In this document: piece by piece, positions 1-64,000 of the stretch
Layout of the letters: every line of letters starts with the position of its first letter
How positions within the stretch are numbered: the first letter of the stretch is position 1
Assembly (NCBI GenBank): GCA_965248435.1
Contig: OZ252100.1
Location: 2,016,001-2,080,000 of the forward strand
Direction of reading: 5' to 3'
Source: Candidatus Latescibacterota bacterium
GTDB taxonomy: Bacteria > Latescibacterota > UBA2968 > GCA-2709665
DNA: 64,000 nucleotides
Translations under genes and position numbers: made by a program
Notes under the pieces: model-generated
Told to the model about the DNA's origin: nothing
What the model saw: the letters and a program-made list of their open reading frames with translations, nothing else
Database searches by the model: none

Positions 1-566
1 ATCGGGAGCTGGGCGTGGCCCGCTTCGTCCAGCGCTTTTCGGATCACGCCTACACGCCCGTCCATCATGTCGGAAGGGGCGACCATATCCACCCCCGCCG
101 CGGCGTGAGAAACCGCCTCCTTGGCCAGAAGCTGCACTGTCTTATCGTTGTCTACATCCTCGCCCGAAACCACGCCGCAGTGCCCGTGAGATGTGTATTC
201 GCAGAGGCAAACGTCTGTGATTACAAGGAGGTCCGGCACACTCGCCTTTATGTCGCGAATCGCCCGCTGAATGATGCCCTGATCGTCATATGCTTCGCTG
301 CCAACCTCATCTTTTCGCTCGGGGATTCCGAACAGAACTACGGCCGGTATCCCCAGGTCCGCGACTTCCCTGCACGCCTCCACGAGCTTGTCGATCGACA
401 GCTGGTGATTGCCGGGCATAGACCCGATTTCTCGCTCGACCCCGGTCCCCGGGCAGACGAAGAAGGGCATAACCAGGTCATCCACGGACAGTCGGGTTTC
501 CCTGACCAGGCGACGGATCTTCTCGTTCGCCCTCAAGCGACGCAGGCGGGTTTGTGGAAAAGCCAC
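1..566 (-). CDS. hemB: Porphobilinogen synthase (delta-aminolevulinate dehydratase), 3' part runs off the window
   Basis: Manual minus-strand translation from GTG 566 (AGGAG SD upstream): [12 protein letters not shown]...[14 protein letters not shown]...[10 protein letters not shown]. Not in the ORF track; the + ORF 15..572 is its shadow. Confidence 0.95.
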
Positions 567-670
567 ACTTAACTCCTGAATCATCTCCGGGTTACGCCTG
601 CGGTCAATATACGCCGATTTTTCACAGAGCGCAACGACTGCCGGGTCCTTTTATAATCGGCTTATTGGCG

Positions 671-2917
671 TTAAGACTCTAATCCGGGTGAGCGCCCCCC
701 GGCCACCGCCAGTCGGTCGACTGGCAGGCTCACCGGAGCATCCCCACGGATCAAAAACTTGCGGATCAGTCGCTCGTAAATGCCCACAAAGTCGGCGCGC
801 CCGTTGTGCGAGTTGTAAAAATAGCAGATCGGATTCGGGTTGATTTCAAGGATAGTGGGTCCTGATTCACCCAGGATGAGGTCGATGGCGTAGAACCCCA
901 GATCGATCACGCGGGATACGGCTTTCGTAATTTCGCCAAACAATCCAAGGAGCTCCGGTTCCAGGATTCTGACCGCCCTCCCGTCCGACTGGTGCAACGG
1001 ATTCAACGCCGACGGACCGTCCGACCCGTGTCCCGCCTTCTCATAGGCCAGAAGCAGCTCATCCTGACTGGCAACGACACGAAACTCCCGTCCCGAAACA
1101 AAGGCCTGGAAGAGAAGCACGTTGTCAAAGTAGGTGCTGCTTTGGCACAACTCCCTGAGGCGCTTTTCCAAATCCTCCCGACACGATTCCAGATATACCC
1201 CCTGGGCAAGAGATCCCCAGTTCCGCTTGATCACGATCGGATAGTCGAAACGCCGTTCCACGTCTTCCACGATCGCTTCGAACGAGGTGTGGCGCTTGTA
1301 ACGGTCGAATCTTGCATCTGCGAGCGGGTTGAACACCTTCATCGTCTGCGGAACCGGCAGCCCGGCATCCTGGAAGAGTTCGTACTGATAGGCCTTGTCC
1401 TCCGCAAGCCGCGCGCCCACATAGTCATTGAAGGGGTGTTTGTTCCGAAGAAAATAGATCTTCCGCTCGGCGAACACCAACTGCAGCATGTTTCCATCTT
1501 CGGACACAGAGAAACAGTCAATGTCCAGGTTTTGGCACGCACGCTCGAGACAGGTCAGGCATTCCAGATGCATCTCCTCGACAAAACCGTCTCGTTCGCG
1601 TGGAAGATCAAGGAGTTCCCGAGCCTGGGACACCATCGCCAGGGAGCCAAGCACGCAGAGGAAATCATCGTCAGAAAGGCGCCCAAACTCGCGCTTCAAC
1701 GCCTGGAAACCGTTCGGCTCACACCGTGCAGGCGTTTCAGGGCCAAGATACTCACTCAGCACCTCGGCAGAGATCGCCCTGGGGTGACCGGACTGCGTGA
1801 GCACGATCTCCTCGGCAAGAGGTTCGATCACACGAAGGATGCCGGCGGCATCGTGCCCTGCGTTCACCCCAACGACAAAGCGCCACTTTTCGGAGACCGC
1901 TCGAAGGTCTTTGACCAGCATTCGGGCGGCGGCAGGGTTGTGGGCACCATCCAGAAGAATCCAGGGCGCCTTCCGAACGATCTCGAATCGCCCCGGCCAC
2001 GCGTGGGATCTGATCGCGTCTAGGGCGACCCCATCTCGGAACGTCGGCCCCAAAAGGTGTTGTGCCACAGCAGCCGCAAGCTGAGCGTTCTGATGGAAGG
2101 TGGCCGGACGGTCCAGGAATCGCAAATCACCGGGGAAGGACGCCGGCAGGCTTCCGTCAGGGCCGGTCACGCTGTTTTGACCACACACGTATATCGGCAC
2201 GCCCGACTGGGTGCCCAGCTCCCGAATTCGATCGAGTGCCTCTTCCGGCTGTGCCTCTGTCGTGAACAAAGGCCTTCCGCTTCGACTGATCTGAAACTTC
2301 TCCGAGACGATCTCTCCAAGCGTGTGACCCAGCACCTCCGCGTGATCGATGTTGATCGTGGTCAACACGGCCAGGTCTGCGTCCATCGAGTTCGTCGCGT
2401 CGAAGCGCCCGCCTAATCCAACCTCGAAGACACCGTAGTCCACGCCTTCCCGGGCGAAAAGATCCGCGGCGATCGCCGTCAGGGCTTCGAACTTGCTGAA
2501 GGGGCCAACTCCCTCGCGTTCGAAGTCCCGGCTCTTTTCGTAGAGACGCGTTACCGCCTCCGCCCAGGGATCCTTTGCCACGGCCACGCCATCCACTTGA
2601 ATACGTTCCCTGATCGTATGAAGATGAGGCGAGGTGTAAAGACCGACCCGCTTGCCGAACGCGCTCAGGAGCGCCGCGAGCAGGCTGCTCACGGTGCCCT
2701 TTCCGTTCGTACCGCTGATTACGATCGATGCGAACTTCGCTTCCGGGTTCTCCAGGCGGCGGAGTAGCGCCGCGATCCGAGGCAGGTAGTCTTCGGGTCT
2801 ACCCGCTACCGTTCCACCTCTTTCCCAATCATCCAGCGTGTCGAGATACCGCTTGCTCTGAAAGTAATCCATCCCCATCCGAACGATCCCCCTCGTGTCA
2901 CACTTCGTGATGGACAC
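671..2917 (-). CDS. FolC-like folylpolyglutamate/dihydrofolate synthase fused to a C-terminal ATP-grasp domain
   Basis: N-terminal GTNGKGT, YTSPHL, EVGLGGRFDATN, WPGRFE, LDGAHNP; C-terminal EDKAY, PIVIKRNWGSLAQGV, GREFRV, AIDLI, ILEINPNP (ATP-grasp). True start may be a few codons downstream. Confidence 0.85.
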   Translation of the reverse strand: MSITKCDTRGIVRMGMDYFQSKRYLDTLDDWERGGTVAGRPEDYLPRIAALLRRLENPEAKFASIVISGTNGKGTVSSLLAALLSAFGKRVGLYTSPHLHTIRERIQVDGVAVAKDPWAEAVTRLYEKSRDFEREGVGPFSKFEALTAIAADLFAREGVDYGVFEVGLGGRFDATNSMDADLAVLTTINIDHAEVLGHTLGEIVSEKFQISRSGRPLFTTEAQPEEALDRIRELGTQSGVPIYVCGQNSVTGPDGSLPASFPGDLRFLDRPATFHQNAQLAAAVAQHLLGPTFRDGVALDAIRSHAWPGRFEIVRKAPWILLDGAHNPAAARMLVKDLRAVSEKWRFVVGVNAGHDAAGILRVIEPLAEEIVLTQSGHPRAISAEVLSEYLGPETPARCEPNGFQALKREFGRLSDDDFLCVLGSLAMVSQARELLDLPRERDGFVEEMHLECLTCLERACQNLDIDCFSVSEDGNMLQLVFAERKIYFLRNKHPFNDYVGARLAEDKAYQYELFQDAGLPVPQTMKVFNPLADARFDRYKRHTSFEAIVEDVERRFDYPIVIKRNWGSLAQGVYLESCREDLEKRLRELCQSSTYFDNVLLFQAFVSGREFRVVASQDELLLAYEKAGHGSDGPSALNPLHQSDGRAVRILEPELLGLFGEITKAVSRVIDLGFYAIDLILGESGPTILEINPNPICYFYNSHNGRADFVGIYERLIRKFLIRGDAPVSLPVDRLAVAGGRSPGLES

Positions 2918-2925
2918 CCGCGAAC

Positions 2926-2956
2926 GAAAAAACTCACCCCGGATGAAGGTGAGTTT
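2926..2956 (-). terminator. Intrinsic terminator downstream of rpmB
   Basis: Minus strand AAACTCACC-loop-GGTGAGTTT followed by a T-run. Confidence 0.65.
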
Positions 2957-2982
2957 CGAACGGATGACACCTGTTCAAGAAA

Positions 2983-3171
2983 CTAAGCGGCTTTGGCCAC
3001 ACGGCCCGACTTGATGCACTGCGTACAGACGCGGAGGCGCTTCGGCCCGCCGTTTACGACCGCGCGCACACGCCTCAGATTCGGCTTGAAGCGTCGCTTC
3101 TTCTTATTGTTGGCGTGACTGACGTGGTTCCCCGTCATCGGCCCTTTACCACAAATCGCACACCTCGCCAT
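2983..3171 (-). CDS. rpmB: 50S ribosomal protein L28 (Zn-ribbon type)
   Basis: [32 protein letters not shown]...[10 protein letters not shown]. Confidence 0.97.
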
Positions 3172-3382
3172 AGTCCGGAAATCTCCAGTGAAAACTTGGA
3201 ACCACCATATAAACAACTGCTAAATATAAGGTACGGGCTGAAAATTACAAGCAATTTTTGAAATCAAGGAGGTGCCCCGCCGGATCGATCTTCCGCCCTT
3301 GACAAAAATAGGGTCTTAACCGATTTTTCTGCAGGCGGCAGATTAGATTCAGACGACAGGGAGTCGAATTTTGAGTCCACAA

Positions 3383-4750
3383 ATGCACAAAGTCAGCCTG
3401 GTCACATTGGGGTGCCCCAAGAACACCGTAGACTCCGAGCGAATGTTTCGGATGCTGGAACTGAACGGGTACGCGCTGTCGGACATCCCCGAAGAGGCGG
3501 ACCTGATCATCGTCAACACGTGCGGATTCATTCAGCCAGCAAAGGAAGAGTCCATCTCAGCTGCGCTGGAGGCGGCGGACTACAAGCGGACCGGCCGCTG
3601 CAAAGGCTTGATCGTCACCGGCTGTTTGGCCGAACGTTACACAGAGGACCTGAAGAAGGAGCTGGTTGAGGCAGACCTGATCATTGGATTGGCCGCGGAG
3701 AAGGATATCGTGCGCCACTGCGACCGGCTTCTCGGCGTCGAGAGGGCAGGCGTCGCCCTGGACGACAGATCGCGCCACCTGCTGACCCCGAGGCCGTGGG
3801 GCTACCTGCGGATTTCGGACGGTTGCGACAGAAAGTGCGCCTTTTGCGCGATTCCAGGCATAAAAGGGCCCAGCAAAAGCGAATCCATCGAATACCTCGT
3901 TGCAGAAGCGGTCCGAATGGTGGCCGGCGGCGTCAAAGAGATCGCGCTGGTTGCTCAGGATACGATGCGGTATGGCGCCGACATCTACAACAAGATTCGC
4001 CTGACCGATCTTATTCGTGAACTGATTCGCATCGAAGGGCTGGAATGGCTGCGACTGCTCTACACCTATCCTTCGGGGTGGAGAGATGACCTGATCGATC
4101 TCCTGTCGACTGAAGAAAAGCTCTGTGCCTACGTGGACATGCCGATCCAGCACGCGTCCGACCCGATCCTCAAGGCGATGAATCGAGGCACCACCCGATC
4201 CGCGATAGGCAAACTCATCCGAAACCTGCGGACTCGAGTGCCCAACCTCACGATCCGGTCGTCTGTCATCGTAGGTTTCCCCGGTGAAGAAGAGCATCAC
4301 TTTCAGGAGCTGGTCGACTTTGTAGATGAAGCCCAGTTCAGCCGATTGGCAGGATTCCTCTACTCTCACGAGGAGGGCACGACAGCCGGGATGAAAATCG
4401 ACACGGTCTCAGAATCAGAGAAACGGGAGCGGCTCGACCGACTGATGTCCCATCAGGCCATGATCTCTGCAGAAGTCAACAGGCAGTACATCGGACAAAC
4501 ATTCGACGTGCTCGTTGAAGAGGTCTCTGACGACCCGGATTTCGATTACGTTGGGAGAACGAGGATGGACGCACCGGAAATCGACGGCCAGGTCTTCATA
4601 TCGGGCTCTGCGAGAGTTGGGGAATTCGCGGATGTTCGGATCACAGATTCACTCGACTATGACCTGATCGGCCGCGCCGTCGACAACACCCCGCTCCTCA
4701 ACATCTCTCAGCCAGACGTCAGCTCGGCGTCCACCCGATCCGCCACATGA
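3383..4750 (+). CDS. rimO: Ribosomal protein S12 methylthiotransferase
   Basis: TLGCPKN, NTCGFI, radical SAM CDRKCAFC, DAPEIDG, C-terminal TRAM domain. Confidence 0.93.
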   Translation: MHKVSLVTLGCPKNTVDSERMFRMLELNGYALSDIPEEADLIIVNTCGFIQPAKEESISAALEAADYKRTGRCKGLIVTGCLAERYTEDLKKELVEADLIIGLAAEKDIVRHCDRLLGVERAGVALDDRSRHLLTPRPWGYLRISDGCDRKCAFCAIPGIKGPSKSESIEYLVAEAVRMVAGGVKEIALVAQDTMRYGADIYNKIRLTDLIRELIRIEGLEWLRLLYTYPSGWRDDLIDLLSTEEKLCAYVDMPIQHASDPILKAMNRGTTRSAIGKLIRNLRTRVPNLTIRSSVIVGFPGEEEHHFQELVDFVDEAQFSRLAGFLYSHEEGTTAGMKIDTVSESEKRERLDRLMSHQAMISAEVNRQYIGQTFDVLVEEVSDDPDFDYVGRTRMDAPEIDGQVFISGSARVGEFADVRITDSLDYDLIGRAVDNTPLLNISQPDVSSASTRSAT

Positions 4751-5232
4751 CGATCATCGCGGCAATGACCAACGACGGTGTGATTGGCAGTGGAAACACG
4801 ATGCCGTGGCGTATCCCTGAAGAAAGCGGACACTTCAGGAAGACGACGATGGGAGGCACCGTTGTCATGGGGCGAAAGACCTTCGAATCCATGGGATGCC
4901 GCCCGCTCTTCGGACGAAACAACATCGTCGTCAGTCGGACCCTGGCTGAAACCGAGGGCATAGACATTTGCGACTCGCTGGATGCGGCACTCGAAAAGGC
5001 CGCCTCTTACGGTAAGGAGATCTTCATCGCGGGCGGCGCCGAGATCTACCGGAATGCCCTTCCGTTTGCCGACAAGCTTTGTCTCTCTTACATTAAAGAA
5101 GCCTACGAAGGGGACACCCATTTCCCCGAATTCGACCCGAATGAGTGGGACGTCGTCGAAGAGACTGATCATTCTGAATTCGTTTTGAAAGTCTTTCAGA
5201 GGAAACGCGGAAATGGATCAACGTCAGTCTAG
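4747..5232 (+). CDS. folA: Dihydrofolate reductase
   Basis: IAAM..GVIG..NTMPW, VMGRKTFES, IAGGAEIY, EGDTHFP. Confidence 0.95.
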   Translation: MTIIAAMTNDGVIGSGNTMPWRIPEESGHFRKTTMGGTVVMGRKTFESMGCRPLFGRNNIVVSRTLAETEGIDICDSLDAALEKAASYGKEIFIAGGAEIYRNALPFADKLCLSYIKEAYEGDTHFPEFDPNEWDVVEETDHSEFVLKVFQRKRGNGSTSV

Positions 5233-5282
5233 TGATCCACTCATCCTGAGCCGCCAGATACGAAACACGAGATACGTTTAAG

Positions 5283-6119
5283 ATGAAGCCCTATTTGGAC
5301 CAGCTGCGATACATCCTGGAGCACGGCACAGAAAAACAGGACCGGACCGGCGTTGGCACCATCGCCTGTTTCGGGTTTCATACCCGCTACAACGTGGAAG
5401 AGGGGTTTCCTGCCGTGACCACGAAGCAGCTTGCGTGGAAATCCACAGTCTCCGAGCTCCTGTGGTTCATTTCCGGGTCCGACAACATCAACGATCTCAA
5501 GCAGATTTACAGGCACAACAAGCTGTGGGATGGGAATTATCAGGATTACCTTGAAAGGATCGGTCAGCCTGAAAACGATGGGTCGATGGGTCGCATCTAC
5601 GGCGTTCAGTGGAGAGACTGGCGGAACGGGGAGAAGCGCGTTGACCAGCTCCAGGAAGCGATCCACACGATACGGACGAACCCGGACTCCCGGAGAATCA
5701 TCGTGAGTGCCTGGAACGCTGCCGAAGTGGATTTACAGGACGTGGCGCTGCCTCCATGCCACGCCTTCTTTCAGTTCTTCGTCGCCGACGGCAGGCTTTC
5801 CCTGCAGATGTATCAACGCTCCTGCGACATGTTCCTGGGTGTGCCGCTCAACATCGCCTCCTATTCCCTTCTGCTTTGCATGGTTGCAAAAATAACGGAC
5901 CTCAAACCCCACGAATTCATTCTCACGATGGGTGATGCCCACATCTACAAGAATCATATTGGACAGGTGGAAGAGCAGCTCTCGAGGACGCCCTTTCCTC
6001 CGCCCCAACTCAAGATCGAGGAAAGGGAGCAGCGGCAGATCGAAGAGTTTGTGATGGATGATTTCGAACTGCTGAACTATCAGCATCATCCACGGATCAG
6101 GGCCGAAATGGCAGTGTAA
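5283..6119 (+). CDS. thyA: Thymidylate synthase
   Basis: DRTGVGT, SRRIIVSAWN, ALPPCH, YQRSCDMFLGVPLN, C-terminal MAV. Confidence 0.97.
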   Translation: MKPYLDQLRYILEHGTEKQDRTGVGTIACFGFHTRYNVEEGFPAVTTKQLAWKSTVSELLWFISGSDNINDLKQIYRHNKLWDGNYQDYLERIGQPENDGSMGRIYGVQWRDWRNGEKRVDQLQEAIHTIRTNPDSRRIIVSAWNAAEVDLQDVALPPCHAFFQFFVADGRLSLQMYQRSCDMFLGVPLNIASYSLLLCMVAKITDLKPHEFILTMGDAHIYKNHIGQVEEQLSRTPFPPPQLKIEEREQRQIEEFVMDDFELLNYQHHPRIRAEMAV

Positions 6120-6185
6120 CTCACCATTCAGCGAGAAGTGGAGTTTTCTGAAACCAATGTTATCTGTTACATCATCTGCTTCGCG

Positions 6186-6376
6186 ATTCTGGAGTGTTGC
6201 AGTACTGGAGTGTTGGAGTATCGGGAAATCTTTCCCTTCTATTGCTCCATTAATCGATTCGCCCGCTATTTCGAACTTTCATCTCCCCGATTCTGGAGTA
6301 TTGCATTACTGGAGTGGTGGAGTATTGAAAACCCTGCCTTCTCATTACTCCATTACTCCATGCACCCACTACTCCG
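6186..6376. repeat. Intergenic 8-nt-periodic inverted-repeat element (TGGAGTRY...TACTCCA), copy 1
   Basis: ttctggagtgttgcagtactggagtgttggagta and a second similar arm, then cattactccattactcc; related copies at ~15720 and ~20300. Confidence 0.75.
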
Positions 6377-6445
6377 GCACTAGCGCTTTTATTCCTTGTC
6401 CCTCCATCCCTCCAGCACTCGCGTTTCATTAGACCCGGAACTGAT

Positions 6446-7219
6446 TTGTCCTACGCCATCATCCTGTTGGTAGAAAACCCTGATGACAATCGACTCACCG
6501 GGGTGGTGTCGTCGCTGCGCGATTTGTGCAGTCATCCCGTCGAGGCCGCGAATCTCACGAATCTCGCGCCGATGTTACGGAGTGCCACTGAAACAGGCGC
6601 GGATGAGATCGTGGTCCTCCCCCTATTTCTGCAGTTTCCTGCACGCCTGGAGGCCGAGTTGTCCCGCGAGGTCGAGGCCGCGAAATTGGCCTGTCCGCAG
6701 GCCCAAATCACCCTGGCCCCTGCCATTGGATTCGGCCGCGGGGTGCGGGATCTGCTGGCAAACCGTGTGGAGCAGGCAATTTCGAGCCTGGAGGGAAGCG
6801 CCGGCGTGCCGATTCTTGAAATAGGGGGTCCGATGGCCACCCCCACTGCTTTCAGCTACCCTGATTTCAGGCAGCTGCCGGACCAGATCCCTGACGTCAG
6901 CCAGGTGATCTCCGGACGACCCGGCGGCGGGGTCTGGGTCAGAACGCTTCTCGAGCGTGTCGGCGTCAAACCCGACGCGACACAAGCGGTCTTCTACGCA
7001 CGAGAAGACGGTTTTTCCGCCAATGTCGCTCTGAAAGATCTCCGTGAAAACGGATTGATGATCTACCAGCTGGACGAACAGCCCCTGCCAACCCGGGAGG
7101 GCGGACCGCTGCGTCTCCTCATCCCGGGTGTAGAAGACCGCTGTTCGAACATCAAAGGCGTATCACGACTGGAAATCCATTCTGGATCAAAACGACCCGA
7201 GGCGACCGATTCGGCATGA
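6446..7219 (+). CDS. CbiX/SirB-like N-terminal domain fused to a molybdopterin-oxidoreductase (Oxidored_molyb)-like domain
   Basis: IVVLPLFL...ITLAPAIG (chelatase-like fold); DGFSANV...YQLDEQPLPTREGGPLRLLIPG...NIKGVSRLE. Confidence 0.65.
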   Translation: MSYAIILLVENPDDNRLTGVVSSLRDLCSHPVEAANLTNLAPMLRSATETGADEIVVLPLFLQFPARLEAELSREVEAAKLACPQAQITLAPAIGFGRGVRDLLANRVEQAISSLEGSAGVPILEIGGPMATPTAFSYPDFRQLPDQIPDVSQVISGRPGGGVWVRTLLERVGVKPDATQAVFYAREDGFSANVALKDLRENGLMIYQLDEQPLPTREGGPLRLLIPGVEDRCSNIKGVSRLEIHSGSKRPEATDSA

Positions 7220-8043
7220 AAGGCTTGAATCCAATCACAACGCTCCTCACGCTCATCCTCGGCGCTGGCCTCCCCTCAGTCGCGGCGCCCCAGGACCTGG
7301 ATGAGCTCCGTGCGACCACGAAGGACAAATACACCAAGGTGGTGACCGGGGGACAGATCCCGACGGAACTCCAGATTCTCTACAGACAGCTTTCCGACCG
7401 CGACCCGGCTGTGAGGATCAAGGCCGTACAGTCCCTGTCCCTCATCGGCGGACCGATGAGCGCCCTCATTCTCGCCCAGGCCATCGACGACAGCCTCGAG
7501 CGAGACGCGGCCGTAAGGATAGAAGCGGCGAAAGGCCTCGGAGACATCGGAGGGCGGCAGGCGCTGGAGGTACTCGGGATCGGCCTGGATGACCGTGACG
7601 CGACCGTGCGAAAGAGGACGGTCGCGTCCCTCCGTTGGGCAGGCACCGTCTTCGCCGTCCCATACATTCAGGCTGCCCTTCGAGGCGATCAGGAGATAGG
7701 GGTGCGGCTCGAGGCGGTCAGAATGCTCCGGAAGATCGGAACACAATTCAGCGTTCAGCCGCTGGTTGAGGCCCTGATGGGAGACCGGGACAACGGCGTG
7801 AGAATCGCCGCCGCCGATGCCCTTGGAGAGGTCGGTAAGAAGGAGCGGCAGGTGGCCCGTTTCCTTGGAGAGGCCTACCGGCAGGAGAAGGACATGGGTG
7901 TGAAGATGGAGATCGTCGGCTCAATGGGCCTCGTGCGGGATCGGGCCGGTCTTCCCTTCCTTCGTGAGGCCATGGAAGACCGGAGTTCGACGGTACGGAT
8001 GCACGCGACTCAAATCTACGGCCGGGTCCTCGGGCTTCAATAA
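7216..8043 (+). CDS. Secreted HEAT-repeat protein
   Basis: Signal-peptide-like N-terminus; repeated VRxxAAxALGxIG units. Confidence 0.85.
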   Translation: MKGLNPITTLLTLILGAGLPSVAAPQDLDELRATTKDKYTKVVTGGQIPTELQILYRQLSDRDPAVRIKAVQSLSLIGGPMSALILAQAIDDSLERDAAVRIEAAKGLGDIGGRQALEVLGIGLDDRDATVRKRTVASLRWAGTVFAVPYIQAALRGDQEIGVRLEAVRMLRKIGTQFSVQPLVEALMGDRDNGVRIAAADALGEVGKKERQVARFLGEAYRQEKDMGVKMEIVGSMGLVRDRAGLPFLREAMEDRSSTVRMHATQIYGRVLGLQ

Positions 8044-8113
8044 GAGAATCTCAAATCCAGCCTGTCCACAATTGATTGTTGGTTGTTAGAATCTTCTCCT
8101 AAGATTTCACCTT

Positions 8114-8140
8114 GGCGAGGGCTTGTCCCCTCGCCTTTTT
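8114..8140 (+). terminator. Intrinsic terminator
   Basis: GGCGAGGG-cttgtc-CCCTCGCC-TTTTT. Confidence 0.7.
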
Positions 8141-8244
8141 CGTGGTCCACGAGATACGGAATTCTTGTCCCGTTACGTGAGATGGTCTATATTGAAATCG
8201 GATGCGAGCTATTCTGACTCCACATCAATTTGAAGGAATTCTGA

Positions 8245-9975
8245 ATGCCCGAAGAGCAATGGTACGTGCTCGTTGGACAGGACCGTGAAGGGCCGTATAC
8301 CACCAAGGAACTTCACTACATGGTGGCTCAAAAGAAGGTCATGGCGGATTCCTTTATATGGCGAAAGGGGCTGAACAACTGGACCCGGATCCGTGAGGTG
8401 GACGAATTTCAGCCGGCCGTAACCGAGGCCGAAGAGAAGTCCGAGGAACAGGTTCGGCCCAAGCGGGAAGCACCGGTGAGGAAAGCCCCTGCCTCGGAAG
8501 AACCGCCCGCCGACGAGGCTCAGGAATCCAGACGGAGAGAGATTCCATTCTTTTTGAGACTTGCGTCTATCATCCTGGCGATCGGTCTGTTATCGAGCGG
8601 CATCTACTGGGTGATCTCTCAGGAGGACGCCAAACGCGCGCAATCATCCGAATCGCTCGCTCCGAAGGCGGAGCTGCAGCGCCTTGCAGATCAAATACAG
8701 TCTGCGGACGGCGCGGAGGCCGAAGCAGAGCTCATCAAGCTCGGAGGCAAAGCGGTCCCGGGCATGCTTCAGCTGTTAGACGGCGGCCTGGGTTCCCTTG
8801 ACCTCCCTGTCGGCCGTGTAAAGCGGATCATTATCGCTATTGGCCCAGTCGCCATCGGACCCCTTATGACGTTTCTGAGCGAGGGCGAATCCGAGGCCTC
8901 TGTCCGCGTCATCGCCGTCCAGGTGCTCGGAGAGATCGGCGGCCCGCGGGTGGTACCTGCCCTGATCGACGTGCTTGACGACCCCAGTCCAGAGGTACAG
9001 GCGGAAGCGGTAGCCGGCTTGAGTGGTCAGGGGCCCGGGCCTGTACGTGCAATGATGAAGCAGCTGACAGACCCCGTGTCCCCACCTTCGCCCCAGGCAA
9101 GAAAAAACCTTGCAAAGGCTCTTGAACCCAACGCCGGTCCGGAAATGGAATCCGACCTTCGCAGGGCAGAAGCCATGGAAGGAGATCCGGAAGTCAAGCA
9201 AGCCCTGGGTGAACTGTTAAGTCACGTCCAGGAGCTCAAGGCCGAGGCGCAGGCGACTTCTGGCGCGCCCTCCAAATTGGAAACCACCGCATCAGGCGCC
9301 TCTGTCGGCCCCGCTCCATCGGCTACGCCTGGTGCGACCGGGTCCGCTCCTCCGCCCAACGTAAACGTGAGCGTCCAGGCTACCGCAGAGGCGCGAGTCA
9401 CAATTTCCGAACCAGACAAGGAATCAGTACGCGACCCGGAAGCCGCGCGCGAACACGCAGAAAAAGGGAATGAGCTCAGGGAACAGGGGGAGAATGAAAA
9501 GGCCCTCGAAGAGTACCAAATGGCCTATCTCCTGAACCCGCTCCAGACCTACTACCTGATCATCCTGGAGCTCGAAGAGGAGGTTCCCGATCCGGGCCGG
9601 TCGGAAGAAGCAGAAGGCCTGGAAGAGCTGGAAGGGTTGCCGCCCGTTCCCGTAACGCTGGAAGAGATCCACGCCGCCCTGGCCGAACCGGAGCCCGACC
9701 TCACCGCCTACAAAGACGCCCCCGGGATGTGGAACGGGAGCCTGGTCAGATCAACGCCGCTCGGGAAGGATGCCGGAATGGACCAGTTTCTGGTCAAAGG
9801 CGAAAAGCCCGGGTTGGATTTTGTAGCTTCGATGCCCGAACGCCAGCGAAGTTTGAAGGATGTGAGGCCTGGAGAGAAGCGCCTGTGGAAGGGAACCCTT
9901 CAGGGCTTCAAGGTCGTGCGGGATGAGGGAAAAGGGCGGATGCTACCCGTGCTTCGCGTCGAGGATGTGGATTGA
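8245..9975 (+). CDS. Membrane protein: GYF_2 (DUF4339) domain, TM helix, HEAT repeats, TPR-like segment
   Basis: WYVLVGQDREGPY...IWRKGLNNW (GYF_2); hydrophobic segment; VRVIAVQVLGEIGG. Confidence 0.8.
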   Translation: MPEEQWYVLVGQDREGPYTTKELHYMVAQKKVMADSFIWRKGLNNWTRIREVDEFQPAVTEAEEKSEEQVRPKREAPVRKAPASEEPPADEAQESRRREIPFFLRLASIILAIGLLSSGIYWVISQEDAKRAQSSESLAPKAELQRLADQIQSADGAEAEAELIKLGGKAVPGMLQLLDGGLGSLDLPVGRVKRIIIAIGPVAIGPLMTFLSEGESEASVRVIAVQVLGEIGGPRVVPALIDVLDDPSPEVQAEAVAGLSGQGPGPVRAMMKQLTDPVSPPSPQARKNLAKALEPNAGPEMESDLRRAEAMEGDPEVKQALGELLSHVQELKAEAQATSGAPSKLETTASGASVGPAPSATPGATGSAPPPNVNVSVQATAEARVTISEPDKESVRDPEAAREHAEKGNELREQGENEKALEEYQMAYLLNPLQTYYLIILELEEEVPDPGRSEEAEGLEELEGLPPVPVTLEEIHAALAEPEPDLTAYKDAPGMWNGSLVRSTPLGKDAGMDQFLVKGEKPGLDFVASMPERQRSLKDVRPGEKRLWKGTLQGFKVVRDEGKGRMLPVLRVEDVD

Positions 9976-10004
9976 ATCCCGACCAAACCAGGTGATAGAT
10001 CTAT

Positions 10005-10039
10005 AAGAAGCCCCCAGGGTAACACCGCGGGGGCTTCTT
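10005..10039. terminator. Hairpin between convergent genes (probable bidirectional terminator)
   Basis: AAGAAGCCCCC...GGGGGCTTCTT. Confidence 0.65.
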
Positions 10040-10047
10040 GACAATCA

Positions 10048-10272
10048 TTACAGAGAGCAGGCGCCCGGCCCCCGGGGATCTCCACACGACCCGCATGGCC
10101 CGATGGGCCCGCTTCCGGAAGGACTTCCCCCGCCCGAACTCACCGCAAACGCAGACAGCTGCTTCTCCAGGCGACGGCTCCCGCACGAAGGGCAACTCGG
10201 CTTTTGCGACCCCTGTAGCAGGACCTCGAAGGCGTGATCACACGCCCCACAGACAAACTCGAAAATTGGCAT
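10048..10272 (-). CDS. FmdB-family zinc-ribbon protein
   Basis: MPIFEFVCGACDHAFE...CPSCGS...KQLSAF; C-terminal CGSCG...C. Confidence 0.9.
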   Translation of the reverse strand: MPIFEFVCGACDHAFEVLLQGSQKPSCPSCGSRRLEKQLSAFAVSSGGGSPSGSGPIGPCGSCGDPRGPGACSL

Positions 10273-10288
10273 CTCTAATACCCTTCCG

Positions 10289-11131
10289 CTAAGAAATCCT
10301 CTCCTGATGTGCATAGATATTGAATCCCCGGTCTCGCACAAACCCGGCCAGCGTCATTCCGATATCAGCAGCCAGGTCCACCGCAAGCGAGCTTGCCGCT
10401 GACACACTCGTCACGATCGGGATCCGGGCCACGGCCGCCTTCTGAACGATCTCGAAACTCGACCGCCCGCTCGCGCAGAGGATCGCGGGCTGAGGTCCGC
10501 CCGAGTCGGCTGTCGGACTCAGCAAGCCATCGTATAAAAGCGCCCCGACTGCCTTATCCACCGCGTTGTGCCGCCCCACATCCTCGTGGCAGGCCAGCAG
10601 CTCGCCCTGGGCCGAAAAAATCGCCGCTGCGTGCACCCCGCCCGTCTCGGCGAACGTCGGCTGGCTCTTGCGCAGCCGGTCCATAATGCCCAGCAACAGG
10701 TCGAGCGATACGACCGGCCCCGAAGGCATCGACCGGCATCGCTCCACGAGGTCATCCACGCTCTGTCGCCCACAGACACCGCACGCCGACGTCGTCAACG
10801 TGCCTCGCCGCGTTGCGGTTACCCGCTCCAGGTCCAGAGACACGCCCGGTGCCGGAAGCACGTCGATCGCGTTTCCGTAGCCCTCCGTCCCGGGACGCCC
10901 GCAGTGAAACACGCGTCCCACATCGTCGATCGAATCTACGACCCCTTCAGCGAGCAGAAACCCCACAGCAAGCTTCGCGTCCTCGCCGGGCGTCCGCATC
11001 GTAATGGCCAACGGATCGCCTGCTACACGAATCTCCAGCGGCTCTTCGATCGCTATGCTGTCCTCGGACTCTCCGGCCCGCGCACCGTCCTTTACGCGTG
11101 ATACAGAACGCGTTGTGATTCCTGGATTCAA
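10289..11131 (-). CDS. fdhD: Formate dehydrogenase accessory sulfurtransferase
   Basis: EEPLEI, TMRTPG, SACGVCG, TGGVHAAA, EDVGRHNAVDK. Confidence 0.95.
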   Translation of the reverse strand: MNPGITTRSVSRVKDGARAGESEDSIAIEEPLEIRVAGDPLAITMRTPGEDAKLAVGFLLAEGVVDSIDDVGRVFHCGRPGTEGYGNAIDVLPAPGVSLDLERVTATRRGTLTTSACGVCGRQSVDDLVERCRSMPSGPVVSLDLLLGIMDRLRKSQPTFAETGGVHAAAIFSAQGELLACHEDVGRHNAVDKAVGALLYDGLLSPTADSGGPQPAILCASGRSSFEIVQKAAVARIPIVTSVSAASSLAVDLAADIGMTLAGFVRDRGFNIYAHQERIS

Positions 11132-11137
11132 CTGGAA

Positions 11138-11244
11138 ATCCCCCTTAATCCCCCTTTGAGAATGGAGGAAAGGTGTTCTTGCGGTACCCGAACCCCGGTA
11201 CCCGTGTTTTTCCTTCCCCAGGGCGACGCGTGCGTCGCCCCTAC
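11138..11244. repeat. Cluster of REP-like palindromes including a GTAG-type REP
   Basis: Minus strand GTAGGGGCGACGCACGCGTCGCCC at 11221-11244; CCCCCTTAATCCCCCTTT-type element at ~11140. Confidence 0.65.
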
Positions 11245-11278
11245 ACCGCCGATCTCTTATGATATCCGGTACACGGCT

Positions 11279-13990
11279 TTACGCTGGCTCCACCCTCACG
11301 GGACACACTTTCAGTTCCGCCGTCTGCGTAATCGGATCGTAGCCCGACCCGGTAAGCACATTCACCGGCACATCGCTGAAGCTGAAGCTCGCAAACACCG
11401 TTCCGCGAGGTGAGCGCTCGGTCGCCTTGACCTTGATCCTGACCGAACCGCGCGAGCTCGACATCTGGCACCACCCACCATCCTCGAGTCCCAGGCTCAC
11501 AACATCGTTGGGGTGGACTTCAAGAGACTCTTCGGGGAGCAGATAGTCGATCCCCTGCGAACGTCCCGTCTGTGTGCGTGTATGATACGACTGGAGCCGG
11601 CGTCCCGTCGTCAACCAGACCGGGAAGTCTGCGCTTACCGTCTCGGCAGGGTTGCGATACCGGTGCTGTGTAAATTTCCCACGGCCGTTAACGAACTCAT
11701 CCTGATGCAGAATCGGTGTGCCGGGGTGCCCTGCGTCCGGCACGGGCCAGTGATATTCGCCATTCTCGATCCGATCCCAATCCAGACCGTGATAGATGGG
11801 TGACACCTCACAGAGTTCGTTAAAGATCTCCTTTGGCGTGTTGTAATCGAACCCCTTGAATCCAAGCCGCTTCGCAATCTCGCAGACGATCCACCAGTCC
11901 GGTCTGGCCTCTCCAGGCGGTGGGACAGCCGCCCTGAGACGTTGCACGCGTCGCTCCGTATTCGTGCACACCCCGTCGGTCTCGCCCCACGAGGTGGCGG
12001 GCAGCACAACGTCGGCAAGCTCGGCAGTATCCGTCAGAAAGATGTCAATCACGACGAGGTGATCCAGGCTCTTCAGCGCGCGCTCACAGTGCTCTCGATT
12101 CGGGTCTGACAGCAGCGTATTCTCCCCGTCGATCAGCATCGCCCGAACCTGGTCCCCGCACTGATCCAGCGCCGTTACCTTCGTGATGCCCTTCTCGATG
12201 TCGACCTCGGTCCCGTAGAGCGCCTTGAACTTGGCCTGATTCGCCGGCTCGGTCACCGGCTGGAAGCCCGGGTAGTTGTTCGGGATCGCGCCGCTGTCCC
12301 CGGCACCCTGGATGTTGTTCTGACCCCGCATCGGGTTGATGCCGGTTCCCTCGCGCCCGATGTTTCCGGTCATAAGCGCCAGGTTTCCGAGGCTCTGCAC
12401 ATTGTCCACACCGCAGATATGCTCGGTGATCCCGAGCGTATAGTAGATCGCCCCTCTATCCGCCTTCCCGTAGAGGACAGCCGCGCTTTCGATCTCTTCT
12501 GCCGGCACCCCGGTGATCCGCTCCGCCCATTCCGGAGGATACTCCTGGATGTGCTCGAGAAAGGCCGCTCCGTCCACCGTCCGGTCGTGGATAAAGTCCT
12601 CATCCACAAGCCCCTCTCTCGCGATCACGTGCGCCATGCCGAGCAGGAGCGCCACATCCGACCCGACGCGAAGCGGCAGGTAGACATCCGCCAGGTCCGC
12701 CAGCGGAATCCTTCGCGGGTCTGCCACGATGAGCTTCGCCCCGCGCGCCAGCGCGCGCTTCAGCCGCGTGGCGGCCACCGGATGGCATTCCGTCATGTTC
12801 GTCCCGATGCAGAAGATCACATCCGGTTTTTCCATGTCGGCCAGGGGGTTCGACATTGCACCGCGTCCGATCGTGGCTGCCAGACCGGCAACCGTCGGAG
12901 CGTGTCAAGCACGGCTGCAGTTGTCGATGTAGTTCGTACCCAGCCCCGCACGGATGAACTTCTGCATCGTGTAGGCCGCCTCGTTTGGGGCCCTTCCCGA
13001 CGCTACACCGTAGATGCTGTATCTGCCGTAGGCGTCACGCGCCTTGCGGAACCCCTCCGCCGCGACGTCCAGCGCCTCGTCCCATTCCGTCTCGTGCAGT
13101 GCCCCGTCTTCCCCTCTTACGAGTGGCTTCTTCAGGCGATCCGCGTGATGCACGAAATCGAACGCGAACTGGCCCTTCACGCAGAGTGCACCCAGGTTCG
13201 CGGGGCCGTCCATCGCAGGCTGGATACCCACAATCTGCTCTCCCTTCGTCAGCACGTCCACCGAGCAGCCCACACCGCAATAGGCGCAGATCGTCCGCGT
13301 CTTTTCGATCGGCCCGGGCGTATCCTCTGAACGAAGCGCCTTCCTGTCGGCGAGCGCGCCCGTCGGGCAGGTCTGTACGCACTGACCGCAGAACGTGCAG
13401 GAGGAATCCTTCAGAAGTCCGTCGAACTCCGTTGTGATCTGCGTGTGGAAACCTCGATCCATCATACTAATCGCATAGTCTCCCTCCTGCTCCGCGCAGA
13501 CGCGCACGCAGCGGTAGCACGAAATACAGAGGTCATAGTCCCGCATCAGAAACGGGTTGTCGTCCTCGGCCTTGCTCCGGCCCGACTGTTTGCCTGAAAA
13601 ACGTCCGCTGCGCGCGTCGTACTGGTCCACCAACGTCTTGAGCTCTTGAGACGCATAGCTTCGCAGCGGATCCACGTCGACCTCTCGGTTCTCGGATGCC
13701 ACCATCTCCAGCAGCACTTTCCGAAACCGCTCGACCCTCTCTGTGTGCGTCTGCACGACCATGTCGGGCGTCGCCTTCGTCGTACACGAAGCCACCGGGT
13801 TGCGGGACCCCTCCACCTCGACAACGCAGAGGCGGCAGCTCCCGAATGCATCCAGACGGGGATCATAACACAGGGTCGGGATCTGAACCTCCTCCCGCTC
13901 AGCGATCTCGTAGAGGGTCTCCCCTGGCGAATAGCTCACCTCTTCTCCATTCAGCGTGATCCAGTGCTTCGAATCCGCGGTCGGACCCAT
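11279..13990 (-). CDS. fdhF: Selenocysteine-containing formate dehydrogenase alpha subunit (2Fe-2S/4Fe-4S + Mo/W-bis-PGD), one gene read through UGA at 12905-12907
   Basis: ORFs 12905..13990 and 11279..12856 are in frame across DNCSRA-[TGA]-HAPTVAGL, the FdhF Sec motif; CAYCGVGC; RGQNNIQG. Confidence 0.93.
12867..12899 (-). promoter_or_regulatory. Bacterial SECIS element
   Basis: About 11 nt after UGA: GGTTGCC-GGTCT-GGCAGCC hairpin, resembling the E. coli fdhF SECIS. Confidence 0.85.
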
Positions 13991-14021
13991 TTTCGCCTGT
14001 CCTTTCTCGGCCTGCCGGAGT

Positions 14022-15689
14022 TTATGTAGACCCGACGTGTCGTTCTACTGCCTCAGGGAAGAACCTCATCAAACTCTCAGTGATCAATGGCGCGGCAATT
14101 CCGAGGCCGCAGGCGCTCACGGCCTTCATCGTCTCACCGATCTCCGACACCTCTTCCAGCCACAGATCGACGTCCTGCGGTCCGGCCTCACCCGCCAGTC
14201 TTTCCGTCAGACGCTGGGTACCGATTCGACACGGAAAGCACTTTCCGCACGACTCCTCCGCGAAAAAGGCCATTCCTTCACGCGCAACGCTCAGGATATC
14301 CCTGCTATCGTCAAACACCATGATGCCCCCGGCGCCAAGGAAGGAACCCTGCTCGCGAATGCTGGCTTCGTCCAACGTGACCTCGAGCGCCTCTCCGGCC
14401 AGGAATCCACCCGACAGCCCGGCCATCGTTACCGCCTGAATCGAACGCCCACCCAGCGGACCCCCCGCCCATTCGTGAAGCAGGGTCTGCAGCGGCAGCC
14501 CCAGAGGCACCTCGTAGTTTCCGGGTTTCTGGATATCCCCTGAAAGACTGATCACCTTCGTCCCGGCCTGACCGTTCATCCCCAGGCCCTGGTACCAATC
14601 GGCCCCACGGCGCAGAATCTGCGGCGTCGCCACAAGCGTCTCTACATTATTAACAACCGTCGGCAGATTGTCGTAGCCGTGCGTCACAGGGAACGGCGGG
14701 CGATTTCTCGGAAAGGGGTGCTTTCCTTCCAGGCTGTTCAGGAGGGAGCCCTCTTCCCCGCACACGTAGGCGCCGGCCCCCCTTCGAAGGTAAAGAGTGA
14801 AATCGAAATCCTTATCCAGAATCCGCTCGCCCAGGAGCCGCGCTCCCTCCGCTTCGGAAATCGCCCGTTCCAGGGTCCGCAGCGTATCCGGGTACTCATA
14901 TCGGAGATAGATGAATCCACGCGTTGCCCCGGTCGCGTAAGCGGCGAGCAGCATCCCCTCGATCACGGCGTGAGGGTCGTAATCCAGAATCGCCCGGTCC
15001 TTGAAACATCCCGGTTCTCCTTCGTCCGCATTGCAGACGATCGTCTTCGGCTCACGCGGTGCTTCCGAGACCGCTTTCCACTTCTGGCCGGTCGGAAACC
15101 CTGCCCCGCCCCGGCCTGCCAGCTTGCTTTCCGTAATCAGCGCGACGACTTCCTCCGGCTTCATCTCCCTCACGGCGCGTTCAAGCCCCTCATACCCACC
15201 CGTCCCTCGGTAGCCCTCGATCCGCGCTCGATTCGGCTCGCGAATCGAGGAGAAGACGCACTCTTTCACGCGACCCGGGTTCGGCGCAGGGAGGCCGCTG
15301 GGTCGGTCCTCCAGCCCGCTCGGGGTCGTCCCCACGAGCACGCGGTCCCCTTTGAGCACGGGGACGGGATCGTCACACCTTCCTGCGCAGGGCATCGCGG
15401 CCGCGCCCTCACTCTCGAGCTGCTTCAGCATTTCCGGACCGCCCCTCAACCCGCAGACCGGACCGGTGCAGACCTTGGGCGACTTCTGACCACCAGGCGT
15501 CCGAGACAGGTGGTGGTAAAATGACACCGTCCCGAAAAGCTCAGCGAGTGGAATCCCCAGCGCGGCCGAAACCTGCCGGATCGCCTCGTCCGAAACAAAC
15601 CCGTCCCGGTCCTGAAACGCGTGGAGGAGCGGAAGGAGAGGCGCCGGTTGTTCTCGCCACGTGTCGATTAATTGTTCGTCGCTTACCAT
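14022..15689 (-). CDS. NuoE-NuoF-like fused NADH/FMN-binding diaphorase subunit of the FDH
   Basis: GTVSFYHH, CTGPVC (NuoE-like); GRGGAGFPTG, CNADEGEPG, GAGAYVCGEE, ESCGKCFPCRIG (NuoF). Confidence 0.92.
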   Translation of the reverse strand: MVSDEQLIDTWREQPAPLLPLLHAFQDRDGFVSDEAIRQVSAALGIPLAELFGTVSFYHHLSRTPGGQKSPKVCTGPVCGLRGGPEMLKQLESEGAAAMPCAGRCDDPVPVLKGDRVLVGTTPSGLEDRPSGLPAPNPGRVKECVFSSIREPNRARIEGYRGTGGYEGLERAVREMKPEEVVALITESKLAGRGGAGFPTGQKWKAVSEAPREPKTIVCNADEGEPGCFKDRAILDYDPHAVIEGMLLAAYATGATRGFIYLRYEYPDTLRTLERAISEAEGARLLGERILDKDFDFTLYLRRGAGAYVCGEEGSLLNSLEGKHPFPRNRPPFPVTHGYDNLPTVVNNVETLVATPQILRRGADWYQGLGMNGQAGTKVISLSGDIQKPGNYEVPLGLPLQTLLHEWAGGPLGGRSIQAVTMAGLSGGFLAGEALEVTLDEASIREQGSFLGAGGIMVFDDSRDILSVAREGMAFFAEESCGKCFPCRIGTQRLTERLAGEAGPQDVDLWLEEVSEIGETMKAVSACGLGIAAPLITESLMRFFPEAVERHVGST

Positions 15690-15719
15690 CGTTTAACTCA
15701 ACGCTACTATCAGCTGGTC

Positions 15720-15813
15720 GATTCTGGAGTATTGCAGTACTGGAGTAATCGGAAAAACCAGCACCTTGGGCCTGTCTTTCCACTACTCCAACACTCCATT
15801 ACTCCATTCCCCC
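15720..15813. repeat. 8-nt-periodic inverted-repeat element, copy 2
   Basis: ctggagtattgcagtactggagtaatcgg...cactactccaacactccattactcc. Confidence 0.75.
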
Positions 15814-15911
15814 AGCACTGGCCCTTTTTTGGCATCATTCCGAATGCATGTTGTATAATATAGCCCAATAAATCAATTGTAATCAAGACATTCGCCAATT
15901 AGGACGTGTAG

Positions 15912-16883
15912 ATGCCCGACATTTCCAGGTTTGAGGTACCGATCGCGCAAGATCTCAAGAAGGAGATGAACGAACTCTGGCACGAGACCCTGGAAAAGCC
16001 CCTAAACGCCATGGCAGCGGAACTGGCGGGTAAGGAGCTCGATCACAACCGACTGATCTTCTACCTGACCCGTCAGGGGGAGGCGCTCGCCGGAACGACC
16101 TCCATCACCATCCCCGTAGCGAACCCGGATCTTGGTGGATTGGGCGAGGTGGCCACGGAACCGGAGTTTCGCCGCAGAGGCATCGCGTATCGACTCTGTG
16201 AACACGCCCGCGATGAATTTCGGGAAGCAGGGGGCAAGGCCATCTTTCTGGCCACCGGCAATGGGGTCGCCCGACGCGTGTATACGCGTCTCGGGTGGCA
16301 GAGGCTCGCGAACGCGAACGTGATGGCCTGCATCGCCGGCGGTGCCTCGGCCGAGGAGTTCATGGTCGGCTACTTCGGACAACCTGCAGACGTTACCGTC
16401 CGACCGGCCTCTGCGGCCGAGCGTGTCCCGATGATACCGCTCCTGATCAACCCTCACGACTGGCAGGTGCTGGACGCGAACGTCGTCGGAATGCATTCAA
16501 CGCGTCAGGTCCTTCAGAATTCCTGCATGGGTCTCTATACCCGATACACGAAGGCGATTACGGCCGGGAAGGGGACGTGGTTCTGTGCACGTACATCGGA
16601 CGGCAGGCTCGTCGGCCTGTCGACGGTCTGTCTGGACGACGAGGGCGGATGCTGCGTCGATGGATTCGCGCACCGAAATTTCATGGAGGTGTGGGAAGAC
16701 CTGATCCAGGCGGCAGCAGGTTGGGGTGCTAACCAGGGCGCGAAGGTCACCCGCGCCCTGCTTGCCGTCGAAGATGAGGACAAGCGCGCCCATTTCGAAT
16801 CTCTCGGATTCCGCGAGGTCGGCAAGGGCGAGGATTTCGATTTTCGCGGGCTGACCAAACCCTCCCTTCGCTTTGAACGATAG
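15912..16883 (+). CDS. Tandem GNAT acetyltransferase
   Basis: VATEPEFRRRGIA, ARRVYTRLGW; second degenerate GNAT domain ending FESLGF. Confidence 0.85.
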   Translation: MPDISRFEVPIAQDLKKEMNELWHETLEKPLNAMAAELAGKELDHNRLIFYLTRQGEALAGTTSITIPVANPDLGGLGEVATEPEFRRRGIAYRLCEHARDEFREAGGKAIFLATGNGVARRVYTRLGWQRLANANVMACIAGGASAEEFMVGYFGQPADVTVRPASAAERVPMIPLLINPHDWQVLDANVVGMHSTRQVLQNSCMGLYTRYTKAITAGKGTWFCARTSDGRLVGLSTVCLDDEGGCCVDGFAHRNFMEVWEDLIQAAAGWGANQGAKVTRALLAVEDEDKRAHFESLGFREVGKGEDFDFRGLTKPSLRFER

Positions 16884-16906
16884 GTGTCTAACCAGCGTGG
16901 ATACCG

Positions 16907-17407
16907 ATGAGCCGGAAGATTCGATGGGAAGGTTTGCTAATCTCAGTCGAGCCCCGGATTCGCCTGAGCCGCTCTTTTGATCAGCGTTATCATTCGTATC
17001 TCGGGTATGTTCTCAGAATCAGGGGAGTGCTCGGGGATTCGGAGCAAGAGGTCCTGATTGCCGTAGGAAAAGCGGCTCATGCAAAGCATCGGTTTCGCGT
17101 AGGAGATCGCATCAAGGGTGAGTCTGAACCTGTATTGGATAGCCGGCTGGAGTGCGCTAAATTCTACAAGACAGTCAAGCTGAGCGTAATTGTAGGTGCC
17201 GGAAATGTGTCTCCGGAGCCGCCTCCGTGGCTTGGGATTGCACCAGATTTGGAGACCTATCAGCTGCGGGGACATCGGCGCCTGGCCGCTCGAACGTATG
17301 ATGCCAAATGTCGGTCTTGCATTTGGGGCTGTCCGAGTCCAAGTACCGGGAAACGAGGTCAAGGTCCCGGGGCGTCAGGACGTGCCTTAAGGGTAAATAT
17401 CCTATGA
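16907..17407 (+). pseudogene. Conserved-looking hypothetical protein, probably truncated or frameshifted after CxxCIWGC
   Basis: Plausible protein up to KCRSCIWGC, then a low-quality tail; another frame carries KVPGR. Confidence 0.45.
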
Positions 17408-17499
17408 TCAGGAGCGCCTACCTCAATGAGCGCCGCTCACCCTTCTTCATTCTCTTTGCTCCGCTGAGAGGCGGTGTGAGGACCAGAGACGGACTGCCA

Positions 17500-17745
17500 A
17501 TGGGAGCTGCATTCACAGCCAAGCAAGGCCAGTACCTGGCTTTTATCCACAACTATTCGATGATCCACAGCGTGCCCCCGGCCGAAGCTGACATCCAGAG
17601 GTATTTCAACGTGACGCCGCCAACGGTTCACCAGATGATTCTCCGGCTTCAAGAGAAAGGCTTGATCACCCGCGCCCCGGGGCAGGCGAGAACAGTCCGG
17701 GTCCTCCTGGACCCGAATGAGATTCCCAGACTTGGGGATGCCTGA
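17500..17745 (+). CDS. Stand-alone LexA-like winged-HTH DNA-binding protein
   Basis: FTAKQGQYLAFIHNY...PPAEADIQRYFNVTPPTVHQMILRLQEKGLITRAPGQAR. Confidence 0.8.
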   Translation: MGAAFTAKQGQYLAFIHNYSMIHSVPPAEADIQRYFNVTPPTVHQMILRLQEKGLITRAPGQARTVRVLLDPNEIPRLGDA

Positions 17746-17798
17746 TGAGTCGGTGCGGTAGACAGCCAAAGGGTTAAGATGCCCGGGCTAAGGAAATT

Positions 17799-18530
17799 GT
17801 GATGAGGGATTCAGTCGTCATCGTTGGAGGCGCAGGTGGAATCGGTTCAGCTGTCGTCGACCGATTCGTACAAGCAGGATCATCAGTGATCATCGGGGAC
17901 ATCGATCAGGAATCGGGTGTACGTCTTGCGGATTCCTACGGTGACGAGGGCCAGTTTGAGCGGGTCGATGTATGCGATCAATCCTCGATAGACGATTTCG
18001 CTGAGGCAGTTGGCCAAAAATGCACGAGCGTGAGACACCTTGTCAGCCTCGCAGGGGCGGCCCTCCCCGGTGAGTTCGAGGAGGGCTTGGGTCTCGGCGC
18101 GCAGACCATCAAGGACTCCATCGCGCTGAACCTGACGAGTCACATTCTGCTCACACAGGCGCTCCAGCCGCTCCTCGGCGAGGGCTCGAGCGTCGTTGTC
18201 GTCTCTTCGATCAACGCGGTGAAGGACTACCGCCTGCCCGCCTACAGTTCCGCAAAGGCCGGCCTGCTGGGGTTTATCCGCTCATGTGCAACCGAGCTCG
18301 GCGAAAAGCAGGTTCGTATCAACGCGGTTTTACCCGGCACCGTCGCGACCCCGCGCACCCTGAGCCAGCCCAAGAATTTCGAAACCCTGCGTCAAGGCAC
18401 CGCCCTCGGCAGACTCGCGACCCCGGAAGAAATCGCGCAAGTCGTATACGCTTTATGTGAGCTGATGACGTGTGTTACCGGCCAGACCATCATCGCCGAC
18501 TGTGGGCAGGTGGTTAAGGGTGATTTGTAG
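17799..18530 (+). CDS. SDR-family oxidoreductase
   Basis: GGAGGIG, YSSAK, VRINAVLPG. Confidence 0.92.
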   Translation: MMRDSVVIVGGAGGIGSAVVDRFVQAGSSVIIGDIDQESGVRLADSYGDEGQFERVDVCDQSSIDDFAEAVGQKCTSVRHLVSLAGAALPGEFEEGLGLGAQTIKDSIALNLTSHILLTQALQPLLGEGSSVVVVSSINAVKDYRLPAYSSAKAGLLGFIRSCATELGEKQVRINAVLPGTVATPRTLSQPKNFETLRQGTALGRLATPEEIAQVVYALCELMTCVTGQTIIADCGQVVKGDL

Positions 18531-18554
18531 CAACTGACATTGGATCGCTGTCCA

Positions 18555-18733
18555 AGACCGCGGACCACAGAGCAAGGACCGCGGCGGTAAGGTAAAAGAA
18601 GCTACGCATGATCGCAGATCACGGACCACAGACGGCTAAAAAAGCATGAAACATCACCCTATTCATCCTGCGGTCCTCGGTCCGCTGTCGGCCGTCTGCC
18701 TTTAGGCGGTCTGCCGTCTGTCGTCTGCGGTCT
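18555..18733. repeat. Intergenic ~7-nt-periodic inverted-repeat element (GACCGC/AGACGGC ... GCCGTCT/GCGGTC)
   Basis: gaccgcggaccacag...gaccacagacggc on the left; gcggtctgccgtctgtcgtctgcggtc on the right. Confidence 0.6.
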
Positions 18734-18765
18734 TATTATCACGGTTGTATCAAGGAGGAGCTAAC

Positions 18766-20262
18766 GTGGCCAATAGACAAGCCCTTCGTTTTCCAGATCT
18801 GGCCCCCGAGCTTACATCTCGTAGAGCCCTCGACTTCCTCAAGTTCTTCGGGCCGGGCGCCATCATCGCCTCCGTAACGATCGGAAGCGGCGAAACTGTC
18901 TGGGCATCCCGAAGTGGTGCCATATTCGGGTATTCCTTGTTCTGGGCCTTCAGCCTCTTCTGTCTGACAAAGGCGATTCAGGTCTACACGGCTGCGCGCT
19001 ACATGACGCTGACCGGAGAGCACCCCATCGAAAAGTGGTCCATCCTCCCCGGTCCACGCGCCTGGTTCCCCGCGTTCACCGGTCTCGTCGTGATCGTTGC
19101 AACCCCATTCTATCTCTCCAGCCTGCCCATTATGCTGGGCACGATCACGTCCTGGATCCTCTTCGACGACCCGGGGCTCTATCCCCACGCCATCGCCATC
19201 ATCTTCATCGTCCTCCTGATCATCCTTACCCTTCTCCAGAGCTATGGGTTTCTGGAGAGGGCCCAGTTCTCTCTGGTGGGGGTGATGCTCGTCTTGATGA
19301 TCATCGCCACGTTCGCCTGCAATCCTGACTGGACGGCCGCTCTGTCGGGCGCCGTCGTTCCGACCTTCCCGAGATATCCAGACTGGATCGTGAACTTTCC
19401 CGCCTTCGCCGACCGAACCCTCATCGTCGAAATGGTGGCCTACATGGGGGTCATGGGTGGCGGAGTGCAGGACTACATCGGATACATCGGCATGCTTAGA
19501 GAAAAGACCTGGGGGATGATCGGACACGCCGAAAGGAAGGGTGCGACTCCTGGAGACCCCGTCCTGCTCTCAGAAGATGAGGAGAACGTCCGGGTCGGTC
19601 TGGCCTGGCTGAAGGCCCCGGTGATCGACACCTGGGTCTCCTTCGGAACGGTGTTGATCTTCACCGCCACCTTCCTGATCCTGGGTGCAACTTTGCTGTA
19701 TCCGAAGCAGATCGTGCCTACGGGAATGGATCTCTACAACCACCAGGTCGTCTTCCTGACTCAACTGCACCCCGGAGAGGAGATAAGGCTCTTTTTGGCG
19801 GGGATCTACAAGGCCGGCGTCTTCTTTGCCATCTTCGGCACGGTCTACGGCGCCTACGAGCTCTACGTGAGGACGGCGCACGAATGCATACACGTAATCA
19901 CACCCAGATGGCACAACCTGGAGCTCGACCAGATGAGGCTCCCCATCCTGGTCTACAACGGAGTAGCCGGAATCTGCCTGGTCCTCGTCGCCTGGTGGAC
20001 GGCCTACAATGACCCGCAGGGCGTGGGATGGAACCCGATCTCGATTATGACCATACCCCTTCACATCACCGGCGTCCTGTTCGCCGGCCCCTGGTGCTTC
20101 GCGATGATATGGGCCGACCGAACCTTCCTCCCCAAACCGTTTCAGATGGGTCGGCTCCTCGTCGCCCTGAACGCCCTCTGCGGGCTGGCCTTCTTCTTCT
20201 TCGGCGCCAGGGCGCTCTACGATGACTTGCAGCCGGTCTTTAGTTGGTTCGCGGGACATTAA
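18766..20262 (+). CDS. Nramp-like (APC superfamily) membrane transporter
   Basis: FGPGAIIASVTIGSGE, ~11 hydrophobic segments; GTG start after AGGAGG. Confidence 0.8.
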   Translation: MANRQALRFPDLAPELTSRRALDFLKFFGPGAIIASVTIGSGETVWASRSGAIFGYSLFWAFSLFCLTKAIQVYTAARYMTLTGEHPIEKWSILPGPRAWFPAFTGLVVIVATPFYLSSLPIMLGTITSWILFDDPGLYPHAIAIIFIVLLIILTLLQSYGFLERAQFSLVGVMLVLMIIATFACNPDWTAALSGAVVPTFPRYPDWIVNFPAFADRTLIVEMVAYMGVMGGGVQDYIGYIGMLREKTWGMIGHAERKGATPGDPVLLSEDEENVRVGLAWLKAPVIDTWVSFGTVLIFTATFLILGATLLYPKQIVPTGMDLYNHQVVFLTQLHPGEEIRLFLAGIYKAGVFFAIFGTVYGAYELYVRTAHECIHVITPRWHNLELDQMRLPILVYNGVAGICLVLVAWWTAYNDPQGVGWNPISIMTIPLHITGVLFAGPWCFAMIWADRTFLPKPFQMGRLLVALNALCGLAFFFFGARALYDDLQPVFSWFAGH

Positions 20263-20301
20263 TACGGTCAACCGGTTCAGGTCACGCTGCCAGCTTCCCG
20301 A

Positions 20302-20396
20302 TCCTGGAGTATTGCAGCACTGGAGTGCTGGAGTATTGGAAAAACCATCATTCCCTGGTTTCCCATTACTCCAATACTCCATTACTCCAATACCCC
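20302..20396. repeat. 8-nt-periodic inverted-repeat element, copy 3
   Basis: ctggagtattgcagcactggagtgctggagtattgg...cccattactccaatactccattactcc. Confidence 0.75.
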
Positions 20397-20408
20397 AGTG
20401 ATTACGCT

Positions 20409-21428
20409 TTACACTACCCTAGCCATCCCCTCCTTCACCAACTCTCCATTCAGAAATCTCCCATTCTCGGCGACCTCCGCTGGATCCTCAGTCTCCGTAG
20501 AGTAAAACACATCCGCCAGGTACCGTCCATACTTATCCGGCCGCGTCGTCCGAACCGCAATACCACTCGAGTTTTCAAGCCGGTCCACCACAAACGCCTT
20601 CGCGACCTGACCCGCTCGCGTCCACAACTCGGGCGTGTCGATCCCGCGGAGCCGCAGCTTCTGTCTTGTCCACGTCTGGAATCCCAGGTCCAACTTCGCT
20701 CTGATCGTGTCGCCATCGATCACGTTTATGAGAGTAGCGCGATACATATACAGGTGGCTCCGCGATCCCTCGTGCACCAGCGCAAACGTGTTTCCCCTCC
20801 TGTCCGACCTGACGATTCCGTTCGCTGGAAGCCCTTTGCTTCCCGCCGCTTCCCATTCCCTGTAGACCTCAAACCCCAGATCCACGGAAGCCCTTCCTCG
20901 ATCCACAACCGTCTGGTAGTGATAAAGCCGTCCCCGACGCGTCCTCAACCGGCCTGTTTCGCCCGCAAAAGGGCTCGGATCGTCCCGGTAGGCCGAATAT
21001 GCATCCGCCCGGATCCTGGCCTGCAATTCCCGAACCCCCCACCCCTGGCTCTCCGCCTCCCGGGAATAGTAGTGGAAAGCCATAAGGTTTCCTACTCCAA
21101 GAAGCCGCCGATAGTGAGACCAGCTTAATTGTGCCCCCGGGGGCACAATTGGAAACGTCCGGTAGAGATCGATCACCTCGTAGATCACCCTCTTTCGCAG
21201 CCCGATCCTCCCCTCGAGCTCCCCGACCACATAGGCCCCGTACTCCTCCCTGCCGTCTGCATCCAGATGCGCCGCAATCTCACGCCCAAGAGCCCAGTAC
21301 GTGCGCACCCTCTCGTATTCGACCGCCGAGCGAGCCCGATTCTTGCCCTCCTCGAGAATCTCGAGCGCCCGCTCCGCCAGAGCGTCCAATTCGCGAACCG
21401 CTACCAGTGTTGTCATTTCATGGCCCAA
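20409..21428 (-). CDS. DUF1016 (YhcG) N-terminal domain fused to a thermonuclease (SNase) domain
   Basis: TYWALGREI...YGAYVV...QLSWSHY...WGVRELQARI (DUF1016_N); VIDGDT...KLRLRGIDTPE...DKYGRYLA...NGELVKEGMA (SNase). Confidence 0.85.
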   Translation of the reverse strand: MGHEMTTLVAVRELDALAERALEILEEGKNRARSAVEYERVRTYWALGREIAAHLDADGREEYGAYVVGELEGRIGLRKRVIYEVIDLYRTFPIVPPGAQLSWSHYRRLLGVGNLMAFHYYSREAESQGWGVRELQARIRADAYSAYRDDPSPFAGETGRLRTRRGRLYHYQTVVDRGRASVDLGFEVYREWEAAGSKGLPANGIVRSDRRGNTFALVHEGSRSHLYMYRATLINVIDGDTIRAKLDLGFQTWTRQKLRLRGIDTPELWTRAGQVAKAFVVDRLENSSGIAVRTTRPDKYGRYLADVFYSTETEDPAEVAENGRFLNGELVKEGMARVV

Positions 21429-21442
21429 AACATACGGTAGAA

Positions 21443-21645
21443 GCCAACTCCCGTTGGCGACAATGAGAATCTCGACTTAATCCTCGCCACTTCCAGAGCC
21501 AACTCCAGTTGGCGACCGAGAGGATCGCGCCTTAATCTTCGCCATCCCCTTGGCCAACTCCCGTTGGCGACAATGAGAATCTCGACTCAATCCTCGCCAC
21601 TTCCAGAGCCAACTCTGTTGGCGACCACAAAGATCGCGACCTACT
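21443..21645. repeat. Four tandem 55-bp units, each with a GCCAAC-N3/4-GTTGGC hairpin, in a 110-bp higher-order A-B-A-B' pattern
   Basis: GCCAACTC starts at 21443, 21498, 21553 and 21608. Confidence 0.85.
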
Positions 21646-21652
21646 GTACGCC

Positions 21653-21683
21653 AAAAAAAGGCCCGACACAATAATGTCGGGCA
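21653..21683 (-). terminator. Intrinsic terminator after the HU/IHF gene
   Basis: Minus strand GCCCGACA-loop-TGTCGGGC-C-TTTTTTT. Confidence 0.7.
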
Positions 21684-21764
21684 CCTCTCCGAAGCTTCCT
21701 TGCAACATCAATATGTGACTCAGCAGAACGCATCTGCGTTCGATCCCACCTGAAGACTTCGTGC

Positions 21765-22094
21765 CTACCCAGGCGATGCCAGGGGTTGCTTCAGGGCCTC
21801 TTTCAACAACTTTCCAGGCCTGAAATGCACCTTCCTCCGAGCAGGAACGTTGACCACATCACCCGTCCTGGGGTTGCGTGCATTGGGTCTTGCATTCGTC
21901 ACCCTAACCGTGAAGGCACCCAGCCCACGAAGCTCGATCCGGTCCCCACGAACAACCGATTCTGACAGAGCCTCCACGCAGCAGTCCACAAGTCTCTTTG
22001 CCAGAAACTTGGTCAATCCCAAATCGCTGGCAACAATTTGTGCCAGATCTGCTTTTGTCGTCGTAGCCAAGGCGCCCTCGCAAGAAGATTTCAC
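21765..22094 (-). CDS. HU/IHF-family DNA-binding protein
   Basis: TKADL...IELRGLGAF...ARNPRTG...VHFRPGK; start may be ~8 codons downstream. Confidence 0.92.
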   Translation of the reverse strand: MKSSCEGALATTTKADLAQIVASDLGLTKFLAKRLVDCCVEALSESVVRGDRIELRGLGAFTVRVTNARPNARNPRTGDVVNVPARRKVHFRPGKLLKEALKQPLASPG

Positions 22095-22192
22095 AATATA
22101 GTCGCTAGGAAGGAACTTTCAAAGCAAACCAGAAAGGTGCAAGGACGGGTCATTCTAACCTCCCCGGTTTTCATTGCGCACCGTCTCTCAAA

Positions 22193-22702
22193 TCAGTCGG
22201 AAAACGATAGGCATAGGAGCCAGGTCAAGATGAATAGAATGCACAAAGCGCCTGCTTCTAACGAAACCATACTCGACGAAGTTGAAAACGTGAGAACCCA
22301 ATCATCGAGAGATAGAAGTAACTTTTTAGGTACGATCTCGGTGAATATCTCCGTCACACTCCTAAAGAATGATACCCACTTGGCTTGCGCGGACCACTCA
22401 CTGACACCAAACAACAGGGCCCCGAAAGATGCTGCGTATGCTAATATTTGTAATAGCAAAGCATCGTCTCTTGTCGGCACTTTTTCCCTTCTTAGCCGTG
22501 CTAGCGTCCTTTGCGTGAAGTCAACTGAGGGCATCTTTAGGGGTCCGGTGTATAAAGCCTCGTCAAGCCTGCGCATTCCTTCCAGTTCCTGAGCACAATC
22601 AGAGCAACTGTCCAGGTGGTTTTCGAAGATCTCTTCATCTGGCTCGCTCAGTGAGCCATTCAAGTAATCTTCTACTAGGGGGCGACAATCACTGCAATTC
22701 AT
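22193..22702 (-). CDS. zf-HC2 anti-sigma factor
   Basis: HLDSCSDC motif plus TM segments. Confidence 0.85.
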   Translation of the reverse strand: MNCSDCRPLVEDYLNGSLSEPDEEIFENHLDSCSDCAQELEGMRRLDEALYTGPLKMPSVDFTQRTLARLRREKVPTRDDALLLQILAYAASFGALLFGVSEWSAQAKWVSFFRSVTEIFTEIVPKKLLLSLDDWVLTFSTSSSMVSLEAGALCILFILTWLLCLSFSD

Positions 22703-23265
22703 TATCCAATATCCCCTTCATCCAGAATACATTCTTTCAGATACTGTTTCGCTCTATAGAGATAAGTCTTGACCGTCCCTACTGGCAACTCCATAACTTC
22801 GGCGATTTCCAAATAACTTTTGTCGAGTAGGTAATAGAGAGTTAGGGCCATTCGATAGTGCGGCGGCAGCTTGCCTAGCCAATGCTCAAGATCCTCTCTA
22901 GAATCCACTCTATCAAAATCTTTGTCTAGGGTATACACAGAAGCGCGCCCCCCCTCGGCGACTTCCGTATTGTCATCAAGCGATACAAAGGCCTGACTGC
23001 GGTAGGGCCGCTGCAACTCCTCTAGACAGACTCGATACGCAATTTGATAGATCCAGGTCGATAGTTTCGCGTTTCCCCTGAATGCCCGGAGACCGCGGTA
23101 TACCCTGATGAATACCTCCTGAGCCAAATCCTCTGTTATTTCACTGTCGTGAACCATGCGGTCCGCTATATTGAACACCATTACTTTGTACCGGTCGATG
23201 AGTTCGGCAAAGGCATCTTCATCGCCGAGGACGCATCGTCTGATCAGATCCTGCTCATCGGACAC
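22702..23265 (-). CDS. ECF RNA polymerase sigma factor (SigW-like)
   Basis: EDLAQEVFIRVY, STWIYQIA, SYLEIAEVMELPVGTVKT. Confidence 0.93.
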   Translation of the reverse strand: MSDEQDLIRRCVLGDEDAFAELIDRYKVMVFNIADRMVHDSEITEDLAQEVFIRVYRGLRAFRGNAKLSTWIYQIAYRVCLEELQRPYRSQAFVSLDDNTEVAEGGRASVYTLDKDFDRVDSREDLEHWLGKLPPHYRMALTLYYLLDKSYLEIAEVMELPVGTVKTYLYRAKQYLKECILDEGDIG

Positions 23266-23307
23266 AGCATAGTCCCGGCCAGGAGGTTTGACTTTCCATT
23301 ACAATAT

Positions 23308-23383
23308 ATGTGCCCCTCAATTGAAAGAAAGTTTCAACAAAATCAAGAAAAGTGAAACAAATTGCTGATCTAGGCCCTCTTAT
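23308..23383. promoter_or_regulatory. Possible divergent ECF-type promoters
   Basis: TGAAAC on both strands (23353-23358 +; 23331-23336 -) between the sigma gene and the divergent operon; -10 boxes only weakly supported. Confidence 0.35.
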
Positions 23384-23448
23384 GGAACAGATAGACTGTC
23401 TCACAGGCTTCTCATTACTGCAGTGGGCCCTTAAGCAGGAGAGCAACG

Positions 23449-23826
23449 ATGGAAGATGAGATTGCAGTTCTAATTCCCCTTCTGATCCCAATTGCTATTA
23501 TTGTTGGGATCTTCTTGTATCTAATTCTGAAACATCGTTATCGGAAAGAGATATTCATCGCTGCCATTGAGAAAGGCGCATCCGTACCGGATATGACTGA
23601 AACACCGCGGGATCTACGGAAACCAGCACTGGTGCTTATTGCCCTCGGGCTAGGGTTCACTATTGCGACCTACGTAACTTTGAGCTATGTGAGCGATTCA
23701 GATGTGCCCGCACCCCTGCAGGTCAGCATCTGGGGAATTGTGCCAATTCTGATCGGACTGGCACTCTTGAAGTACAAACAGCTTGCAGATAAGGATCACA
23801 GATCGGAGAATGCGTTGACATCTTGA
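23449..23826 (+). CDS. Small membrane protein (DUF6249-like)
   Basis: TM-AAIEKG-TM-TM pattern typical of ECF-linked proteins. Confidence 0.65.
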   Translation: MEDEIAVLIPLLIPIAIIVGIFLYLILKHRYRKEIFIAAIEKGASVPDMTETPRDLRKPALVLIALGLGFTIATYVTLSYVSDSDVPAPLQVSIWGIVPILIGLALLKYKQLADKDHRSENALTS

Positions 23827-23916
23827 CCAGATCAGGTTCTCAGAAAGTGTGTTCCTCGTATCCACGAAGCAGAAAGCAGAACGGGCGTTAGCTGACCATA
23901 CAAGGAGAAAATTAGG

Positions 23917-24873
23917 ATGATAAAGCCCCATTGGATCATTCTCCCGGTGTGTCTTGGAATCGCATGCGCGTCCATTAGACCAACTGTGATTGAAGAACGG
24001 GTGGTAACCATTCCGCACGTTCCGAACTCGTTCCTTAGAGTGGAAGCGAAAAACGGCCATATATCCGTAATAAAGAAAGAAGGAAGCGATGTTCGTATCA
24101 CAGCAATCTTCAAAGCGATCACGGACGAGCGCCTAGAATCTGCCAGAATGCACGCACAACGCGTCGAGGGAGATACTCTAGTAGTAAACACAGATTGGCC
24201 GGACAGAAAGGGTAACGAAGGTGTCAATTTCGAAATAGAGATCTCAGATGTTGCCGGTCTCGAAGCTCACACTCAAAACGATAGGATATCGATCAGCAAT
24301 CTATCTGGGGGAGCGATACTGAGGACTTCCAACGGTCGCATTGAAATCTACAATCAAGATGGACCTGTGATCGCCGAAACCTCCAACGGTTGGATCAGAG
24401 CTGACAGCCTATCTGGGCAAGCGATACTGAGGACTTCCAACGGTCGCATTGAAATCTACAATCAAGATGGACCTGTGATCGCCAGAACCTCCAACGGTTG
24501 GATCAGAGCTGACAGGGTTACGGGTTCTATTGTCGCCAGAACCTCGAATGATCGCATAGAAATTTCCAATGCTCACCAGTCCGTAAATGCGAGAACTTCC
24601 AATGGTCAAATAGACATTTCGTTGAATGACACGGCTCCCGGCCCGGTGTTGGCACGAACATCGAATAGCGACATCACTCTTGAGGTTGGGGTGGGATTCG
24701 TGGGAAAATTGAGTTTGCTTGCGGGAGAACGCGCAATAATCGACGAACCTCTTCAGGAAAAGAAAATCGACAAAACTTCTGGGGCAGACTTGCTGGATTT
24801 TGGTGATGGCGACGATTCAAACCTTGAGACAAACGGTAACATATACCTCAAGTCGCTCAACTTCGAAGATTAG
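23917..24873 (+). CDS. DUF4097 beta-strand-repeat protein (possible lipoprotein)
   Basis: Repeated RTSNGxI units; near-identical 108-bp duplication 24301-24408/24409-24516. Confidence 0.8.
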   Translation: MIKPHWIILPVCLGIACASIRPTVIEERVVTIPHVPNSFLRVEAKNGHISVIKKEGSDVRITAIFKAITDERLESARMHAQRVEGDTLVVNTDWPDRKGNEGVNFEIEISDVAGLEAHTQNDRISISNLSGGAILRTSNGRIEIYNQDGPVIAETSNGWIRADSLSGQAILRTSNGRIEIYNQDGPVIARTSNGWIRADRVTGSIVARTSNDRIEISNAHQSVNARTSNGQIDISLNDTAPGPVLARTSNSDITLEVGVGFVGKLSLLAGERAIIDEPLQEKKIDKTSGADLLDFGDGDDSNLETNGNIYLKSLNFED

Positions 24874-24957
24874 GCCAACCGACCTGTAGGCATCTAGCTC
24901 GCCTTATCAGCAGGTTTACGTGCAATAAAGAGACCAGATCAAGATCTGAATGACTGC

Positions 24958-24986
24958 TTGACTATCTTTATGGACCTGCTTATCAT
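24958..24986 (+). promoter_or_regulatory. Sigma70-type promoter upstream of the RIO1 leader
   Basis: TTGACT-N17-TATCAT. Confidence 0.65.
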
Positions 24987-25050
24987 ATTTTGGACATAGA
25001 TTCCTGTACTGTTAGTCAAATTTTCTTGTACACGAAAGGGGGGATGCGAA

Positions 25051-25098
25051 GTGAAGTACACATATCTGACAGTCGCGTCCCCGGGTGGTTCTATGTAG
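25051..25098 (+). CDS. Putative leader peptide MKYTYLTVASPGGSM
   Basis: GAAAGGGGGG SD-like run; lies between the promoter and a terminator that precedes the RIO1 gene. Confidence 0.45.
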   Translation: MKYTYLTVASPGGSM

Positions 25099-25156
25099 AC
25101 TCTAATTCACAGGCCCGAACTATGTAAGCTCTAGTGTTCAGGCCAAATGTAGAGTT

Positions 25157-25190
25157 GGAGGTTGTCCTTCGGGGACGGCCTCCTTTTTTT
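25157..25190 (+). terminator. Leader (attenuator) terminator 26 nt upstream of the RIO1 start
   Basis: GGAGGTTGTCC-ttcgg-GGACGGCCTCC-TTTTTTT. Confidence 0.8.
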
Positions 25191-25216
25191 GTGCTCGAAA
25201 TCAAAAGGGAATCTCA

Positions 25217-25987
25217 ATGAATTTCAATTTTGACGCTTCAGACTTTCAACGAGCCTGGCTGCAGCGTGCTTTGGGAGAGTTTCATGAGGATGGATGGTTC
25301 ACCGAGATCCTTTATCTGGCAAAGGGCGGCAAAGAGGCCAATGTATACTGCTGCAAGGCTAATCCAGAGACAGGTTACGACTTGATCGCGGCAAAGGTCT
25401 ACCGGCATCGGAGACTTCGATCAATGAAGAATTATGCCATCTACAGGGAGGGCAGGCATATCACAAGCGACAAGCGAGAATTGCGGGCTCTGAAGAAGAA
25501 AACGAGGCTGGGCAAAAGTCTTGAAGACGGTGCCTGGATCAAACACGAGTTCGAGACGATTGCCCGGCTTTACGATATGGGGGCGAATGTGCCCGAACCC
25601 CTGGCAAAGGGTGGCACAGCATCGTTGATGGAATATATCGGGGATGAACACGGAGCAGCGCCCCTTTTGCACGAGACTACCCTCGAATCTGGCAAAGCCC
25701 AGGGTTTTTTCGACCTCCTGATTCACAACGTCGAGATCTTTCTGGCTTGCGACTTGATACACGGAGACCTCTCAGCCTTCAATGTTCTGTGTTGGCAAGA
25801 CGATTTCAAGGTCATCGACTTCCCCCAGGCGGTCGACCCGGTTCTGAATCCCAGCGCCTTTCCAATGCTGGTGCGGGATGTCGAAAGACTGTGCCAGTAC
25901 TTCTCACGATATGGCGTCGAGGCCAACTACGTTGACCTTGCAGCAGACTTGTGGGAACGGTTTAGGAGGAGGGAACTAACAGTGTGA
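25217..25987 (+). CDS. RIO1-family kinase/ATPase
   Basis: GGKEANVY, AAKVY, MEYIG, IHGDLSAFNVL, IDFPQ, RDVE. Confidence 0.9.
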   Translation: MNFNFDASDFQRAWLQRALGEFHEDGWFTEILYLAKGGKEANVYCCKANPETGYDLIAAKVYRHRRLRSMKNYAIYREGRHITSDKRELRALKKKTRLGKSLEDGAWIKHEFETIARLYDMGANVPEPLAKGGTASLMEYIGDEHGAAPLLHETTLESGKAQGFFDLLIHNVEIFLACDLIHGDLSAFNVLCWQDDFKVIDFPQAVDPVLNPSAFPMLVRDVERLCQYFSRYGVEANYVDLAADLWERFRRRELTV

Positions 25988-26165
25988 GGCAAACAACGCA
26001 CCTTCCAGACAAAAGGAGAACAGCCTATGAATGTGAGTCAAAGTGGTGAGATGAGTGGGTTGAAGTCGCACCCAGCAAATGTCCCAATTAGCGGAAGTCG
26101 CCTTTGCCCCTCGGGAATAGGCAAACCCAATGAAAATCTAAAGAGCCGAGAAGGAGGAATTGCCA

Positions 26166-27116
26166 ATGGCCTTGCTCGTTGAACAGGATCACACTACGCA
26201 TATGGAGCAGCTTAGAGAAGTTGCGAATCGGATCCTTCCCCTGCTCTGCTATGCGGACAAAGAGATCGCAAGATTTGTCGACACCAACCAGGAAAGGACC
26301 CGTGGGTGTTTCTATCGACTCGAACTCCCGGACGGACTGGCATCGCTGGTGCGGACGACCGAAAGCGGGTCAGCTGTCACATACATAATCCCGTCGGACT
26401 GGAAGGCGCGGTACCAGCTTATCCAGGCCGCGGTGGAGACCATCAAAACAGAATCCCAGCGACAAGGTGTATCCCAACTCTTCACAGGCATTGTGGAAAA
26501 TGTGCCATCGCACAACGGCTACTATGCAGGAATGCTGCCGCTTTTGGGTTTTGAGATGGCGGCTTATGTAAGGCTCGTCGCTCCTTTCGGTGTTCTCGAC
26601 GCGCTCGATCTACCCCAACTTCCTGACGGCATCGAAGAAGCCCGGTTTTCGGAAGAAAGGCTGTCCCAGGTCGCCGACGTATGGTACGAGGCAGAAATTG
26701 AACACTATCCCGACTGGTCGGAGCGGGAAAAGGAGCAAAAAAGAGCCAACTGCCTTCGGGATGTCGAGCAATACTCAAAACACGAGGATAAAATCAAAAC
26801 CTCGACGACCTTGCTGCACGAGGGTCGAGTCATAGGATTCAGCGTGGGATCGGAGTGTCGCAGTTCGGAGACACTGGATGTCCTGGAGTTGCACGTCGCA
26901 CCAGCATTTCAAGGACGAAGACTAGGACGCTACCTGTGTATCAGGTGCATGCAAAAACTACATCAATGCTTCGCCGAACCGGACTGGCGTTTCATGCTTG
27001 GCACTTTCCGCGAACGGCTTCCCGCAATGAGGCTTTATTCAAGCCTCGGGTTTCGCCTGGACGACAAAGACCCATCGGTGATCATTTATGCTACCTGCAA
27101 GCTCACGACAAATTAA
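26166..27116 (+). CDS. GNAT acetyltransferase
   Basis: VAPAFQGRRLGR...AMRLYSSLGF. Confidence 0.8.
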   Translation: MALLVEQDHTTHMEQLREVANRILPLLCYADKEIARFVDTNQERTRGCFYRLELPDGLASLVRTTESGSAVTYIIPSDWKARYQLIQAAVETIKTESQRQGVSQLFTGIVENVPSHNGYYAGMLPLLGFEMAAYVRLVAPFGVLDALDLPQLPDGIEEARFSEERLSQVADVWYEAEIEHYPDWSEREKEQKRANCLRDVEQYSKHEDKIKTSTTLLHEGRVIGFSVGSECRSSETLDVLELHVAPAFQGRRLGRYLCIRCMQKLHQCFAEPDWRFMLGTFRERLPAMRLYSSLGFRLDDKDPSVIIYATCKLTTN

Positions 27117-27120
27117 TGAA

Positions 27121-28038
27121 TCAGGGAAGTAAATCACTTTCACTATTTGACCTAAACCAGGTTATAAAGCTTGCAAGTTCTTCTGCCCATTTCTTAGTCA
27201 TGTTCCTTATGAATAAGGGCCCATTGCTAGGATGATTCATCCAATACTCCAAGAGTATCACTCGGTAATGTAGAAAGTTATCGATACGACAAGCGTCGTA
27301 CTGCACTAAATCCTGCCCGCAATTCATCTCCTTGATGAAGTTTTCTTTAAATCTAACAAATGGAGTTAAATCTTCAGAATTTCGGAAGTCGAATAACACC
27401 ATGTAGAGAGTGTTAGCTATATCATAGTCATACCAATGGTACGAGATGTCGTCGAAATCAAATATCCTGATTTGCCTCCCGCTGATAAGCACATTCGAAG
27501 TGTTGTAGTCACCGTGGATAATACCAAAGGACTCTTGGTGCCTTGGCAGCTCATCAATCCAAGTGAGAATCTTTGAATGCTCATCTCTTCTTGAAGCTGG
27601 TTCTATCTTGTAGAATGATGAATCCACAGCACTTCTTCGTGGCAAAGTTTCAGCCAATTTTCGACTTAGGACATGGATTTCCCTTAAGCCTCTTGCGAAT
27701 AACTTAACTTCATCCTGATTGTTAGTAGAGGGTTGATGTCCCAATGCCCTTTCAAAGCAACAGACAGTTAAGCACTCATCTGCCTTTATTTCTACAAAGT
27801 AGCCACCTTGCAAAGTTGGAATTGGACAGCAAACGATTGTAGTAAAGTTCAACAAATACCGCAGGAATTGTATTTCGGCATCAATCTCCTCTGCCGATCG
27901 ATGTTTTTCAGGGGTTATCCGAAATATGACTTGCCTGCCAGCTACATCTGCCGAGTAGACTGAATTTTGACTTTTTCGAAGGAACTGGAAGTGAGCAATC
28001 TCTCCATAAAGTTGAATCAGGCGATTCAATAATTCCAT
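27121..28038 (-). CDS. APH/homoserine-kinase-type phosphotransferase
   Basis: IIHGDYNTSNV, IFDFDD; visibly AT-richer than the core region. Confidence 0.85.
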   Translation of the reverse strand: MELLNRLIQLYGEIAHFQFLRKSQNSVYSADVAGRQVIFRITPEKHRSAEEIDAEIQFLRYLLNFTTIVCCPIPTLQGGYFVEIKADECLTVCCFERALGHQPSTNNQDEVKLFARGLREIHVLSRKLAETLPRRSAVDSSFYKIEPASRRDEHSKILTWIDELPRHQESFGIIHGDYNTSNVLISGRQIRIFDFDDISYHWYDYDIANTLYMVLFDFRNSEDLTPFVRFKENFIKEMNCGQDLVQYDACRIDNFLHYRVILLEYWMNHPSNGPLFIRNMTKKWAEELASFITWFRSNSESDLLP

Positions 28039-28098
28039 CTAAAGACTCTTTCGCGTGATCGCATGTCGAGCACAAGGTGCCCTTATTTATAACGGTTA

Positions 28099-28145
28099 AT
28101 AGGACCAGGGACACCGCCATCCTCATAGGATTACGCCCCCGGCCG
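28099..28145. repeat. ~46-bp hairpin repeat, copy 1
   Basis: ATAGGACCAGGGACACCGCCATCCTCATAGGATTACGCCCCCGGCC. Confidence 0.7.
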
Positions 28146-28205
28146 TTCAACCCGGCAAATTCGACCCCTAGATCGCTGCCATGTCGCGATTACCAACAAA
28201 CAGAG

Positions 28206-29900
28206 TCAACGCTTGATTGTGCCACTCTGCAAGGACGCAAGTTCCTTGTCTATGAACCCAACAAGGTCTTCCAGCAATTGCGGCGTTATCCAAAGTGAAA
28301 TACCTGCCAATCTAAACAGCTCGGTCACTGGGACAGTGTTGCCTAATGCCATTGCTTGGCATAATTGATTCATCGTGAGTTCCGGATTTTGTGTGAACCG
28401 CTGCGATAGCTGCAAGGCCCCAACTTGCCCAAATAGATACTCTATCCAGTAGAATGGCGCGAAAAATAGGTGCGGAATCTCATATACCCATGTGTAAGGC
28501 TGGTACTTCTCAAGTCCTGACCAGTCAAAGTCGTGCCCGATCCTGCGGTCGAAGTCCAGCCAAGCTTGTTTGCGCTGCTCACTTGTGTGACCTGGGTTTA
28601 CGTGAAGCCAGTGCAGGAAGGCCTCGCCGCGGGCGGTGTAGACTAGATTATCCACGATGCCTTCGAGTTGAGCAATTCGCGCGCGTCTGGCGTCTACCTG
28701 ATCGTAAAACGTTCCTTTCCAGAAACGGCCTGAGATCAGTTGAATACCGTTGGCTACGGCTTCTGCGAACTCCAAGGGCACTTGCCGGTTCCACGTGAGA
28801 GGTTCATCACGACAAGCGTGAATATGGCAGACATGACCGAACTCATGTGCGATGCTCTCTATATCCCGATGGACGGATTTCGGGTTGTAGAAAATAAACC
28901 CCGAGCGGCGTTCTCTTAGAAACTGGCAATATCCAACAAAGTTTGCCTTGTCTGGTCGACGCTCCAGATCCATCTGACCCCGATCGACTATGAAATCCAG
29001 ATCTCGCATTAGATCAGGACAGATCGATCCGACCACCTTGCGCATACATTCAAGGAGTTCCTCAGGCGTTTCATATGGTCGAAGTGGATCACCTTTCTCG
29101 GCATCCACCCGAAGATCGCAAGGTCGTAGCGATTTCAACCCCATCGTCTTGGCGCGGCGAACGTCGATCTCTAACAAGTACGGTACTATCTGGTCTTCGA
29201 CAGCACCAACGAACTTTAGACAATCCTCCGGTGTGTAGTCAAACCGATTCAGTTGACGCCACCGAAACTCAAGGAAGTTTTCAAAACCGGCATTTCTGGC
29301 TATCTGGAGACGCAGCTCAAGCATCGAATCAAGCACAGAGTCCAGCGAATCGTAGTCATCTGACTGACGCTTCACCATTTTGGCGAATGTGGCTTCCCGT
29401 TGTTCTCTATTTGGGTTCTGATAGTCGCAAGTTGCCTCCTGTGCGTTTCTCACTTTGTAAAATTCAGCAACGAGTTTGTCACACTTTGCTTCGAGGTCAA
29501 CATTCTTTGGATTGAAAATCGAAACTTGACTCCTAAATCGTTTCAGGAACTGGGCGCAGTCTTGTGGAAGCTCTCCCACCTGCGGATGGTTGACCACCTT
29601 CTTCTGGAAGGCTGCAAAGAAGGGCTTGATCTTCGGTTCAATTTGCTCCTTCCACTGGAGGTAGTCGCGACGTATCTCTTCGTCTCGGGTGTTCTGATCC
29701 TTTGCGATTTCTCGCAGAACCCGATACTCATCCAAAGCGTCTTCGACCTCGCTCCAGTCCTGCATCCACTCATTCAAAGACTTGAGATCAGGGACTTCCC
29801 TGGAGAGTAATTCCGATAGGACCGGCTCGATTTCAGACCAGGTTGTCGGCCCGAAAGAAGCCTTCAGATATGTGCGAGGGTACTCCTGCCAAGTGGTCAT
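28206..29900 (-). CDS. M3-family oligoendopeptidase F-like
   Basis: AHEFGH, PLEFAE, PHLFFAPFYWIEY. Confidence 0.9.
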   Translation of the reverse strand: MTTWQEYPRTYLKASFGPTTWSEIEPVLSELLSREVPDLKSLNEWMQDWSEVEDALDEYRVLREIAKDQNTRDEEIRRDYLQWKEQIEPKIKPFFAAFQKKVVNHPQVGELPQDCAQFLKRFRSQVSIFNPKNVDLEAKCDKLVAEFYKVRNAQEATCDYQNPNREQREATFAKMVKRQSDDYDSLDSVLDSMLELRLQIARNAGFENFLEFRWRQLNRFDYTPEDCLKFVGAVEDQIVPYLLEIDVRRAKTMGLKSLRPCDLRVDAEKGDPLRPYETPEELLECMRKVVGSICPDLMRDLDFIVDRGQMDLERRPDKANFVGYCQFLRERRSGFIFYNPKSVHRDIESIAHEFGHVCHIHACRDEPLTWNRQVPLEFAEAVANGIQLISGRFWKGTFYDQVDARRARIAQLEGIVDNLVYTARGEAFLHWLHVNPGHTSEQRKQAWLDFDRRIGHDFDWSGLEKYQPYTWVYEIPHLFFAPFYWIEYLFGQVGALQLSQRFTQNPELTMNQLCQAMALGNTVPVTELFRLAGISLWITPQLLEDLVGFIDKELASLQSGTIKR

Positions 29901-29961
29901 TTATGTGCCCGTGTACCTACTTTGCCAGACTCTGGATCGGTTATGTAGCGGCTGAGGGCTT

Positions 29962-30007
29962 ATAGGACCGGGGACGCCGCCATCCTCATGGTTTACGCCC
30001 CCGGCCC
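29962..30007. repeat. ~46-bp hairpin repeat, copy 2
   Basis: ATAGGACCGGGGACGCCGCCATCCTCATGGTTTACGCCCCCGGCC. Confidence 0.7.
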
Positions 30008-30059
30008 GTCGCAATCCTGGTTCATGCCAGGTCGCGACTGCCATCTGCACCTTCGAAAC

Positions 30060-30635
30060 TCACCAATTAACACCAAAAGATGGGTCCCCAGGATCAATGT
30101 CGTTCTTCACTCTCAGCTTCTTTAGGGCGCAAGGCTGATGTGCTCGAATGAACTGTCTAATTTGCTCGGCACACCTGGAAGGATCGGAGACGGAGGTATC
30201 AATCTCAAAATCATATAGGCCATGAGCATGCACTAGCCTTAACTGTCCCTTAGCCATACCAGTTGAACGATCACCGCGTCCGCGTTCACGTTGCTCCAAT
30301 TCATCTAAGGGGCAGTGGACACCAATCAAGTATGCGTTTAGATCACAGAGATTCTTAACGCACTCTTCGAGTAATCCGGGATCCTCGATGACGACATCCG
30401 CAATTAGGTTGTTACCGGTCAGTGCCAATTCTCGCATACAGTGATAGTGGCCATGGAGTAACCGTGCTAGAAGAGGCCCTACGTGGGGCTTACGATCGAA
30501 CTTTGCAGGAATCTTGAAAAAGTCACTACTGAACCGAAGAAATGGTTCGTCCATGATGTTCTGCAAAGCATCGGCAGCACTCGTCTTTCCAGAGCTGGTG
30601 GTCCCATTGATCACAACTACCGTGCCTTCTGTCAT
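30060..30635 (-). CDS. Chloramphenicol-phosphotransferase-like (CPT) P-loop kinase
   Basis: NGTTSSGKT, GVHCPLDELEQRERGRGDR, YDFEIDTS. Confidence 0.85.
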   Translation of the reverse strand: MTEGTVVVINGTTSSGKTSAADALQNIMDEPFLRFSSDFFKIPAKFDRKPHVGPLLARLLHGHYHCMRELALTGNNLIADVVIEDPGLLEECVKNLCDLNAYLIGVHCPLDELEQRERGRGDRSTGMAKGQLRLVHAHGLYDFEIDTSVSDPSRCAEQIRQFIRAHQPCALKKLRVKNDIDPGDPSFGVNW

Positions 30636-30656
30636 ATTAGACCTCTGTGATAATCG

Positions 30657-30992
30657 TCAAATATTCGTGAACCCTTCACCGTTCAAAACCTTTGATGAAA
30701 TCCATACGGCATAGGCCCCAGAGAAGCCCAGTGACCAGTCTGGCACAGGTTCTGTTTCAGGGAGCCTCTCGATCATCGCTCTTGCAGATGGATGGTCGAC
30801 TTTCCCCCCGTAGAATATCCCATCTATTTGCGCAACCTCCGGATCGCGTATTCGGTTGACAAGCACAGAGACATAGCGATCACGCGTGTACCTCTGTATG
30901 ACGCTATCGATGGATGGCCTCATCCTCTTGTGCTTCGAGAATAACTGGCCAAGATCGGACCAGCATTCTACCGGGAGTCTAACTAGATCCAC
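30657..30992 (-). pseudogene. Short, probably truncated hypothetical gene
   Basis: 111-aa ORF in array orientation with a low-quality C-terminus. Confidence 0.3.
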
Positions 30993-31282
30993 ACTGGGTA
31001 TCCTGATGTCGGAACCAAAATTGAAAAGCGCCTACCTATCCCTTCGCTCCATCGTAAGACGAAGGGCTAAGCAGGCGCCTCGTGGACTGGTATGGCGTGA
31101 TCCTGCAAGAGCGATACTTGCTCCTAATATTGTTTTTTCGACCGCCAGTCTGGATAAAACCTAAAGGTTTTGTCTCAAGGAGTCAAGGTGAAATTATGAA
31201 AAACCGAACGCCATAGCAACCTCGACTAACGCCCGTGAGCAATCCACACTCTCGCAACCATAGTGCATCTGAATGTCAGCTG

Positions 31283-31999
31283 CTACTCTGGGTATGGGAA
31301 GGGCATCTCGTTGTATGTGCAACCATCTAATTCACGTCCGGCCCTTTTCTTGTTTTTGCCGCCCCATTGCTTGAAGAAGAATGGCACTTCGGCAGAACGG
31401 CATTGGTCCCGTATTTCAACAACCCATTGCCGCTTCATTGGCCTCGCCTTCGGGCCAGATTCGCCACCGGCTATCACCCAATGAATACCAGTTAGCGGTA
31501 GTTTAGTTAGGCGTCCCAACAGCGGCTCGAGAGATAGGAACCTAATCTTCGCGTCGCAGGTCCTAAGCGCGTAAATACGATCTACACGTTCCTGATTCTC
31601 TATCGATACACCCATCCATATATTCTCAGGCCACGGTAGTTGAGTGCTGATACGCTCTAAGCGCTCAGCCCTCTTAGTCAGGATCTGAAATCTGTGACGC
31701 GGGCATTGGGACATCGTGTCAAAAACCCGTTTAATGAACTCAGTCGGCACATCTTCATGAAACAGATCACTCATCGAGTTAACGAAAACTGTTCTTGGTT
31801 TCCGCCAATTCAAAGGTTTATTTAACTCACCGGGATGGAGAGTCAACTTGAACCCATTTGAATACTTCTTGGAACCCATGGCTTTAAGCCGTTGTGCCAT
31901 AATTTCTGCATAGCAGTTCTTACAACCTGCAGAGACTTTCGCGCATCCACTCACGGGGTTCCATGTCATGTCTGTCCATTCAATGCTAGACTGTGCCAT
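31283..31999 (-). CDS. Phage Gp37/Gp68 (DUF5131) radical-SAM-like protein
   Basis: IEWTDMTWNPVSGCAKVSAGCKNCYAE, FVNSMSDLFH, WVIAGGESG, FFFKQWGG. Confidence 0.92.
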   Translation of the reverse strand: MAQSSIEWTDMTWNPVSGCAKVSAGCKNCYAEIMAQRLKAMGSKKYSNGFKLTLHPGELNKPLNWRKPRTVFVNSMSDLFHEDVPTEFIKRVFDTMSQCPRHRFQILTKRAERLERISTQLPWPENIWMGVSIENQERVDRIYALRTCDAKIRFLSLEPLLGRLTKLPLTGIHWVIAGGESGPKARPMKRQWVVEIRDQCRSAEVPFFFKQWGGKNKKRAGRELDGCTYNEMPFPYPE

Positions 32000-33078
32000 T
32001 ACACACCACCTCCAACTCACGCGCTTCGAAGAAGCCGTGGATGGACACCCTAGGCCGCCCACCCCCGAGGACCCGTACTTTGCCTTTCCTAATCAGTGAT
32101 CGCAGCACTTCACGTCCGTGCTTAGGCAGCATTCCTTCGTCAAGACTTGCAATGAACACGGCCTTGTCACTCGTAATTTCTCCCCTTAATATCTCGGCTT
32201 CGATCTTCTCCTGGAATAGATTAAGCTTTTGAGGTTTGTCCATCTCGGGGAACAGGTGTGGGATTTGCGAGTCGAGATTGTCCTGATCGATATCGAAATT
32301 GGCCTCTCCTCGCTGGGGATCTACTTTCCAGCAAAGCCGCAAGAATTTGTCTATCCCAAGTGGATGAGCAGATCCGAAAATTAGGCCGTAGATATTGCTA
32401 CCTTTCTTAATCGAGAACGGAGTCAGATAGATGGGCTTCGAGGCGCTGACAAGCCCTCTGTAGTAATCCGTTACTGCGCGATGGGTGTGGTTAAATTTTC
32501 GAGCGGAAATCGAACCCTTGGGGATAGGAAGATGCTTTTTGAAGTGGGGGTGCTCTGAGAAGCGCCGGACGAATGATGATGCGATAAAAAAAATAAAGTC
32601 GGTTCTGGGAAGCTCTAATCCGAGCGAAGACATCGTCGGAGATGAACTTCATCCCTTGCTGGTCCAGGAATAGAAGATTTGGTCCCTCCACCATTTCTGA
32701 GTAGAGAGTGTCGAAAGCCTCATGAAATTTCAGATTGTAGACTCGCCATTCACATAGATCCTTCGGGATTTTCTGGGCCTCCATGACTTCTCGCAAGCTC
32801 TTTGCTTTCCATTTCACTGCCTCGTTCAGCTCAAGCCTGATCCTCGTTCCGGTAGTCCGAATCGACGGTGTGTATTTGCGAATCTCATCCAAAATAACGA
32901 GGGGGCTGCCACGATTCCCTGCCGAGTCACGGCCTGGCCCCGCGAAGAAGTCCACGATTGTTATCGTCCCACCCTGCTGATTTGAAAGGAATACCGGCAA
33001 CCACTCCTTCGTATAGCTCCTAAACAGATAGAGTTTCTCTAACGTACCTTCATCAAACGGTTTGCGGTGGAAGTTCAT
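31986..33078 (-). pseudogene. Three-Cys-motif partner protein (TcmP/GMT-wHTH), frameshifted near 32620
   Basis: DFFAGPG and FLDQQG in ORF 32491..33078; continues as LPRTDF...NIYGLIFGS in ORF 31986..32633. Confidence 0.8.
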
Positions 33079-33368
33079 CGTCTAATTCCGCATTCACTCG
33101 ACGAAGCCACCAAACGGTGTGGCTCCATCTCTCGATAACCATTTACTCGTAAGCGATGTCGCAACTGCAAGTTCACGGCTCAATCAACTTACAACCAACG
33201 CCATTCACATAAAAGTATAGTCAAAATTCTCCAGCCCGGGAAGGCTCGACATTCAGGAATACTTCGTGAATGTGGTAGCAACCTACGCCCAGATGCATCT
33301 ACAGACATAGTGTCCCACCTTGGGAAGCCAACCAGCACCATTTCATCAACTCTCTTCCTTCACTGATC

Positions 33369-34298
33369 CTATTCAAATTCTTCAACCGAGCCTTTATATA
33401 ATTGCACAAAGTTCTCAAGTGCAGTGGCTTTCAGGTTGAATCGTCGAAAATGTCCCTCTCCGTATTTGGTGCCATCGTAATCTCTGATCGCACAGCCACC
33501 ATTGTCAGATTCAGCGCCTATGTGGACCACATAGTGGTTCATGGTTAGATTGCCCCCGAAACGGTCTCTCAGCTTACTCGCCCATGCTTCAATTAGCAGG
33601 GCTTTGTGCGGTAATGCCTCTGCGTAAGCACCGACAAACTCTTCGAAAGCCTTTGACTCTCGAAATCCTTTGGTTAATTCAACGGGCCTTCTGGGCAAGC
33701 ACGACTCGACAGTTGTCAGGATTGTCGGGATGCCCTCGCTCTCGATTTGAATCAGATACAAGAGAGCCTGTCCGTCTTCCTCAAGCAAGGCTGGAAGCTT
33801 GTTAAGTAGCTGCTCAGCAGAACCGTTTCCATCCACCCCAGCTTCGGAGTGCAGGGCACCAACAACACCTTCAGGTGTGGCGACAAAAGGTGGGTTGGCG
33901 AAGATCGCATCAAACATACCAGAAGACTGAAAGCTGCCGAAATCTGCGACTACCGTGGAAATTCTGTCTAAGGGGAGGTTGTTTCTCTTAATATTCTCCA
34001 GAAGAAAGTCCATTGCCCTGGAATTGATGTCTACGAAGGTGACCCTCTCGGCGCCCAGCGCCAGAGCGACAATACCAAGTGGGCCTGATCCCGAAAATGG
34101 CTCCAAGACATTCTTGCCACGGACAAGCTCCGGGTGACTAGCTATATACTGCATCTGGATACCGCAAGCCGCTCCTAGAGCAATGACTCTGTTTTGATCA
34201 GGTCGATCCAGCTTGTCTGTCTGGAAGACTAGCTCGCCAAATCTATAGACCCAAGAGTCCCCCTCATCTCCTGCGAACGTAAGTGGCGGTTTCATCAT
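33369..34298 (-). CDS. Class I SAM methyltransferase (NPPF, HemK-like)
   Basis: VLEPFSGSG, VDIN, ANPPF. Confidence 0.85.
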   Translation of the reverse strand: MMKPPLTFAGDEGDSWVYRFGELVFQTDKLDRPDQNRVIALGAACGIQMQYIASHPELVRGKNVLEPFSGSGPLGIVALALGAERVTFVDINSRAMDFLLENIKRNNLPLDRISTVVADFGSFQSSGMFDAIFANPPFVATPEGVVGALHSEAGVDGNGSAEQLLNKLPALLEEDGQALLYLIQIESEGIPTILTTVESCLPRRPVELTKGFRESKAFEEFVGAYAEALPHKALLIEAWASKLRDRFGGNLTMNHYVVHIGAESDNGGCAIRDYDGTKYGEGHFRRFNLKATALENFVQLYKGSVEEFE

Positions 34299-34348
34299 GG
34301 CTGGTCAATGATTCATCCCATTCATACTTTGCTGCCCGGCCCACGGAA

Positions 34349-34789
34349 CTATTGATTCAATACGAGTGTGCCATCATCTCTGATTTCGAACATTGGACCC
34401 CAGGCCACCTCCCACGGGTATCCGTCGGGATCTGCGAAATACCCGCTGTAACCGCCCCAGGATGATTCCCGCGGAGACTTGAGTATCTTCCCTCTGGCGG
34501 CCTCAGCGATGCTGAGGACTTCATCTACGTCTTCACGCGTTCTTGTGTTGTGAGCCAGAGTGATTCCGCCGAATCCGCTCCTACGTCCCTCCGTAGCTGG
34601 CGAAATATCCTTGGCCAGGTGATCGTAGGGATAAAGCGAAAAGCGAGTACCGCTGGTTTTAAAGAGCGCACATCCTGCGTCGTCTTTAGCAGATGTCGGA
34701 AAGCCAAGCCCGTCCCTATAGAACCTGATCGACGTTGCCATATCACTTACACCGAGCGTAATGATGCTAATCCTGGGTTCGAAAGGCAT
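34349..34789 (-). CDS. VOC/glyoxalase-family protein
   Basis: ITLGVSD...WGGYSGYFADPDGYPWEV. Confidence 0.92.
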   Translation of the reverse strand: MPFEPRISIITLGVSDMATSIRFYRDGLGFPTSAKDDAGCALFKTSGTRFSLYPYDHLAKDISPATEGRRSGFGGITLAHNTRTREDVDEVLSIAEAARGKILKSPRESSWGGYSGYFADPDGYPWEVAWGPMFEIRDDGTLVLNQ

Positions 34790-34819
34790 TTTGAATACCT
34801 CCGTCTTATAGGAGCTTAT

Positions 34820-35821
34820 TCACTTCTTGGCAGCCCGCGGTACCTTGGCAAACAGTCCTTCCTCTATCTGGTACGCCTCCTCATCTACTGTGATTTTCCA
34901 GGTCTCGTTCGGTTCCGGCGGGTTCTCAAGCTGCCAGAGCACGGTTTCCCTGAGTGCTTCTTCTACGGCCACAACGTCACGGACGCCCAGATCCCTTGAA
35001 ACGCGGGAAAGGTCATACTGGCACAGCGGTCCACTATATATATCTCCCTCCCAAACGTCGTCTGGTATTTCGATGATTTCCCATTCGTGGCCCAACGTCT
35101 TCGCGATCTCCTTTGCAATCTGGGGAAGCGTTTGACACTCCACATCGGCGAGATTGTAGACCTTGCCCACAGCCGCATCTGACTCTAGAGCTGATACGAC
35201 ACCCGCTGCCAGATTCTTGTGGTAGCCTCGCGCGGCTGGTATTCGAAACGCCTTCCCTGGGAGGGCCAATCTATCCCGGCTGTCCAAGACTCGCCTGATG
35301 AGAGCCCACTCGCGGTATCCACCGGATCGGCCGGGACCATAGATGACCGGATAGCGGATCACGGTCGCAGGAAAGTCCCCTTCTTGACAGGCTGCCAGCA
35401 CTGCCCTCTCCATCAAAACCTTGTCGTAGTTCCTTGGCTCTTCCTCATAGGTCGGAGGATCTCTTAAAGGCGCATCCTCCGAAATCGGTTCTTCTCCGAA
35501 GTCCGGAGCGTCCGCGTACACATCGCCAGAACTGATGTGTACTGATGCCCTGATTCGACCTCTGAAAGCTTCGATCACCGGCTCAGAGTCTGCATCGATC
35601 ATACTCAGCATGTCGATCACAGCATCTGCCTTGATCCTCTTCAGCGCCTCCCCGAACGTATCGCGATCTTTCCGATCACCGTGAATGTGCTCACAATCCG
35701 GCATAAACGGGCTCTCGTGCTCCCCACGATGGTAGACCACTACCTCGTGACCACGGTTCTGTAGTTCATGCGCAATAAAAGGACCACTAAATCCGGTTCC
35801 CCCCAGTAAAAGCACTCGCAT
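34820..35821 (-). CDS. NAD-dependent epimerase/dehydratase
   Basis: LGGTGFSG, SSGDVY, YDK, RYPVIYGPG. Confidence 0.88.
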   Translation of the reverse strand: MRVLLLGGTGFSGPFIAHELQNRGHEVVVYHRGEHESPFMPDCEHIHGDRKDRDTFGEALKRIKADAVIDMLSMIDADSEPVIEAFRGRIRASVHISSGDVYADAPDFGEEPISEDAPLRDPPTYEEEPRNYDKVLMERAVLAACQEGDFPATVIRYPVIYGPGRSGGYREWALIRRVLDSRDRLALPGKAFRIPAARGYHKNLAAGVVSALESDAAVGKVYNLADVECQTLPQIAKEIAKTLGHEWEIIEIPDDVWEGDIYSGPLCQYDLSRVSRDLGVRDVVAVEEALRETVLWQLENPPEPNETWKITVDEEAYQIEEGLFAKVPRAAKK

Positions 35822-35959
35822 CCGTCACCCCTCAGAAATGCTATGGTGGTACCTGCCGTTGCCAATCTAAGAAATTTTGAACCTTTTCAGCGCTTACGTG
35901 TATGACTATGTGATAGCGGTTCCGACTCAATGCAAAAGGTGATCTGAGAGATAGGAGAT

Positions 35960-37120
35960 TTGGAGATGAAAGCGTTAGCCACGTCCCTTGTTATCCTGGT
36001 ATCTACGCTGTGCGCCACCTGCATTGCCAAGGCAGAGTCACTGAAGCCGGAAAAGGTGCATCGACTTACGAGAGTAAATCAACCCAGGGAATGGTATACG
36101 ACACAGGCCGGCCTCTGGAAGGGAGAGATAGAAAACGACCCAAAGAATTCAGGAGCCTGGTACAACTATTACTTTGCTAGTCGTTATTCCCTGAACAAGC
36201 GAACCAAGTCGGGCAGAGCCACATTGGACAGGATCATCTCAGATATGGGAAAGGCAATCCCAGATAGCTATCAATATCTCTACACGAAGTTTTTGAACGA
36301 TGATCTTAAGGATATCACGTTGCTAGAAAGGGCCCATCAACTTCGCCCTGACAATCCTGAACATTACGAAAATTTCGTTCACATTTATGAACTGAGTAAT
36401 GAAAGGGAAAAAGCAAAAATATACTGGGAGAAACTCTATCGAAGCGGGTACATACCGGCAGCCTGGCTAAATTACAACTATAACACATTGATGTCTACTG
36501 AAGAAGACGCAATCCTATTTACGAACGGCGATAACGACACTTATCCCGCCTGGATGCTCCAGCGTGCGAAGGGGGTCCGGTCAGATGTTACCATTCTGAA
36601 TGTATTCCTATGCAGGAAGAAGCCTTACCTGCTTCGCGTACTGCAAGAGAAAGGAATCAAGATCAGCCCCGAGGAGTTGCCAGACAGTGATGCCGAGAAC
36701 TGGCTACTTGAGCTTTGCAACACTCTGATTGCAAACAATCCCAATATTCCCATCTACTTCGGTATTACCTTACCTCGAAGGTACATCGGGCCCTTGCAGG
36801 ATAACCTCTATCTTGTCGGACTTGCCCATCAATACAGCCCCAAAAGAGTAGATAACATGGCCTTGCTGGCCAAGAACCTAGAAAAACGCTTCAGGTTGAA
36901 CTATCTTCGACACGATTGGTACAGCGAAGCACACGTCTCCGAAAAATCCATTAGAGAAAACCACAATCTCAATTATATCATCCCATTCATGATGCTATAC
37001 GAACACTACAAAGCTGGCGGAGAAAGAGAAAGAGCCGATTATTGGAGGGAACTTTCGCTGGATCTTGCCCAGAAAGGGAACAGTAAAGGAATGCTGAACT
37101 ACATCAAGAAAAGAGGGTAA
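35960..37120 (+). CDS. Secreted hypothetical protein (TPR-like; FTNGDNDTYP motif)
   Basis: Signal peptide; long ORF with SD, co-oriented with the ECF sigma gene. Confidence 0.7.
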   Translation: MEMKALATSLVILVSTLCATCIAKAESLKPEKVHRLTRVNQPREWYTTQAGLWKGEIENDPKNSGAWYNYYFASRYSLNKRTKSGRATLDRIISDMGKAIPDSYQYLYTKFLNDDLKDITLLERAHQLRPDNPEHYENFVHIYELSNEREKAKIYWEKLYRSGYIPAAWLNYNYNTLMSTEEDAILFTNGDNDTYPAWMLQRAKGVRSDVTILNVFLCRKKPYLLRVLQEKGIKISPEELPDSDAENWLLELCNTLIANNPNIPIYFGITLPRRYIGPLQDNLYLVGLAHQYSPKRVDNMALLAKNLEKRFRLNYLRHDWYSEAHVSEKSIRENHNLNYIIPFMMLYEHYKAGGERERADYWRELSLDLAQKGNSKGMLNYIKKRG

Positions 37121-37142
37121 CCATCGGCGTGAGTGTTCTCGG

Positions 37143-37742
37143 ATGAACGCTTCCAAGAAGAGATACCAACAATTCCCTGACGAAGAATTGATGGATTTGA
37201 TTAGCAAAGGAGACACATCCGCTTTTGACGACCTCTATGCACGCTATAGCACGCGTTTGTTGCACTATTTCTTACGGATGCTTAAGGGAAACGAAGAGAA
37301 GGCACAGGACTTCTTGCAGGATATCTTTCTAAAGATCATTGAACACCCTACTAGGTTCGACACAGGACGGTCCTTCTCAAATTGGGTATTCAGCGTTGCT
37401 CACAATATGTGCAAAAACGAATACAGGGATCTGGAGACAAGAAAACTTCGGGCGAATGAACCGGAACTGAATTCAACCAGCCACTCTGACATCGACTACC
37501 TTCCTCTGGAAAGAAAGCTGGACCAGTCCGAATTCAAAGCAGCGCTACTAAAGGAGTTGGAAGATTTTGACGAAGACCAGCGAAGCACCTTTCTCTTGCG
37601 TTATCAGGAGAACCTATCAATCAAAGAAATCAGTGAGGTATTAGAGTGTTCAGAGGGAACGGTAAAATCTCGTCTTTTTTACACATCCAGGAAGCTATCT
37701 AGAAAGCTCAGAAAGCTGAATCCGCAAGAATCTGAGAGGTGA
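37143..37742 (+). CDS. ECF sigma factor
   Basis: AQDFLQDIFLK, SIKEISEVLECSEGTVKSRL. Confidence 0.92.
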   Translation: MNASKKRYQQFPDEELMDLISKGDTSAFDDLYARYSTRLLHYFLRMLKGNEEKAQDFLQDIFLKIIEHPTRFDTGRSFSNWVFSVAHNMCKNEYRDLETRKLRANEPELNSTSHSDIDYLPLERKLDQSEFKAALLKELEDFDEDQRSTFLLRYQENLSIKEISEVLECSEGTVKSRLFYTSRKLSRKLRKLNPQESER

Positions 37743-37749
37743 CAGGGCC

Positions 37750-38322
37750 ATGGAAAGATCAACGGACAACAACTGTACCCATTTCGAAGATCTCTTGGTG
37801 AGGAAAAGCCTGGGGCAAATCACACAAGGTGAGACCTTGCTACTGACTGAACATCTCAAAGGATGCAAGCAGTGCCAGGCTTACAGCGATACATTGGCGG
37901 AAATCGCCAGTTCGATGCAAATTTCCGAGACTGATCTAACTCCGAATCCGGAGATCTATGAACACCTGAAAAGTCGCCTACAAACTGCAAAGACGGTTGA
38001 ACTTCGTATACTGAGAACACTGGGGAACCGGTTGTTCAGAATATTCAATATTAGGATCCCTCTCTACCAGGCGGTGTTGGGAACGGCGGCAATTCTTATC
38101 ACCGCGTTTGCCCTAGAGAATGTCAGTCTTTCCAATCTGGATCTGCCTGAAAGTTCTCAAACGAAAGAACCAGCGATCGTCCCGGACAGACTACTCCATC
38201 ATCTCAAGATTACCGAAGCGCAAAGGATCGGGCAGACTGTCGGGGAAGATAGTCTTTTGACAAAGCACATAGTTGAGCTGCACGATACATTCCTTGCGAA
38301 AAGTATTTTGGAGGGCATTTAA
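37750..38322 (+). CDS. zf-HC2 anti-sigma factor
   Basis: HLKGCKQC plus one TM segment. Confidence 0.8.
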   Translation: MERSTDNNCTHFEDLLVRKSLGQITQGETLLLTEHLKGCKQCQAYSDTLAEIASSMQISETDLTPNPEIYEHLKSRLQTAKTVELRILRTLGNRLFRIFNIRIPLYQAVLGTAAILITAFALENVSLSNLDLPESSQTKEPAIVPDRLLHHLKITEAQRIGQTVGEDSLLTKHIVELHDTFLAKSILEGI

Positions 38323-38426
38323 CTTCCAAGTCGTCCTCCCCAACTAGATTTCCTTCTCCCCTCTCCACTGCCGCGGGCAAGTTGGGCGGAATGCCCTTCA
38401 CTGAAACAGAAAATGGGGGTTCAAAA

Positions 38427-39386
38427 TCATGAAAATATTGGAAGAATGTCTTTGGCGAAAACCTCCATCGACTGAACAGCTTCCTGATAGGATAGATCTC
38501 CCCATTTGAAACTACACAGTATCTCATCAACCCCGAGTGCTTGGAGTTCCTTTAGCTCTTTGATCATATCGGAAGAGGACTCATAAAGGCCGAAAACATT
38601 CTGGAAAGTATCAATTGTTTTCTTATGAATGTTCTCCTTGCCTGTAAGAAGCTCTCCGAATGAATTGACTGCACTACGAACCCTGCCCTGATCTATCGTA
38701 TCCTCTCTTACATAGATATTTCGAAGATAGCCAACATGCCCATAGAAATTGGGAGAACAAGATTCTCGATAAGCCTGGATGACTTCCCTCAACTTGGAAG
38801 AGTTCCCAGCTAGGTTGATATTGAGTCCAAGTTTCCCCATGGCAGAAGCTCCTTCCTTAGAGCCAACTGACACACAAATAGGCGGGTGGGGACTTTGGAA
38901 AGGTTTGATCGCTAACCTTACGTCTTTCAGAGAATGGTAGTCACCTTCAACTGAAACAGCTTCGCCGGACCACAAACTCATTATGATTTCAAGAGATTCT
39001 TTGGCCATCTCCCGTCTTTGTGCAAAGTCGAGACCGAATATATCGAAGTCTCTTTCTTGATTGCCCGACCCAAATCCTGCAATTAGTCTGCCGTTACTCA
39101 AATGATCTACCAATAGTAACTCTTCAGCCAATTTCACGGGATGGTAGAAAGGTAATACATTGACTGCATATCCAATTCCTAGGCGATGCGTTTTTACGGC
39201 GATAGCAGCTGCAATGACGGATGGAGATCCATTTATGCAATAAGAAGTATGGTGTTCGGCCAACCATACATTTGAAAAGTTTAGTTGCTCAGATCTACAC
39301 ACAAATTCTACAGTTTCATGTATGATCTGATTGCAATCGCCGCCCTTCAGCAGGTGCATTATTTGGAAAGTACTGAATATCATCAC
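38427..39386 (-). CDS. LLM-class flavin-dependent oxidoreductase
   Basis: WLAEHH, HPVKLAEE...DHLSNGRL, PFQSPHPP. Confidence 0.9.
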   Translation of the reverse strand: MMIFSTFQIMHLLKGGDCNQIIHETVEFVCRSEQLNFSNVWLAEHHTSYCINGSPSVIAAAIAVKTHRLGIGYAVNVLPFYHPVKLAEELLLVDHLSNGRLIAGFGSGNQERDFDIFGLDFAQRREMAKESLEIIMSLWSGEAVSVEGDYHSLKDVRLAIKPFQSPHPPICVSVGSKEGASAMGKLGLNINLAGNSSKLREVIQAYRESCSPNFYGHVGYLRNIYVREDTIDQGRVRSAVNSFGELLTGKENIHKKTIDTFQNVFGLYESSSDMIKELKELQALGVDEILCSFKWGDLSYQEAVQSMEVFAKDILPIFS

Positions 39387-39444
39387 CAGGTTTCTCTAGT
39401 TTTCGGTGTGTTGCTACTTTTTTTGCGTGCGAGGCTGGCATTTC

Positions 39445-39503
39445 CTATAACGTTCTCGGGCTTTTGCAAACCTTGCCGACCCGTCAGGGCTGGAGTGTTG
39501 GTT
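39445..39503 (-). repeat. attC-like site, degenerate
   Basis: ctataacgttctcgggc...gtgttgg. Confidence 0.55.
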
Positions 39504-39576
39504 GCCCCGACGCTCTCCCTCTCAACGATCGGCTAAAGCAATTCCGGGCACGAAATTGCCCTCTTTGTTATTGAAA

Positions 39577-40362
39577 TCATCCGCGCTTGCGGCGGACCGA
39601 GATGATGCTTGGGCTATCAGCAGTCAGCGATTCCAGATTCCAATCGCCATACTGCCGTACGATGCTGAAGCCATTGTAGAATAGCAGTGCTGCAAGCTCC
39701 TGCGGGAAGGTGTAACGCAGCGCGATGCGAGTGACCTTGGTGTGATCCTCCTCACCCTCGTGCCAGCGTTTGTAGGTCGTCCAGTGGTGGATCTGAGCCA
39801 TATGGTCATATACGTACGTTCTCGATACACGCACTTCGCTCCCGCTGGTATCGCTAAAAGAAGGCCAATCTTGCTCTTCTTCGTTCGTCTCAAGGGGTAC
39901 AAATAGCCCTTCTGGGGTCTGGGAGTGGGGGAAAAGTGGGTTGCGCGTTTCGAAGGCAAACAATCCCTCGTCGTGTAAATGTGCATGCACGCGTTGCAAC
40001 AGTGCTTCTTGATCTGCGTTTGTCAGAAAACTCTGGAAGGCGTTGCCAGTCAAGAAGATGAGTCGAAATTGTTCGCCAAGGTCAAATGTGCGTGCGTCAC
40101 CCGCAATCCAGCGCGTAGGGAGGCCAACAGATTTGCTACGCGCCTGATCTATCATTCCAGGGACAATATCCAAGCCAGTTACAGAAAAGCCCAAGCGGGC
40201 AATCGGGATGCTGACGCGACCCGTGCCACAGGCAATTTCGAATACAGAACCACCCGTTTCTTGCGCCAGGGCTGCGTAGAAGGCGATGCCTGTATCGCTG
40301 GCATCCCCCATGTCATAGTTGGCTGGATCGGAGAACTCCTCGAGATTGTCGTGATCAATCAA
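39577..40362 (-). CDS. Class I SAM methyltransferase
   Basis: EIACGTGR, GLDI, GDAR. Confidence 0.9.
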   Translation of the reverse strand: MIDHDNLEEFSDPANYDMGDASDTGIAFYAALAQETGGSVFEIACGTGRVSIPIARLGFSVTGLDIVPGMIDQARSKSVGLPTRWIAGDARTFDLGEQFRLIFLTGNAFQSFLTNADQEALLQRVHAHLHDEGLFAFETRNPLFPHSQTPEGLFVPLETNEEEQDWPSFSDTSGSEVRVSRTYVYDHMAQIHHWTTYKRWHEGEEDHTKVTRIALRYTFPQELAALLFYNGFSIVRQYGDWNLESLTADSPSIISVRRKRG

Positions 40363-40407
40363 TTCGCTGCTTCCTATTTCTTCAAGCGAAAACCCTGGGT
40401 AGTGTGC

Positions 40408-40905
40408 TCATTGCTCGGCCTGCTCAATTGCATTACGAAGCTTCTCCGCAAATTTTGCCATTTCGTCTGGCGTAGTTTCAATGACGCCATTCTCATGCAT
40501 TAGCGCATAGTATTGCTGTTGCTCAAGCGGAACCCCCTTTGGAAGCGGCGCCACATGCCAATGGACATGTGAATTGGCGGCTTGGCTTCCTAGGCTTAGA
40601 ATGTAGATGCGTTCTGGTTCAAGCAATTGTCTCATTGCTTCCGAAATTTTGTATATGAAACGCTGTAGATCCAGATATTCCTTCTTATCGAAGTCACCTG
40701 TGACCTGTTCGTGGTGTTTCTTCGGGGCAACTAAGACATATCCAAAGAGAGTTGGGAACCTGTTAAGAAAGGCAACTGCAGTGTCGGTTTCAGCAACGAC
40801 TAAATGCTCATAACGGGGGTTACCCGCTAGGAATTCGCAAATAAAGCAATTCGTATCTTTCTTTGTAAGACGAGACATATCGAATGGTACGCGCGTTCTA
40901 TCCAT
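40408..40905 (-). CDS. HIT-family protein
   Basis: CFIC, HVHWH. Confidence 0.9.
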   Translation of the reverse strand: MDRTRVPFDMSRLTKKDTNCFICEFLAGNPRYEHLVVAETDTAVAFLNRFPTLFGYVLVAPKKHHEQVTGDFDKKEYLDLQRFIYKISEAMRQLLEPERIYILSLGSQAANSHVHWHVAPLPKGVPLEQQQYYALMHENGVIETTPDEMAKFAEKLRNAIEQAEQ

Positions 40906-41419
40906 GGGGGTGACTGTTCTCCCAGTCCTCCCGTCTAATCTCCATATTCAAGATCAGTATCTCTTCTTGCAGAAGTCTAGAGTGGGATTGCCTTTTAGTT
41001 TTTGATGTGAATCCGGCTGCCTTGTAACACCGGATTGCGGGATGATTCGTGTCAAAGACTCCAAGCCCGACCTTGACGAAGTCCATTTCCTCAAATCCCA
41101 CCCGCAGCGCTTCAGCCAGGATTCTTCTTCCAATCCCCTTCGACCTCGCATCTGGTTTCACTATGACTCGGAATAGCCGACCCTCTTTCGGGTGTAACTC
41201 TCTAATCTCGAAGTATCCAAGAAGGTTTCCTAGGGAATCAATTGCCGAGAATCCGGTATGATCCGTCTCGCTGTGATGCTGGTTAAATGGCCCTTTCTCC
41301 AGGGGAAAATCAAACCAGGCACCACCCCAATATGCGAACTCCTTCTTGTCACTCACCCAGGTAGCGAGTCTGTCAAAATCGTTTTCTTGATATGGGCGTA
41401 TGGATACAGACTCTTCCAC
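40898..41419 (-). CDS. GNAT acetyltransferase
   Basis: RSKGIG, NHPAIRCYKAAGF. Confidence 0.88.
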   Translation of the reverse strand: MEESVSIRPYQENDFDRLATWVSDKKEFAYWGGAWFDFPLEKGPFNQHHSETDHTGFSAIDSLGNLLGYFEIRELHPKEGRLFRVIVKPDARSKGIGRRILAEALRVGFEEMDFVKVGLGVFDTNHPAIRCYKAAGFTSKTKRQSHSRLLQEEILILNMEIRREDWENSHPHG

Positions 41420-41424
41420 GGTGT

Positions 41425-41562
41425 TCAGATCCTGTTAACCCATCTGTGCCACGGATATTTGTTGGTGCTGTATCGCTCATGAAGTTCAAACCGAGCATAC
41501 AGGTTGCTGGCGTCCTTGTACTGTTCGGTAAGCAGGTAGTTTTGATCTGAAAGCCTCGACAT
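41425..41562 (-). pseudogene. Truncated 5' fragment of a probable SAM methyltransferase
   Basis: Manual translation MSRLSDQNYLLTEQYKDASNLYARFELHERYSTNKYPWHRWVNRI*, recalled as a methyltransferase N-terminus. Confidence 0.55.
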
Positions 41563-41590
41563 GGAATCCCTATGAGCCGGAGGTGCCGTA

Positions 41591-42100
41591 TTAAATGTTG
41601 TCATGCCCCCCAGCTTCTGGGAGTTCTAAGAAACGTTCGAACCAGTGCCTGGTGCTAGGGTGCATCTTGTAGTTCCTTGCCCAATTAGCATATGACTTCC
41701 TTGCGTTCTCTCTAACTCCTTTCAGGGAAAGTGCAAGACCCTGGAAGGCGGCCCAGTCGCAGACTGTCTCTCTTCTGGCTGACTCTGGAATCTCAATGCA
41801 ACTGCCGTCTTTGTTATACCAGTGGGGCAGTTCGTGATCATTCCTCGCAATGTGGTGGGCGTTGGCTTTTTTAAACAGACCCATATTTCGCTCTTTCTCG
41901 GTCGGGTTGCTAGGATGGAAATGTCGGCCAATCCCGAAGTACTCGATGGGGGTAATCTTGCTATAGTCGTGCAAAAAACCTCGTAAGGGCACGCCCAGCA
42001 TTACTGAGTGAACGAAGACCCGAAGCTTGTGCTTGACCAGATATGCTATGGTTGGAAGATGCCTCATGATCAATTCGATATTTCTCAGACTTTCCCACAT
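41591..42100 (-). CDS. HD-like DUF5662-type protein
   Basis: KHK...HDYSK...HHIARNDH...E.VCDW. Confidence 0.65.
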   Translation of the reverse strand: MWESLRNIELIMRHLPTIAYLVKHKLRVFVHSVMLGVPLRGFLHDYSKITPIEYFGIGRHFHPSNPTEKERNMGLFKKANAHHIARNDHELPHWYNKDGSCIEIPESARRETVCDWAAFQGLALSLKGVRENARKSYANWARNYKMHPSTRHWFERFLELPEAGGHDNI

Positions 42101-42107
42101 CGAATCT

Positions 42108-42155
42108 GAACCTGCCGCAGGTTTACGCGTAGGCGCGAATGCACCGGAGCCGTGC
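42108..42155 (-). repeat. attC-like remnant (core only)
   Basis: gaacctgccgcaggtt...ggcgcgaatgcaccggagccg without AAC/GTT ends. Confidence 0.6.
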
Positions 42156-42199
42156 CTGATTCGCCTGCAGCAACAGGATCTCTGGCCGCCCATATGTGG

Positions 42200-42751
42200 T
42201 CATCGTCTTTCCGTCGAATAGAGTATTAGGTCAATGTCCCGTCCGTGGATCCTGTCGGCCTTTTCGAGCAGCTTTTCCCGAGTAAACCCGAGGCGCTCGA
42301 GCAATAGGGCGCTACCGGTGTTACCGACAGCTGAGCAGGCCACGACCCGCTCGCGATCGAGCACATCGAATGCATAGTCGATCAGGCGACGACCGCAAAT
42401 GGCCGCGACCCATCTGCCCTGGTACGCCGCACCGACCCAACATTCGAGTTCGATTGCATGTGGCTGCCCCGCCACTCCGACGAAGGAAACCCAACCGGCG
42501 ATCATCCCCTTGTGTAGCATGCAGAATGCCGGGCCCTTGCCGTCTTTGCCCTGTTCGCGGTCCTCGATGATCGACCGCATCTCGTCCGGCGAGCGGATCG
42601 CGCTAACCCATGGTATCCACTCGTCGAGGTAAGCCCGGTCAGCTTCGACCAGCGCGAAAAGCCCCACCGCGTCCTCTGGCAGGGCTGAGCGTAGGCGGAT
42701 TCGGGGCGTCAACTGTTCGTCCACTCGGACTGGAGGCATCGAAGGGTCCAT
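42200..42751 (-). CDS. RimJ/RimL-type GNAT acetyltransferase
   Basis: YLDEWIPW, YQGR, NTGSALLLERLGFTRE. Confidence 0.85.
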   Translation of the reverse strand: MDPSMPPVRVDEQLTPRIRLRSALPEDAVGLFALVEADRAYLDEWIPWVSAIRSPDEMRSIIEDREQGKDGKGPAFCMLHKGMIAGWVSFVGVAGQPHAIELECWVGAAYQGRWVAAICGRRLIDYAFDVLDRERVVACSAVGNTGSALLLERLGFTREKLLEKADRIHGRDIDLILYSTERR

Positions 42752-42785
42752 CTTGTTACTTTCAATCAGGACTGGCTGTCATTTC

Positions 42786-42920
42786 ATATAACGGTCTCGG
42801 CACCCACGAACCTGCCGAGCGGGCGCGGCGGTTGCCACAAGTTGTGATTTAAAGCAAGCGCCGTGAACGAGGTTTGGCGAAGGCGCGAATGCGCCGGAGC
42901 CGGGGGTGCGCGTGTTACAC
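42786..42920 (-). repeat. attC-like site, long form
   Basis: ataacggtctcggcaccc...gggtgcgcgtgttacac. Confidence 0.85.
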
Positions 42921-43093
42921 GCTGTGTTGTCCTTTGTCATCGAGAAAGGAATAAAGGAGCGACCATAACGCTCTTTGTCTTTTACGATTTTCTGTTCTTT
43001 AAAAAGGAGATAGCTATTGCAGAGAATCCCCGCCAGATAATTTATCTCACGGGGATCTCATATTACATAACATGCTTGAAAGGTTAAATCGAA

Positions 43094-43158
43094 TATTAAC
43101 GGCTCGCGTCCACCGGTAAAATGCGAGCGCAGCGAGTAGTTTAAACGCTTTGTTAGAT
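43094..43158 (-). repeat. attC-like site of a different (foreign) family, partly decayed
   Basis: ttaacggctcgcgtccaccgg...gcgagcgcagcgag...cgctttgttagat. Confidence 0.55.
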
Positions 43159-43212
43159 TTATGTGCTCGACGATACTCCGTGCTTATCATACCCTAACGA
43201 CCGCATACCTTA

Positions 43213-43671
43213 TTAAAAACGGCGCACAGCTAGAAAAACGCCAATAGCCATAAATACCAGCCCAACGAAACGTTGAACAGATATTGGGTGATGAGGAGCA
43301 CCCAATAGACTGTAGTGATCAATGATTGCCATTGAAATGAGCTGGCCTAACAATACCAAAGCGACAGCATTTCCAACACCAAACCTGGGCGCAACCCAAG
43401 TTATGCTGAGAATATAAAATATTACAAATAGCCCACCTAGATAGAAATAGATGGGGATTGAAGTTTGAGGGTTAAACTTAGGCATACCTTCGAAGATGAA
43501 CAAGAACCCAAGGGAAACTACGATGCCCACCGTAAATAGGATTGTTGTAGCTAATGCTGGGCTTTGGAGTTTTTCGCCTAACCCTCCGTTCAACGCGGCC
43601 ATTACTGGAATTCCTAGGCCTGCAATCAACATTAAAACTGCGTAAAAGATTGAATGATGCAGTCCGTTCAT
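43213..43671 (-). CDS. DMT-family (YdcZ/DUF606-like) transporter
   Basis: AALNGGL, LGGLF, PRFG, GQLISMAIIDH; AT-rich. Confidence 0.88.
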   Translation of the reverse strand: MNGLHHSIFYAVLMLIAGLGIPVMAALNGGLGEKLQSPALATTILFTVGIVVSLGFLFIFEGMPKFNPQTSIPIYFYLGGLFVIFYILSITWVAPRFGVGNAVALVLLGQLISMAIIDHYSLLGAPHHPISVQRFVGLVFMAIGVFLAVRRF

Positions 43672-43745
43672 TGAGGTATCCTCATATGGGTAGGGTTTGT
43701 TTTTGCTCCCTTATGCTTTTCCCATCACACAAAAAATAACATTGC

Positions 43746-43830
43746 GTGTAACGTTCTTTGTGTGTGCGAACCTGCGAAGCAGGTTTTCAGTGAGGGGCGG
43801 ATGCCCCGAACGGCACACACAATGTTACCT
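43746..43830 (-). repeat. attC-like site
   Basis: gtaacgttctttgtgtgtgcgaacctgc...gcacacacaatgttacc. Confidence 0.9.
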
Positions 43831-43848
43831 GCCGTGGCAGTTCTCGCG

Positions 43849-44787
43849 CTATCCTGATAGGTCTTTGGTCCAAGCCTCATACAGTTCGTAGTCGGGCCCC
43901 ATAACAGACTCATAGAATGCGTTAGCTCCTGAATTTCCACCGTGAACAGAGGCAACAGTCGCTCCCATTCGCCGCAGTCTTCTGAGGCCCTCCGTCATCA
44001 CTGCTCTGCCTAGTCCCTTCTTCTGATGAGCTGGGACGGTCGCCACAGGCTCGACATATCCGCTACGAGTCACATCATCGAACCAAATCGTACAGAACGC
44101 AGCGATTGAGCCGTCTTGTGCGGCAGCAACAAGATCTAAGTCTCGGCGGTAGAGAGGGGCAGTCTGGATACTACGATACCAGGTGGGGTCGTCTCGGTTG
44201 TCCACGGCTACCTTGATGTCACCTTTATGGAACCCAAGCCCCGACGCATAGCAGCGCTCCAGTAGCTCCAACCCTTCGCCGACAGATCGAATCGTATATC
44301 CCTCAGGGAGATGGATACAGGGCAAATCGTCTTGTAGTTGCCGACGCCATTGGTGGAATCCATTACCCCTGCTATAACCCTTCTCTCCAAGAATATCTTC
44401 GCGCATCACATCTTGATTCGTTGCCCATATTTCCAGCCGCTTTGAGCCGTCTAGATCCACACACGGGAGGCAGCTCTCAGCAACGTCGATCATCTCCTCC
44501 TCTAAATCGGGAGTCCGAAAGTCAGGATGGACACACAAATGTGCTTCTCCTGGACCTCCATCCGCTATCAGAAGGGCGATGATTCTGCTTTCAGCCTCCC
44601 ACAAGAAGACGACTTCCCCGAATGGCACGCCGGTGCAGTTTGGACAGACGTGCCACCTTGTGTAGTCGAGCCGAGCGACGTGCCAGCTACGTTCCAGACG
44701 TTTGTTCAGCAAGAACACTTCGCGAAGAAAGTCGCGCAAGCGCCAGTAGTCATCCTCTGATTCGTAGGCGCGAAATACGTGACTCAT
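43849..44787 (-). CDS. Tandem GNAT acetyltransferase (cassette)
   Basis: EPVATVPAHQKKGLG, ANAFYES. Confidence 0.85.
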   Translation of the reverse strand: MSHVFRAYESEDDYWRLRDFLREVFLLNKRLERSWHVARLDYTRWHVCPNCTGVPFGEVVFLWEAESRIIALLIADGGPGEAHLCVHPDFRTPDLEEEMIDVAESCLPCVDLDGSKRLEIWATNQDVMREDILGEKGYSRGNGFHQWRRQLQDDLPCIHLPEGYTIRSVGEGLELLERCYASGLGFHKGDIKVAVDNRDDPTWYRSIQTAPLYRRDLDLVAAAQDGSIAAFCTIWFDDVTRSGYVEPVATVPAHQKKGLGRAVMTEGLRRLRRMGATVASVHGGNSGANAFYESVMGPDYELYEAWTKDLSG

Positions 44788-44873
44788 TGGATCGCCTCCC
44801 CAGATTTCCATCTGACGTAACGCCAACACTCATTACTCTATTTCTCACAGGCTGATCTTGACACTGCCATGGC

Positions 44874-44959
44874 AGGTAACGTTCTCGCGGGCTGCGAACC
44901 TGCGTCAGCAGGTTGGGCGAAGTGGCGAATGCCACGAGCCGCAGCCCGCCGTGTTATGT
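44874..44959 (-). repeat. attC-like site
   Basis: gtaacgttctcgcgggctgcg...cgcagcccgccgtgttatg. Confidence 0.92.
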
Positions 44960-45028
44960 GCTTTGCCAGCCTGGGGCGGATGGCTCTGGCGGTGCCGTCC
45001 CCGAAACGCCGAGGTATTTTCAACCCAA

Positions 45029-45712
45029 TTAAGAATTAAGTTCACTCAAGGAAGGACCATCTCCTTCAGTTTCGTATAGCCAAGCTTCCAAGTTTCTCTT
45101 GATTGCAGGCCACTCGTCGTCCATCATCGCATACCAGGCAGTATCCCGGTTTTTGCCCTTGATAATCATATGCTGTCTGAAGATCCCCTCAAACTTGAAT
45201 CCCAGTCGAATTGCTGCGGACCGCGATCGCTCATTCACGGCGTCACACTTCCACTCTACTCGTCGATAGGCCAGGCGATCGAACGCCTCAGAAAGCATCA
45301 AGTAGACACATTCAGTATTGACTTTCGTTCTCTGAGCTTCCGGACCGTACCAGATATGTCCGAGTTCGAGCCTTCTCATGTCTGCGACTACGTTCAGGAA
45401 GGCAACCATGCCCACTCGTTTCTGAGATTCCTCCTGGTGAACAGTAAGAAACAGGGGGTCATCCGAGTTCTCGGTGCTTTCCAGCCAAGAGGCCATTGAA
45501 TCTTGGCTTGCAAACGGTCCGTACCCCATATAGGTCCAGAGTAATTCTCCATCCACCGTCCCGTGCGAGCACTCGTAAAGCTCTTGCGCGTCCTGCTTTG
45601 CCTCGACTGGTGCGAGAGTCACGAACTTTCCAGAATAAACTCTTCTCTCTGGAAGATCCTGTGGACTTCCCACGTTAGCAGGCTCTCCAGCGAGCAAGGA
45701 ATTCGAACTCAC
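45029..45712 (-). CDS. RimJ/RimL-type GNAT (cassette)
   Basis: ELGHIW, RRVEWKC, RLGFKFEGIFRQH, NRDTAWY. Confidence 0.9.
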   Translation of the reverse strand: MSSNSLLAGEPANVGSPQDLPERRVYSGKFVTLAPVEAKQDAQELYECSHGTVDGELLWTYMGYGPFASQDSMASWLESTENSDDPLFLTVHQEESQKRVGMVAFLNVVADMRRLELGHIWYGPEAQRTKVNTECVYLMLSEAFDRLAYRRVEWKCDAVNERSRSAAIRLGFKFEGIFRQHMIIKGKNRDTAWYAMMDDEWPAIKRNLEAWLYETEGDGPSLSELNS

Positions 45713-45792
45713 ACAGTATCTCCTGTAGGTAGATTGCGGGTAAACCTACGGCGCTAGGGATAGCGGCGTTCGTTTGGTTAGGCTGGCATTGC

Positions 45793-45878
45793 ATATAACG
45801 GTCCCAGGCCTTGCGAACCTGCCGCAGGCGGGTTGCAGTGAGGGCCGTCAGGCTCGAACCGCAAGGCCTGTGTTAAGC
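45793..45878 (-). repeat. attC-like site
   Basis: ataacggtcccaggccttgcg...cgcaaggcctgtgttaag. Confidence 0.92.
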
Positions 45879-45942
45879 GCTGCCCCGGTCGTGATCTCAT
45901 AGGCAGATGCTGACAGGACAAGAACGCGTCAGTCGGTGCTGC

Positions 45943-46728
45943 CTATTCAGAGCGTATTGTGCCCCAAGCAATCTGAGTACGCACCGGGTACGAGATCTTT
46001 CCATCGGAGGCATACGGTGCCAAGATTTCCTTGAGTTCTTGATCAAACTCAGCTAACCAAGGTCCGAGTCTAGATGGTGCAAAGGTGTTGCGAGAGTGCT
46101 GGCAGAGCACAAAGTCGTCTATCGTCTGCGATACTGGATCCGACAAGATGGATGTTTCGCCAGAGATGTTGATGAATTGCCTGTATTGGTTGATGAAATC
46201 CTGATAAGGAAGATCTCCTCGGAGTTCGTATTTACCGGCTTCTTTCAGTCTTCTAACCCAGCGCTCTACCAGGTCACGCCATTTGCCTTCCCAGGGGGGA
46301 TCAAACGCCCCATCTCCATCCACCACCGCGAGAACGTGCTCTTCGGACACGGCACGGTGGAGGCGAGGAAATAGAGCAGCGTGATCCATCCAATGAATGC
46401 TGGCCGCAGCTACCACAAGATCATAGGGTATCCCCACGAGAGGGAACGATTCCGCGGTATCCTCTACCCAGGTGACATTTGATGTCGTGTCTTCTGCCAG
46501 GGATTTCGCGACGGAAAGCATCGCACTCGAAGGATCAACTGCAGTAGCTCTATTGAAAGAGTGACAGAGGCGGCGTACGATCTTCCCCGTCCCGCATCCT
46601 ATATCCAGAAGGGAATCATAGCGAGGACTGACTTCCAAGAGCTTCGCGTAGACTCCATCGCAGTACGGCGCCCGATACGCGTAGTTCCGAACAACGTCTT
46701 CATCCTCAAAGGCTCTACCTATCTTCAT
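45943..46728 (-). CDS. Class I SAM methyltransferase (cassette)
   Basis: LDIGCGTG, VDPS, HWMD. Confidence 0.9.
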   Translation of the reverse strand: MKIGRAFEDEDVVRNYAYRAPYCDGVYAKLLEVSPRYDSLLDIGCGTGKIVRRLCHSFNRATAVDPSSAMLSVAKSLAEDTTSNVTWVEDTAESFPLVGIPYDLVVAAASIHWMDHAALFPRLHRAVSEEHVLAVVDGDGAFDPPWEGKWRDLVERWVRRLKEAGKYELRGDLPYQDFINQYRQFINISGETSILSDPVSQTIDDFVLCQHSRNTFAPSRLGPWLAEFDQELKEILAPYASDGKISYPVRTQIAWGTIRSE

Positions 46729-46780
46729 GCTGCCCCCGCTGAAATCGAGCGACGGATGTCTTTCCTTCGACCGGGGTTGC

Positions 46781-46864
46781 GCTTAACGTTCTCGGCACCC
46801 ACGAACCTGCGAAGCAGGTTGGAGCGGAGGCCGAATGGCCGGAGCCGAGGGTGCCGTGTTAACC
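46781..46864 (-). repeat. attC-like site
   Basis: ttaacgttctcggcaccc...gggtgccgtgttaac. Confidence 0.92.
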
Positions 46865-46880
46865 GCTGTGCCGGTTTATT

Positions 46881-47342
46881 TCACGACTCAAGTAGTGCAC
46901 GCATATCTGCGATGATCTTTTGGTATTCATCAGGATCTAGATGAACAATCTGTTCATTGATTTCCGTAAACAAGTACGGCGCAGCCTCATATGACTGAAC
47001 AATAATGTGGCAGTGTATGTGAGGGCAGCCGTTGCCGTATACGGCATAGTTTATCTTGGGTGATGAATAGAGCTTGTTCAGTGCCTGGGCAACTGACGCA
47101 ACATCCTGCCAGAACTCTGAGAGTTCTTGAGGAGATAGATCGAAAAGCTCACATACATGCCGCTTGAAAGCAACAATAGTCCAGCCGCGTAAGTATTGAT
47201 TGCGCGGCAGCCTGACGAAGCTTTGCTTGAGTTCGACCACGAGAAAACCATGTGGATTTTCCTCAAGGTGGATGTCGGCGCACATCGGGCAGCCGATGCC
47301 CTTTCTTAGTCGTTCCCACTCTTCCCAAGAAGGCCAAGCCAT
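46881..47342 (-). CDS. HIT-family protein (cassette)
   Basis: CPMC, HIHCH. Confidence 0.9.
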   Translation of the reverse strand: MAWPSWEEWERLRKGIGCPMCADIHLEENPHGFLVVELKQSFVRLPRNQYLRGWTIVAFKRHVCELFDLSPQELSEFWQDVASVAQALNKLYSSPKINYAVYGNGCPHIHCHIIVQSYEAAPYLFTEINEQIVHLDPDEYQKIIADMRALLES

Positions 47343-47396
47343 AGAAAACGCTCCAAATCACTTATGAATATGCCCGAAGCCCCAAACCGGCATTGC

Positions 47397-47534
47397 GGTT
47401 AACGTTCTCGCGGGCTGCGAACCTGCCAAGCTGGCGCGGCGCTTGCAAACGAGGTTTCAAAGCAAGCGCCGTGACAGCGACAGGCAGGTTGCGCGAGGGG
47501 CGAATGCCACGAGCCGCAGCCCGGCGTGTTAGCC
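47397..47534 (-). repeat. attC-like site, long form
   Basis: Family arms plus an extra ggcgcttgc...gcaagcgcc branch. Confidence 0.92.
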
Positions 47535-48425
47535 GCCGGCCGGCTCTTCAGAGGTTTCCCACCCGGGCAGTCGAGATTCAATGTAGTCCACCAGCAATTT
47601 GTACCTGATAGCCAGCTTGGTGTTCTTCGCTTCTCGGTACTCCTGGAGTTTCTCCTGCGCAAACTGAAGTGCCTGCTCGGGGAGCTCGGGATCTCCGCCT
47701 ACGTACGTTCGGAATCCTTCACCTAAATAGTCGAGAATTGTGTTACCATCGATGTCCCTTGCGATGAGACTGAGGCACAACCCAGACATCTCCTGGTTGA
47801 ACGAATCGAATTCGTCTTTGGGATCGAGATTCCTTTCTTGGAGAAGGTAGTTAACCATCTCTGTGCCTATTGTGATTCTCGGGTATTGGGCAACCTTGCT
47901 CTCTAGGTTGTATGCCCTAGCCACCGCAGGTCCGTATAGTTCACCTTCCCGCATTTCCATGCCGATTCCTACATCTAAGCCTCCTCGGAGAGGATGTTTG
48001 CTGGCTAGAGAGATCAGCATAACCGAGGCGCACGCGGAGAGAAGTCCCCATACTGATCGAAACGGCATCCTCCCGGCGCTTTCCGAGAGCGCGACAAAGA
48101 CAACAATCCCATCAGAATAGCGTTGAAACTTTATCTTGCTTCCAGTAAGAGCCTTGTACAAATCTGGATTCTGGGTTTTAAGTCCCTCAGGAATCCTTCT
48201 CTTTTCCATAATTCCGCCAAAGAACTCTTCAAACATCTTGTGAAGGCCATCCACAACGCCAAATGTACGCTTCAGCTGGTCGATAAACGCGCGCATCTCC
48301 TCTTCATTGTCTACGTCGGGCAGAGAATCGAGTCGAGATAGCTCCTCCTGTTGTCCCAGAAGATCGATGAACCCGACCAAATGAAAACAAACTTCGTAGC
48401 GATCATCATTCTCTTCAGTAGACAT
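47529..48425 (-). CDS. Hypothetical cassette protein with class III nucleotidyl-cyclase-like motifs
   Basis: FIDLLG, YSDG, LRGGLDVG, GPAVARAYNLES; stop codon TAA lies inside the att core (ggcTAAc). Confidence 0.6.
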   Translation of the reverse strand: MSTEENDDRYEVCFHLVGFIDLLGQQEELSRLDSLPDVDNEEEMRAFIDQLKRTFGVVDGLHKMFEEFFGGIMEKRRIPEGLKTQNPDLYKALTGSKIKFQRYSDGIVVFVALSESAGRMPFRSVWGLLSACASVMLISLASKHPLRGGLDVGIGMEMREGELYGPAVARAYNLESKVAQYPRITIGTEMVNYLLQERNLDPKDEFDSFNQEMSGLCLSLIARDIDGNTILDYLGEGFRTYVGGDPELPEQALQFAQEKLQEYREAKNTKLAIRYKLLVDYIESRLPGWETSEEPAGG

Positions 48426-48451
48426 GATCAGCCTCGGATTTTCCGGCTGGC

Positions 48452-48535
48452 GGCTAACGTTCTCGGCACCCACGAACCCGCGTAGCGAGTTGGGCGGAGG
48501 CCGGATGGCCGGAGCCGTGGGTGCTCGTGTTATAG
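48452..48535 (-). repeat. attC-like site
   Basis: ctaacgttctcggcacccacg...cgtgggtgctcgtgttata. Confidence 0.92.
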
Positions 48536-48630
48536 GATGCCCGACCCAATTGATTGAATCGCACCAGAGTTTATCCGGAAGATCATCTGGAATCGGACTC
48601 AGCGTGAGAACGAAGGTCACGAATCTGCCA

Positions 48631-49233
48631 TCAATGGGACCCGGGAAAGGGACAGTGATAGGGAATCGTGAGGAAGTCAGCGACGGCCTGGTCGCCCAGA
48701 TTGACAGGATCGCCCTTCTCCAAACGTTGTGTGATATTCGATCCGCAAATATTGAACGCGTCGACAAGCTTTGGGATGTCGCCGTCGAATAGGACGTTAT
48801 CGGGATTCCAGTCCATTCCGGCGAAGTAGGGAAGATTGTCAGCCTGCCGAAGCCCTTTTCTAAGAATGCAACCGAGCTGGTCTATTTCGGGGTCTGCTGT
48901 CTTGTCTTCCTCCAGCGTAGCCTTCAGCACGTCAAGGAACCCCTGCTGCTTTTCCCTCTCACGTTTGAAATACCTGGGCGTCTCGACAACAAAGCCATTT
49001 CGCTGCAACGAGATTATGGACCGGATTTGTGGCAGATTCGTATGTGGGTTTTCTCTGCATAGTCTTGCAAATATGAGGTAGGCGGGATCGAACGGGGTGA
49101 GCTTGACGACATGGTCTGCATGAGGCGTCAGGAAGACGAGAGACCAGTCACCAGAGGCGAGCTGCGTGTATCCAGCATCAAGGAAAGCATATGCCGCCTG
49201 CCGGTAAGTTAGTGACTCAAGATCCAATATCAT
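48631..49233 (-). CDS. Hypothetical kinase-like cassette protein
   Basis: LASGDWS, VVK, DWNPDNV, LVD resemble protein-kinase-like motifs. Confidence 0.55.
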   Translation of the reverse strand: MILDLESLTYRQAAYAFLDAGYTQLASGDWSLVFLTPHADHVVKLTPFDPAYLIFARLCRENPHTNLPQIRSIISLQRNGFVVETPRYFKREREKQQGFLDVLKATLEEDKTADPEIDQLGCILRKGLRQADNLPYFAGMDWNPDNVLFDGDIPKLVDAFNICGSNITQRLEKGDPVNLGDQAVADFLTIPYHCPFPGSH

Positions 49234-49279
49234 AACGTCCGGAATCTCGTGATAAATAGGATTTCAGGGAGGGCATTTC

Positions 49280-49420
49280 CTATAACGTTCTCGCGGGCTG
49301 CGAACCTGCCAAGCTGGCGTGGCGCTTGCAATCAACGTCTATCAAAGCAAGCGCCGTGACAGCGACAGGCAGGTTGGGCGAAGTGGCGAATGCCACGAGC
49401 CGCAGCCCGTCGTGTTATGC
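49280..49420 (-). repeat. attC-like site, long form
   Basis: Family arms plus extra branch. Confidence 0.92.
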
Positions 49421-49444
49421 GCTTGTGCTGCGAATGCGTGTCCG

Positions 49445-50242
49445 TTAGAAGGGAATGCGCAGCCCATCATATGCCATTTTGAGCCCTGGATTCTCCCTGA
49501 GAACGTCGGTGCGCCTGTCCTCGTCGAATCCTGCAATTAGTGCCCCGTCCCTCCAACTGTGAAAAGACATGTGTGTCAGGATACACTCTCTGCTTCCTAT
49601 CTCCTTCCAGACTTCGATCGCTCCCGCGATATCAAGGTTGTGCCAACCTTCTGCATCAAGCTCATCCATTGTAGCCTCCAGAATGAGCAAGTCCACACCG
49701 CTAAGTAACTCTAATGTGTCATCCGGCGGCCGGACGCCATCGCCCAGATAGGCGATTCGTCGCTTACCCTCAATGATGAAACCAACACTATCTTTGAAAT
49801 GAGACGTCTTGACCGGAATATAGCGCAGTAAGCCAATATTCAAGGTCATCCCTGCTTCAATCACACGTAAATCGCAGGTTTTCTTCATATAACTCAGTTC
49901 CTGCTCCAAATGGACCAATCCCGACGCAGGAGTGTATAATGGGAGCTTTTCCCATTTGTGAATAAATGCGGCTTCGTGAAACTCCCCAAGCCCCGCGATG
50001 TGGTCAAAATGCCAGTGAGTGATGAGGATCGCATCCACCTTCTGGATTGACTCCCTTTCAAGCTGTTCGGCTATGTCGGGTCCCGCATCGATAAGTGTCG
50101 TCTGGCTATCTATGATTGCAAGAGCAGATCGCGTTCGTCTAGCAATGGCACCTTGGCGAGTTGCCTCGCAAATGGCGCAGGAGCAATGAAAGGAAGGGAG
50201 CCGCAGGGCAGCAGCAGTTCCAAGGAAGGCTATCTCAGGCAA
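49445..50242 (-). CDS. MBL-fold metallo-hydrolase, PhnP-like (cassette)
   Basis: FLGT, CSCAIC, THWHFDH, LTHMS, AYDG. Confidence 0.88.
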   Translation of the reverse strand: MPEIAFLGTAAALRLPSFHCSCAICEATRQGAIARRTRSALAIIDSQTTLIDAGPDIAEQLERESIQKVDAILITHWHFDHIAGLGEFHEAAFIHKWEKLPLYTPASGLVHLEQELSYMKKTCDLRVIEAGMTLNIGLLRYIPVKTSHFKDSVGFIIEGKRRIAYLGDGVRPPDDTLELLSGVDLLILEATMDELDAEGWHNLDIAGAIEVWKEIGSRECILTHMSFHSWRDGALIAGFDEDRRTDVLRENPGLKMAYDGLRIPF

Positions 50243-50304
50243 GTCAAATTCCTTTAGTCATTCCGCAGTTGAGGCTCGCAGCACTGCGCATTGTATCTTG
50301 AAAA

Positions 50305-50470
50305 TATGATCTATTTGTAGATTATCTTGGTTCGAAGAAGACCTCTGGGGAGGCCGGATTGCGCATGAAGGCATTGACCTTGGACGTTAGATAGGCCCCC
50401 CGCCTTCTTGGCCCATGCCGAGGAGTATCCGAGACCCGAGAGTCTGTATCACAAGGCTGGTAGGCCAGGT
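50305..50470 (+). ncRNA. Predicted IS110 bridge RNA (target-binding and donor-binding loops)
   Basis: Stem ggggaggcc/ggcccccc encloses guides TTGCGCAT and ACGTTA (match target TGCGCAT|AACGT); stem tggcc/ggcca encloses GAGTATC and ACAAG (match donor junction GAGTATCT|TGT). Confidence 0.8.
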
Positions 50471-50513
50471 GCAAGGTCGGGGGACCAGAGGTACAAATAA
50501 GGAGGGAGAGATC

Positions 50514-51506
50514 ATGAAGCAAGAGAATCTGTTGGGGGTAGATGTCTCAGCCCGGGAGCTGGTGGTCGCGATCCGTCGCTCAGGGAAAGCGTATCCACTG
50601 GCAAGATTTCCCAACACAGGCGAAGGGCACCGTCGATTGATCAAGTGGGCGACAAAGTGGGGAAAGCCGGCTCGAGTGGGAGTCGAGGCCACAGGCATCT
50701 ATAGTTTTGAGGTGGCGTTGGCGTTGTATCGGCATCCGAAGACTCAGGTGATGGTAATCAACCCCAGAGCGCTGAGGAATTTCTCTCAGGCTTTGATGAA
50801 ACGGGGGAAAACCGACCCGATCGATGCGGAAGTGGCATTGGAGTATGTGCAGCGGATGCCCTTCCAGACGTGGCAGGCACCCCGTGATGAAGTACTTGAC
50901 CTGCAGGCGATTACACGCCGGATCGCGCAGATCAAAGTCGAGATCAACCGGGAAGGAAACCGGCTTCACGCTTCCACGCAACGCCCATCGGTCGCGTCTG
51001 CGGTCGCCTTGGACATCGAAGAGCATGTTGAACATCTCAAAGCGCGTGTGCAGCAGCTGAAAGCGCGGGCTCTGGAGCTCATTGAGGGGGAAGCCACTCT
51101 GCGCGAGAAGTTCGCGCGATTGACTTCCGTTCACGGGATCGCAGCAACCAGCGCGATGGGCATTCTGGCAGAGATTTCGATGTTGCCTGCCGACATGAAG
51201 CCTGCCCAATGGGTGGCCTACGCAGGCCTGGATCCACGACCCCACGAATCGGGAGACACGATTCAGAAGCGCCGAGTGATCTCCAAAGCGGGGAATAAGT
51301 ACTTACGAACCGCCTTATATATGCCAGCGCTGGTGGCCATTCAACAGCAGCCCAATGTGAAGGCGTTCTACGAAAAACTCATCAGTCGAGGCAAGAAGCC
51401 CATGCAGGGGGTCATCGCGGTGATGCGAAAGCTGCTTCACTCCATCTGGGGTATTCTCCAACACAACCAGGACTTCGACGGAGAAAAGTTCTACAAAATG
51501 GCTTGA
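50514..51506 (+). CDS. IS110 recombinase (DEDD RuvC-like + Tnp20)
   Basis: GVDVS, VEATG, KTDPID, AYAGLDP..HESG, ISKAGNKYLR, AVMRKL. Confidence 0.95.
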   Translation: MKQENLLGVDVSARELVVAIRRSGKAYPLARFPNTGEGHRRLIKWATKWGKPARVGVEATGIYSFEVALALYRHPKTQVMVINPRALRNFSQALMKRGKTDPIDAEVALEYVQRMPFQTWQAPRDEVLDLQAITRRIAQIKVEINREGNRLHASTQRPSVASAVALDIEEHVEHLKARVQQLKARALELIEGEATLREKFARLTSVHGIAATSAMGILAEISMLPADMKPAQWVAYAGLDPRPHESGDTIQKRRVISKAGNKYLRTALYMPALVAIQQQPNVKAFYEKLISRGKKPMQGVIAVMRKLLHSIWGILQHNQDFDGEKFYKMA

Positions 51507-51519
51507 CCACCAAGAGAGT

Positions 51520-51612
51520 ATCTAACGTTCCCGCCACTTGCGAACCCGCCCCCAGGCGGGTTGCCGCAGGCCAAGGCGCGGATGCGCCGCAGCGCAAGTG
51601 GACGTGTTATGG
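51520..51612 (-). repeat. attC-like site (outer end replaced by IS110)
   Basis: taacgttcccgccacttgcg...cgcaagtggacgtgttatg. Confidence 0.9.
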
Positions 51613-51678
51613 GCTTGTGCCAGTTTGGAATTGGGCAAGAACATACAGTGGACGGCTATTACCTAGATTCCCAGGTCT

Positions 51679-52560
51679 TTAGTCGAACCTCTTCTGATAA
51701 CCACTGGCTTGGAGAAATTGTTCGAAGTCGTCAATGATAAGCATATTTCGGACTGCCTGACTCTTGTCAGAAGTAAGGTGATAGTACGATTCACAGATCT
51801 TGTAACCAATGAAGTACCCAAGATCGGCTGGGCGGCCCTTTGCCTTATCCGCATTGTATAGCCAATCGCTATGATCATTTCCGTTCATCTTCTCACGAAA
51901 GTCAATCCATAACTCACGCTCATGTAAGTTGCCATACTCATGGATATGTTCGTTGATATGTATGCCTGCAACAAGCTCTCCCAAGAAATCCGCTGAGCCT
52001 TCATCGATTGACTTCCTAAGAAGTGTCATCTCACCGTTTGGAAATCTCTGCTGACAATGAATCAGTTCGTGCATGACGATAAACGGAATGTCTTCCACTG
52101 GCTTTAAGACCTGTTTGTGCCAGTCACCCAGTTCTTCAAGAGGCGTCTCCCGCGTCCTGCCGTACATCTCCGCCCCGATTAAGAGGCCATTGTCCGAGGT
52201 TGTGCCTCCAGTGCGCATCCTTCCAATCACGAAAAAGACATCTGGAAACACCGAATCAGGATAGAGATGGTTCAACCTTAGGAAGTAGCTCCTAATTTCG
52301 TCCGTCATTTCGGCGATCCGAAGCGTACTCTCTCTCACTGATCGATAATAGCCAGGATGATGATCAATCGCTTTGACCAGGGCTTCGGGATTCTCAATGC
52401 GCATTCTGATGAAGTCTTCGAGTCCCTTCGTCCCCTTGTCGAGATACTCCGTCGCGAAGATCCGGATGCGCTCTTCACCTGTCACATCCCGTGCTAAGTC
52501 AAAAGCCCTCCAGAAATTATCGATGTCTGAAGTGATAAGTCGTGCTTCATCAGATTCCAT
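51679..52560 (-). CDS. Zn-dependent protease, DUF2268-like (cassette)
   Basis: HELIH, EGSADF, DLGYFIGY. Confidence 0.8.
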   Translation of the reverse strand: MESDEARLITSDIDNFWRAFDLARDVTGEERIRIFATEYLDKGTKGLEDFIRMRIENPEALVKAIDHHPGYYRSVRESTLRIAEMTDEIRSYFLRLNHLYPDSVFPDVFFVIGRMRTGGTTSDNGLLIGAEMYGRTRETPLEELGDWHKQVLKPVEDIPFIVMHELIHCQQRFPNGEMTLLRKSIDEGSADFLGELVAGIHINEHIHEYGNLHERELWIDFREKMNGNDHSDWLYNADKAKGRPADLGYFIGYKICESYYHLTSDKSQAVRNMLIIDDFEQFLQASGYQKRFD

Positions 52561-52628
52561 TGTATGATCCTAGCCTGTCTGCCTTTGTCCCACTCTCAGT
52601 TTCGCTTTGGCTCCAAAACTGGCATGGC

Positions 52629-52772
52629 CCATAACGTTCTCGCGGGCTGCGAACCTGCCAAGCTGGCGCGGCGCTTGCCACCCACGATTGTCTTAAGCAA
52701 GCGCCGTGACAGCGATAGGCAGGTTAGGCCGGAGGCGCAAATGCGCCGGAGCCGCAGCCCGGCGTGTTAGCC
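52629..52772 (-). repeat. attC-like site, long form
   Basis: Family arms plus extra branch. Confidence 0.92.
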
Positions 52773-52808
52773 GCAGTCGATTGAATTCACTACTACAACC
52801 GTAGGCCG

Positions 52809-53213
52809 TTACAGGGGAGCAGCATGATCAGCCTCTGTAAGACTGACGATCTCGAATCTCGTACCCTCGGGGCCTCGAAAGAATACTGCATAGTAGTCAC
52901 CACCATATTCAGGACACTCCTCCGGTCCATCGGTAATCACGATGCTTCGATCTTCCGCCCAGACCGCAAATCTATCGACCTCCTCCCGGCTGCGCGCTGT
53001 GAACGCAAGGTGCTGGAGGGCCCCCGGAGGTGAGCCAGACTCCACATCTTTCAAATAGATGCGTGATCCTCTGCCCTTCCAGCCCGCGAGGGCTTCATGA
53101 GTTTTCTCCTTAGTCATACCGAGAAAGCCAACCAACAACTCGTCGAAAAACGCCTCAGCCTCTGCTGGCTCCTGAAGTCCGAGTCCGATATGGTGAATCA
53201 CAGAATTTATCAT
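52809..53213 (-). CDS. VOC-family protein (cassette)
   Basis: HHIGL, HLAF, YYAVFFRGPEG. Confidence 0.88.
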   Translation of the reverse strand: MINSVIHHIGLGLQEPAEAEAFFDELLVGFLGMTKEKTHEALAGWKGRGSRIYLKDVESGSPPGALQHLAFTARSREEVDRFAVWAEDRSIVITDGPEECPEYGGDYYAVFFRGPEGTRFEIVSLTEADHAAPL

Positions 53214-53243
53214 GGCGTCCCTTCATTGACGTGCATCGATTGC

Positions 53244-53328
53244 GGCTAACGTTCTCGCGGGCTGCGAACCTGCGCAGCAGGTTGGACGAAGTGGCGAATG
53301 CCACAAGCCGCAGCCCGGCGTGTTAGCG
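53244..53328 (-). repeat. attC-like site
   Basis: ctaacgttctcgcgggctgcg...cgcagcccggcgtgttagc. Confidence 0.92.
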
Positions 53329-53365
53329 GCAGTCGCCTAAGGGGTCTACTCTCCAAACCGTTGCT

Positions 53366-54451
53366 CTATCTCAGGCTAACGAGCCAATCTCCGATGGCTC
53401 GGAGTGCGTCCTGCGAAATCTTCGCGTCCAGAGAAGCGTACTCCTCAGGAGATCCTGTTTCAGCCCTTTGCAAATGGTGATTCAACCCATCCATCAACTT
53501 AACGTCGTAGTCAGCCTTCCCCCTCCTGTTCAGCACTCCCTCCATTGCGTCCATGTTCCCGCTCGGGGGCACTTGCCAGTCCTTCTCACAAAAGATAGCC
53601 AGGATTGGGCAGTGAACCTCAGTCAGTGGTTTGGTTGGGTCATACCCAAGTAGCCATTCCAACCAAGGGGTAATCAGTTCGGGGAGGCTCTCCTTGAGAA
53701 TCTGAAGTGAATTGAGCCCAAGCTTTTCATACTCCGTGCTAAGTTCTGTTGACCGACCTGAGACAAGAGCAGCAGCAGTCCTCTCGATTTCGGTGTTGGG
53801 TTTGCGTCGTCTGACTAGAGCAAAGACCCGCGTCCAAAACAAACGCTCGGACTCGACCAAATCATCGCTCGCTCCATGGGAGATGAGACGTATTTTTCGC
53901 TGGAGGTGCAGATTCTCCTCGATGCCCGCGGTGGGGTGAGCCATCAGGACGATGAACGCCGTATCCGGAATCCGTGACGCGACCATCGACGCAATCAGCG
54001 CCCCTTCACTGTGGCCGATTATACCGATTTGCTTAGGTGCTATCCTCTTATGTTTCCGTAAGAAGGCGAATGCAGCAGTCACATCCCCAGAGAGGTCTGC
54101 CGTTGTTGCTCCAGATAAGCTTCCCGAGGACCGACCTACACCCCGTTTGTCGGAACGCAGGACGGCAAAGCCAATTGATGTAAGATATTGTGAAAGTTGC
54201 ACAAGACTTGGATCGTCGCGAGCCGTGGGCCCATCCCCAGGTACAAGGATGGCTGCAGGAACTGACGATTCGGAGTCCGGCATATCTAAAATGCCAGAGA
54301 TAATAACTCCCGCATTTTTGAACTCCACGGATTCCGAGCTGGATTCCGCCTTGGAGGCACCAACCAGCAGTAGTACACCCAGCGACAGGAATAGCCTGGC
54401 GAATAGATGCCTTGCCATTACTTCGACTTTCTTTGGAGATTGATCACTCAT
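53366..54451 (-). CDS. Secreted alpha/beta hydrolase (cassette)
   Basis: DKRGVGRS, GHSEG, KDWQV, LNH; alternative start at 54418 begins a signal peptide. Confidence 0.88.
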   Translation of the reverse strand: MSDQSPKKVEVMARHLFARLFLSLGVLLLVGASKAESSSESVEFKNAGVIISGILDMPDSESSVPAAILVPGDGPTARDDPSLVQLSQYLTSIGFAVLRSDKRGVGRSSGSLSGATTADLSGDVTAAFAFLRKHKRIAPKQIGIIGHSEGALIASMVASRIPDTAFIVLMAHPTAGIEENLHLQRKIRLISHGASDDLVESERLFWTRVFALVRRRKPNTEIERTAAALVSGRSTELSTEYEKLGLNSLQILKESLPELITPWLEWLLGYDPTKPLTEVHCPILAIFCEKDWQVPPSGNMDAMEGVLNRRGKADYDVKLMDGLNHHLQRAETGSPEEYASLDAKISQDALRAIGDWLVSLR

Positions 54452-54462
54452 ACGGCGATTGC

Positions 54463-54537
54463 CGCTAACGATTAAGCGTGTATCCGGAGTCGGAGAAGCG
54501 TGGACGGGAGCGGGATTCCGGATACACGGTGTTGAAC
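54463..54537 (-). repeat. attC-like site of distinct sequence abutting the recombinase/HUH element
   Basis: ctaacgattaagCGTGTATCCGGAgTC...GATTCCGGATACACGgtgttgaac. Confidence 0.8.
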
Positions 54538-54742
54538 GAAGCCGCTTCACCTGCCTATGGGGATTGGATGAGTGATTCTTGTGTAAGGACCGCTGGGCTG
54601 GCCCAGTCATCGGACCGTATTTGAAGCTGTTTGGAGGGGCCGATGTCGCAGGATCCCATAGTCGCTCTACCAAGCTCAAAGAGTGGACAGACTACTGCCG
54701 TGTTGGGTGGTTGGGCTTGCGGACAAGGGATGGTGTAGGAGC

Positions 54743-55933
54743 TCAAGCTACGGCAACATGTGCCGGAGGCGCTCGCAGAGGCGCGAGGGTTCCGACTGTG
54801 AGCATAGGGCCTCCGCACTGCGCACAGACCTGAAGATCGATGCCTGTTACCCGGAACAGAAGGTCCTGCCAGGTCGCCTTTGTGGCTGCGGAAGCCGTCG
54901 TGCATACAGTGCCCAGGAGCCTACGGCATCGTGCGAGCTTTTTCCGGCGACCCCGATTGCTGAGCAGTCCGTAGTGCCGGATCTTCACGAAGCCATCCGG
55001 CAGGATGTGAAGCAGGAACCGCCGGATGAACTCGTAGGCATCGACGGTCATCAGCTTCCGTCGGTTGCCGGCCTGGCGGTCCCGGTAGTGGAATGAGACC
55101 CGGTCGCCCTCACAGGCGACCAGCCGGTGGTTGGAGATGGCGATCCGGTGCGTGTATCGTCCCAGATAGGCCACGATGCGTTCTGGACCCGCAAAAGTCG
55201 GCTTGACGTAAACGGTCCATTCCCTCTGGTAAAGACCCCGAAGCAGATCGAAGAACGCATCTTCCAGTGGAGCACTCAATCCCGGGAACGCCAGAAGGCC
55301 TTCCTGGTGCGCGTCCTTCAGGAACGCAAGGAACTTCCCCCGGAACAGTCGGGACAGAACTTTTACGGGTAGAAAGAAGCCCCGTCGCGCCGCCTTCCAT
55401 TCCTGACCGTCGTGGGTCAGCCCACCTCCAGTTACGATACAGTGCAGATGCGGGTGGTCGATGAGTGTCTGAGACCACGTATGAAGCACGGCGGTAAAGC
55501 CGATCTGCGCTCCAAGATACTTCCGTTCCCGCGCCAGCTCCAGAAGACTCTGCGATGCGGCTTTAAACACCAGGTTGTAGATCAGCTTCTGGTTCCGCAG
55601 AGCAAGCGGCCGCAGGGGCTCGGGCAACGTGAAGACGACGTGGAAGTATGGGATCGGAAGGAGATCCTCTTTACGAGCGTCGATCCATCGTTCGGTCGTC
55701 AGGAACTGGCACTTCGTACAGTGCCGGTTGCGGCAGGAGTTGTAGGCGATCCGCTTCGTTCCGCACTGCCCGCACACTTCCACGTGTCCGCCCAGCGCAG
55801 CTGTTCGGCAGATCTGGATGGCTCGCATGGCCCGCTTCTGCCGAAGCGGCATGTGATCACCGTAGTGTGCTTGATACCCATCTCCGTGGACTCGGAAGAT
55901 GTCGGCGACTTCGAGAGGCTGTGACATGGCCAA
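54743..55933 (-). CDS. IS91-family (Y2/HUH) rolling-circle transposase with Zn-binding domain
   Basis: CRTAALGGH, SCRNRHCTKCQ, YFHVVFTLP, HPHLH (HUH), YLGRY (Y2), RFLLHILP. Confidence 0.93.
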   Translation of the reverse strand: MAMSQPLEVADIFRVHGDGYQAHYGDHMPLRQKRAMRAIQICRTAALGGHVEVCGQCGTKRIAYNSCRNRHCTKCQFLTTERWIDARKEDLLPIPYFHVVFTLPEPLRPLALRNQKLIYNLVFKAASQSLLELARERKYLGAQIGFTAVLHTWSQTLIDHPHLHCIVTGGGLTHDGQEWKAARRGFFLPVKVLSRLFRGKFLAFLKDAHQEGLLAFPGLSAPLEDAFFDLLRGLYQREWTVYVKPTFAGPERIVAYLGRYTHRIAISNHRLVACEGDRVSFHYRDRQAGNRRKLMTVDAYEFIRRFLLHILPDGFVKIRHYGLLSNRGRRKKLARCRRLLGTVCTTASAATKATWQDLLFRVTGIDLQVCAQCGGPMLTVGTLAPLRAPPAHVAVA

Positions 55934-55939
55934 CCTCTG

Positions 55940-56791
55940 CTACAAGGTCGGCTTGTCTTCATCTCCCAAAAGGTCCAGGGGGCTTCTGATACGCGTGAGA
56001 TCGCGAGTGGTGACGTGGAGGTAGACGGTGGTGGTTCGCAGGCTCGTGTGACCCAACAGTTGTTGGACGAAACGGACGTCCACTCCGTTGTCCAGAAGAT
56101 GTGTGGCGAAGCTGTGACGCAGAGAATGGACACTCGCACGCTTTTGTATCTCGGCGCGTCGGCAGGCCTGCTCGAAGACTTTCTGGACACTGCGGGCGTG
56201 GAGCGGTGCATCCGGTCTTTCGCCAGGGAACAGCCAATCGCGAGGCTGGTAGCTGCGCCAGTAGACGCGGAGTGCCTTTAACGCCTCCTGGGCCAGAAGC
56301 GTCTCTCGCTCTTTTTGGCCTTTGCCCCGCACACGGATCAGCATCCGGTCACTGTCGATATCGGAAAGCTTTAGCCCGATGGCCTCACTCAGTCTGAGCC
56401 CACCAGAGTAAATGACCATCAGCAGCGTACGGTGTTTCAGGTTGTTGGTCCTGTCGATCAGCCGCTGCACTTCCTCTGTGGAGAGTACCACCGGGAGCTT
56501 CTTTGCCTTCTTCGCACGAGGGATGCCCCACTCGACCCAGTCACGCTTCAACGTCGTTTGGAACAGAAACTTCAGTCCGCTGTATACCTGGTTGACATAG
56601 CTTTGGGACAGCTTCCGCTCAGTGATCAGATAGTGCAGATAGGCGCGGATCTCTTCTTCGCTGAGCCGGTCGGGCGGTGTCTTGCAGTAACGACACAGCC
56701 CGGCCACTCCGCTCACGTACGCCTTCTGCGTATCCGGATCTAAACCTTTCAACTGCATGTCCCGGATCATTCGCTTCCGATGCTTGGTCAT
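55940..56791 (-). CDS. Tyrosine recombinase, IntI-related but lacking the IntI-specific insertion
   Basis: LPVVLSTEEV, YSGGLRLSE, HSLRHSFATHLL, LLGHTSLRTTTVY; only 283 aa with a short LFP-to-HxxR segment. Confidence 0.92.
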   Translation of the reverse strand: MTKHRKRMIRDMQLKGLDPDTQKAYVSGVAGLCRYCKTPPDRLSEEEIRAYLHYLITERKLSQSYVNQVYSGLKFLFQTTLKRDWVEWGIPRAKKAKKLPVVLSTEEVQRLIDRTNNLKHRTLLMVIYSGGLRLSEAIGLKLSDIDSDRMLIRVRGKGQKERETLLAQEALKALRVYWRSYQPRDWLFPGERPDAPLHARSVQKVFEQACRRAEIQKRASVHSLRHSFATHLLDNGVDVRFVQQLLGHTSLRTTTVYLHVTTRDLTRIRSPLDLLGDEDKPTL

Positions 56792-56942
56792 GGCTCTCTC
56801 CTTCTGCTGATGGTGGACGTTGTTAGCAGAAGGAGGATGCGAAGCACAGAGCCATTTGCAAAGTGGCTCCGGACTTGCACGGTATCATATCCTGGTTGTC
56901 AAAGAGCAAAGGCCTTGCAGCAGGCCACCGCGAAGCGGTTTA

Positions 56943-57021
56943 GTTCAACTTCTGCATTCGCGTACTTCGTGGATTCCACCAAGGTACGAGTATCTGCGCC
57001 CTACGCCTATCCCGGTTAAAC
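56943..57021 (-). repeat. Possible attC-like hairpin at the other end of the element
   Basis: gttcaac...gtacttcgt...acgagta...gttaaac; imperfect pairing. Confidence 0.4.
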
Positions 57022-57074
57022 GTACTTAACACGCCCTTGTTCGTGAATCCCTTTCTATAGAGACACGTGAATTT

Positions 57075-57163
57075 GACAACCGAGTGCCGCGTAATACGGC
57101 CGATCCCGCGAAGGATGTTGGGCCAAAGAGCGAAGCGACCGAAGCGCAAAGCCCGTGTTACAC
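57075..57163 (-). repeat. Degenerate attC-like site
   Basis: Right half gttgggcc...gaagcgcaaagcccgtgttacac resembles the family. Confidence 0.55.
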
Positions 57164-57181
57164 GCTGGGCAATGATTACCT

Positions 57182-57664
57182 CTAGTCATCATGAGCAAGC
57201 ATAGGCACATTCGAGGTGAAATACTGCCGAAGTAGAGATGCATACCTTCGTCTCTGATCGGCGGGCGCAATTGAAAATTCCGATCTATACAGGTTGTCTC
57301 CCTCGAAGCGCGGAAGTACGTGCAAATGATAGTGCCACACATCTTGACCCCCTGCCGGCTCATTGTTCTGGCGGGTAGTAACACCATCACAGTCGTGAAC
57401 AGATTTCAGCGCTAGGGCAAGATGTCGAGAAAAGCGGTGTATTCGGTCGGAGAGGCGGCCCGGTAGTTCGTAAAGGTTCTCAACATGCCTCTTTGGAATT
57501 ACGAGTGCATGCCCAGGATTATTAGCCCACCAATGCAGACTAATGATCGAGAAAATCAGATTATCCTCATATACCAAATATGGGTTATCAATGTGAGAAT
57601 CATCACCCATCATTCCGCAGAAGGGACAAGGATACCCATCAGGTTCGTGGCTAAACAAAGGCAT
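57182..57664 (-). CDS. HIT-family protein (cassette)
   Basis: CPFC, GQDVWHYHLH. Confidence 0.92.
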   Translation of the reverse strand: MPLFSHEPDGYPCPFCGMMGDDSHIDNPYLVYEDNLIFSIISLHWWANNPGHALVIPKRHVENLYELPGRLSDRIHRFSRHLALALKSVHDCDGVTTRQNNEPAGGQDVWHYHLHVLPRFEGDNLYRSEFSIAPADQRRRYASLLRQYFTSNVPMLAHDD

Positions 57665-57697
57665 TCAGGAGCTCTCCTCTTGTATCTAGTGCCTTGC

Positions 57698-57785
57698 GCA
57701 TAACGGTCCCGCCGTGCGCGAACCGCCGCAGGCAAGTTAGGTCGGAGGCCCGAAAGGGCCGAAGCCGCAGCCCGGCGTGTTATGC
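57698..57785 (-). repeat. attC-like site (arms mismatched)
   Basis: gcataacggtcccgcc...cgcagcccggcgtgttatg. Confidence 0.85.
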
Positions 57786-57847
57786 GTCCGCACAGGTTCT
57801 GAGCTCGTCTCTATCCATCACGGCACACCATCCGACTATTCGACTCC

Positions 57848-58892
57848 CGAGTTCAATAAGGAAGTGCAACACTTAGGGTAGCAACTGTCCTATCCTAAGT
57901 GTATGGGAAACAATTACAAGCATCTTACGATAGACGAACGCGAGCAGATTGCGCTTTGTCGAGCCACTGGTGCAAGCCTTAGAGATATTGCCAAGGCCCT
58001 TGACCGGAGCGCCAGCACGATTTCAAGAGAGTTGAAACGTAATCCGTCCCCGATAGCTGAGAGTTACTCGGGCCTCCAGGCTCACAGAAGGGCTGAGAAA
58101 CGTAAGCGGGAGGCCGGCAAGCGGAAACGGCTGAAGAATCCGGTTATCCGGCGATATGTCGAGACCAAACTCAAGCAAGGATGGTCTCCCGAGTTGATCG
58201 CTGGGAGGCTTCCCGAGGAGCGTCCGAGCGCGGGTATCAGCCACGAAGCCATCTACCAGTATATCTACGATCCAAAGGTGCACAAGCAGCGGGATCTGGT
58301 TGCTTGCTTATCCCGAGCTCACAAAAAACGAAAGCCGCGGTGGCATACCCGAAAACACCGGGAAAGCCACATTCCAGGCCGTATTTCGATCGATCGACGT
58401 TACATCGAAAAACGGAAACAACCTGGCCACTGGGAATCCGACACCATCATCTCTCGTGAGAGCAAACAGGCCGTTGGCGCTTGTCTTGAGCGATCGTCGA
58501 GATACCTACACCTGGCTAAGCTGGCAAAGAACGGACCCTCGGAGGTCGCCGAAGCGATTAATCGACGCCTTGGGCGACATCCTCCCCACATGAGGAAGAG
58601 CATCACATATGACAACGGATCCGAAAACGGCCAACATCAACGGGTCAACGAGGTGCTTGGCACCAAATCCTATTTCTGCAAACCGTTCCACAGCTGGGAG
58701 CGAGGCGCTGTGGAAAACGCTATCGGTCTGGTCCGCAGATACCTCCCCAAGAAGACAGACTTCTCAAAGGTCAGCAAACACGAGTTAAAGAAAATTCAGA
58801 ACCGGATCAACAACCGACCAAGAAAATGTCTTAACTTCAAAACACCAGCTGAAGTCTTCAAGTCCAAGTGTTGCACTTAGTCATTGAATCCA
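57848..58892 (+). mobile_element. IS30-family insertion sequence
   Basis: Imperfect ~27-bp IRs with perfect core AAGTGCAACACTT (57862) / AAGTGTTGCACTT (58866). Confidence 0.9.
57903..58880 (+). CDS. IS30-family transposase
   Basis: STISRELKRN, WSPE, GHWESD, TYDNGSE, WERGAVEN, RPRKCL. Confidence 0.95.
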   Translation: MGNNYKHLTIDEREQIALCRATGASLRDIAKALDRSASTISRELKRNPSPIAESYSGLQAHRRAEKRKREAGKRKRLKNPVIRRYVETKLKQGWSPELIAGRLPEERPSAGISHEAIYQYIYDPKVHKQRDLVACLSRAHKKRKPRWHTRKHRESHIPGRISIDRRYIEKRKQPGHWESDTIISRESKQAVGACLERSSRYLHLAKLAKNGPSEVAEAINRRLGRHPPHMRKSITYDNGSENGQHQRVNEVLGTKSYFCKPFHSWERGAVENAIGLVRRYLPKKTDFSKVSKHELKKIQNRINNRPRKCLNFKTPAEVFKSKCCT

Positions 58893-59430
58893 GCACTTCG
58901 ATTTTCTGTCCTTCAGGTCCTATTTCAGCAAAATGATCCCAGTAGAATTGCGCCCTGGGTTTCTCCCCTCTGCCAAGGATCTCTCGCCAGTCCGCAAGTC
59001 TCACGTCTGGTTCAAATGGCCAGACCTTGTCCTGGAGCCTTGCGATTCCCTTCTTCCCATCATAGGCGTCAGCAATCCTCTGCCGGTCCCACCACATAGT
59101 GGGCTCGGGTAGCTCGGAGACCTCGAAGTAGGCCGCATCCGCGATCTCATCTGGACAGATCGCGATCCGATGGTTCAGAGGTTCTCCTGCGAAAACCACG
59201 ACATTGTCGCCACCGTTGTGCCACCGTGGGCTAGAATAGATCCCAACCATTCTGGTTAATTCCGTCTCGATGCCCGTTTCTTCGGTAGTCTCACGGATGG
59301 CAGCTTGGGCGACGGTCTCTCCAGGGTCTACCATTCCTCCAGGTAATCCCCAGACTTCAAGATCTTGCCTCTGAACCAAGAGAACTTTGTCAGAGTCAAA
59401 GACAGCGACACTTGCAGAGAGGTTTGGCAA
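58858..59430 (-). CDS. NUDIX hydrolase (cassette), 3' end replaced by IS30
   Basis: PGGMVDPGETVAQAAIRETTEETG. Confidence 0.9.
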   Translation of the reverse strand: MPNLSASVAVFDSDKVLLVQRQDLEVWGLPGGMVDPGETVAQAAIRETTEETGIETELTRMVGIYSSPRWHNGGDNVVVFAGEPLNHRIAICPDEIADAAYFEVSELPEPTMWWDRQRIADAYDGKKGIARLQDKVWPFEPDVRLADWREILGRGEKPRAQFYWDHFAEIGPEGQKIEVLDSMTKCNTWT

Positions 59431-59511
59431 GTTTCCTCCAGAGAGAGCATAACAGATTTAGGGTTCTGTGCTTCCGATTGTACGGGTATTGCATCTTGGA
59501 ACCTATGTGGC

Positions 59512-59598
59512 GCATAACGGTCTCGACACCCACGAACACGCTGCAGGCAGGTTGAGCGCCAGGCCGAATGGCCGGAGCCGTGCGTGCACGTGTTAGGC
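59512..59598 (-). repeat. attC-like site
   Basis: gcataacggtctcgacacccacg...gtgcacgtgttaggc. Confidence 0.85.
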
Positions 59599-59622
59599 GT
59601 AGCCGTGGCGGCCACTTATTGC

Positions 59623-60354
59623 TTAGGCCAAATGGTCCTCAGCCTCTGTGACAATGGTGCCTGGCTCGAAACCCCGACAAATGTCAAGCATTGCCCCTTC
59701 CGCATCGAAGTCGAATACGTGGATCGGCAAACCACACTTTTGAGCCTTGACTATCGCTGGGAGGTCCATGACTTCCAACTCCTGCGAAATCGCAGTGTGA
59801 TATGACAGAGTCTGGTATCGTCTCGCCTCCACGTCAGTCTTCGGATCCGAAGTGTACACCCCATCGACGCCGCATTTAGCTGCCAACACCGCCTCAGCAT
59901 GGAGCTCCCGGGCTCGTAGGACCGACGGAAGATCTGTGGTGACATACGGATTCGCCGTTCCTCCCGCTAAAAGCAAGATGGCACCTTGTTCAAGGTATTT
60001 GACTGCGTTGTGTTTCAAAAAGGGCTCTGCAACGCTGTCTGCGCCAATAGATGACATGACTTTGACAGTAGTAGTAGTTTTGCTCTCGATTACTCCCTTG
60101 AGAAGGAGAGAGTTCATCAGAGTCGCCATCATACCGATGTTGTCCGCGTCGGGTCGCTCGATACCCCAGCGTTCCCCGAGTTCTCCGCGAAAGATGTTAC
60201 CTCCGCCAACCATCGCGGCAACTTCTATCCCTATGTCGCTCAGTCTAAGTAACTCATCGGCGATATGCTCGAGACAGGAAGGGTCGAAGCCCGCCTCTTT
60301 CGATCCAGCGATTGCTCCGCCACTTAGCTTTAGCATGACTCGTTTATATCGCAT
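59623..60354 (-). CDS. Uridylate kinase (PyrH-like) paralog within the array
   Basis: YKRVMLKLSG, VGGGNIFRG, ADNIGMMAT, VDGVYTSDP, VMD. Confidence 0.88.
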   Translation of the reverse strand: MRYKRVMLKLSGGAIAGSKEAGFDPSCLEHIADELLRLSDIGIEVAAMVGGGNIFRGELGERWGIERPDADNIGMMATLMNSLLLKGVIESKTTTTVKVMSSIGADSVAEPFLKHNAVKYLEQGAILLLAGGTANPYVTTDLPSVLRARELHAEAVLAAKCGVDGVYTSDPKTDVEARRYQTLSYHTAISQELEVMDLPAIVKAQKCGLPIHVFDFDAEGAMLDICRGFEPGTIVTEAEDHLA

Positions 60355-60415
60355 CTTGGTAGCCTCGTGATTCTGAGTTGCTTTAGATGTCGCCCCTCAA
60401 ATTTGCGTTAGCCTA

Positions 60416-60958
60416 TTAACCAGATTCCCAATCGGCACGAGATAGCAGAAAAACAGACCTCTCAGGCCATTGGTAACCACCCCTGCCTAGTCCTGGCGGT
60501 ATCCGCTCCACTTTCCTGAACGCCAACCTGCTCAAAACCTGTATAGAGCGCTGGTTTGCGGTAACGGTTCTGGCTTCGAGTTCGTCAAGATTTAGAGCCT
60601 CAAACCCGAATTGAACCATGGCCGCTACAGCTTCGGTTGCAAGGCCCTGCCTCCAGTGTTGGGGGGATAATTCATATCCGATGTCTCCTCGTGCAACCTC
60701 AATGGATTCGCACCTTATCCCGCAATTTCCCAAGAGTACACCGTCGTCCTTCAGGGTAATTGCCAACTGATACTTGCAACGTGGTTTCTCCGAAGCCCAC
60801 CGCATGCACTTTGCGACAAACTCCTCGCATTCCGACCTCGAATACGCAGAACGAGGATAATGTTCCAAGTACTTCGGATCTGTTCTATACGAGGCAACGA
60901 CATTAACATCTGCCGTAGTCATCTCTCTTAAAAGCAGTCGTTCAGTTAGTAATTCCAT
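60416..60958 (-). CDS. RimJ/RimL-type GNAT
   Basis: TERLLLRE, IGY, WRQGLATEA, NQRSIQV. Confidence 0.9.
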   Translation of the reverse strand: MELLTERLLLREMTTADVNVVASYRTDPKYLEHYPRSAYSRSECEEFVAKCMRWASEKPRCKYQLAITLKDDGVLLGNCGIRCESIEVARGDIGYELSPQHWRQGLATEAVAAMVQFGFEALNLDELEARTVTANQRSIQVLSRLAFRKVERIPPGLGRGGYQWPERSVFLLSRADWESG

Positions 60959-61020
60959 GCTCCCTGCAGTCCATTATGAACTGCAATATTCATGACTCGG
61001 ATTCGGAAATACCCTGTCGC

Positions 61021-61121
61021 GTATAACGTTCTCGGCCGGTTTTCTTAAGCAAGCGTCGTGACAGCGATAGGCAGGTTGGGCGAGGGACGGATGCCCCAAG
61101 CCGCAGCCCGTCGTGTTAGGC
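61021..61121 (-). repeat. attC-like site, long form with internal deletion
   Basis: gtataacgttctcgg...aagcaagcgtcgtgacagcgataggcaggtt...cgcagcccgtcgtgttagg. Confidence 0.85.
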
Positions 61122-61152
61122 GTTGCCCTCCCCGGCCACATTGCCAAGAGGA

Positions 61153-61935
61153 TCAGAACATCACATCCAGAAGAAGGAAATACTCAATCTTGTCCCAATC
61201 CGGTTTCTCTCCAAGACGCTCCAGAAGCAGAGCTACGTGCTGCTCTCCGAGGTCCTCTCTGACGCTCCTTATGCACATGGCAATGTCAAACCATTTGTCT
61301 CCGACACCTCCGCGTCCCCAGTCGATGATCCCAGAAATGCGCTGACCATCGAGGAAGAAGTTCCCGTCACTCATGTCACCATGAGAGAGCGTGGGCTCCT
61401 GATCTGGAATATTGTCCTTTAGATGCTTGACCAGCGCTGAGGGCGATGGGAAACCTGTATTCTCAGAGTAAAAGTCCTCTTCGGCGGCCAGTCCACTTTC
61501 CAGGAGGTACTCCAGTTCAGTCAGTCTTCTTTCAACGGGAATGGCAAATGGGCATTCGACATGATCAATTGATTGAATGAGCCTCAAAGCTTCCAGGTAG
61601 GTGTCTATTACTTCTGGAGGACCATGGTCCTTCCTTTCGTACAGCGATACGCCATCCACTTCCGATATGAGCAGATACTCACGATCGGCATCAGAAGCAA
61701 AATGCATAACCCGGGGAACGGCAAGCTTACCATCGAGCCATCGTAGGACACACTTCTCTCGTCCGACTCCGTATGTTGTGTTCGCATACCGCTTGTCGCT
61801 GACCTTCAAGAACATGACATCCTTGTCTCTGGAGAGGCTGTACACATCGCAGGGTGACATACTACCCGCTTGAGATGAAAGCGAATAGTCAGAAACGATC
61901 GACTGGAGACTGTCAGGTAGTGAGTGTAGTTCCAT
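61153..61935 (-). CDS. Aminoglycoside 3'-phosphotransferase-like protein (cassette)
   Basis: GSMSPCDVY, FLK, WLDGKLAVP, SHGDMSDGN, IDWGRGGVGDKWFDIA, KIEYFLLLD. Confidence 0.85.
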   Translation of the reverse strand: MELHSLPDSLQSIVSDYSLSSQAGSMSPCDVYSLSRDKDVMFLKVSDKRYANTTYGVGREKCVLRWLDGKLAVPRVMHFASDADREYLLISEVDGVSLYERKDHGPPEVIDTYLEALRLIQSIDHVECPFAIPVERRLTELEYLLESGLAAEEDFYSENTGFPSPSALVKHLKDNIPDQEPTLSHGDMSDGNFFLDGQRISGIIDWGRGGVGDKWFDIAMCIRSVREDLGEQHVALLLERLGEKPDWDKIEYFLLLDVMF

Positions 61936-61951
61936 TCCTCAAATGGTTTCC

Positions 61952-62036
61952 GCCTAACATTCTCGCCGGCTGCGAACTGCCGCAGGCAATTGGGCGAAGG
62001 CGCGTATGCGCCGCAGCGCAAGTGGACGTGTTACAC
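61952..62036 (-). repeat. attC-like site (chimeric arms)
   Basis: cctaacattctcgccggctgcg...cgcaagtggacgtgttacac. Confidence 0.85.
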
Positions 62037-62114
62037 GCTGGCGGCGCGGGCTTCGTCATGGCGAAGCCCCCCACAGGCCGGGAGTACAGTGCACGCCACA
62101 AACAGGGGTGGCAG

Positions 62115-62794
62115 TTACACACTCGGGTTCACGACCTGGCAGGAGCACCCAGGAGCAACGTACTCGCTGGCCCCCTCGCCAAATCGGACGACACCATCAT
62201 AGCCAAGAGCGATGATCTCCGTACCGGCAACCACGATCGCGGACCGTTCTGAGATGGCAAGTACAGGGTGCGAATGGTCCCCGACCAGCCGTGATATCAT
62301 TGGGTCGTCTGAAGTCTTGTAGTGACACCATATCGTGAAGCCGTGGACGACCCCGAGACCAGTCGTGTCCGTCAGCCCTACGTCATTGGGATCCGCATGT
62401 TCGCAACTTCTGATGTCGCACCCCATTATGATCGCGCCGGCACTTCCGCCGAAGACTGGTCCGCCCGCTTCGATGAAGCGTCGCAGAGCGGGCTCCATCT
62501 TCTTCGAGCGCAAGTGGCAAGCATTGAGAAGGTGTTGCCCCCTCCGATATACACTCCGCCAAACTCCCCAAGACGATCCGGATTGTAGTCTCCAGGGCCC
62601 GCCCACATCTGGATGGAGGTGACCCCGAAGGGGGACATTGTCGCACAGATCCATCTGTAGGAATCCTCTGCCGGAAAGGCATCACCGGGCATATATAGCA
62701 GAGGTTTCCTGCCTGCGATCCAGGCCGCAAAGAGTTCGTGGTGAAGACGGGTTTCGTTCTCGTCTCCGCCTCCAGATAGCACGAGTCTCATCAT
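62115..62794 (-). pseudogene. Peptidase E (S51)-like cassette, frameshifted near 62520
   Basis: LSGGG...IGGGNTF in one frame; GGSAGA...CHY in another. Confidence 0.8.
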
Positions 62795-62895
62795 TGGGTC
62801 GATCCCTTGTCTGTCGTCCAATGGAGGGGTTTGGCTTCCTGCTCTTGTGCACGTCTTTCCGGGGTGGGGTGGCTGGGCAGTCCTGTGCCGCTTGC

Positions 62896-62990
62896 GTGTA
62901 ACGTTCTCGGCACCCACGAACTTGCCAAGCGGTGTTGGGCGAATGCCCGTTAGGGCTGAGCCACGCAGCGTGAATTGCCGTGACGTATGA
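62896..62990 (-). repeat. attC-like site, right end degenerate
   Basis: gtgtaacgttctcggcacccacgaac... Confidence 0.7.
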
Positions 62991-63005
62991 AGTGGGATAC
63001 TTTTC

Positions 63006-63587
63006 TCATTTGCACGCAGCCATTCTTTGGAATGCGGTAGGGCGGCGGCGCGACTTCCAAGCATCAATTAACGTATCTACGTTGTCTTGGTTTGGTTGCA
63101 TCGAATCAACTTCCAGATCGTACTCAGTGAAACGGTGAACTTGCTGATAGTCTGTTCGAGCCTCCCCAACTCGCCGGTTTCCCCTTTCGTGCTCCCTTCG
63201 CTCTAGCTCACGAAGCGGACAGTGCACGCCGACAAAGAATACGTCAAGATCAGCGAGAAGTTTCAGCAGATCCGACATCCAGCTCTCATTCTCTATAATG
63301 TGATCGACGATGAGATTGTTGCCCGCCTCAGCCAACGCCGGCAGACACCTATGAAACCCATCGAAAACGGCGGGCCGCATGGCTGACCAATCAATATCGC
63401 CACTGCGGATACGCGCCATCGGCAGGGCGTTGGAATCTCGCAGGTGGTCAAACGAAAAGTGCCAGAATGGTTCTGGTAACGTCTGCTGTAACTCGCGTGC
63501 AAGCGTCGACTTTCCCGCGCTCGACGCCCCATTAAGGAGAATGATCTTTCCTGGCTCGCGATTGTTATCCATGGGTCTCCGGCCCAA
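63006..63587 (-). CDS. Chloramphenicol-phosphotransferase-like (CPT) protein
   Basis: NGASSAGKS, GVHCPLRELERRE, YDLEVDS. Confidence 0.88.
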   Translation of the reverse strand: MGRRPMDNNREPGKIILLNGASSAGKSTLARELQQTLPEPFWHFSFDHLRDSNALPMARIRSGDIDWSAMRPAVFDGFHRCLPALAEAGNNLIVDHIIENESWMSDLLKLLADLDVFFVGVHCPLRELERREHERGNRRVGEARTDYQQVHRFTEYDLEVDSMQPNQDNVDTLIDAWKSRRRPTAFQRMAACK

Positions 63588-63588
63588 T

Positions 63589-64000
63589 CTACTTGCGAAT
63601 CAGACTTACGAGAGTATCAGGAGCGTCAGCAATCGCTTGCGCAAAGGATAACTCCTCAATCGATCCATAGCCCCAGGAAACACCGATGGCGTAAATGCCC
63701 AAAGCGCGAGCCGCCTCGATGTCGTGGTTACGGTCACCGACCATGGTTGCATCGGACGACGGAATGCCTTCGGCCTGAAGCCCAAATAGCAGTATTTCCT
63801 CCTTCGTCGCAATGCCCCGCTCAAACTGTGCTCCGAACACACCGCGAAAGAACGAATCGAGTCCGAACTGGTGGACGACTCTTTCTGCAACGTCCTGACC
63901 CTTTAGGGTCGCCACATATAAATCACAGCCTTCTTGTCTGAGAGCTTCGAGCGCCTCAAGAATGCCCGGAAACACAGAGTTCTCACGGATTCCAACTCGG
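63589..64000 (-). CDS. HAD-family phosphatase, 5' end outside window
   Basis: FPGI, VAT.K, MVGDRNHDI, GVSWGYG. Confidence 0.88.
   Translation of the reverse strand, partial: RVGIRENSVFPGILEALEALRQEGCDLYVATLKGQDVAERVVHQFGLDSFFRGVFGAQFERGIATKEEILLFGLQAEGIPSSDATMVGDRNHDIEAARALGIYAIGVSWGYGSIEELSFAQAIADAPDTLVSLIRK

Follow-up and report, generated by a model that had tools for sequence, protein, structure and literature searches.

The window, as we call the whole stretch of 64,000 nucleotides analysed here, carries the larger part (39448-62990) of a 33 kb cassette array (C1:2055448-2088804), in which ~25 related TAAC...GTTA sites alternate with single minus-strand cassettes, each unit comprising one promoterless-looking gene and one site of a lineage-specific family. 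We interpret the region as a sedentary integron-type cassette array, and this explanation as a whole, which includes a recombinase other than IntI, is favoured on balance. The initial annotation had set the array at 39445-62990; the array is indeed there, but these positions are not its limits, as it reaches 8.8 kb beyond the window end, to L009:8804.

Inventory of sites and cassettes

Scanning the window for the head motif gave 18 matches, of which 17 were intergenic sites lying from 39448 to 62899, in agreement with the ~17 hairpins annotated earlier between mostly single minus-strand genes. The remaining match (60562) lay inside an ORF, had no tail and was rejected as a chance match. A covariance model (R1) built from 14 sites of the array recovered these inputs in the window together with two degenerate sites (61021 and 62896) and two fragments (42108 and 57089), and beyond the window end it detected five strong and two weak sites, the last of them at the array end. 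No R1 match was obtained for the divergent leftmost site at 39448. Across the genome, R1 found at least 76 sites in at least seven arrays, and these were restricted to arrays rather than dispersed. A canonical IntI or attI past base 64000, named in the initial annotation as one of two features that together would speak against a distinct site class, was looked for and was absent, the array end adjoining folD; nor was a recombinase or attI-like signature found at the head of the window array.

All of the sites lie on the + strand. The distal array end is formed by the leftmost site (TAACGTTCTCGG ... TTGTTA, 39448..39570; head motif), followed by five cassette-type genes on the minus strand (methyltransferase, HIT, GNAT, DUF5662 and GNAT; 39577..42751; Pfam) that have no intact sites between them and one site fragment (42108-42151, R1 partial match of 22.6 bits). 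Long-form sites were found at 42786..42920 (R1 70.3 bits), 47397..47534 (82.7 bits; hairpin 1 ~60 nt longer; -51.7 kcal/mol, z -5.5), 49280..49420 (92.5 bits), 52629..52772 (77.6 bits) and, with an internal deletion, 61021..61121 (35 bits). Short-form sites were found at 43746..43830 (73.5 bits; stem ttgtgtgtgc/gcacacacaa in the fold), downstream of a YdcZ-family exporter cassette (43213-43671, minus strand; Pfam); at 44874..44959, downstream of a GNAT cassette (45029-45712) and with the best score (95.1 bits; fold of -27.3 kcal/mol, z -4.4); and at 45793..45878 (80.1 bits; stem caggccttgcg/cgcaaggcctg), 46781..46864 (84.3 bits; stem ggcaccc/gggtgcc in the fold), 48452..48535 (86.3 bits) and 51520..51612 (78.6 bits; stem ccacttgcg/cgcaagtgg in the fold). 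The short-form site at 53244..53328 (92.4 bits) is the first after an IS91-linked element and belongs to an alpha/beta-hydrolase cassette (53366-54420; Pfam), whereas on the other side of this element only the 3' half of a site cut by the insertion remains (57089..57163; R1 11.5 bits, E 0.9; read from the sequence), belonging to a HIT cassette (57182-57664). Further short-form sites lie at 57698..57785 (66.5 bits; chimeric, with mismatched main-stem arms in the alignment), at 59512..59598 (83.4 bits), downstream of an amino-acid-kinase-family cassette (59623-60354; Pfam), and at 61952..62036 (73 bits; chimeric), between an APH-family cassette (61153-61935) and a peptidase-S51 cassette (62115-62654). 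The last site of the window (62896..62976; 34.2 bits) has an intact 5' half and, judging by its sequence, a decayed 3' half, and more minus-strand cassettes follow (chloramphenicol-phosphotransferase-like and HAD; 63006..64000; Pfam).

Fold and geometry of the sites

The + strand of the sites folds into a three-way junction. Its outer stem pairs TAACG with TGTTA and is followed by a main stem that covaries and by hairpins 1 and 2; on the AAC arm, a 4-nt bulge (TTCT) separates outer and main stem. Hairpin 1 (GAACCTGC/GCAGGTT) exists in a short or a ~60 nt longer form; hairpin 2 is conserved, as is an invariant inner CGAAC...GTT box at the junction. In an alignment of 65 sites from five genomes, fitted to the model and thus biased in its favour, 94.5% of cells were paired, whereas shuffles gave 77% and slid controls 30-39%. 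Compensatory changes occurred in 15 of 23 pairs and none of 500 shuffles reached the observed values, bearing out the covariation of the main stem noted initially. Pair 8/218 was G.T in 58/65 sites, so that it forms on the + strand only, and this strand folded better than its complement in 37/42 sites (mean -2.6 kcal/mol); being non-coding, it represents the 'bottom' strand of the site. A bottom-strand advantage of -2.12 across 263 attC sites is given in PMC5027507. The main-stem arms did not match in several sites (57698 and 61952), suggesting that there are other recombination routes too.

We compared the sites with 11 known canonical attC sites folded by the same script, and the sites depart from canonical attC geometry. 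The first loop was 4x0 in 36/42 sites of the genome, i.e. four bulged nucleotides on the 5' (AAC) arm and none opposite, whereas it was 5x4, 2x2 or 1x1 in 10/11 controls and an attC spacer has 5-6 nt per arm; the asymmetric spacers of the initial annotation are thus real. A 3x0 first loop also occurred in one cyanobacterial-plasmid site, 6 kb from a canonical IntI. The paired extrahelical bases of canonical attC, 6 bp apart, were absent from the window-type sites, although the earlier wording that there is no extrahelical base was too strong, since a single-base 3'-arm bulge was predicted in 24/42 sites (counts 4/1 and 5/1); all 11 controls had at least two such bulges. The invariant inner box and the conserved second hairpin also set the sites apart from attC. 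The branched apex with short and long forms was seen in the folds, but it does not count as a deviation, as complex terminal structures are described in PMC5027507 for large sedentary attC sites.

In other respects the sites resemble the attC of sedentary integrons such as the Vibrio VCR, sharing long arrays of co-oriented single-gene cassettes and, in terms of the description in PMC5027507, a length of 70-160 nt, high similarity to one another inside a lineage, AAC/GTT end boxes, a better-folding bottom strand and a branched or variable apex. Orientation relative to replication also fits integron behaviour, since in large arrays the strand that folds is on the template of the leading strand; PMC5371416 gives the same orientation for 25/30 sedentary integrons and larger size for arrays so oriented.

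Cassette movement

Cassettes recurred across arrays of the genome flanked by different neighbours. Six pairs with differing neighbours were 80-97% identical, and one duplicate within array A was 99.7% identical. The methyltransferase cassette of the 39577..42751 block recurred in array A (90.7% identity), and the APH-family and peptidase-S51 cassettes, adjacent in the window, were present in array B at ~92% identity with one extra cassette between them. Judged from such sequence comparisons, cassettes have been shuffled among at least seven arrays of the genome. Homology between recurring cassettes stopped within the conserved TAACGTTCTCG head, which agrees with a crossover at its canonical place in the AAC/GTT box. 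The gene content (GNAT, methyltransferase, HIT, NUDIX, glyoxalase, APH, CPT and MBL-fold) is typical of cassettes. From cassette recurrence, the better fold of the non-coding strand and the cassette-type genes, we infer that the sites behave as attC.

Intergenic structural repeats (REP-like elements or terminators) spread between convergent small genes would likewise appear as GC-rich hairpins downstream of genes, and the genome has at least one further palindromic repeat family. We regard this origin as extremely unlikely, because whole cassettes travel with their site into other arrays and meet different neighbours there, the site ends are the AAC/GTT boxes of attC, the G.T pair is strand-specific, the orientation to replication fits an integron, and the sites are confined to arrays and match no Rfam family.

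Integrase search and mobile elements

The genome-wide integrase search called for initially gave 16 PF00589 matches in this genome (97.5% complete), none of which was a canonical IntI by the TIGR02249 cut-off of 265 bits (best match 104 bits). A recombinase of the array-head type (see below) appears to survive only as a dead 92-codon remnant outside the window array, and the only intact IntI-like relatives in the genome belong to an IS91-linked paralogue present in six copies.

One of these copies is part of an IS91-family element within the array (54466..57060, minus strand, left end approximate; Pfam Y2_Tnp, Zn_Tnp_IS91, Phage_integrase and SAM_4), which ends in an attC-like hairpin (54466-54537) and encodes a Y2 transposase (54743-55933) as well as an IntI-like tyrosine recombinase (55940-56791). 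The latter lacks the IntI insertion and matched TIGR02249 in two stretches with 191.4 bits, below the cut-off. The hairpin had been taken for a member of the site family; comparison of the copies showed that it is the end of the element, and we excluded it as an array site. Some IS91 members have an integrase gene upstream. An IntI-like recombinase of its own and an attC-like hairpin end distinguish the element from IS91/ISCR. The array also contains an IS110-family IS (50286..51551, + strand; transposase 50415-51506; Pfam DEDD_Tnp_IS110 and Transposase_20) abutting site 51520, one of three copies (98-99% identity) that all lie beside an R1 site, and an IS30-family transposase (57903..58880, + strand; Pfam HTH_38 and rve) with a 99.4% identical, inverted copy in array A. 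The presence of IS91- and IS110-family elements and their abutment to sites (all three IS110 copies) or arrays (5/6 IS91-type copies) recall IS91/ISCR and IS1111-attC elements.

The ISCR elements beside class 1 integrons move by rolling-circle, one-ended transposition. The IS91-family element might similarly move the cassettes, by its Y2 transposase or by the linked recombinase acting at the hairpin, leaving arrays as by-products. The six copies are 97-100% identical, so that the element has been recently active; their identity stops directly past ...AATCGTTA, and past this GTTA cassette-type starts follow. In 5/6 copies an R1 site follows the hairpin end at a distance of 0.6-1.5 kb, as at an array head, and the region upstream of the linked recombinase resembles the attI-like region of array-linked recombinases. 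The window's copy lies inside its array, its hairpin facing the left sub-array. We nevertheless find this reading improbable, as no copy heads arrays A, F, G or the right part of the window array, the large arrays of related genomes G001, G018 and G057 have array-linked recombinases with no adjacent Y2 transposase, and rolling-circle capture leaves unexplained why the units are regular, each with one gene and with folded sites as its borders.

Array-head recombinases in related genomes

Same-type arrays of relatives in the phylum were headed by shorter IntI-like tyrosine recombinases without the IntI-specific insertion. Of the 23 recombinase loci whose flanks could be used, 20 had R1 sites within 5 kb, always on the cassette-5' (head) side, these loci being from kin genomes and hence not 20 independent events; the three loci without R1 sites were G049, G004:7274352 and G008. 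Conserved attI-like regions ended at a junction with GTTA, followed by cassette-type starts, in 6/6 divergent-type and five co-directional loci; divergent and 'inverted' arrangements are both among those given for integrons in PMC4889954. The same layout was found in one Ignavibacteriota MAG, and 80 loci of relatives from other phyla gave a single weak R1 match.

These recombinases are nearest to VchIntIA among solved structures (PDB 2a3v; 146.7 bits, in two stretches skipping chain residues 173-239) and scored higher with TIGR02249 (240.9 bits, under the cut-off) than with XerC (183.9 bits) or XerD (178.2 bits). They differ from IntI in missing roughly 35-40 residues, with gaps of 30 and 10 aa when aligned with a canonical IntI from the same genome family, and a quick tree placed them not as sister to IntI but within a broad, poorly resolved family of mobile-element recombinases. 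In some, the N terminus is extended and gives a weak HARP-like match.

The array resembles a CALIN (Cury et al. 2016) in that the genome has several clusters and an integrase is out of reach of the array, and it would be filed as such if its sites passed the attC model. However, that category presumes canonical attC and a lost IntI, whereas the same-type arrays of relatives do have a head recombinase, which falls outside the definition of IntI (PF00589 with the extra domain). IS1111-attC elements and group IIC introns target att sites. As attC-targeting elements are known, a recombinase found beside arrays might be parasitic on them, and the IS91-linked paralogue, which clearly behaves as an insertion element and in G004 twice lies downstream of canonical IntI genes at a distance of 390 bp, looks like an att-site parasite. 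The array could be an ordinary CALIN whose attC family is lineage-specific but ordinary in function, built and shuffled by a canonical IntI since lost or acting from outside, with the head recombinases being att-targeting mobile elements. CALINs are described as common and thought to be degraded integrons (PMC4889954 and the IntegronFinder 2.0 preprint), and conserved taxon-specific attC families are described in PMC8352920. The class 1 attC controls have exactly the same outer stem, including the G.T pair, and in PMC5027507 deletion of the extrahelical bases did not reduce IntI1 recombination for some attC sites, so that a canonical IntI might accept window-type sites. Canonical IntI was present in 6/61 genomes of the same family and class, two of which (G004 and G060) also have R1 sites. 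Against this, no R1 sites lay near the canonical IntI loci (20-kb flanks in G004, G054 and G060; short contigs in G059, G055 and G036), IntI over the cut-off was absent from nine R1-rich genomes (G000, G001, G002, G003, G018, G020, G021, G057 and G058), and the head-side position in 20/20 positive loci with conserved attI-like junctions is unlike random targeting. We therefore judge an ordinary CALIN rather unlikely; unlike sedentary integrons, window-type arrays had an adjacent canonical IntI in no relative examined, nor here.

A candidate recombination system

The suggestion of a distinct site class served by a non-canonical recombinase is partly upheld by the geometry, the lack of IntI and the insertion-less head recombinases, with the reservation that the recombinase is linked by comparison only and that the IS91-linked paralogue sits mid-array. 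We lean towards an insertion-less, IntI-like tyrosine recombinase, rather than canonical IntI, as the cognate enzyme, with the array in this genome an orphan. The sites would act like attC, as folded single strands with exchange at the outer box, and the recombinase, having no I2 region, probably reads the GAAC/GTTC boxes common to the sites and the attI-like region. Position, orientation and conserved junctions suggest the link between recombinase and sites. In this organism the head recombinase appears to have decayed to the 92-codon remnant elsewhere in the genome, so that the array would now be an orphan cassette store. The IS91-linked paralogue inside it might still mobilise cassettes or might move nothing but itself.

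Extent and setting of the cassette array

From window position 39448 to the end of the window, mostly single minus-strand genes alternate with related hairpin sites. Scanning for the head motif of these sites gave 18 matches in the window, 17 of them intergenic, which agrees with the approximately 17 related hairpins counted in the initial annotation; the remaining match (60562) lies inside an ORF and was rejected as a chance match. We then used an alignment of ten short and four long sites to build a covariance model, R1. In the window, R1 regained all 14 training sites at 66–95 bits and also matched two degenerate sites (61021 and 62896) and two site fragments (42108 and 57089); the divergent site at 39448 was missed by this search. 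In the 20 kb past the window (locus L009), five strong and two weak R1 sites were found, the last at L009:8720–8804. The whole array therefore spans 2055448–2088804 of C1, the contig carrying the window, which is ~33 kb with ~25 sites. Across the genome, with 150 of 2195 candidates scored, R1 matched no fewer than 76 sites, which fall into seven or more arrays. A search of the window against Rfam at gathering thresholds gave no match and no family for these sites.

On the head side, the array is bordered by folD, a DUF5069 gene, a GNAT gene and other ordinary-looking genes, and on the opposite side by genes for a luciferase-like monooxygenase and an ECF sigma factor. In window 22000–42000 the GC content falls to 47–50%, compared with 58–62% leftward and 51–58% in the array, and this stretch may be a separate acquired island adjoining the array. 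Past the site at 42786, window 42920–43210 is gene-less and contains a small palindrome of a different kind (~43093–43160, TAACGGCTCGCG...TTTGTTAGA), which might represent an empty cassette or another type of site. A REP-like palindrome, GGGCGAAC(A/C)(C/T)(A/T)(A/G)GGTTCGCCC, recurs intergenically across the genome and has no relation to the arrays (examples are C1:860356, 901465, 904408, 1467119, 3621022, 3652697, 3688797, 4500794 and 4900127).

Fold of the sites and comparison with canonical attC

The + strand of the sites folds into four parts, namely an outermost stem TAACG/TGTTA, a main stem of 9–11 bp, hairpin 1 (GAACCTGC...GCAGGTT), which is either short or ~60 nt longer, and hairpin 2 with the loop G(A/G/T)AT. 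With a three-way junction at the apex and two forms of hairpin 1, the sites have the variable terminal structure of attC, branched as it may be in sedentary integrons. In 65 sites from five genomes, in an alignment fitted to R1 itself and hence biased in favour of the model, the paired cells amounted to 94.5%, compared with 77% for column shuffles and 30–39% for slid partners, and none of 500 shuffles reached the observed values. Both sides had changed in 15 of the 23 pairs, among them eight of the nine main-stem pairs, which bears out the main-stem covariation noticed originally. An independent MAFFT/RNAalifold analysis of ten sites was concordant, with 11 of 24 pairs compensatory.

In canonical attC sites, a 6-bp stem separates the first from the last extrahelical base. 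According to the accessible text of PMC5027507, either arm of such sites has a five-to-six-base unpaired spacer, and the extrahelical bases, two or three in number, are located in the arm opposite the AAC triplet. As controls, 11 canonical attC sites (palindromes of 54–102 nt) were folded with the same script. They came from the cassettes catB2, aph(3')-XV, aac(6')-Ib, blaVIM-1, aadA1, aadA2, dfrA1 and arr-3, from one unannotated class 2 cassette, and from a cyanobacterial plasmid with an integron integrase (two sites). The first loop was near-symmetric (5×4, 2×2 or 1×1) in ten of the 11 controls, the exception being Kov2 (3×0), and all 11 had at least two single-base bulges in the 3' arm. In contrast, the first loop was 4×0 in 36 of the 42 sites of this genome, with TTCT on the 5' arm and nothing facing it, in place of a spacer in each arm. 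Above the 4-nt bulge, two pairs higher, the sites have one single-base 3' bulge or none (bulge counts of 4/0 in nine sites, 4/1 in 20 and 5/1 in four), which departs from the extrahelical bases of attC. Unpaired bases of the 5' arm minus those of the 3' arm averaged +2.9 in the sites and −0.8 in the controls. The outer TAACG/TGTTA stem was the same in both, and an R1 search of four canonical integron loci gave no match.

Thus the asymmetric spacers described in the initial annotation were confirmed. Its reading of no obvious extrahelical base holds for the canonical pair but is too strong as it stands, a single-base bulge being predicted in the 3' arm of 24 of the 42 sites. The branched apex, which it had listed as a deviation, is nothing unusual beside the attC sites of sedentary integrons. 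On plasmid pB of Kovacikia minuta, a predicted attC-like site (L129:5998–6077), 6 kb from an annotated integron integrase, combines a 3×0 first loop with two 3'-arm bulges and so stands between the canonical and the present geometry.

Evidence that the sites are cassette recombination sites

The sites open with TAAC and close with GTTA, as attC sites do, and the pairs between these inverse core boxes are present in 58–64 of the 65 sites; the wider RYYYAAC/GTTRRRY consensus is matched only partially. A canonical attC is an imperfect palindrome of ~57–141 nt, and its bottom strand gives the more stable fold of the two. The 42 sites of this genome are 69–163 nt long, and the + (non-coding) strand was the more stable one in 37 of them, as is characteristic of attC. 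The mean difference was −2.6 kcal/mol; for 263 attC sites, the accessible text of PMC5027507 gives a nearby value of −2.12 kcal/mol. The fifth outer pair is G·T in 58 of 65 sites and can form on the + strand only.

The genes between the sites have also moved. Six pairs of cassettes, at 80–97% identity, were found again elsewhere in the genome with other neighbours, and one cassette is duplicated inside another array of the genome (array A) at 99.7% identity. APH-family and peptidase-S51 cassettes are adjacent at 61153–62654, and in array B one extra cassette lies between them; the homology at these junctions breaks off within the common TAACGTTCTCG head. The cassette proteins are of kinds typical of cassettes. 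Cumulative GC skew places the origin at ~2.98 Mb and the terminus at ~0.2 Mb, and the orientation of the array relative to replication is the pattern reported for sedentary integrons in the accessible part of PMC5371416. Taken together, the boxes, strand bias, G·T pair, moved cassettes, gene content and replication orientation identify the hairpins as cassette sites.

Sequencing runs were neutral on excision. Five runs contain the stretch as contigs (four with at least 96% of the sampled words, one with 6%), and contigs from four runs have joints inside repeated sites, with sides of 22–30 letters, that are indistinguishable from repeats elsewhere. Chimeric sites, in which the 5' and 3' arms of the main stem belong to different stem types, occur at window 57698–57785, window 61952–62036 and C1:1439407; one of them has a non-homologous stem arm with homology on either side, suggesting internal exchange or conversion of sites besides the exchange at their outer box. 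Some cassettes match, at family level only, MBL-fold and glyoxalase/bleomycin-resistance families (window 49445–50242 and 52809–53213), and others APH-family and chloramphenicol-phosphotransferase-like proteins (window 61153–61935 and 63006–63587).

Absence of a canonical IntI

Searched with TIGR02249 in six frames, the genome, which is in two contigs and 97.5% complete, gave a best score of 104 bits against a cut-off of 265, and no canonical IntI was found. Of the 16 PF00589 matches, six are copies of a single IS-linked gene and two are Xer-like genes, the rest being a few others and fragments. No PF00589 protein with the IntI-specific domain, for which the initial annotation proposed a genome-wide search, was found. 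No attI-like signature was found in the genome either. Nor does a canonical IntI or attI lie just past position 64000, where it would have made this a standard sedentary integron; the array closes at folD. The array, flanked by folD and the luciferase-like monooxygenase gene, lacks the adjoining intI and attI of a complete integron and would be a CALIN (at least two attC sites, no integrase nearby), provided that its sites count as attC.

Among the 61 genomes of the class, six have an IntI above the cut-off and 34 have R1 sites, and the site-richest genomes are without IntI. No R1 sites were found near the canonical IntI loci examined. Beside the canonical IntI genes of related genomes there was no convincing hairpin array, and hence no canonical comparator within the phylum; a single 71-nt attC-like hairpin lies 1.2 kb upstream of intI in one genome (G004, locus L021).

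Insertion-less recombinases at the heads of related arrays

Through sub-threshold TIGR02249 matches in relatives, we reached a family of IntI-like tyrosine recombinases without the IntI-specific insertion. Against the IntI of G004 their alignment is interrupted by two gaps (30 aa and 10 aa), both at the IntI-specific domain. TIGR02249 scores were 240.9 bits for the recombinase of genome G001 and 191.4 bits for that of the window, each in two stretches and with the cut-off at 265. The nearest solved structure is VchIntIA (2a3v), and the match omits chain residues 173–239. With IntI taken as having an extra domain near patch III and more than 265 bits, neither the recombinases heading R1-type arrays nor those linked to an IS91-family element are IntI.

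A profile of the family was searched in the class and then in the whole phylum (168 genomes), and the flanks were scanned with R1. Of 23 loci with usable flanks, 20 had R1 sites within 5 kb, and in all 20 the sites were on the side to which the cassette 5' ends point. The recombinase gene was co-directional with the cassettes at 14 loci and divergent at six. Three loci were without sites (G049, G004:7274352 and G008); three at contig ends and four without fetched flanks were outside the count. The G001 gene lies within the array, three sites being on its far side. Downstream of the gene at five co-directional loci, ...ATTACCGTAACTGTTCGGTAATCCCGTA meets GTTA and cassette-type starts come next, and upstream of it at all six divergent loci TAAC is joined to TGCTTGTATGCGAAC-N5-GTTCGCATAATGG. 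The GCGAAC/GTTCG boxes of these attI-like regions reappear in the sites, at whose three-way junction CGAAC...GTT is invariant; the loose palindrome CGAAC N3-9 KTTCG was dropped as an attI probe, with 197 matches in the genome. An Ignavibacteriota MAG has the same layout, with a recombinase, a GTTA junction 40 nt past the stop codon and then four or more sites sharing the geometry of the R1 sites.

Some of the genes have decayed. Those of G057 (contig C2) and G058 are frameshifted and only fragments remain in G002, G020 and G000, the G000 remnant (4954386–4954607) having, as read from its translation, His in place of the catalytic Tyr. Co-directional array-linked recombinases have an N-terminal extension with the motif ...IPGRRWDP..K.W..P (L034:10100–10400, L033 residues 77–111, L035 and L030), which gives a weak HARP-domain match (21.9 bits, cut-off 25).

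The window array is probably an integron-type cassette store bereft of its own recombinase, and the linkage, side, orientation and shared boxes suggest that its cognate enzyme probably belongs to the insertion-less family. The main alternative has the arrays built by a canonical IntI and takes the short recombinases for att-targeting mobile elements. This would fit the breadth of the family, whose members in other phyla mostly lack a link to such sites: an alignment search of contigs gave 80 loci of other phyla (at most 53% identity, close kin being absent from the set), R1 had one weak match among them, and a scan of 17 loci for TAAC...GTTA hairpins found them in L044 only. The backbone of our quick recombinase tree is likewise unresolved (row arr_G038, probably in the wrong frame, was disregarded), and the accessible text of PMC5027507 reports that IntI1 tolerates loss of extrahelical bases in some sites. 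We consider this explanation the less likely one.

IS elements in the array

The hairpin at 54466–54537, formerly taken for a site of the array, is instead the conserved end of an IS91-family element that encodes a Y2 transposase and, upstream of it, an insertion-less IntI-like recombinase. Its family is indicated by the Y2 (HUH-type) domain (PF04986, 207 bits) and the N-terminal zinc-binding domain (PF14319, 110 bits) of the transposase, and there are six copies at 97–100% identity, approximately at window 54466–57060 and C1:1447160–1449700, 3849800–3852340, 4651230–4653770, 4841940–4844480 and 5171350–5173890; its ends and target preference are partly defined. The attC-like end hairpin reads GTTCAAC-ACC-11 bp stem...-GCTTAATC-GTTA. 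Identity between copies stops just past ...AATCGTTA, and cassette-type starts come next. Since an R1 site lies 0.6–1.5 kb past the hairpin end in five of the six copies, the element sits at the head of arrays B and D and of the left part of the window array, and at that of two single cassettes. The region upstream of its recombinase gene resembles the attI-like region after array-linked recombinases. The element may parasitize the arrays or serve as their mobile platform. In G004 (L013; C1:2158606–2160418 and 2493564–2495733), the IS91-linked type of recombinase is found twice ~390 bp downstream of a canonical IntI gene, one full-length and one partial, suggesting either a duplication of the pair or targeting of integron att sites by the element.

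An IS110-family element is present in three copies (window 50286–51551, C1:1444284–1445549 and C1:3860680–3861922), 98–99% identical and each directly at a cassette site, an arrangement that we take to be reminiscent of the IS1111-attC group. An IS30-family element is also within the array.

Implications for integron biology

The definition of integron integrases, and searches for them, rely on their extra domain, the reader of the extrahelical bases in folded attC. CALINs, taxon-specific attC families and this definition of IntI are established in the literature as far as its accessible text goes. In the literature searched, subscription journals and supplements aside, no description was found of an array whose head integrase lacks this domain. 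We tentatively propose a second kind of integron, in which an IntI-like recombinase that never had or has lost I2 might act on folded three-way-junction sites without canonical extrahelical bases, through GAAC/GTTC boxes common to attI and attC. It would occur in both gene orientations throughout this small phylum and in one or more genomes of Ignavibacteriota, all of its arrays being filed by current tools as integrase-less CALINs.

The window alone gives a smaller result: an environmental bacterium with a large orphan store of cassettes, whose genes are of the typical kinds and include families related to antibiotic-modifying enzymes. If the wider proposal is true, some of the CALINs now counted as orphans would be whole cassette systems that may be active, and cassette capture would not depend on the extra domain. 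Natural intermediates would then allow tests of how Xer-like double-strand recombination gave way to single-strand attC recombination.

What the first reader, a model, noticed from the sequence alone, without database searches (positions are those of the whole stretch)
50281..51530. IS110 bridge RNA programmed against the cassette junction; guides readable in the sequence
Seen: the empty target reconstructs as cTGCGCAT|AACGTt and the circle (donor) junction as GAGTATCT|TGTa. In the ~220-nt noncoding left end, stem ggggaggcc/ggcccccc encloses TTGCGCAT (50359-50366), an inner aagg/cctt hairpin and ACGTTA (50384-50389, reverse complement of TAACGT). A second stem encloses GAGTATC (50423-50429), an inner agac/gtct hairpin and ACAAG (50451-50455, reverse complement of CTTGT). 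Circularisation creates a promoter TTGACC-N17-TATCTT. Target core (AT) and donor core (CT) differ at one base. Established: IS110 bridge RNAs and attC-targeting IS1111 elements. Inference: a left-end-type IS110 using cassette junctions as a safe harbour while tolerating a core mismatch.
Basis: partly seen in the sequence, partly recalled or inferred. Interest (0 to 1): 0.8.

Follow-up and report, generated by a model that had tools for sequence, protein, structure and literature searches.

The report
Bridge-RNA insertion sequence targeting integron attC sites
This is a small mobile element whose own guide RNA steers it into the recombination sites of an integron gene-cassette array; the mechanism is already known, but this branch of the family had not been linked to such sites in the papers searched.

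Summary
Window 50292-51523 is a 1232-bp IS110-family element. It has a 222-nt noncoding left end, a 330-aa DEDD/Ser transposase and 17 nt after the stop codon.

- **Copies:** the genome holds three full copies. All sit at the same point of an attC R-box (NNNNNNNT|AACGTT).
- **RNA architecture:** the left end folds into an IS621-like RNA with two internal loops.
- **Target loop:** it carries TTGCGCAT (same sense as left target plus core) and ACGTTAG (antisense to core plus right target).
- **Donor loop:** it carries GAGTATC and ACAAG, which match the element's ends.
- **Comparative test:** 35 copies from 10 lineages (47-100% transposase identity) keep the scaffold but carry different loop sequences. 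Each lineage best matches its own insertion sites: 11-13 of 15 positions, against a mean of 7.7 for other lineages' sites.
- **attC targeting elsewhere:** two further lineages, in other genomes, also sit in attC sites.
- **Donor covariation:** one of those two has a changed right end, and its donor guide has changed with it.

Verdict: a bridge-RNA-guided IS110-group element aimed at the attC core site. It is a new member of a known kind. Expression, circle formation and activity are untested.

The parts
50284..50291 (+). Left target plus core (CTGCGC-AT): the left piece of the interrupted attC R-box
   Evidence: The other copies have TGGCTCAT and TTGCATCT at the same place.
50292..51523 (+). 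IS110-group insertion sequence, 1232 bp
   Evidence: three full copies in the genome (two at 100% as rounded by the tool, one at 98%); the second copy differs at one base. Ends defined by the junction alignment.
50292..50513 (+). Noncoding left end, the proposed bridge RNA gene
50294..50299 (+). -10 hexamer TATCTT of the junction promoter, complete only in the circle
   Evidence: Conserved in relatives.
50296..50300 (+). Left short subterminal inverted repeat TCTTG (partner 51511-51515)
50306..50325 (+). 5' stem-loop
50347..50401 (+). Target-binding loop: outer stem 50347-50355/50394-50401, inner hairpin 50368-50371/50378-50381
50359..50366 (+). Left target guide TTGCGCAT (same sense as left target plus core)
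   Evidence: It equals the commonest base at 8 of 8 positions (one tie) in 40 array attC sites.
50384..50390 (+). Right target guide ACGTTAG (antisense to CT plus AACGT)
50407..50469 (+). Donor-binding loop: stems 50407-50413/50463-50469 and 50416-50420/50458-50462, inner hairpin 50432-50435/50442-50445
   Evidence: These stems carry 4 of the 6 pairs with compensatory changes.
50423..50430 (+). Left donor guide GAGTATC(C), same sense as the right end GAGTATCT
   Evidence: It covaries with the right end in the G102 lineage.
50451..50455 (+). Right donor guide ACAAG, antisense to CT plus TGT at the circle junction
50514..51506 (+). Transposase/recombinase, 330 aa
   Evidence: DEDD_Tnp_IS110 9.5e-23 and Transposase_20 1.6e-19. 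D10, E58, D101, D104 and S246 align to IS621 D11, E60, D102, D105 and S241.
51503..51508 (+). -35 hexamer TTGACC of the junction promoter, 15 nt from the right end
   Evidence: A TTGA-type hexamer sits at the same distance in the relatives read.
51511..51515 (+). Right short subterminal inverted repeat CAAGA
51524..51616 (+). Right target (AACGT...) and the rest of the interrupted attC, up to its other R-box (GTTATGG)

Best explanation
Window 50292-51523 is an IS110-group insertion sequence whose left end encodes a bridge RNA with two loops.

[quoted passage not shown] Together they specify the R-box of the genome's attC sites.

**Donor loop.** GAGTATC(C) and ACAAG hold the abutted element ends, GAGTATCT|TGTA.

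**Proposed cycle.**
1. The DEDD/Ser recombinase brings the ends together in a circular (possibly single-stranded) intermediate.
2. The joint creates a TTGACC-N17-TATCTT promoter that drives the RNA and the transposase.
3. The element is exchanged into an attC site 3' of the core dinucleotide. The left junction keeps the target's NT and the right junction keeps the donor's CT.

**How it can reach a whole attC family.** The right target guide clamps the nearly invariant half (T-AACGT). The left target guide equals the consensus of the variable half, so many different attC sites can be hit despite 1-3 mismatches.

**Shown:** sequence, copies, junctions, fold, conserved catalytic residues, and guide-to-target covariation across lineages.
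**Inferred:** RNA expression, the circle, the promoter, the chemistry (by homology with IS621) and current activity.
For: - **Protein.** Pfam IS110 domains. The nearest solved structures are ISCro4 (2.9e-40) and IS621 (2.1e-38). All five IS621 catalytic residues align to identical residues (IS621 residue numbers).
- **Layout.** 222 nt lie upstream of the gene and 17 nt downstream. This is the IS110-group layout, in which the bridge RNA lies in the left end.
- **Copies.** 3 of 3 full copies lie at the same attC position in three different arrays with different flanks.
- **Guide geometry.** It matches the published rule: the left guide is same-sense, the right guide is antisense, and both reach the core.
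- **Lineage comparison.** Across 35 copies in 10 lineages, own-lineage matches are 11.0-13.0 of 15. The 90 cross-lineage pairs average 7.7. Only 4 of 90 reach 11, and 3 of those 4 join lineages with like targets.
- **Conservation pattern.** The scaffold is conserved while the loops vary.
- **Structure.** RNAalifold independently gives both loops. 95.3% of cells are paired. 6 of 38 pairs have compensatory changes. The covariation score is 0.187, against at most 0.056 when the partners are slid.
- **Donor side.** The G102 lineage has right end GAAAACCT, and its left donor guide reads GAAAACC.
- **Promoter.** A TTGA-type -35 hexamer lies exactly 15 nt from the right end in the relatives read.
- **Junction cores.** They fit the IS621 top-strand cut 3' of the core.
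- **Natural guide variant.** A 98%-identical copy in another organism's runs differs at 50360, inside the left target guide.
Against: - There is no experimental or expression evidence. No RNA holder is listed, and only contigs could be laid.
- The single-sequence fold is no more stable than shuffles (z = -0.73).
- No Rfam family matches.
- Scaffold covariation rests on 14 sequences from 5 related lineages, and the structure was derived from those same sequences.
- The donor guides are not distinctive in this sequence alone.
- Left-target matches are imperfect (8/9, 7/9, 6/9), whereas IS621 tolerates mismatches poorly. Something besides pairing may therefore contribute.
- AACGTT is a palindrome, so in this element alone the sense of the right guide is ambiguous.
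- Better-matching attC sites stand empty: 1 array site with 0 and 4 with 1 left-target mismatch.
Confidence: 0.85

Rival explanations
1. Pairing alone does not choose the site. The folded attC hairpin acts as a second, structural determinant read by the recombinase, as reported for the REP-type stem-loop of ISPpu10. The guides only set the register.
For: - All targets are attC sites, which are imperfect palindromes.
- Natural sites carry 1-3 left-target mismatches, more than IS621 tolerates.
- The abstract of 10.64898/2026.03.19.712850 reports such a dual-match logic for another IS110 element.
Against: - Sister lineages with the same scaffold insert into CT-rich heptamer repeats and other sequences not recognised as attC. 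No hairpin or palindrome was looked for at those sites.
- So the protein lineage has no fixed need for an attC fold.
- Nothing here tests structure.
Confidence: 0.2
2. The recombinase recognises attC by protein-DNA contacts alone, and the matches in the left end are incidental or a captured scrap of attC.
For: The fold z-score is not significant and there is no Rfam hit.
Against: - Both matches together arise in 11 of 20000 shuffles.
- The loops change with the target in 10 lineages.
- The two halves lie on opposite senses, separated by a conserved hairpin, which is not how a captured attC piece would look.
Confidence: 0.04
3. The three copies spread by duplication or integrase-driven movement of a cassette that already held the element, not by targeted transposition.
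For: - A separate 2.5-kb unit in six copies is bounded like a cassette in the same arrays.
- The right junction reads ATCTAAC, which fits the recalled R-box consensus.
Against: - The left flanks, the attC bodies and the neighbouring genes differ among the three copies.
- Identity stops exactly at the element ends.
Confidence: 0.05
4. It is a member of the known IS1111-attC group (ISPa21, ISPst6, ISKpn4).
For: It shares the target class (attC), and its transposase is antisense to the cassettes, as stated for that group.
Against: - The noncoding region is upstream, not downstream.
- The inverted repeats are only 5 bp, against 7-17 bp.
- The bottom-strand match lies 5' of the top-strand match, the IS110 order.
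- Insertion is at the opposite end of attC.
- All 2707 plasmid records with a match are below 60% identity.
Confidence: 0.02

Closest known systems
IS621 (and ISCro4) bridge recombinases, IS110 group
   Same: - DEDD plus Ser recombinase, with all five catalytic residues aligned.
- Bridge RNA in a long left end: a 5' stem-loop, then a target loop, then a donor loop.
- The left guides are same-sense and the right guides antisense, overlapping at a two-base core.
- Short subterminal inverted repeats and a promoter formed at the circle junction.
   Different: - The two hits are weak for proteins aligned end to end (135-141 bits over about 320 residues; percent identity was not computed).
- The target is a repeated recombination site, not a REP-like sequence.
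- The left target guide reads AU at the core, while the right target guide pairs with CU.
- The left donor guide reads CC where the donor has CT.
- Natural sites carry 1-3 left-target mismatches.
IS1111-attC group (ISPa21, ISPst6, ISKpn4, ISPa25) with a downstream seekRNA
   Same: They target integron attC sites in one orientation, antisense to cassette transcription, through RNA segments that match both target strands.
   Different: - Their RNA lies downstream of the gene, with the strand matches in the reverse order, and their inverted repeats are long.
- They insert near the 5' end of attC. This element splits the 3' R' core site.
- The original descriptions (Tetu and Holmes 2008; Post and Hall 2009) were seen only as citations; the full text was not held.
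ISPpu10 / ISPpu9-type IS110 elements that target REP stem-loops
   Same: IS110-group elements aimed at a repeated, palindromic intergenic sequence present in many copies per genome (abstracts only).
   Different: The repeat family is different. A role for target structure is shown there and untested here.
Group IIC-attC introns
   Same: A mobile element that uses RNA pairing to home to attC sites, antisense to the cassettes.
   Different: It is a retroelement with a reverse transcriptase, so the chemistry is entirely different, and it inserts near the 5' end of attC.

Membership tests
IS110 family, IS110 group (bridge-RNA recombinases) | Recombinase with an N-terminal DEDD RuvC-like domain and a C-terminal Tnp domain | tested here: met
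   PF01548 (81.1 bits, cut-off 29) and PF02371 (70.5 bits, cut-off 21.3).
IS110 family, IS110 group (bridge-RNA recombinases) | Catalytic D, E, D, D and Ser residues | tested here: met
   D10, E58, D101, D104 and S246 align to IS621 D11, E60, D102, D105 and S241 (residue numbers).
IS110 family, IS110 group (bridge-RNA recombinases) | Long noncoding left end, short right end | tested here: met
   222 nt against 17 nt. The rule is stated.
IS110 family, IS110 group (bridge-RNA recombinases) | Left-end RNA with two internal loops whose strands match target and donor on opposite strands, overlapping at the core | tested here: met
   This is computational only.
IS110 family, IS110 group (bridge-RNA recombinases) | Guides covary with insertion sites among relatives | tested here: met
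   10 lineages: own 11-13 of 15, cross mean 7.7.
IS110 family, IS110 group (bridge-RNA recombinases) | Insertion without target duplication, with a core dinucleotide at both junctions | tested here: met
   NT at the left junction and CT at the right. The rejoined flanks have the length and pattern of intact attC R-boxes.
IS110 family, IS110 group (bridge-RNA recombinases) | Circular intermediate with a junction promoter; the RNA is expressed and bound by the recombinase | not testable with these tools
   The promoter halves are present and conserved. No RNA holder is listed and no circle joint was seen in contigs.
IS1111-attC group | Noncoding region and guide RNA downstream of the transposase gene | tested here: not met
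   Only 17 nt follow the stop codon.
IS1111-attC group | Subterminal inverted repeats of 7-17 bp | tested here: not met
   Only the 5-bp pair CAAGA/TCTTG is present.
IS1111-attC group | Targets attC sites | tested here: met
IS1111-attC group | Inserts near the 5' end of attC | tested here: not met
   By cassette orientation (minus strand) the site is the 3' R' end. The group's position is stated.
Integron attC site (the target) | Imperfect palindrome with inverse-core and core boxes (RYYYAAC / GTTRRRY, consensus recalled), repeated between cassettes | tested here: met
   13 in-register copies in window 42-63 kb; 40 such sites in arrays genome-wide.
Integron attC site (the target) | An integron integrase in the genome | tested here: not met
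   TIGR02249: no match over the 265-bit cut-off. There is a 92-aa open frame (74-residue match) at C1:4954386-4954607.

The most novel reading that the evidence does not exclude
This clade of IS110-group elements may have evolved family-level targeting.

- A strong right-guide clamp holds the invariant half of the attC core site.
- The left guide is set to the consensus of the variable half, and the two guides disagree at the first core base.
- Together, and possibly helped by the attC hairpin, these let one RNA enter dozens of non-identical attC sites.
- The right junction rebuilds an RYYYAAC-type box (ATCTAAC). The element would then become the first part of the neighbouring cassette and could be carried between arrays and genomes by integron integrases.
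Probability: 0.2. Interest if true: 0.65.

Novelty: new member of a known kind. Interest (0 to 1): 0.45.

Why it matters
It extends RNA-guided attC targeting from the IS1111 group to the IS110 group proper, and to the opposite end of the attC site. Integron arrays therefore appear to have been colonised independently by both branches of the family.

The clade is a natural reprogramming series on one conserved scaffold. It includes attC sites with three different left guides, CT-rich heptamer repeats, two other site types and one changed donor end. That makes it useful for learning which scaffold positions are free to vary.

The natural sites also suggest more mismatch tolerance on the left target, and at the first core base, than was reported for IS621. 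This bears on off-target rules for bridge recombinases.

For integron biology, an insertion 2 nt from the crossover point should affect cassette excision and the expression of downstream cassettes.

Tried and rejected
**Searches that gave nothing**
- Rfam (evalue mode, 49800-52000): no match.
- The search for related loci in genome contigs: 26 pattern matches, none confirmed. Relatives were then found with the genome search.
- TIGR02249 search for an integron integrase: none over the cut-off.

**Structure**
- Single-sequence fold: z = -0.73, so no thermodynamic support.
- First pair count: I set helix 2 one column off, and the G000 rows are shifted by one in the outer stem. That count showed 1 compensatory pair and was not significant. 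It was replaced by the RNAalifold structure.

**Reads**
- Sequencing runs: no RNA holder listed.
- Reads: contigs only, with no skip joint for an empty site and no 51523-to-50292 circle joint. One low-depth 'goes back' joint in X6 (51537 to 50289, depth 2, one contig) is not the circle junction, and I draw nothing from it.

**Relatives left out**
- Acidisarcina plasmid relative (43% identity): single copy, right end not resolved.
- G123 L044 (upstream part not in the stretch read), G109 L048 (partial gene), G000 L004 (truncated copy) and G034 L027 (nested copies) were left out.
- In one search the right end of L049 was mis-detected, and L009 was read from an upstream partial start. Both rows were kept.
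- In the tree row G026a was dropped because the wrong open frame (507 aa) had been picked.

**attC analysis**
- The first attC consensus was filtered by likeness to the guide. It was redone without that filter.
- By my recollection, the extrahelical bases lie in the R''-L'' arm. On that basis the plus strand would be the top strand. Gene orientation and the six-copy cassette boundaries say the opposite. I followed the latter and leave the conflict open.

**Literature limits**
- Tetu and Holmes 2008 is not held. Post and Hall 2009 was seen only as a citation.
- Supplements are closed, and Supplementary Table 5 of PMC11208160 may list targets of IS110 elements.
- The statement that IS110-group attC targeting is not in print rests on searches only.

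**Tools and failed calls**
- Scripts 37, 64, 66 and 67 failed or gave empty output through my own regex or filter errors. They were corrected.
Full report
**What is there.** Window 50292-51523 (plus strand) is a 1232-bp element. It has a 222-nt noncoding left end and one gene (50514-51506, 330 aa), followed by 17 nt.
- The protein carries both IS110-family domains: PF01548 at 9.5e-23 and PF02371 at 1.6e-19.
- Its nearest solved structures are the ISCro4 (2.9e-40) and IS621 (2.1e-38) bridge recombinases.
- D10, E58, D101, D104 and S246 align with the IS621 catalytic residues D11, E60, D102, D105 and S241. The IS621 residue numbers are from passages of PMC11208158.

**Check of the observation.**
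- Within the left end, the best same-sense match to left flank plus core is 8/9 at 50358; the next best is 5/9.
- The best antisense match to core plus right flank is 6/7 at 50384, or 7/7 if the core is CT.
- Both together, in the observed order, occur in 11 of 20000 mononucleotide shuffles.
- The donor matches are weaker alone. An 8/9 match to the right end also lies in the 5' stem-loop, and ACAAG ties with four other windows.
- The minimum-free-energy fold recovers the target-loop stem and both inner hairpins, but it is no more stable than shuffles (z = -0.73).
- No Rfam family matches.

The genome gave five matches:
- three full copies (two at 100% as rounded, one at 98%); the second copy differs from the window's at one base in the alignment;
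- a truncated left-end copy (bases 1-257, 94%);
- a 26-nt hit.

All three full copies lie at the same point of an attC R-box, in three arrays with unrelated flanks:

| Copy | Left flank | Right flank |
|---|---|---|
| window copy | CTGCGCAT | AACGTTCCC |
| second copy | TGGCTCAT | AACGTTCCC |
| third copy | TTGCATCT | AACGTTCTC |

. The three copies have identical left ends. The right target matches 5/5 in all three. Left target plus core matches 8/9, 7/9 and 6/9. The targets therefore match the guides, though imperfectly on the left.

**The target family.** Window 42-63 kb is a cassette array with 13 in-register attC copies. A pattern search of the genome found 74 candidate R-boxes with a partner box. 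Three of these are the element's own right junctions, and 40 of the rest lie in arrays.
- In those 40 sites the left target guide equals the commonest base at 8 of 8 positions, with a tie at position 6.
- In all 71 sites it does so at 7 of 8 positions.
- The right target AACGT is present in 31 of the 40.
- One array site with 0 and four with 1 left-target mismatch stand empty.

[quoted passage not shown] Both include the core. IS110-group elements carry the RNA in the left end, and IS1111 elements carry it in the right end (passages of PMC11208160; PMC11187229). The element follows this rule. Its scaffold order is a 5' stem-loop, then the target loop, then the donor loop.

**Comparative evidence.**
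- A protein search found relatives in 5 of 61 related genomes at E <= 1e-40. It found them in 11 of 168 genomes of the phylum at E <= 1e-90. Both counts include G000.
- Identities are 51-58%. A Salinibacter ruber plasmid copy has 46.9%.
- All 2707 plasmid records with a match are below 60% identity.
- An alignment of 14 left ends from 5 lineages shows a conserved scaffold, with variation concentrated in the two target-loop strands.
- RNAalifold independently predicts both loops. On that structure 95.3% of cells pair and 6 of 38 pairs carry compensatory changes (9 of 500 shuffles reach this).
- The covariation score is 0.187 (0 of 500 shuffles reach it), and slid controls give at most 0.056. 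The caveat is that the sequences are few and related, and the structure was derived from them.

**Guide-to-target covariation.** I scanned the two loop strands of each of 35 copies from 10 lineages against every lineage's flanks, with a free register.
- Own-lineage matches total 11.0-13.0 of 15. The 90 cross-lineage pairs average 7.7.
- Only 4 of 90 reach 11. Three of them join lineages with like targets: G000 to G057, G000 to G102, and G022 to G034.
- G057 and G102 also sit in attC sites, with left guides ATGACGCCT and TTTCGGTT against flanks ATGGCGCCT and TTTCGGCT.
- G022, G034 and G026 (18, 35 and 7 matches) sit in CT-rich heptamer repeats.
- G102 has a different right end (GAAAACCT), and its left donor guide reads GAAAACC. 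This is the only direct covariation for the donor loop.
- In a tree of 14 transposases the three attC lineages fall in one clade (support 85/94). That clade also holds G155 and G154, which have other targets, and G123, whose target is not known.

**Junction promoter.** TTGACC lies 15 nt from the right end and TATCTT starts at base 3 of the left end, giving a 17-nt spacer in the joined form. A TTGA-type hexamer stands at the same distance in the relatives read. Function is inferred. Junction promoters are described for this family.

**The core.**
- The left junctions read AT, AT and CT. The right junctions always read CT.
- IS621 cuts the top strand 3' of the core, so each junction should keep its partner's core, as seen here.
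- Two preprint abstracts report mainly top-strand or single-strand transfer. On that view a first-base mismatch would cost little.
- The left target guide reads AU at the core. The right target guide pairs with CU. The left donor guide reads CC where relatives read CU.
- IS621 prefers full core pairing and tolerates mismatches poorly. This element therefore looks more tolerant, but n = 3.

**Where in attC.**
- The cassette genes lie on the minus strand.
- A 2.48-kb unit is present in six copies (window 54470-56949). It carries an IS91-type Y2 transposase and a tyrosine recombinase. It is bounded on the minus strand by G|TT at both ends.
- The arrays therefore read on the minus strand, and the element splits the R' core site, GTT|ATGC. 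That is 2 nt from the canonical G|TT crossover; the consensus and crossover point are recalled, not from a call.
- The transposase is antisense to the cassettes, and the insertion lies 49 nt upstream of the next cassette's gene.
- IS1111-attC elements are also antisense, but they insert near the 5' end of attC (passage of PMC3001079).
- The right junction reads ATCTAAC, which fits the recalled RYYYAAC box. Whether the integrase can still use it is speculation.

**Other data.**
- Only contigs could be laid. They show a 98% variant in another organism's runs, with T>G at 50360 inside the left target guide, and a 96% variant in a hydrothermal-vent metagenome run.
- No integron integrase reaches the family cut-off in this genome.

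**Verdict.** It is a bridge-RNA-guided IS110-group element aimed at the attC core site, in a clade that has been naturally retargeted several times.
- The mechanism and the attC target class are both known. Their combination in the IS110 group was not found in three literature searches; supplements were not visible.
- I rate it a new member of a known kind, with interest 0.45.

Noticed in passing
window 54470-56949 (minus strand); five more copies at G000 C1:1447388, 3849740, 4651278, 4842164, 5171408: A 2.48-kb unit in six copies (96-100% identity). It carries an IS91-type Y2 transposase with a zinc-binding domain (396 aa), a tyrosine recombinase (283 aa) and its own attC-like hairpin. Each copy starts right after a variable attC R-box and is bounded by G|TT on the minus strand. 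It is either a cassette that carries an IS91-like element or an IS91-like element that targets attC. Four of the six lie 3-10 kb from a copy of the IS110 element.
   Followed up: partly
G000 C1:4954386-4954607 and the whole genome: No integron integrase reaches the TIGR02249 cut-off, although at least 40 attC sites lie in several arrays. A 92-aa open frame matches the integrase C-terminus over 74 residues (86.8 bits). It lies beside the 4.95-Mb array, on the same strand as the cassettes read.
   Followed up: partly
L004 = G000 C1:4835981-4836236: A truncated copy of the left end only (257 nt, 94% identity). Its left guide is changed (TTGCGCTT) and its stems are weakened. It follows CTTTCGCCC, which resembles an attC R-box flank.
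   Followed up: partly
loci L009-L035 (genomes G022, G034, G026): Relatives at 54-57% identity gave 18, 35 and 7 matches per genome. They insert into tandem CT-rich heptamer repeats (CTCNCCT-like) and sometimes into or beside one another (L027, L009).
   Followed up: partly
L043 (genome G102): An attC-targeting relative whose right end is GAAAACCT instead of GAGTATCT. Its left donor guide has changed to match, so this is a natural donor reprogramming.
   Followed up: partly
window 50360, runs X5 and X6: A 98%-identical copy in another organism's runs has G instead of T at the second base of the left target guide. Its flanks again begin AACGTTC on the right.
   Followed up: no
window 50284-50291 plus 51524-51616, and the other attC sites of the array: The spacer between the R and L boxes is 2-3 nt longer on the arm that, by gene orientation, should be the R'-L' arm. 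As I recall, the extra bases of canonical attC sites lie in the R''-L'' arm. This is unexplained and may be my recollection at fault.
   Followed up: no
L041 (Salinibacter ruber plasmid pSR118, 35903-36982): A 47%-identical relative with the same scaffold uses an AT core on both target and donor. It sits at GGGACAT|AACGGG, with guides GGTACAT and CCGTTATAT.
   Followed up: partly

Follow-up and report, generated by a model that had tools for sequence, protein, structure and literature searches.

Elements of the IS91 family are described in excerpts of PMC13181058 and PMC10288648 as having palindromes at both ends, forming single-stranded circles and carrying an upstream accessory ORF that modulates the reaction. 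They insert 5' of a tetranucleotide without duplication, and only the bottom-strand circle inserts (excerpts of PMC13181058); this target, lying 3' of the element, is GTTC, CTTG or GTCC (excerpts of PMC13181058 and PMC10288648), and GTTC stands at the ter cleavage site of both IS801 and IS1294 (excerpts of PMC13181058). Folded single strands are also substrates for tyrosine recombinases, for IntI acts on the bottom strand in its folded form, and CTX-phage DNA, likewise single-stranded and folded, is integrated by XerCD (excerpts of PMC4792948). In excerpts of PMC4889954, an inserted region near patch III is called IntI-specific and recombinases lacking the IntI domain near attC sites were judged 'not IntI'. 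IS1111-attC elements and group IIC-attC introns are mobile and specialised on integron recombination sites, and excerpts of the same Shewanella survey report many insertion sequences within integron arrays and mention ISShvi3 in passing, as a single case within a canonical IntI integron (PMC9229058).

The nearest named relatives of the unit described here are the ISAzo26-like elements, which have the same two genes in the same order; their recombinase is 48.9% identical to ours, and the gene after it bears the annotation 'IS91-like element ISAzo26 family transposase'. ISfinder lists a recombinase-bearing subgroup of IS91, and we take it that ISShvi3 carries a recombinase gene. The title of a 2001 paper by Messier and Roy, listed among the references of PMC4792948, reportedly says that the IntI-specific domain is necessary for activity. 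Searches of the open-access literature yielded no statement on the target or mechanism of ISAzo26, no description of cassette-like ends or entry-site targeting in recombinase-bearing IS91 elements and no description of insertion-less recombinases heading arrays.

Here we describe, with high confidence, an IS91-family element present in six copies in its genome, that has cassette-like limits and inserts site-specifically where cassettes enter their arrays. One copy lies in the window, i.e. the whole stretch of 64,000 nucleotides that was analysed.

Results

Extent and junctions of the element

The unit consists of a recombinase gene and then a transposase gene, one in front of the other on the minus strand, which is also the strand of the cassette genes; its array orientation had been recognised in the earlier note. 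Its main features are the following.

54470..56949, minus strand: whole mobile unit, an ISAzo26-like insertion sequence of the IS91 family, 2,480 bp (segment common to the six genomic copies)
55940..56791, minus strand: Xer/IntI-like tyrosine recombinase of 283 aa that lacks the insertion specific to IntI (PF00589, PF13495)
54743..55933, minus strand: IS91-family Y2 HUH transposase, 396 aa (PF04986 2.3e-61, PF14319 5.3e-32)
54466..54469, no strand: TAAC junction, G/TTA in gene direction (the slash marking the insertion point), start of the next cassette (6/6 copies)

Six of the eight matches to the element in its own genome were full-length, at 96-100% identity, and both reading frames are open in all six. 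Three of these copies are 99.8-100% identical over the shared core and have therefore moved recently. The insertion point, TAA/C (G/TT), is identical in position and orientation in 6/6 copies, the left junctions reading xxTAAC followed by the GATTAAG of the element and the right junctions GTTCAAC followed by a structured target module, in each of the six. Since AAC is common to both junctions, the crossover can be located no more closely than to the 3 nt at 54467-54469. We judged a target-site duplication to be absent, as empty sites carry a single AAC and the extra AAC of occupied sites belongs to the element, whose repeat ends in a conserved GTTCAAC in every copy and in relatives; a 3-nt duplication is formally possible. 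Contig pieces from public runs that cover the element start at 54466 and stop at 56950, and none of the assembled contigs had joined ends or an emptied window site, rare forms being beyond what contigs can show; nor does their summed depth measure copy number.

The mobile unit is thus shorter than the earlier note had proposed (54463-57021), and 56950-57021 is target DNA. The right flank of ~130 nt was considered as part of the element and rejected: it differs between loci with identical cores (mean column identity 49%), it exists in two empty copies and it lies behind solo recombinases in relatives. The hairpin at 54463-54537, whose far end had been said to join the next cassette, does have a 15-bp inner stem and abuts the start of that cassette. 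The earlier note had described it as the unit's own att-like hairpin; as the attC of a separate cassette it was ruled out by the six-copy alignment, in which the hairpin moves with the element.

Like an integron cassette, the unit runs from the G/TT of the site before it to the G/TT of its own, keeps a constant orientation and has a start complementary to the inverse core of its own site. Unlike such cassettes, which are small, usually with one promoterless ORF and no recombination genes of their own, it spans 2.48 kb and carries two genes for DNA enzymes of its own. It resembles IS91, IS801 and IS1294 in its HUH Y2 transposase (NF033538), the lack of duplication, the palindromic ends, the single-stranded circle to be expected and the GTTN tetranucleotide 3' of the transposase-downstream end, here GTTA in 6/6 own copies and also in the copies of a relative, G005. 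It differs from them in having a recombinase in place of Orf121, a structured target site of ~130 nt instead of a bare tetranucleotide, and two ends that are mutually complementary over 15 nt. We also noted, as an observation that counts against insertion driven by the recombinase, that GTTA is one letter from GTTC and that the element begins with GTTG, to be compared with the ter GTTC of IS801 and IS1294.

Terminal repeats, hairpin and fold of the joined ends

The ends of the element comprise four features.

54470..54530, minus strand: terminal hairpin, ori-type end downstream of the transposase gene, with a 15-bp stem, a ~23-nt loop and 7 nt to the junction (folds)
54531..54545, minus strand: right inverted repeat, GCGGCTTCGTTCAAC in gene direction, holding the R''-like core GTTCAAC (letters GTTGAACGAAGCCGC)
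54554..54562, minus strand: CCCCATAGG box close to the right repeat, on its upstream side, conserved between the window, G005, Oceanirhabdus, elements of alphaproteobacteria and ISAzo26
56935..56949, minus strand: left inverted repeat, GTTGAACTAAACCGC in gene direction, its first letters being the R'-like core (letters GCGGTTTAGTTCAAC)

The GTT/AAC boxes and extended inverted repeat claimed earlier for the ends of the unit were recovered: GTTGAACGAAGCCGC and GCGGTTTAGTTCAAC match at 13/15 positions, of which ~0.01 occurrences are expected by chance between two 100-nt end windows (hand estimate), and the repeat is kept in 6/6 genomic copies, in the element of one relative, in a Clostridia element and in ISAzo26. 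The inverse cores GTTGAAC and GTTCAAC lie within this 15-nt repeat and the hairpin just inside one end, so that the unit has, as cassettes do, an imperfect palindrome of its own with inverse cores RYYYAAC and GTTRRRY. At the same time, the hairpin at 54470-54530 and the terminal repeats constitute subterminal palindromes of the IS91 type. In relatives, equivalent hairpins come after the right repeat, and the ends of ISAzo26 are alike, with a left repeat GTTGGACTAAACCGC, an CCCCATAG box and a right repeat ending in GTCCAAC, then a hairpin.

When joined, the ends fold at -29.8 kcal/mol, compared to -15.0 +/- 2.7 for 200 shuffles, and folding is more favourable for the bottom strand than for the top one (-29.8 vs -24.0 kcal/mol). 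The predicted structure is one long imperfect stem, in which a one-sided internal loop separates an R-type stem from an inner stem with its loop, and matches the layout of the attC sites of the array, the one-sided internal loop measuring ~5 nt in the joined ends and 4 nt in these attCs. New are the hairpin being part of the insertion sequence, the inverse cores at both ends and the folding of the joined ends into an attC-like stem. The combination of inverted repeat and hairpin characterises the ISAzo26-like group as a whole, also in genomes in which no arrays were seen, and hence is not a local adaptation to the array.

The two enzymes

The 396-aa protein is a Y2 HUH transposase with an N-terminal zinc-binding domain (PF04986, PF14319), scoring 449.6 bits against NF033538 (cut-off 125). 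An ATG two codons inside the listed TTG is a possible alternative start.

The earlier description of the recombinase as IntI-like without the IntI insertion proved accurate. The protein carries the motif KKLPVVLSTEEV and aligns to VchIntIA in two stretches (18-174 and 201-273 vs 19-177 and 246-318), and therefore ~42 IntI residues are absent. The IntI-specific insertion near patch III is missing likewise from the split TIGR02249 match (positions 7-176 and 237-314), and the best PDB match, IntI4 2a3v, is a split alignment as well. Scores fall below the cut-offs for IntI (TIGR02249, 191.4 vs 265; NF011946, 133.4 vs 435) and for Xer proteins (NF040815, 214.9 vs 220; XerC, 188.1 vs 335; XerD, 184 vs 330). 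The predicted catalytic residues R133, H222, R225, H248 and Y257 are invariant in an alignment of 14 homologues. Besides the recombinases borne by the element, the genome has two separate Xer-like genes.

The target module and the arrays

On either side of the element lie the following features.

56950..57080, minus strand: target module, a structured attI-like site of ~130 nt outside the insertion sequence, its 3' end in gene direction being the insertion point (locus comparison)
57081..57161, minus strand: R''/L'' half that is left of the upstream HIT cassette's attC and is fused to the module (partial nhmmer hit, genome 2073101-2073167)
53240..54469, minus strand: next cassette, an alpha/beta-hydrolase ORF (Pfam) with its attC at 53240-53332 (attC fold)

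The module family has about ten members in this genome, two of them empty, in which TTAAC is directly followed by the module. In three relatives (G004, G019 and G039) the module stands behind intact solo recombinases and is followed by attCs of the same type. We consider it to be the array entry (attI-like) site because in relatives it lies directly behind the intact solo recombinase and before the first cassette. As a canonical attC the module was rejected, there being no partner inverse core at its far end and only 5 pairs in RNAalifold. Its outer stem, specified by hand, is paired in 76% of cells compared to 22-40% with slid partners; covariation in the stem is weak, 32/500 shuffles reaching the observed score.

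A total of 102 nhmmer attC hits form about ten arrays in the genome, and all six insertions of the element are at modules. The hairpins around the unit had been called atypical; instead, they are ordinary covarying sites of the attC type, with compensatory changes in 13/25 pairs of the consensus fold. The first letters of the next cassette are complementary to the inverse core of its own attC, the reverse complement of the flank matching the 3' end of the attC at 15/16 positions. More generally, in 5/6 copies and at the empty site D, the flank past the junction is the complement of the inverse core found 0.6-2.2 kb away in the next attC, over 13-15/16 positions for four copies and D and over the first nine letters for copy L005. 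Because such complementarity is the signature of a cassette start, a true first cassette stands behind 5/6 copies; at copy L003 no attC was within reach. An IS110-type gene (50415-51506) and an IS30-type gene (57903-58880) are also found in the array of the window.

No IntI was detected in the genome, 0/23 TIGR02249 matches reaching the cut-off. Nor did it contain an intact array-heading recombinase, relics of the recombinase gene being present upstream of modules; the relic at site A is truncated and has His at the position of the catalytic Tyr.

Relatives and phylogeny

G005, whose recombinase is 56% identical to that of the window, provides an independent replicate: two copies of the element lie 178 nt behind an intI gene, past a hairpin of ~150 nt, and a third splits an ordinary attC, the two inverse cores of which are still perfectly complementary across the insertion. 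The IntI of G005 is intact (TIGR02249, 464.5 bits). Around its gene, the attC and module profiles built from our genome found nothing and the direct repeats were unconvincing. Three identical copies in Oceanirhabdus are inserted at unrelated AT-rich sites and have ~13-15 extra nt at the left end. Alphaproteobacterial and Clostridia elements have the layout of inverted repeat plus hairpin, also in genomes in which no arrays were seen.

The recombinase gene adjoins a transposase gene in 36/80 related loci and is solo in 44, and a separate IntI gene was found in 0/80. Relatives and also other phyla have attC arrays headed by solo members of the family, with at least four lineages represented. A detector of AAC...GTT palindromes run on all 80 loci reported 22 sites downstream and 2 upstream of the 44 solo genes, with at least one downstream site at 13/44 loci and two or more at 3; having given at least one apparent false match (L076) and missed 3/4 sites seen in L031, this crude detector indicates a rough asymmetry only. 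Among five related loci examined, arrays were present in 2/5 and none was seen in L035, L041 and L025.

In the tree, the IS-linked recombinases form one clade (16 rows, SH-aLRT 99) that adjoins array-heading recombinases within a clade of 24 rows (95), and IntI forms a separate clade (100). The rows represent 13/36 transposase-linked loci, 13/44 solo loci and 6/120 listed IntI homologues, together with 14 sequences from our genome and relatives; the tree is a quick search with SH-aLRT support only, and its two long branches (own 1177k and 4624k) are unreliable. Recombinase-bearing IS91 elements are common, with 413 plasmid records matching at E <= 1e-40, and 7,680 recombinase homologues were recovered at E <= 0.001 among 8,000 candidates.

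Discussion

In contrast to ISAzo26 as described so far, the element has a target defined to the nucleotide, namely the site at which cassettes enter the arrays. IS1111-attC elements and group IIC-attC introns interrupt attC and use other enzymes, whereas the element of the window lies at a cassette boundary and leaves the sites intact. The suggestion in the earlier note that the unit is a self-mobilising cassette or the catalyst of the array is favoured in part by these cassette-exact limits, the crossover at G/TT, the six copies, the empty sites and the position at the entry site.

We infer a relay from transposase to recombinase. At either end the transposase would nick the bottom strand behind AAC and release this strand as a single-stranded circle, a step with experimental precedent in IS91; the joined ends of the circle would fold into an attC-like site that resembles a duplex; the recombinase encoded by the element would insert the circle by exchanging one strand with the entry site at G/TT; and replication would resolve the product, as in the insertion of integron cassettes or the integration of the CTX phage by XerCD. 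As in attI x attC insertion by IntI, the entry site is preferred over array sites and the bottom strand folds better, but here the recombinase lacks the IntI insertion, IntI is absent from the genome and the folded site has a one-sided internal loop. By analogy with the CTX phage and other elements that use XerCD, the substrate of a Xer-like recombinase devoid of an I2-type domain would be the near-perfect stem of a single-stranded circular DNA, and a single strand exchange would be followed by resolution through replication (excerpts of PMC4792948 for the phage). Unlike the phage, the element encodes its recombinase, and the single strand would come from the HUH transposase and not from phage replication. 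That the unit is an active ISAzo26-like insertion sequence of the IS91 family, organised and inserting like an integron gene cassette by way of this relay, is in our judgement an evenly balanced proposition. Weighing against it are the fit of the junctions to ordinary IS91 chemistry, the occurrence of the end layout in array-free relatives, the missing IntI insertion, the L003 copy with no attC in reach and the weak covariation of the module stem.

The main rival account, possible and yet rather unlikely, attributes insertion to the HUH transposase alone, by an ordinary IS91-type rolling circle with a preference for GTTA in attI/attC-type DNA that forms hairpins and readily becomes single-stranded, the recombinase serving for instance in the resolution of tandem or dimeric products, in excision or in Orf121-like regulation. 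Canonical IS91 chemistry would give identical junctions without a recombinase (excerpts of PMC13181058), and the GTTA flank of 6/6 own copies and the G005 copies, the end layout common to the whole ISAzo26-like group and the location of the Oceanirhabdus copies away from array sites all agree with this account. However, a target of four letters cannot explain why 6/6 insertions occupy one position of a ~130-nt site family of about ten members, when ~100 attC boundaries with GTTA are available in the genome. The recombinase gene is also intact in 6/6 copies and kept beside the transposase gene in 36/80 related loci.

It is improbable that the element is a passive passenger, inserted through attI x attC recombination by a host enzyme, either a canonical IntI or an array-heading recombinase since lost, its own genes serving only for spread between replicons. 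Two G005 copies at the entry site behind an intact IntI and one within an attC are the pattern expected of IntI, and the relics upstream of the modules could be those of a lost enzyme; but three copies are 99.8-100% identical in a genome without IntI or an intact array-heading recombinase, and the relic at site A is truncated and has lost its catalytic Tyr to His. Finally, the idea that inverse cores and hairpin are ordinary termini and that the array merely tolerates insertions, as the IS110-type and IS30-type genes in the same array and the many insertion sequences of Shewanella integron arrays (excerpts of PMC9229058) might suggest, is highly implausible, being contradicted by nucleotide-exact junctions of constant orientation at 6/6 own sites and the G005 sites, by the empty sites and by the split attC of G005 with perfectly matching inverse cores on either side.

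Returning to the relay of transposase and recombinase, we note that, with neither IntI nor any further intact family member left in the genome, the six recombinases borne by the element may also be alone in being able to mobilise the resident cassettes. The absence of IntI and the solo family members heading attC arrays in relatives and other phyla lend some weight to the view that the pair belongs to an integron-like engine. Tentatively, and with a wider reading that we hold to be possible but doubtful, Xer/IntI-like tyrosine recombinases lacking the IntI insertion would form a widespread family that runs arrays of its own, co-oriented and ordered as recombinase, structured entry site and cassettes with covarying attC sites; the branch fused to IS91 would be a self-mobilising cassette, its HUH enzyme supplying folded single-stranded DNA and its recombinase inserting it at the entry site, and would be the sole remaining engine of the about ten arrays seen here. 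Standard tools would score the genomes harbouring such arrays as integrase-less attC clusters. If true, this family would be a living counterpart of the ancestor proposed for integrons, a Xer recombinase acting on folded single-stranded DNA.

Two questions become testable with this element, namely the role of the recombinase in recombinase-bearing IS91 elements and the upkeep of many attC clusters in genomes without IntI. If the two-enzyme model holds, rolling-circle transposition would be linked with integron-type recombination of folded single-stranded DNA, in a compact and self-contained system for site-specific insertion.

The two genes and their proteins

The mobile unit lies on the minus strand of the window and carries a tyrosine recombinase gene upstream of an HUH transposase gene:

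54470-56949, minus strand: mobile unit (IS), limits set by the aligned flanks of six copies
55940-56791, minus strand: tyrosine recombinase gene (283 aa; Phage_integrase and SAM-like N-terminal domain)
54743-55933, minus strand: IS91-family Y2 transposase gene (396 aa; Y2_Tnp and IS91 zinc-binding domain)

The genes are arranged head to tail, the transposase starting about 10 nt past the recombinase stop. Pfam models matched the recombinase (Phage_integrase, 2.2e-43; SAM-like N-terminal domain, 3.5e-21) and the transposase (Y2_Tnp, 2.3e-61; IS91 zinc-binding domain, 5.3e-32), and in NCBIfam the latter scored 449.6 bits on transpos_IS91 (cut-off 125). The recombinase remained below every curated cut-off, namely XerA_Arch (214.9 vs 220), the integron integrase model TIGR02249 (191.4 vs 265) and XerC (188 vs 335). 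Among solved structures, IntI4, a Vibrio integron integrase, comes closest (2a3v, E 8e-35); the recombinase aligned to it in two pieces with about 42 IntI residues skipped, and its match to TIGR02249 was likewise split across the missing IntI stretch. The description of this protein in the earlier note as IntI-like without the IntI insertion therefore holds.

Copies, relatives and ends of the element

Eight matches were found in the element's own genome, six of them full-length copies with both reading frames open (6/6). Over the shared core, three copies are 99.8-100% identical and three 97.6-97.9%. The nearest annotated relative is located on an Aromatoleum plasmid, where a recombinase gene 48.9% identical to that of the element directly precedes a gene annotated as 'IS91-like element ISAzo26 family transposase'. 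The ends of this ISAzo26 element are the same as those of the window element (repeat, CCCCATAG box, repeat, hairpin). An IS91 transposase gene stands right behind the recombinase gene in 36 of 80 related loci from many phyla, and the same end layout recurs among those with both flanks readable. The element belongs to the ISAzo26-like IS91 elements. A second organism (organism B, run X6, public assembly) carries a copy 95-99% alike; one right flank there is that of the own-genome copy L006, and a different flank, which begins right behind GTTCAAC, shows no relation to the ~130-nt sequence described below.

On the window plus strand (hereafter the bottom strand, the genes reading along the minus strand), all six copies have xxTAAC and then the element at the left junction, and the element's GTTCAAC and then the flank at the right junction. 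The aligned flanks place the hairpin inside the unit, which means that it travels with the element. The cassette-packaged two-gene unit reported earlier was confirmed within corrected limits, and its 15-nt inverted repeat and hairpin are present as described, at corrected coordinates. In gene direction, the element starts with R'-type core letters and ends after the hairpin, 7 letters short of G|TT. The repeat just inside the hairpin is complementary to the first 15 letters of the element at 13 of 15 positions. When the ends were joined by script, the computed fold was one long stem (outer stem of about 17 bp, one-sided loop of about 5 nt, inner stem of 15 bp, loop of 23 nt) with an energy of -29.8 kcal/mol on the bottom strand compared to -24.0 on the top strand; 200 shuffled sequences gave -15.0 +/- 2.7 kcal/mol. 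The attC sites of the surrounding array follow the same plan, although their one-sided loop measures 4 nt.

The surrounding cassette array

Short minus-strand genes, beginning at about 39.4 kb and continuing to the window end, alternate with a repeat family sharing an invariant TAAC...GTTA pair and a covarying stem. In an alignment of 13 attC sites (8 from the window and 5 from three relatives), the consensus fold comprises 25 pairs, 13 of which are still paired through changes on both sides. Each cassette start is complementary to the inverse core of that cassette's own site (15/16 for the hydrolase cassette adjoining the element). Such complementarity is what circular cassettes leave behind after recombination at G|TT, and the surroundings of the element qualify as a true cassette array. 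An nhmmer search of the whole genome (5.67 Mb) yielded 102 attC-profile matches (E <= 1) in about ten arrays, for example at C1:946773-992726, 1439400-1445618 and 3853477-3871856. Regarding IntI, none of the 23 TIGR02249 matches in a six-frame search of this genome passed the cut-off, and the best were the element's own recombinases.

The array also contains two other transposase genes, which run against the direction of the cassettes:

50415-51506, plus strand: IS110-family transposase gene, ending 17 nt ahead of the attC at 51523-51609
57903-58880, plus strand: IS30-like transposase gene, with an rve match below the Pfam cut-off

Long attC variants of 129-138 nt (window 42789-42917, 47400-47531, 49283-49417 and 52632-52769) carry an extra internal segment repeated between sites (repeat families D6 and D8), perhaps representing a small insert or else a nested site.

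Insertion at one point of a structured module

To the right of each of the six copies lies a member of a diverged family of structured sequences, about 130 nt long and here called the module. In two further, unoccupied modules, TTAAC is directly joined to the first letters of the module; the element therefore entered at one exact point, AAC being common to both junctions. The opposite flank is a real cassette start in five of the six copies, with its own attC 0.6-1.5 kb away; no attC was found near the sixth, L003. All copies are oriented like cassettes. Four of the six, and the empty modules at sites A and D, are positioned at the upstream head of an array. The mid-array position of the window copy is explained by its module, which is joined to one half of the preceding cassette's attC:

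56950-57080: module at the window copy
57081-57161: R''/L'' half of the attC of the HIT cassette, joined to the module

A deletion at window 56950-57161 seems to have brought two arrays together. This region also keeps about 15 nt resembling the 3' end of a lost recombinase gene.

Only relics of a solo recombinase gene are left upstream of modules in the own genome. At site A, 74 C-terminal residues survive, which share 59% identity with the recombinase of the element and have His in place of the catalytic Tyr; two other module sites retain a 17-residue tail. At site C (G000:C1:5351182-5351330), a 13-nt stretch before the module (CCACCGCGAAGCG) exactly matches the left-end region of the element and may be a relic of an older or partly deleted copy. 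A phage-type integrase gene (G000:C1:4624078-4625166) and its pseudogene copy with one TAA (4650323-4650835) are both followed, about 250 nt downstream, by a module, and belong to a segmental duplication 26 kb apart. A tRNA-like stretch is present near the module at L003 and at site E.

An independent replicate was found in the relative G005, in which a related element (recombinase 56%, transposase 61% identical) occupies three places. An intI gene, intact in one case (464.5 bits) and truncated in the other, lies 178 nt ahead of each of two copies, and both copies are preceded by a hairpin of about 150 nt and followed by a toxin-antitoxin cassette with its attC:

L111:505-1521 (G005): canonical intI gene, co-oriented with cassettes, IS copy at the entry site
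L114 (G005), 335 kb away: truncated second copy of the intI-plus-IS arrangement

This order fits the co-oriented arrangement ('intI transcribed toward attI') described for Treponema (PMC3607928). The third copy splits an ordinary attC, and the inverse cores on either side are still perfectly complementary.

How the element may move

In a 2026 study, IS91 is described as having a target tetranucleotide without target duplication, palindromic ends, and single- and double-stranded circles, of which only the bottom-strand single-stranded circle is inserted (PMC13181058). Integron integrases also use the bottom strand of attC sites (PMC4792948). These properties, together with the better folding of the element's bottom strand, lead us to favour a two-enzyme relay, every step of which we infer. 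At each end, the transposase would nick the bottom strand after AAC and so produce a bottom-strand circle, thereby releasing the best-folding strand, the one that integron integrases use in attC. The joined ends of the circle would fold, the element's recombinase would exchange one strand with the module at G|TT, and replication would complete the insertion. For recombinases that lack an I2-type domain, the nearest precedent is the XerCD-dependent integration of folded CTX-phage DNA (PMC4792948).

In the main rival view, the transposase alone carries out the whole reaction, and the recombinase serves some other purpose. Such a route is chemically allowed, since GTTA and GTTG both differ by a single letter from the GTTC of the family. 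By itself, it does not explain six of six insertions at one position of a ~130-nt site, while about 100 attC boundaries offer the same letters. The proposal that the unit is a self-mobilising cassette fits the anatomy and the insertion record, and the earlier interpretation as a whole is partly supported. That the element's recombinase could be the engine of the whole array is plausible, because this genome, which has about ten arrays and no IntI, retains no intact members of the family other than its copies.

Solo recombinases at the head of arrays

In three relatives, the module directly follows an intact or nearly intact solo recombinase gene, and solo members in other phyla also head arrays:

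L126:17811-18761 (G004): solo recombinase gene
L125:17698-18654 (G019): solo recombinase gene
L127:17916-18712 (G039): solo recombinase gene
L080, L069, L033 and L031, downstream of position 4700: co-oriented arrays behind solo recombinases in other phyla

The proteins of the three relatives are 51-52% identical to that of the element, lack the IntI insertion and have no adjoining transposase gene. After the module come, at G|TT, the first cassette and then attCs of the window type. Its place behind the solo recombinase and ahead of the first cassette identifies the module as the arrays' entry site. Solo members with co-oriented arrays in other phyla were found in a Gemmatimonadaceae genome (Gemmatimonadota), an Ignavibacteriota genome, and the Flavobacteriia Flavobacterium and Algibacter. 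In both Flavobacterium and Algibacter, cassette starts at successive sites are complementary to their own cores, as in real cassettes.

The array-heading solo recombinases scored 190-247 bits on the IntI model (cut-off 265), in two stretches, and G004, G019 and G039 are without IntI. In a quick maximum-likelihood tree of 46 proteins, IntI formed a separate clade (SH-aLRT 100) and the transposase-linked recombinases a single clade of 16 rows (SH-aLRT 99), beside which the array-heading proteins of G004, G019 and G039 were placed, inside a 24-row clade (SH-aLRT 95). According to the IntegronFinder paper, recombinases without the IntI domain near attC 'are not IntI', fewer than 3 sites being co-localised (PMC4889954). 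The arrays headed by solo recombinases look like an integron-like platform with a non-canonical integrase, and these recombinases may be a larger finding than the element itself.
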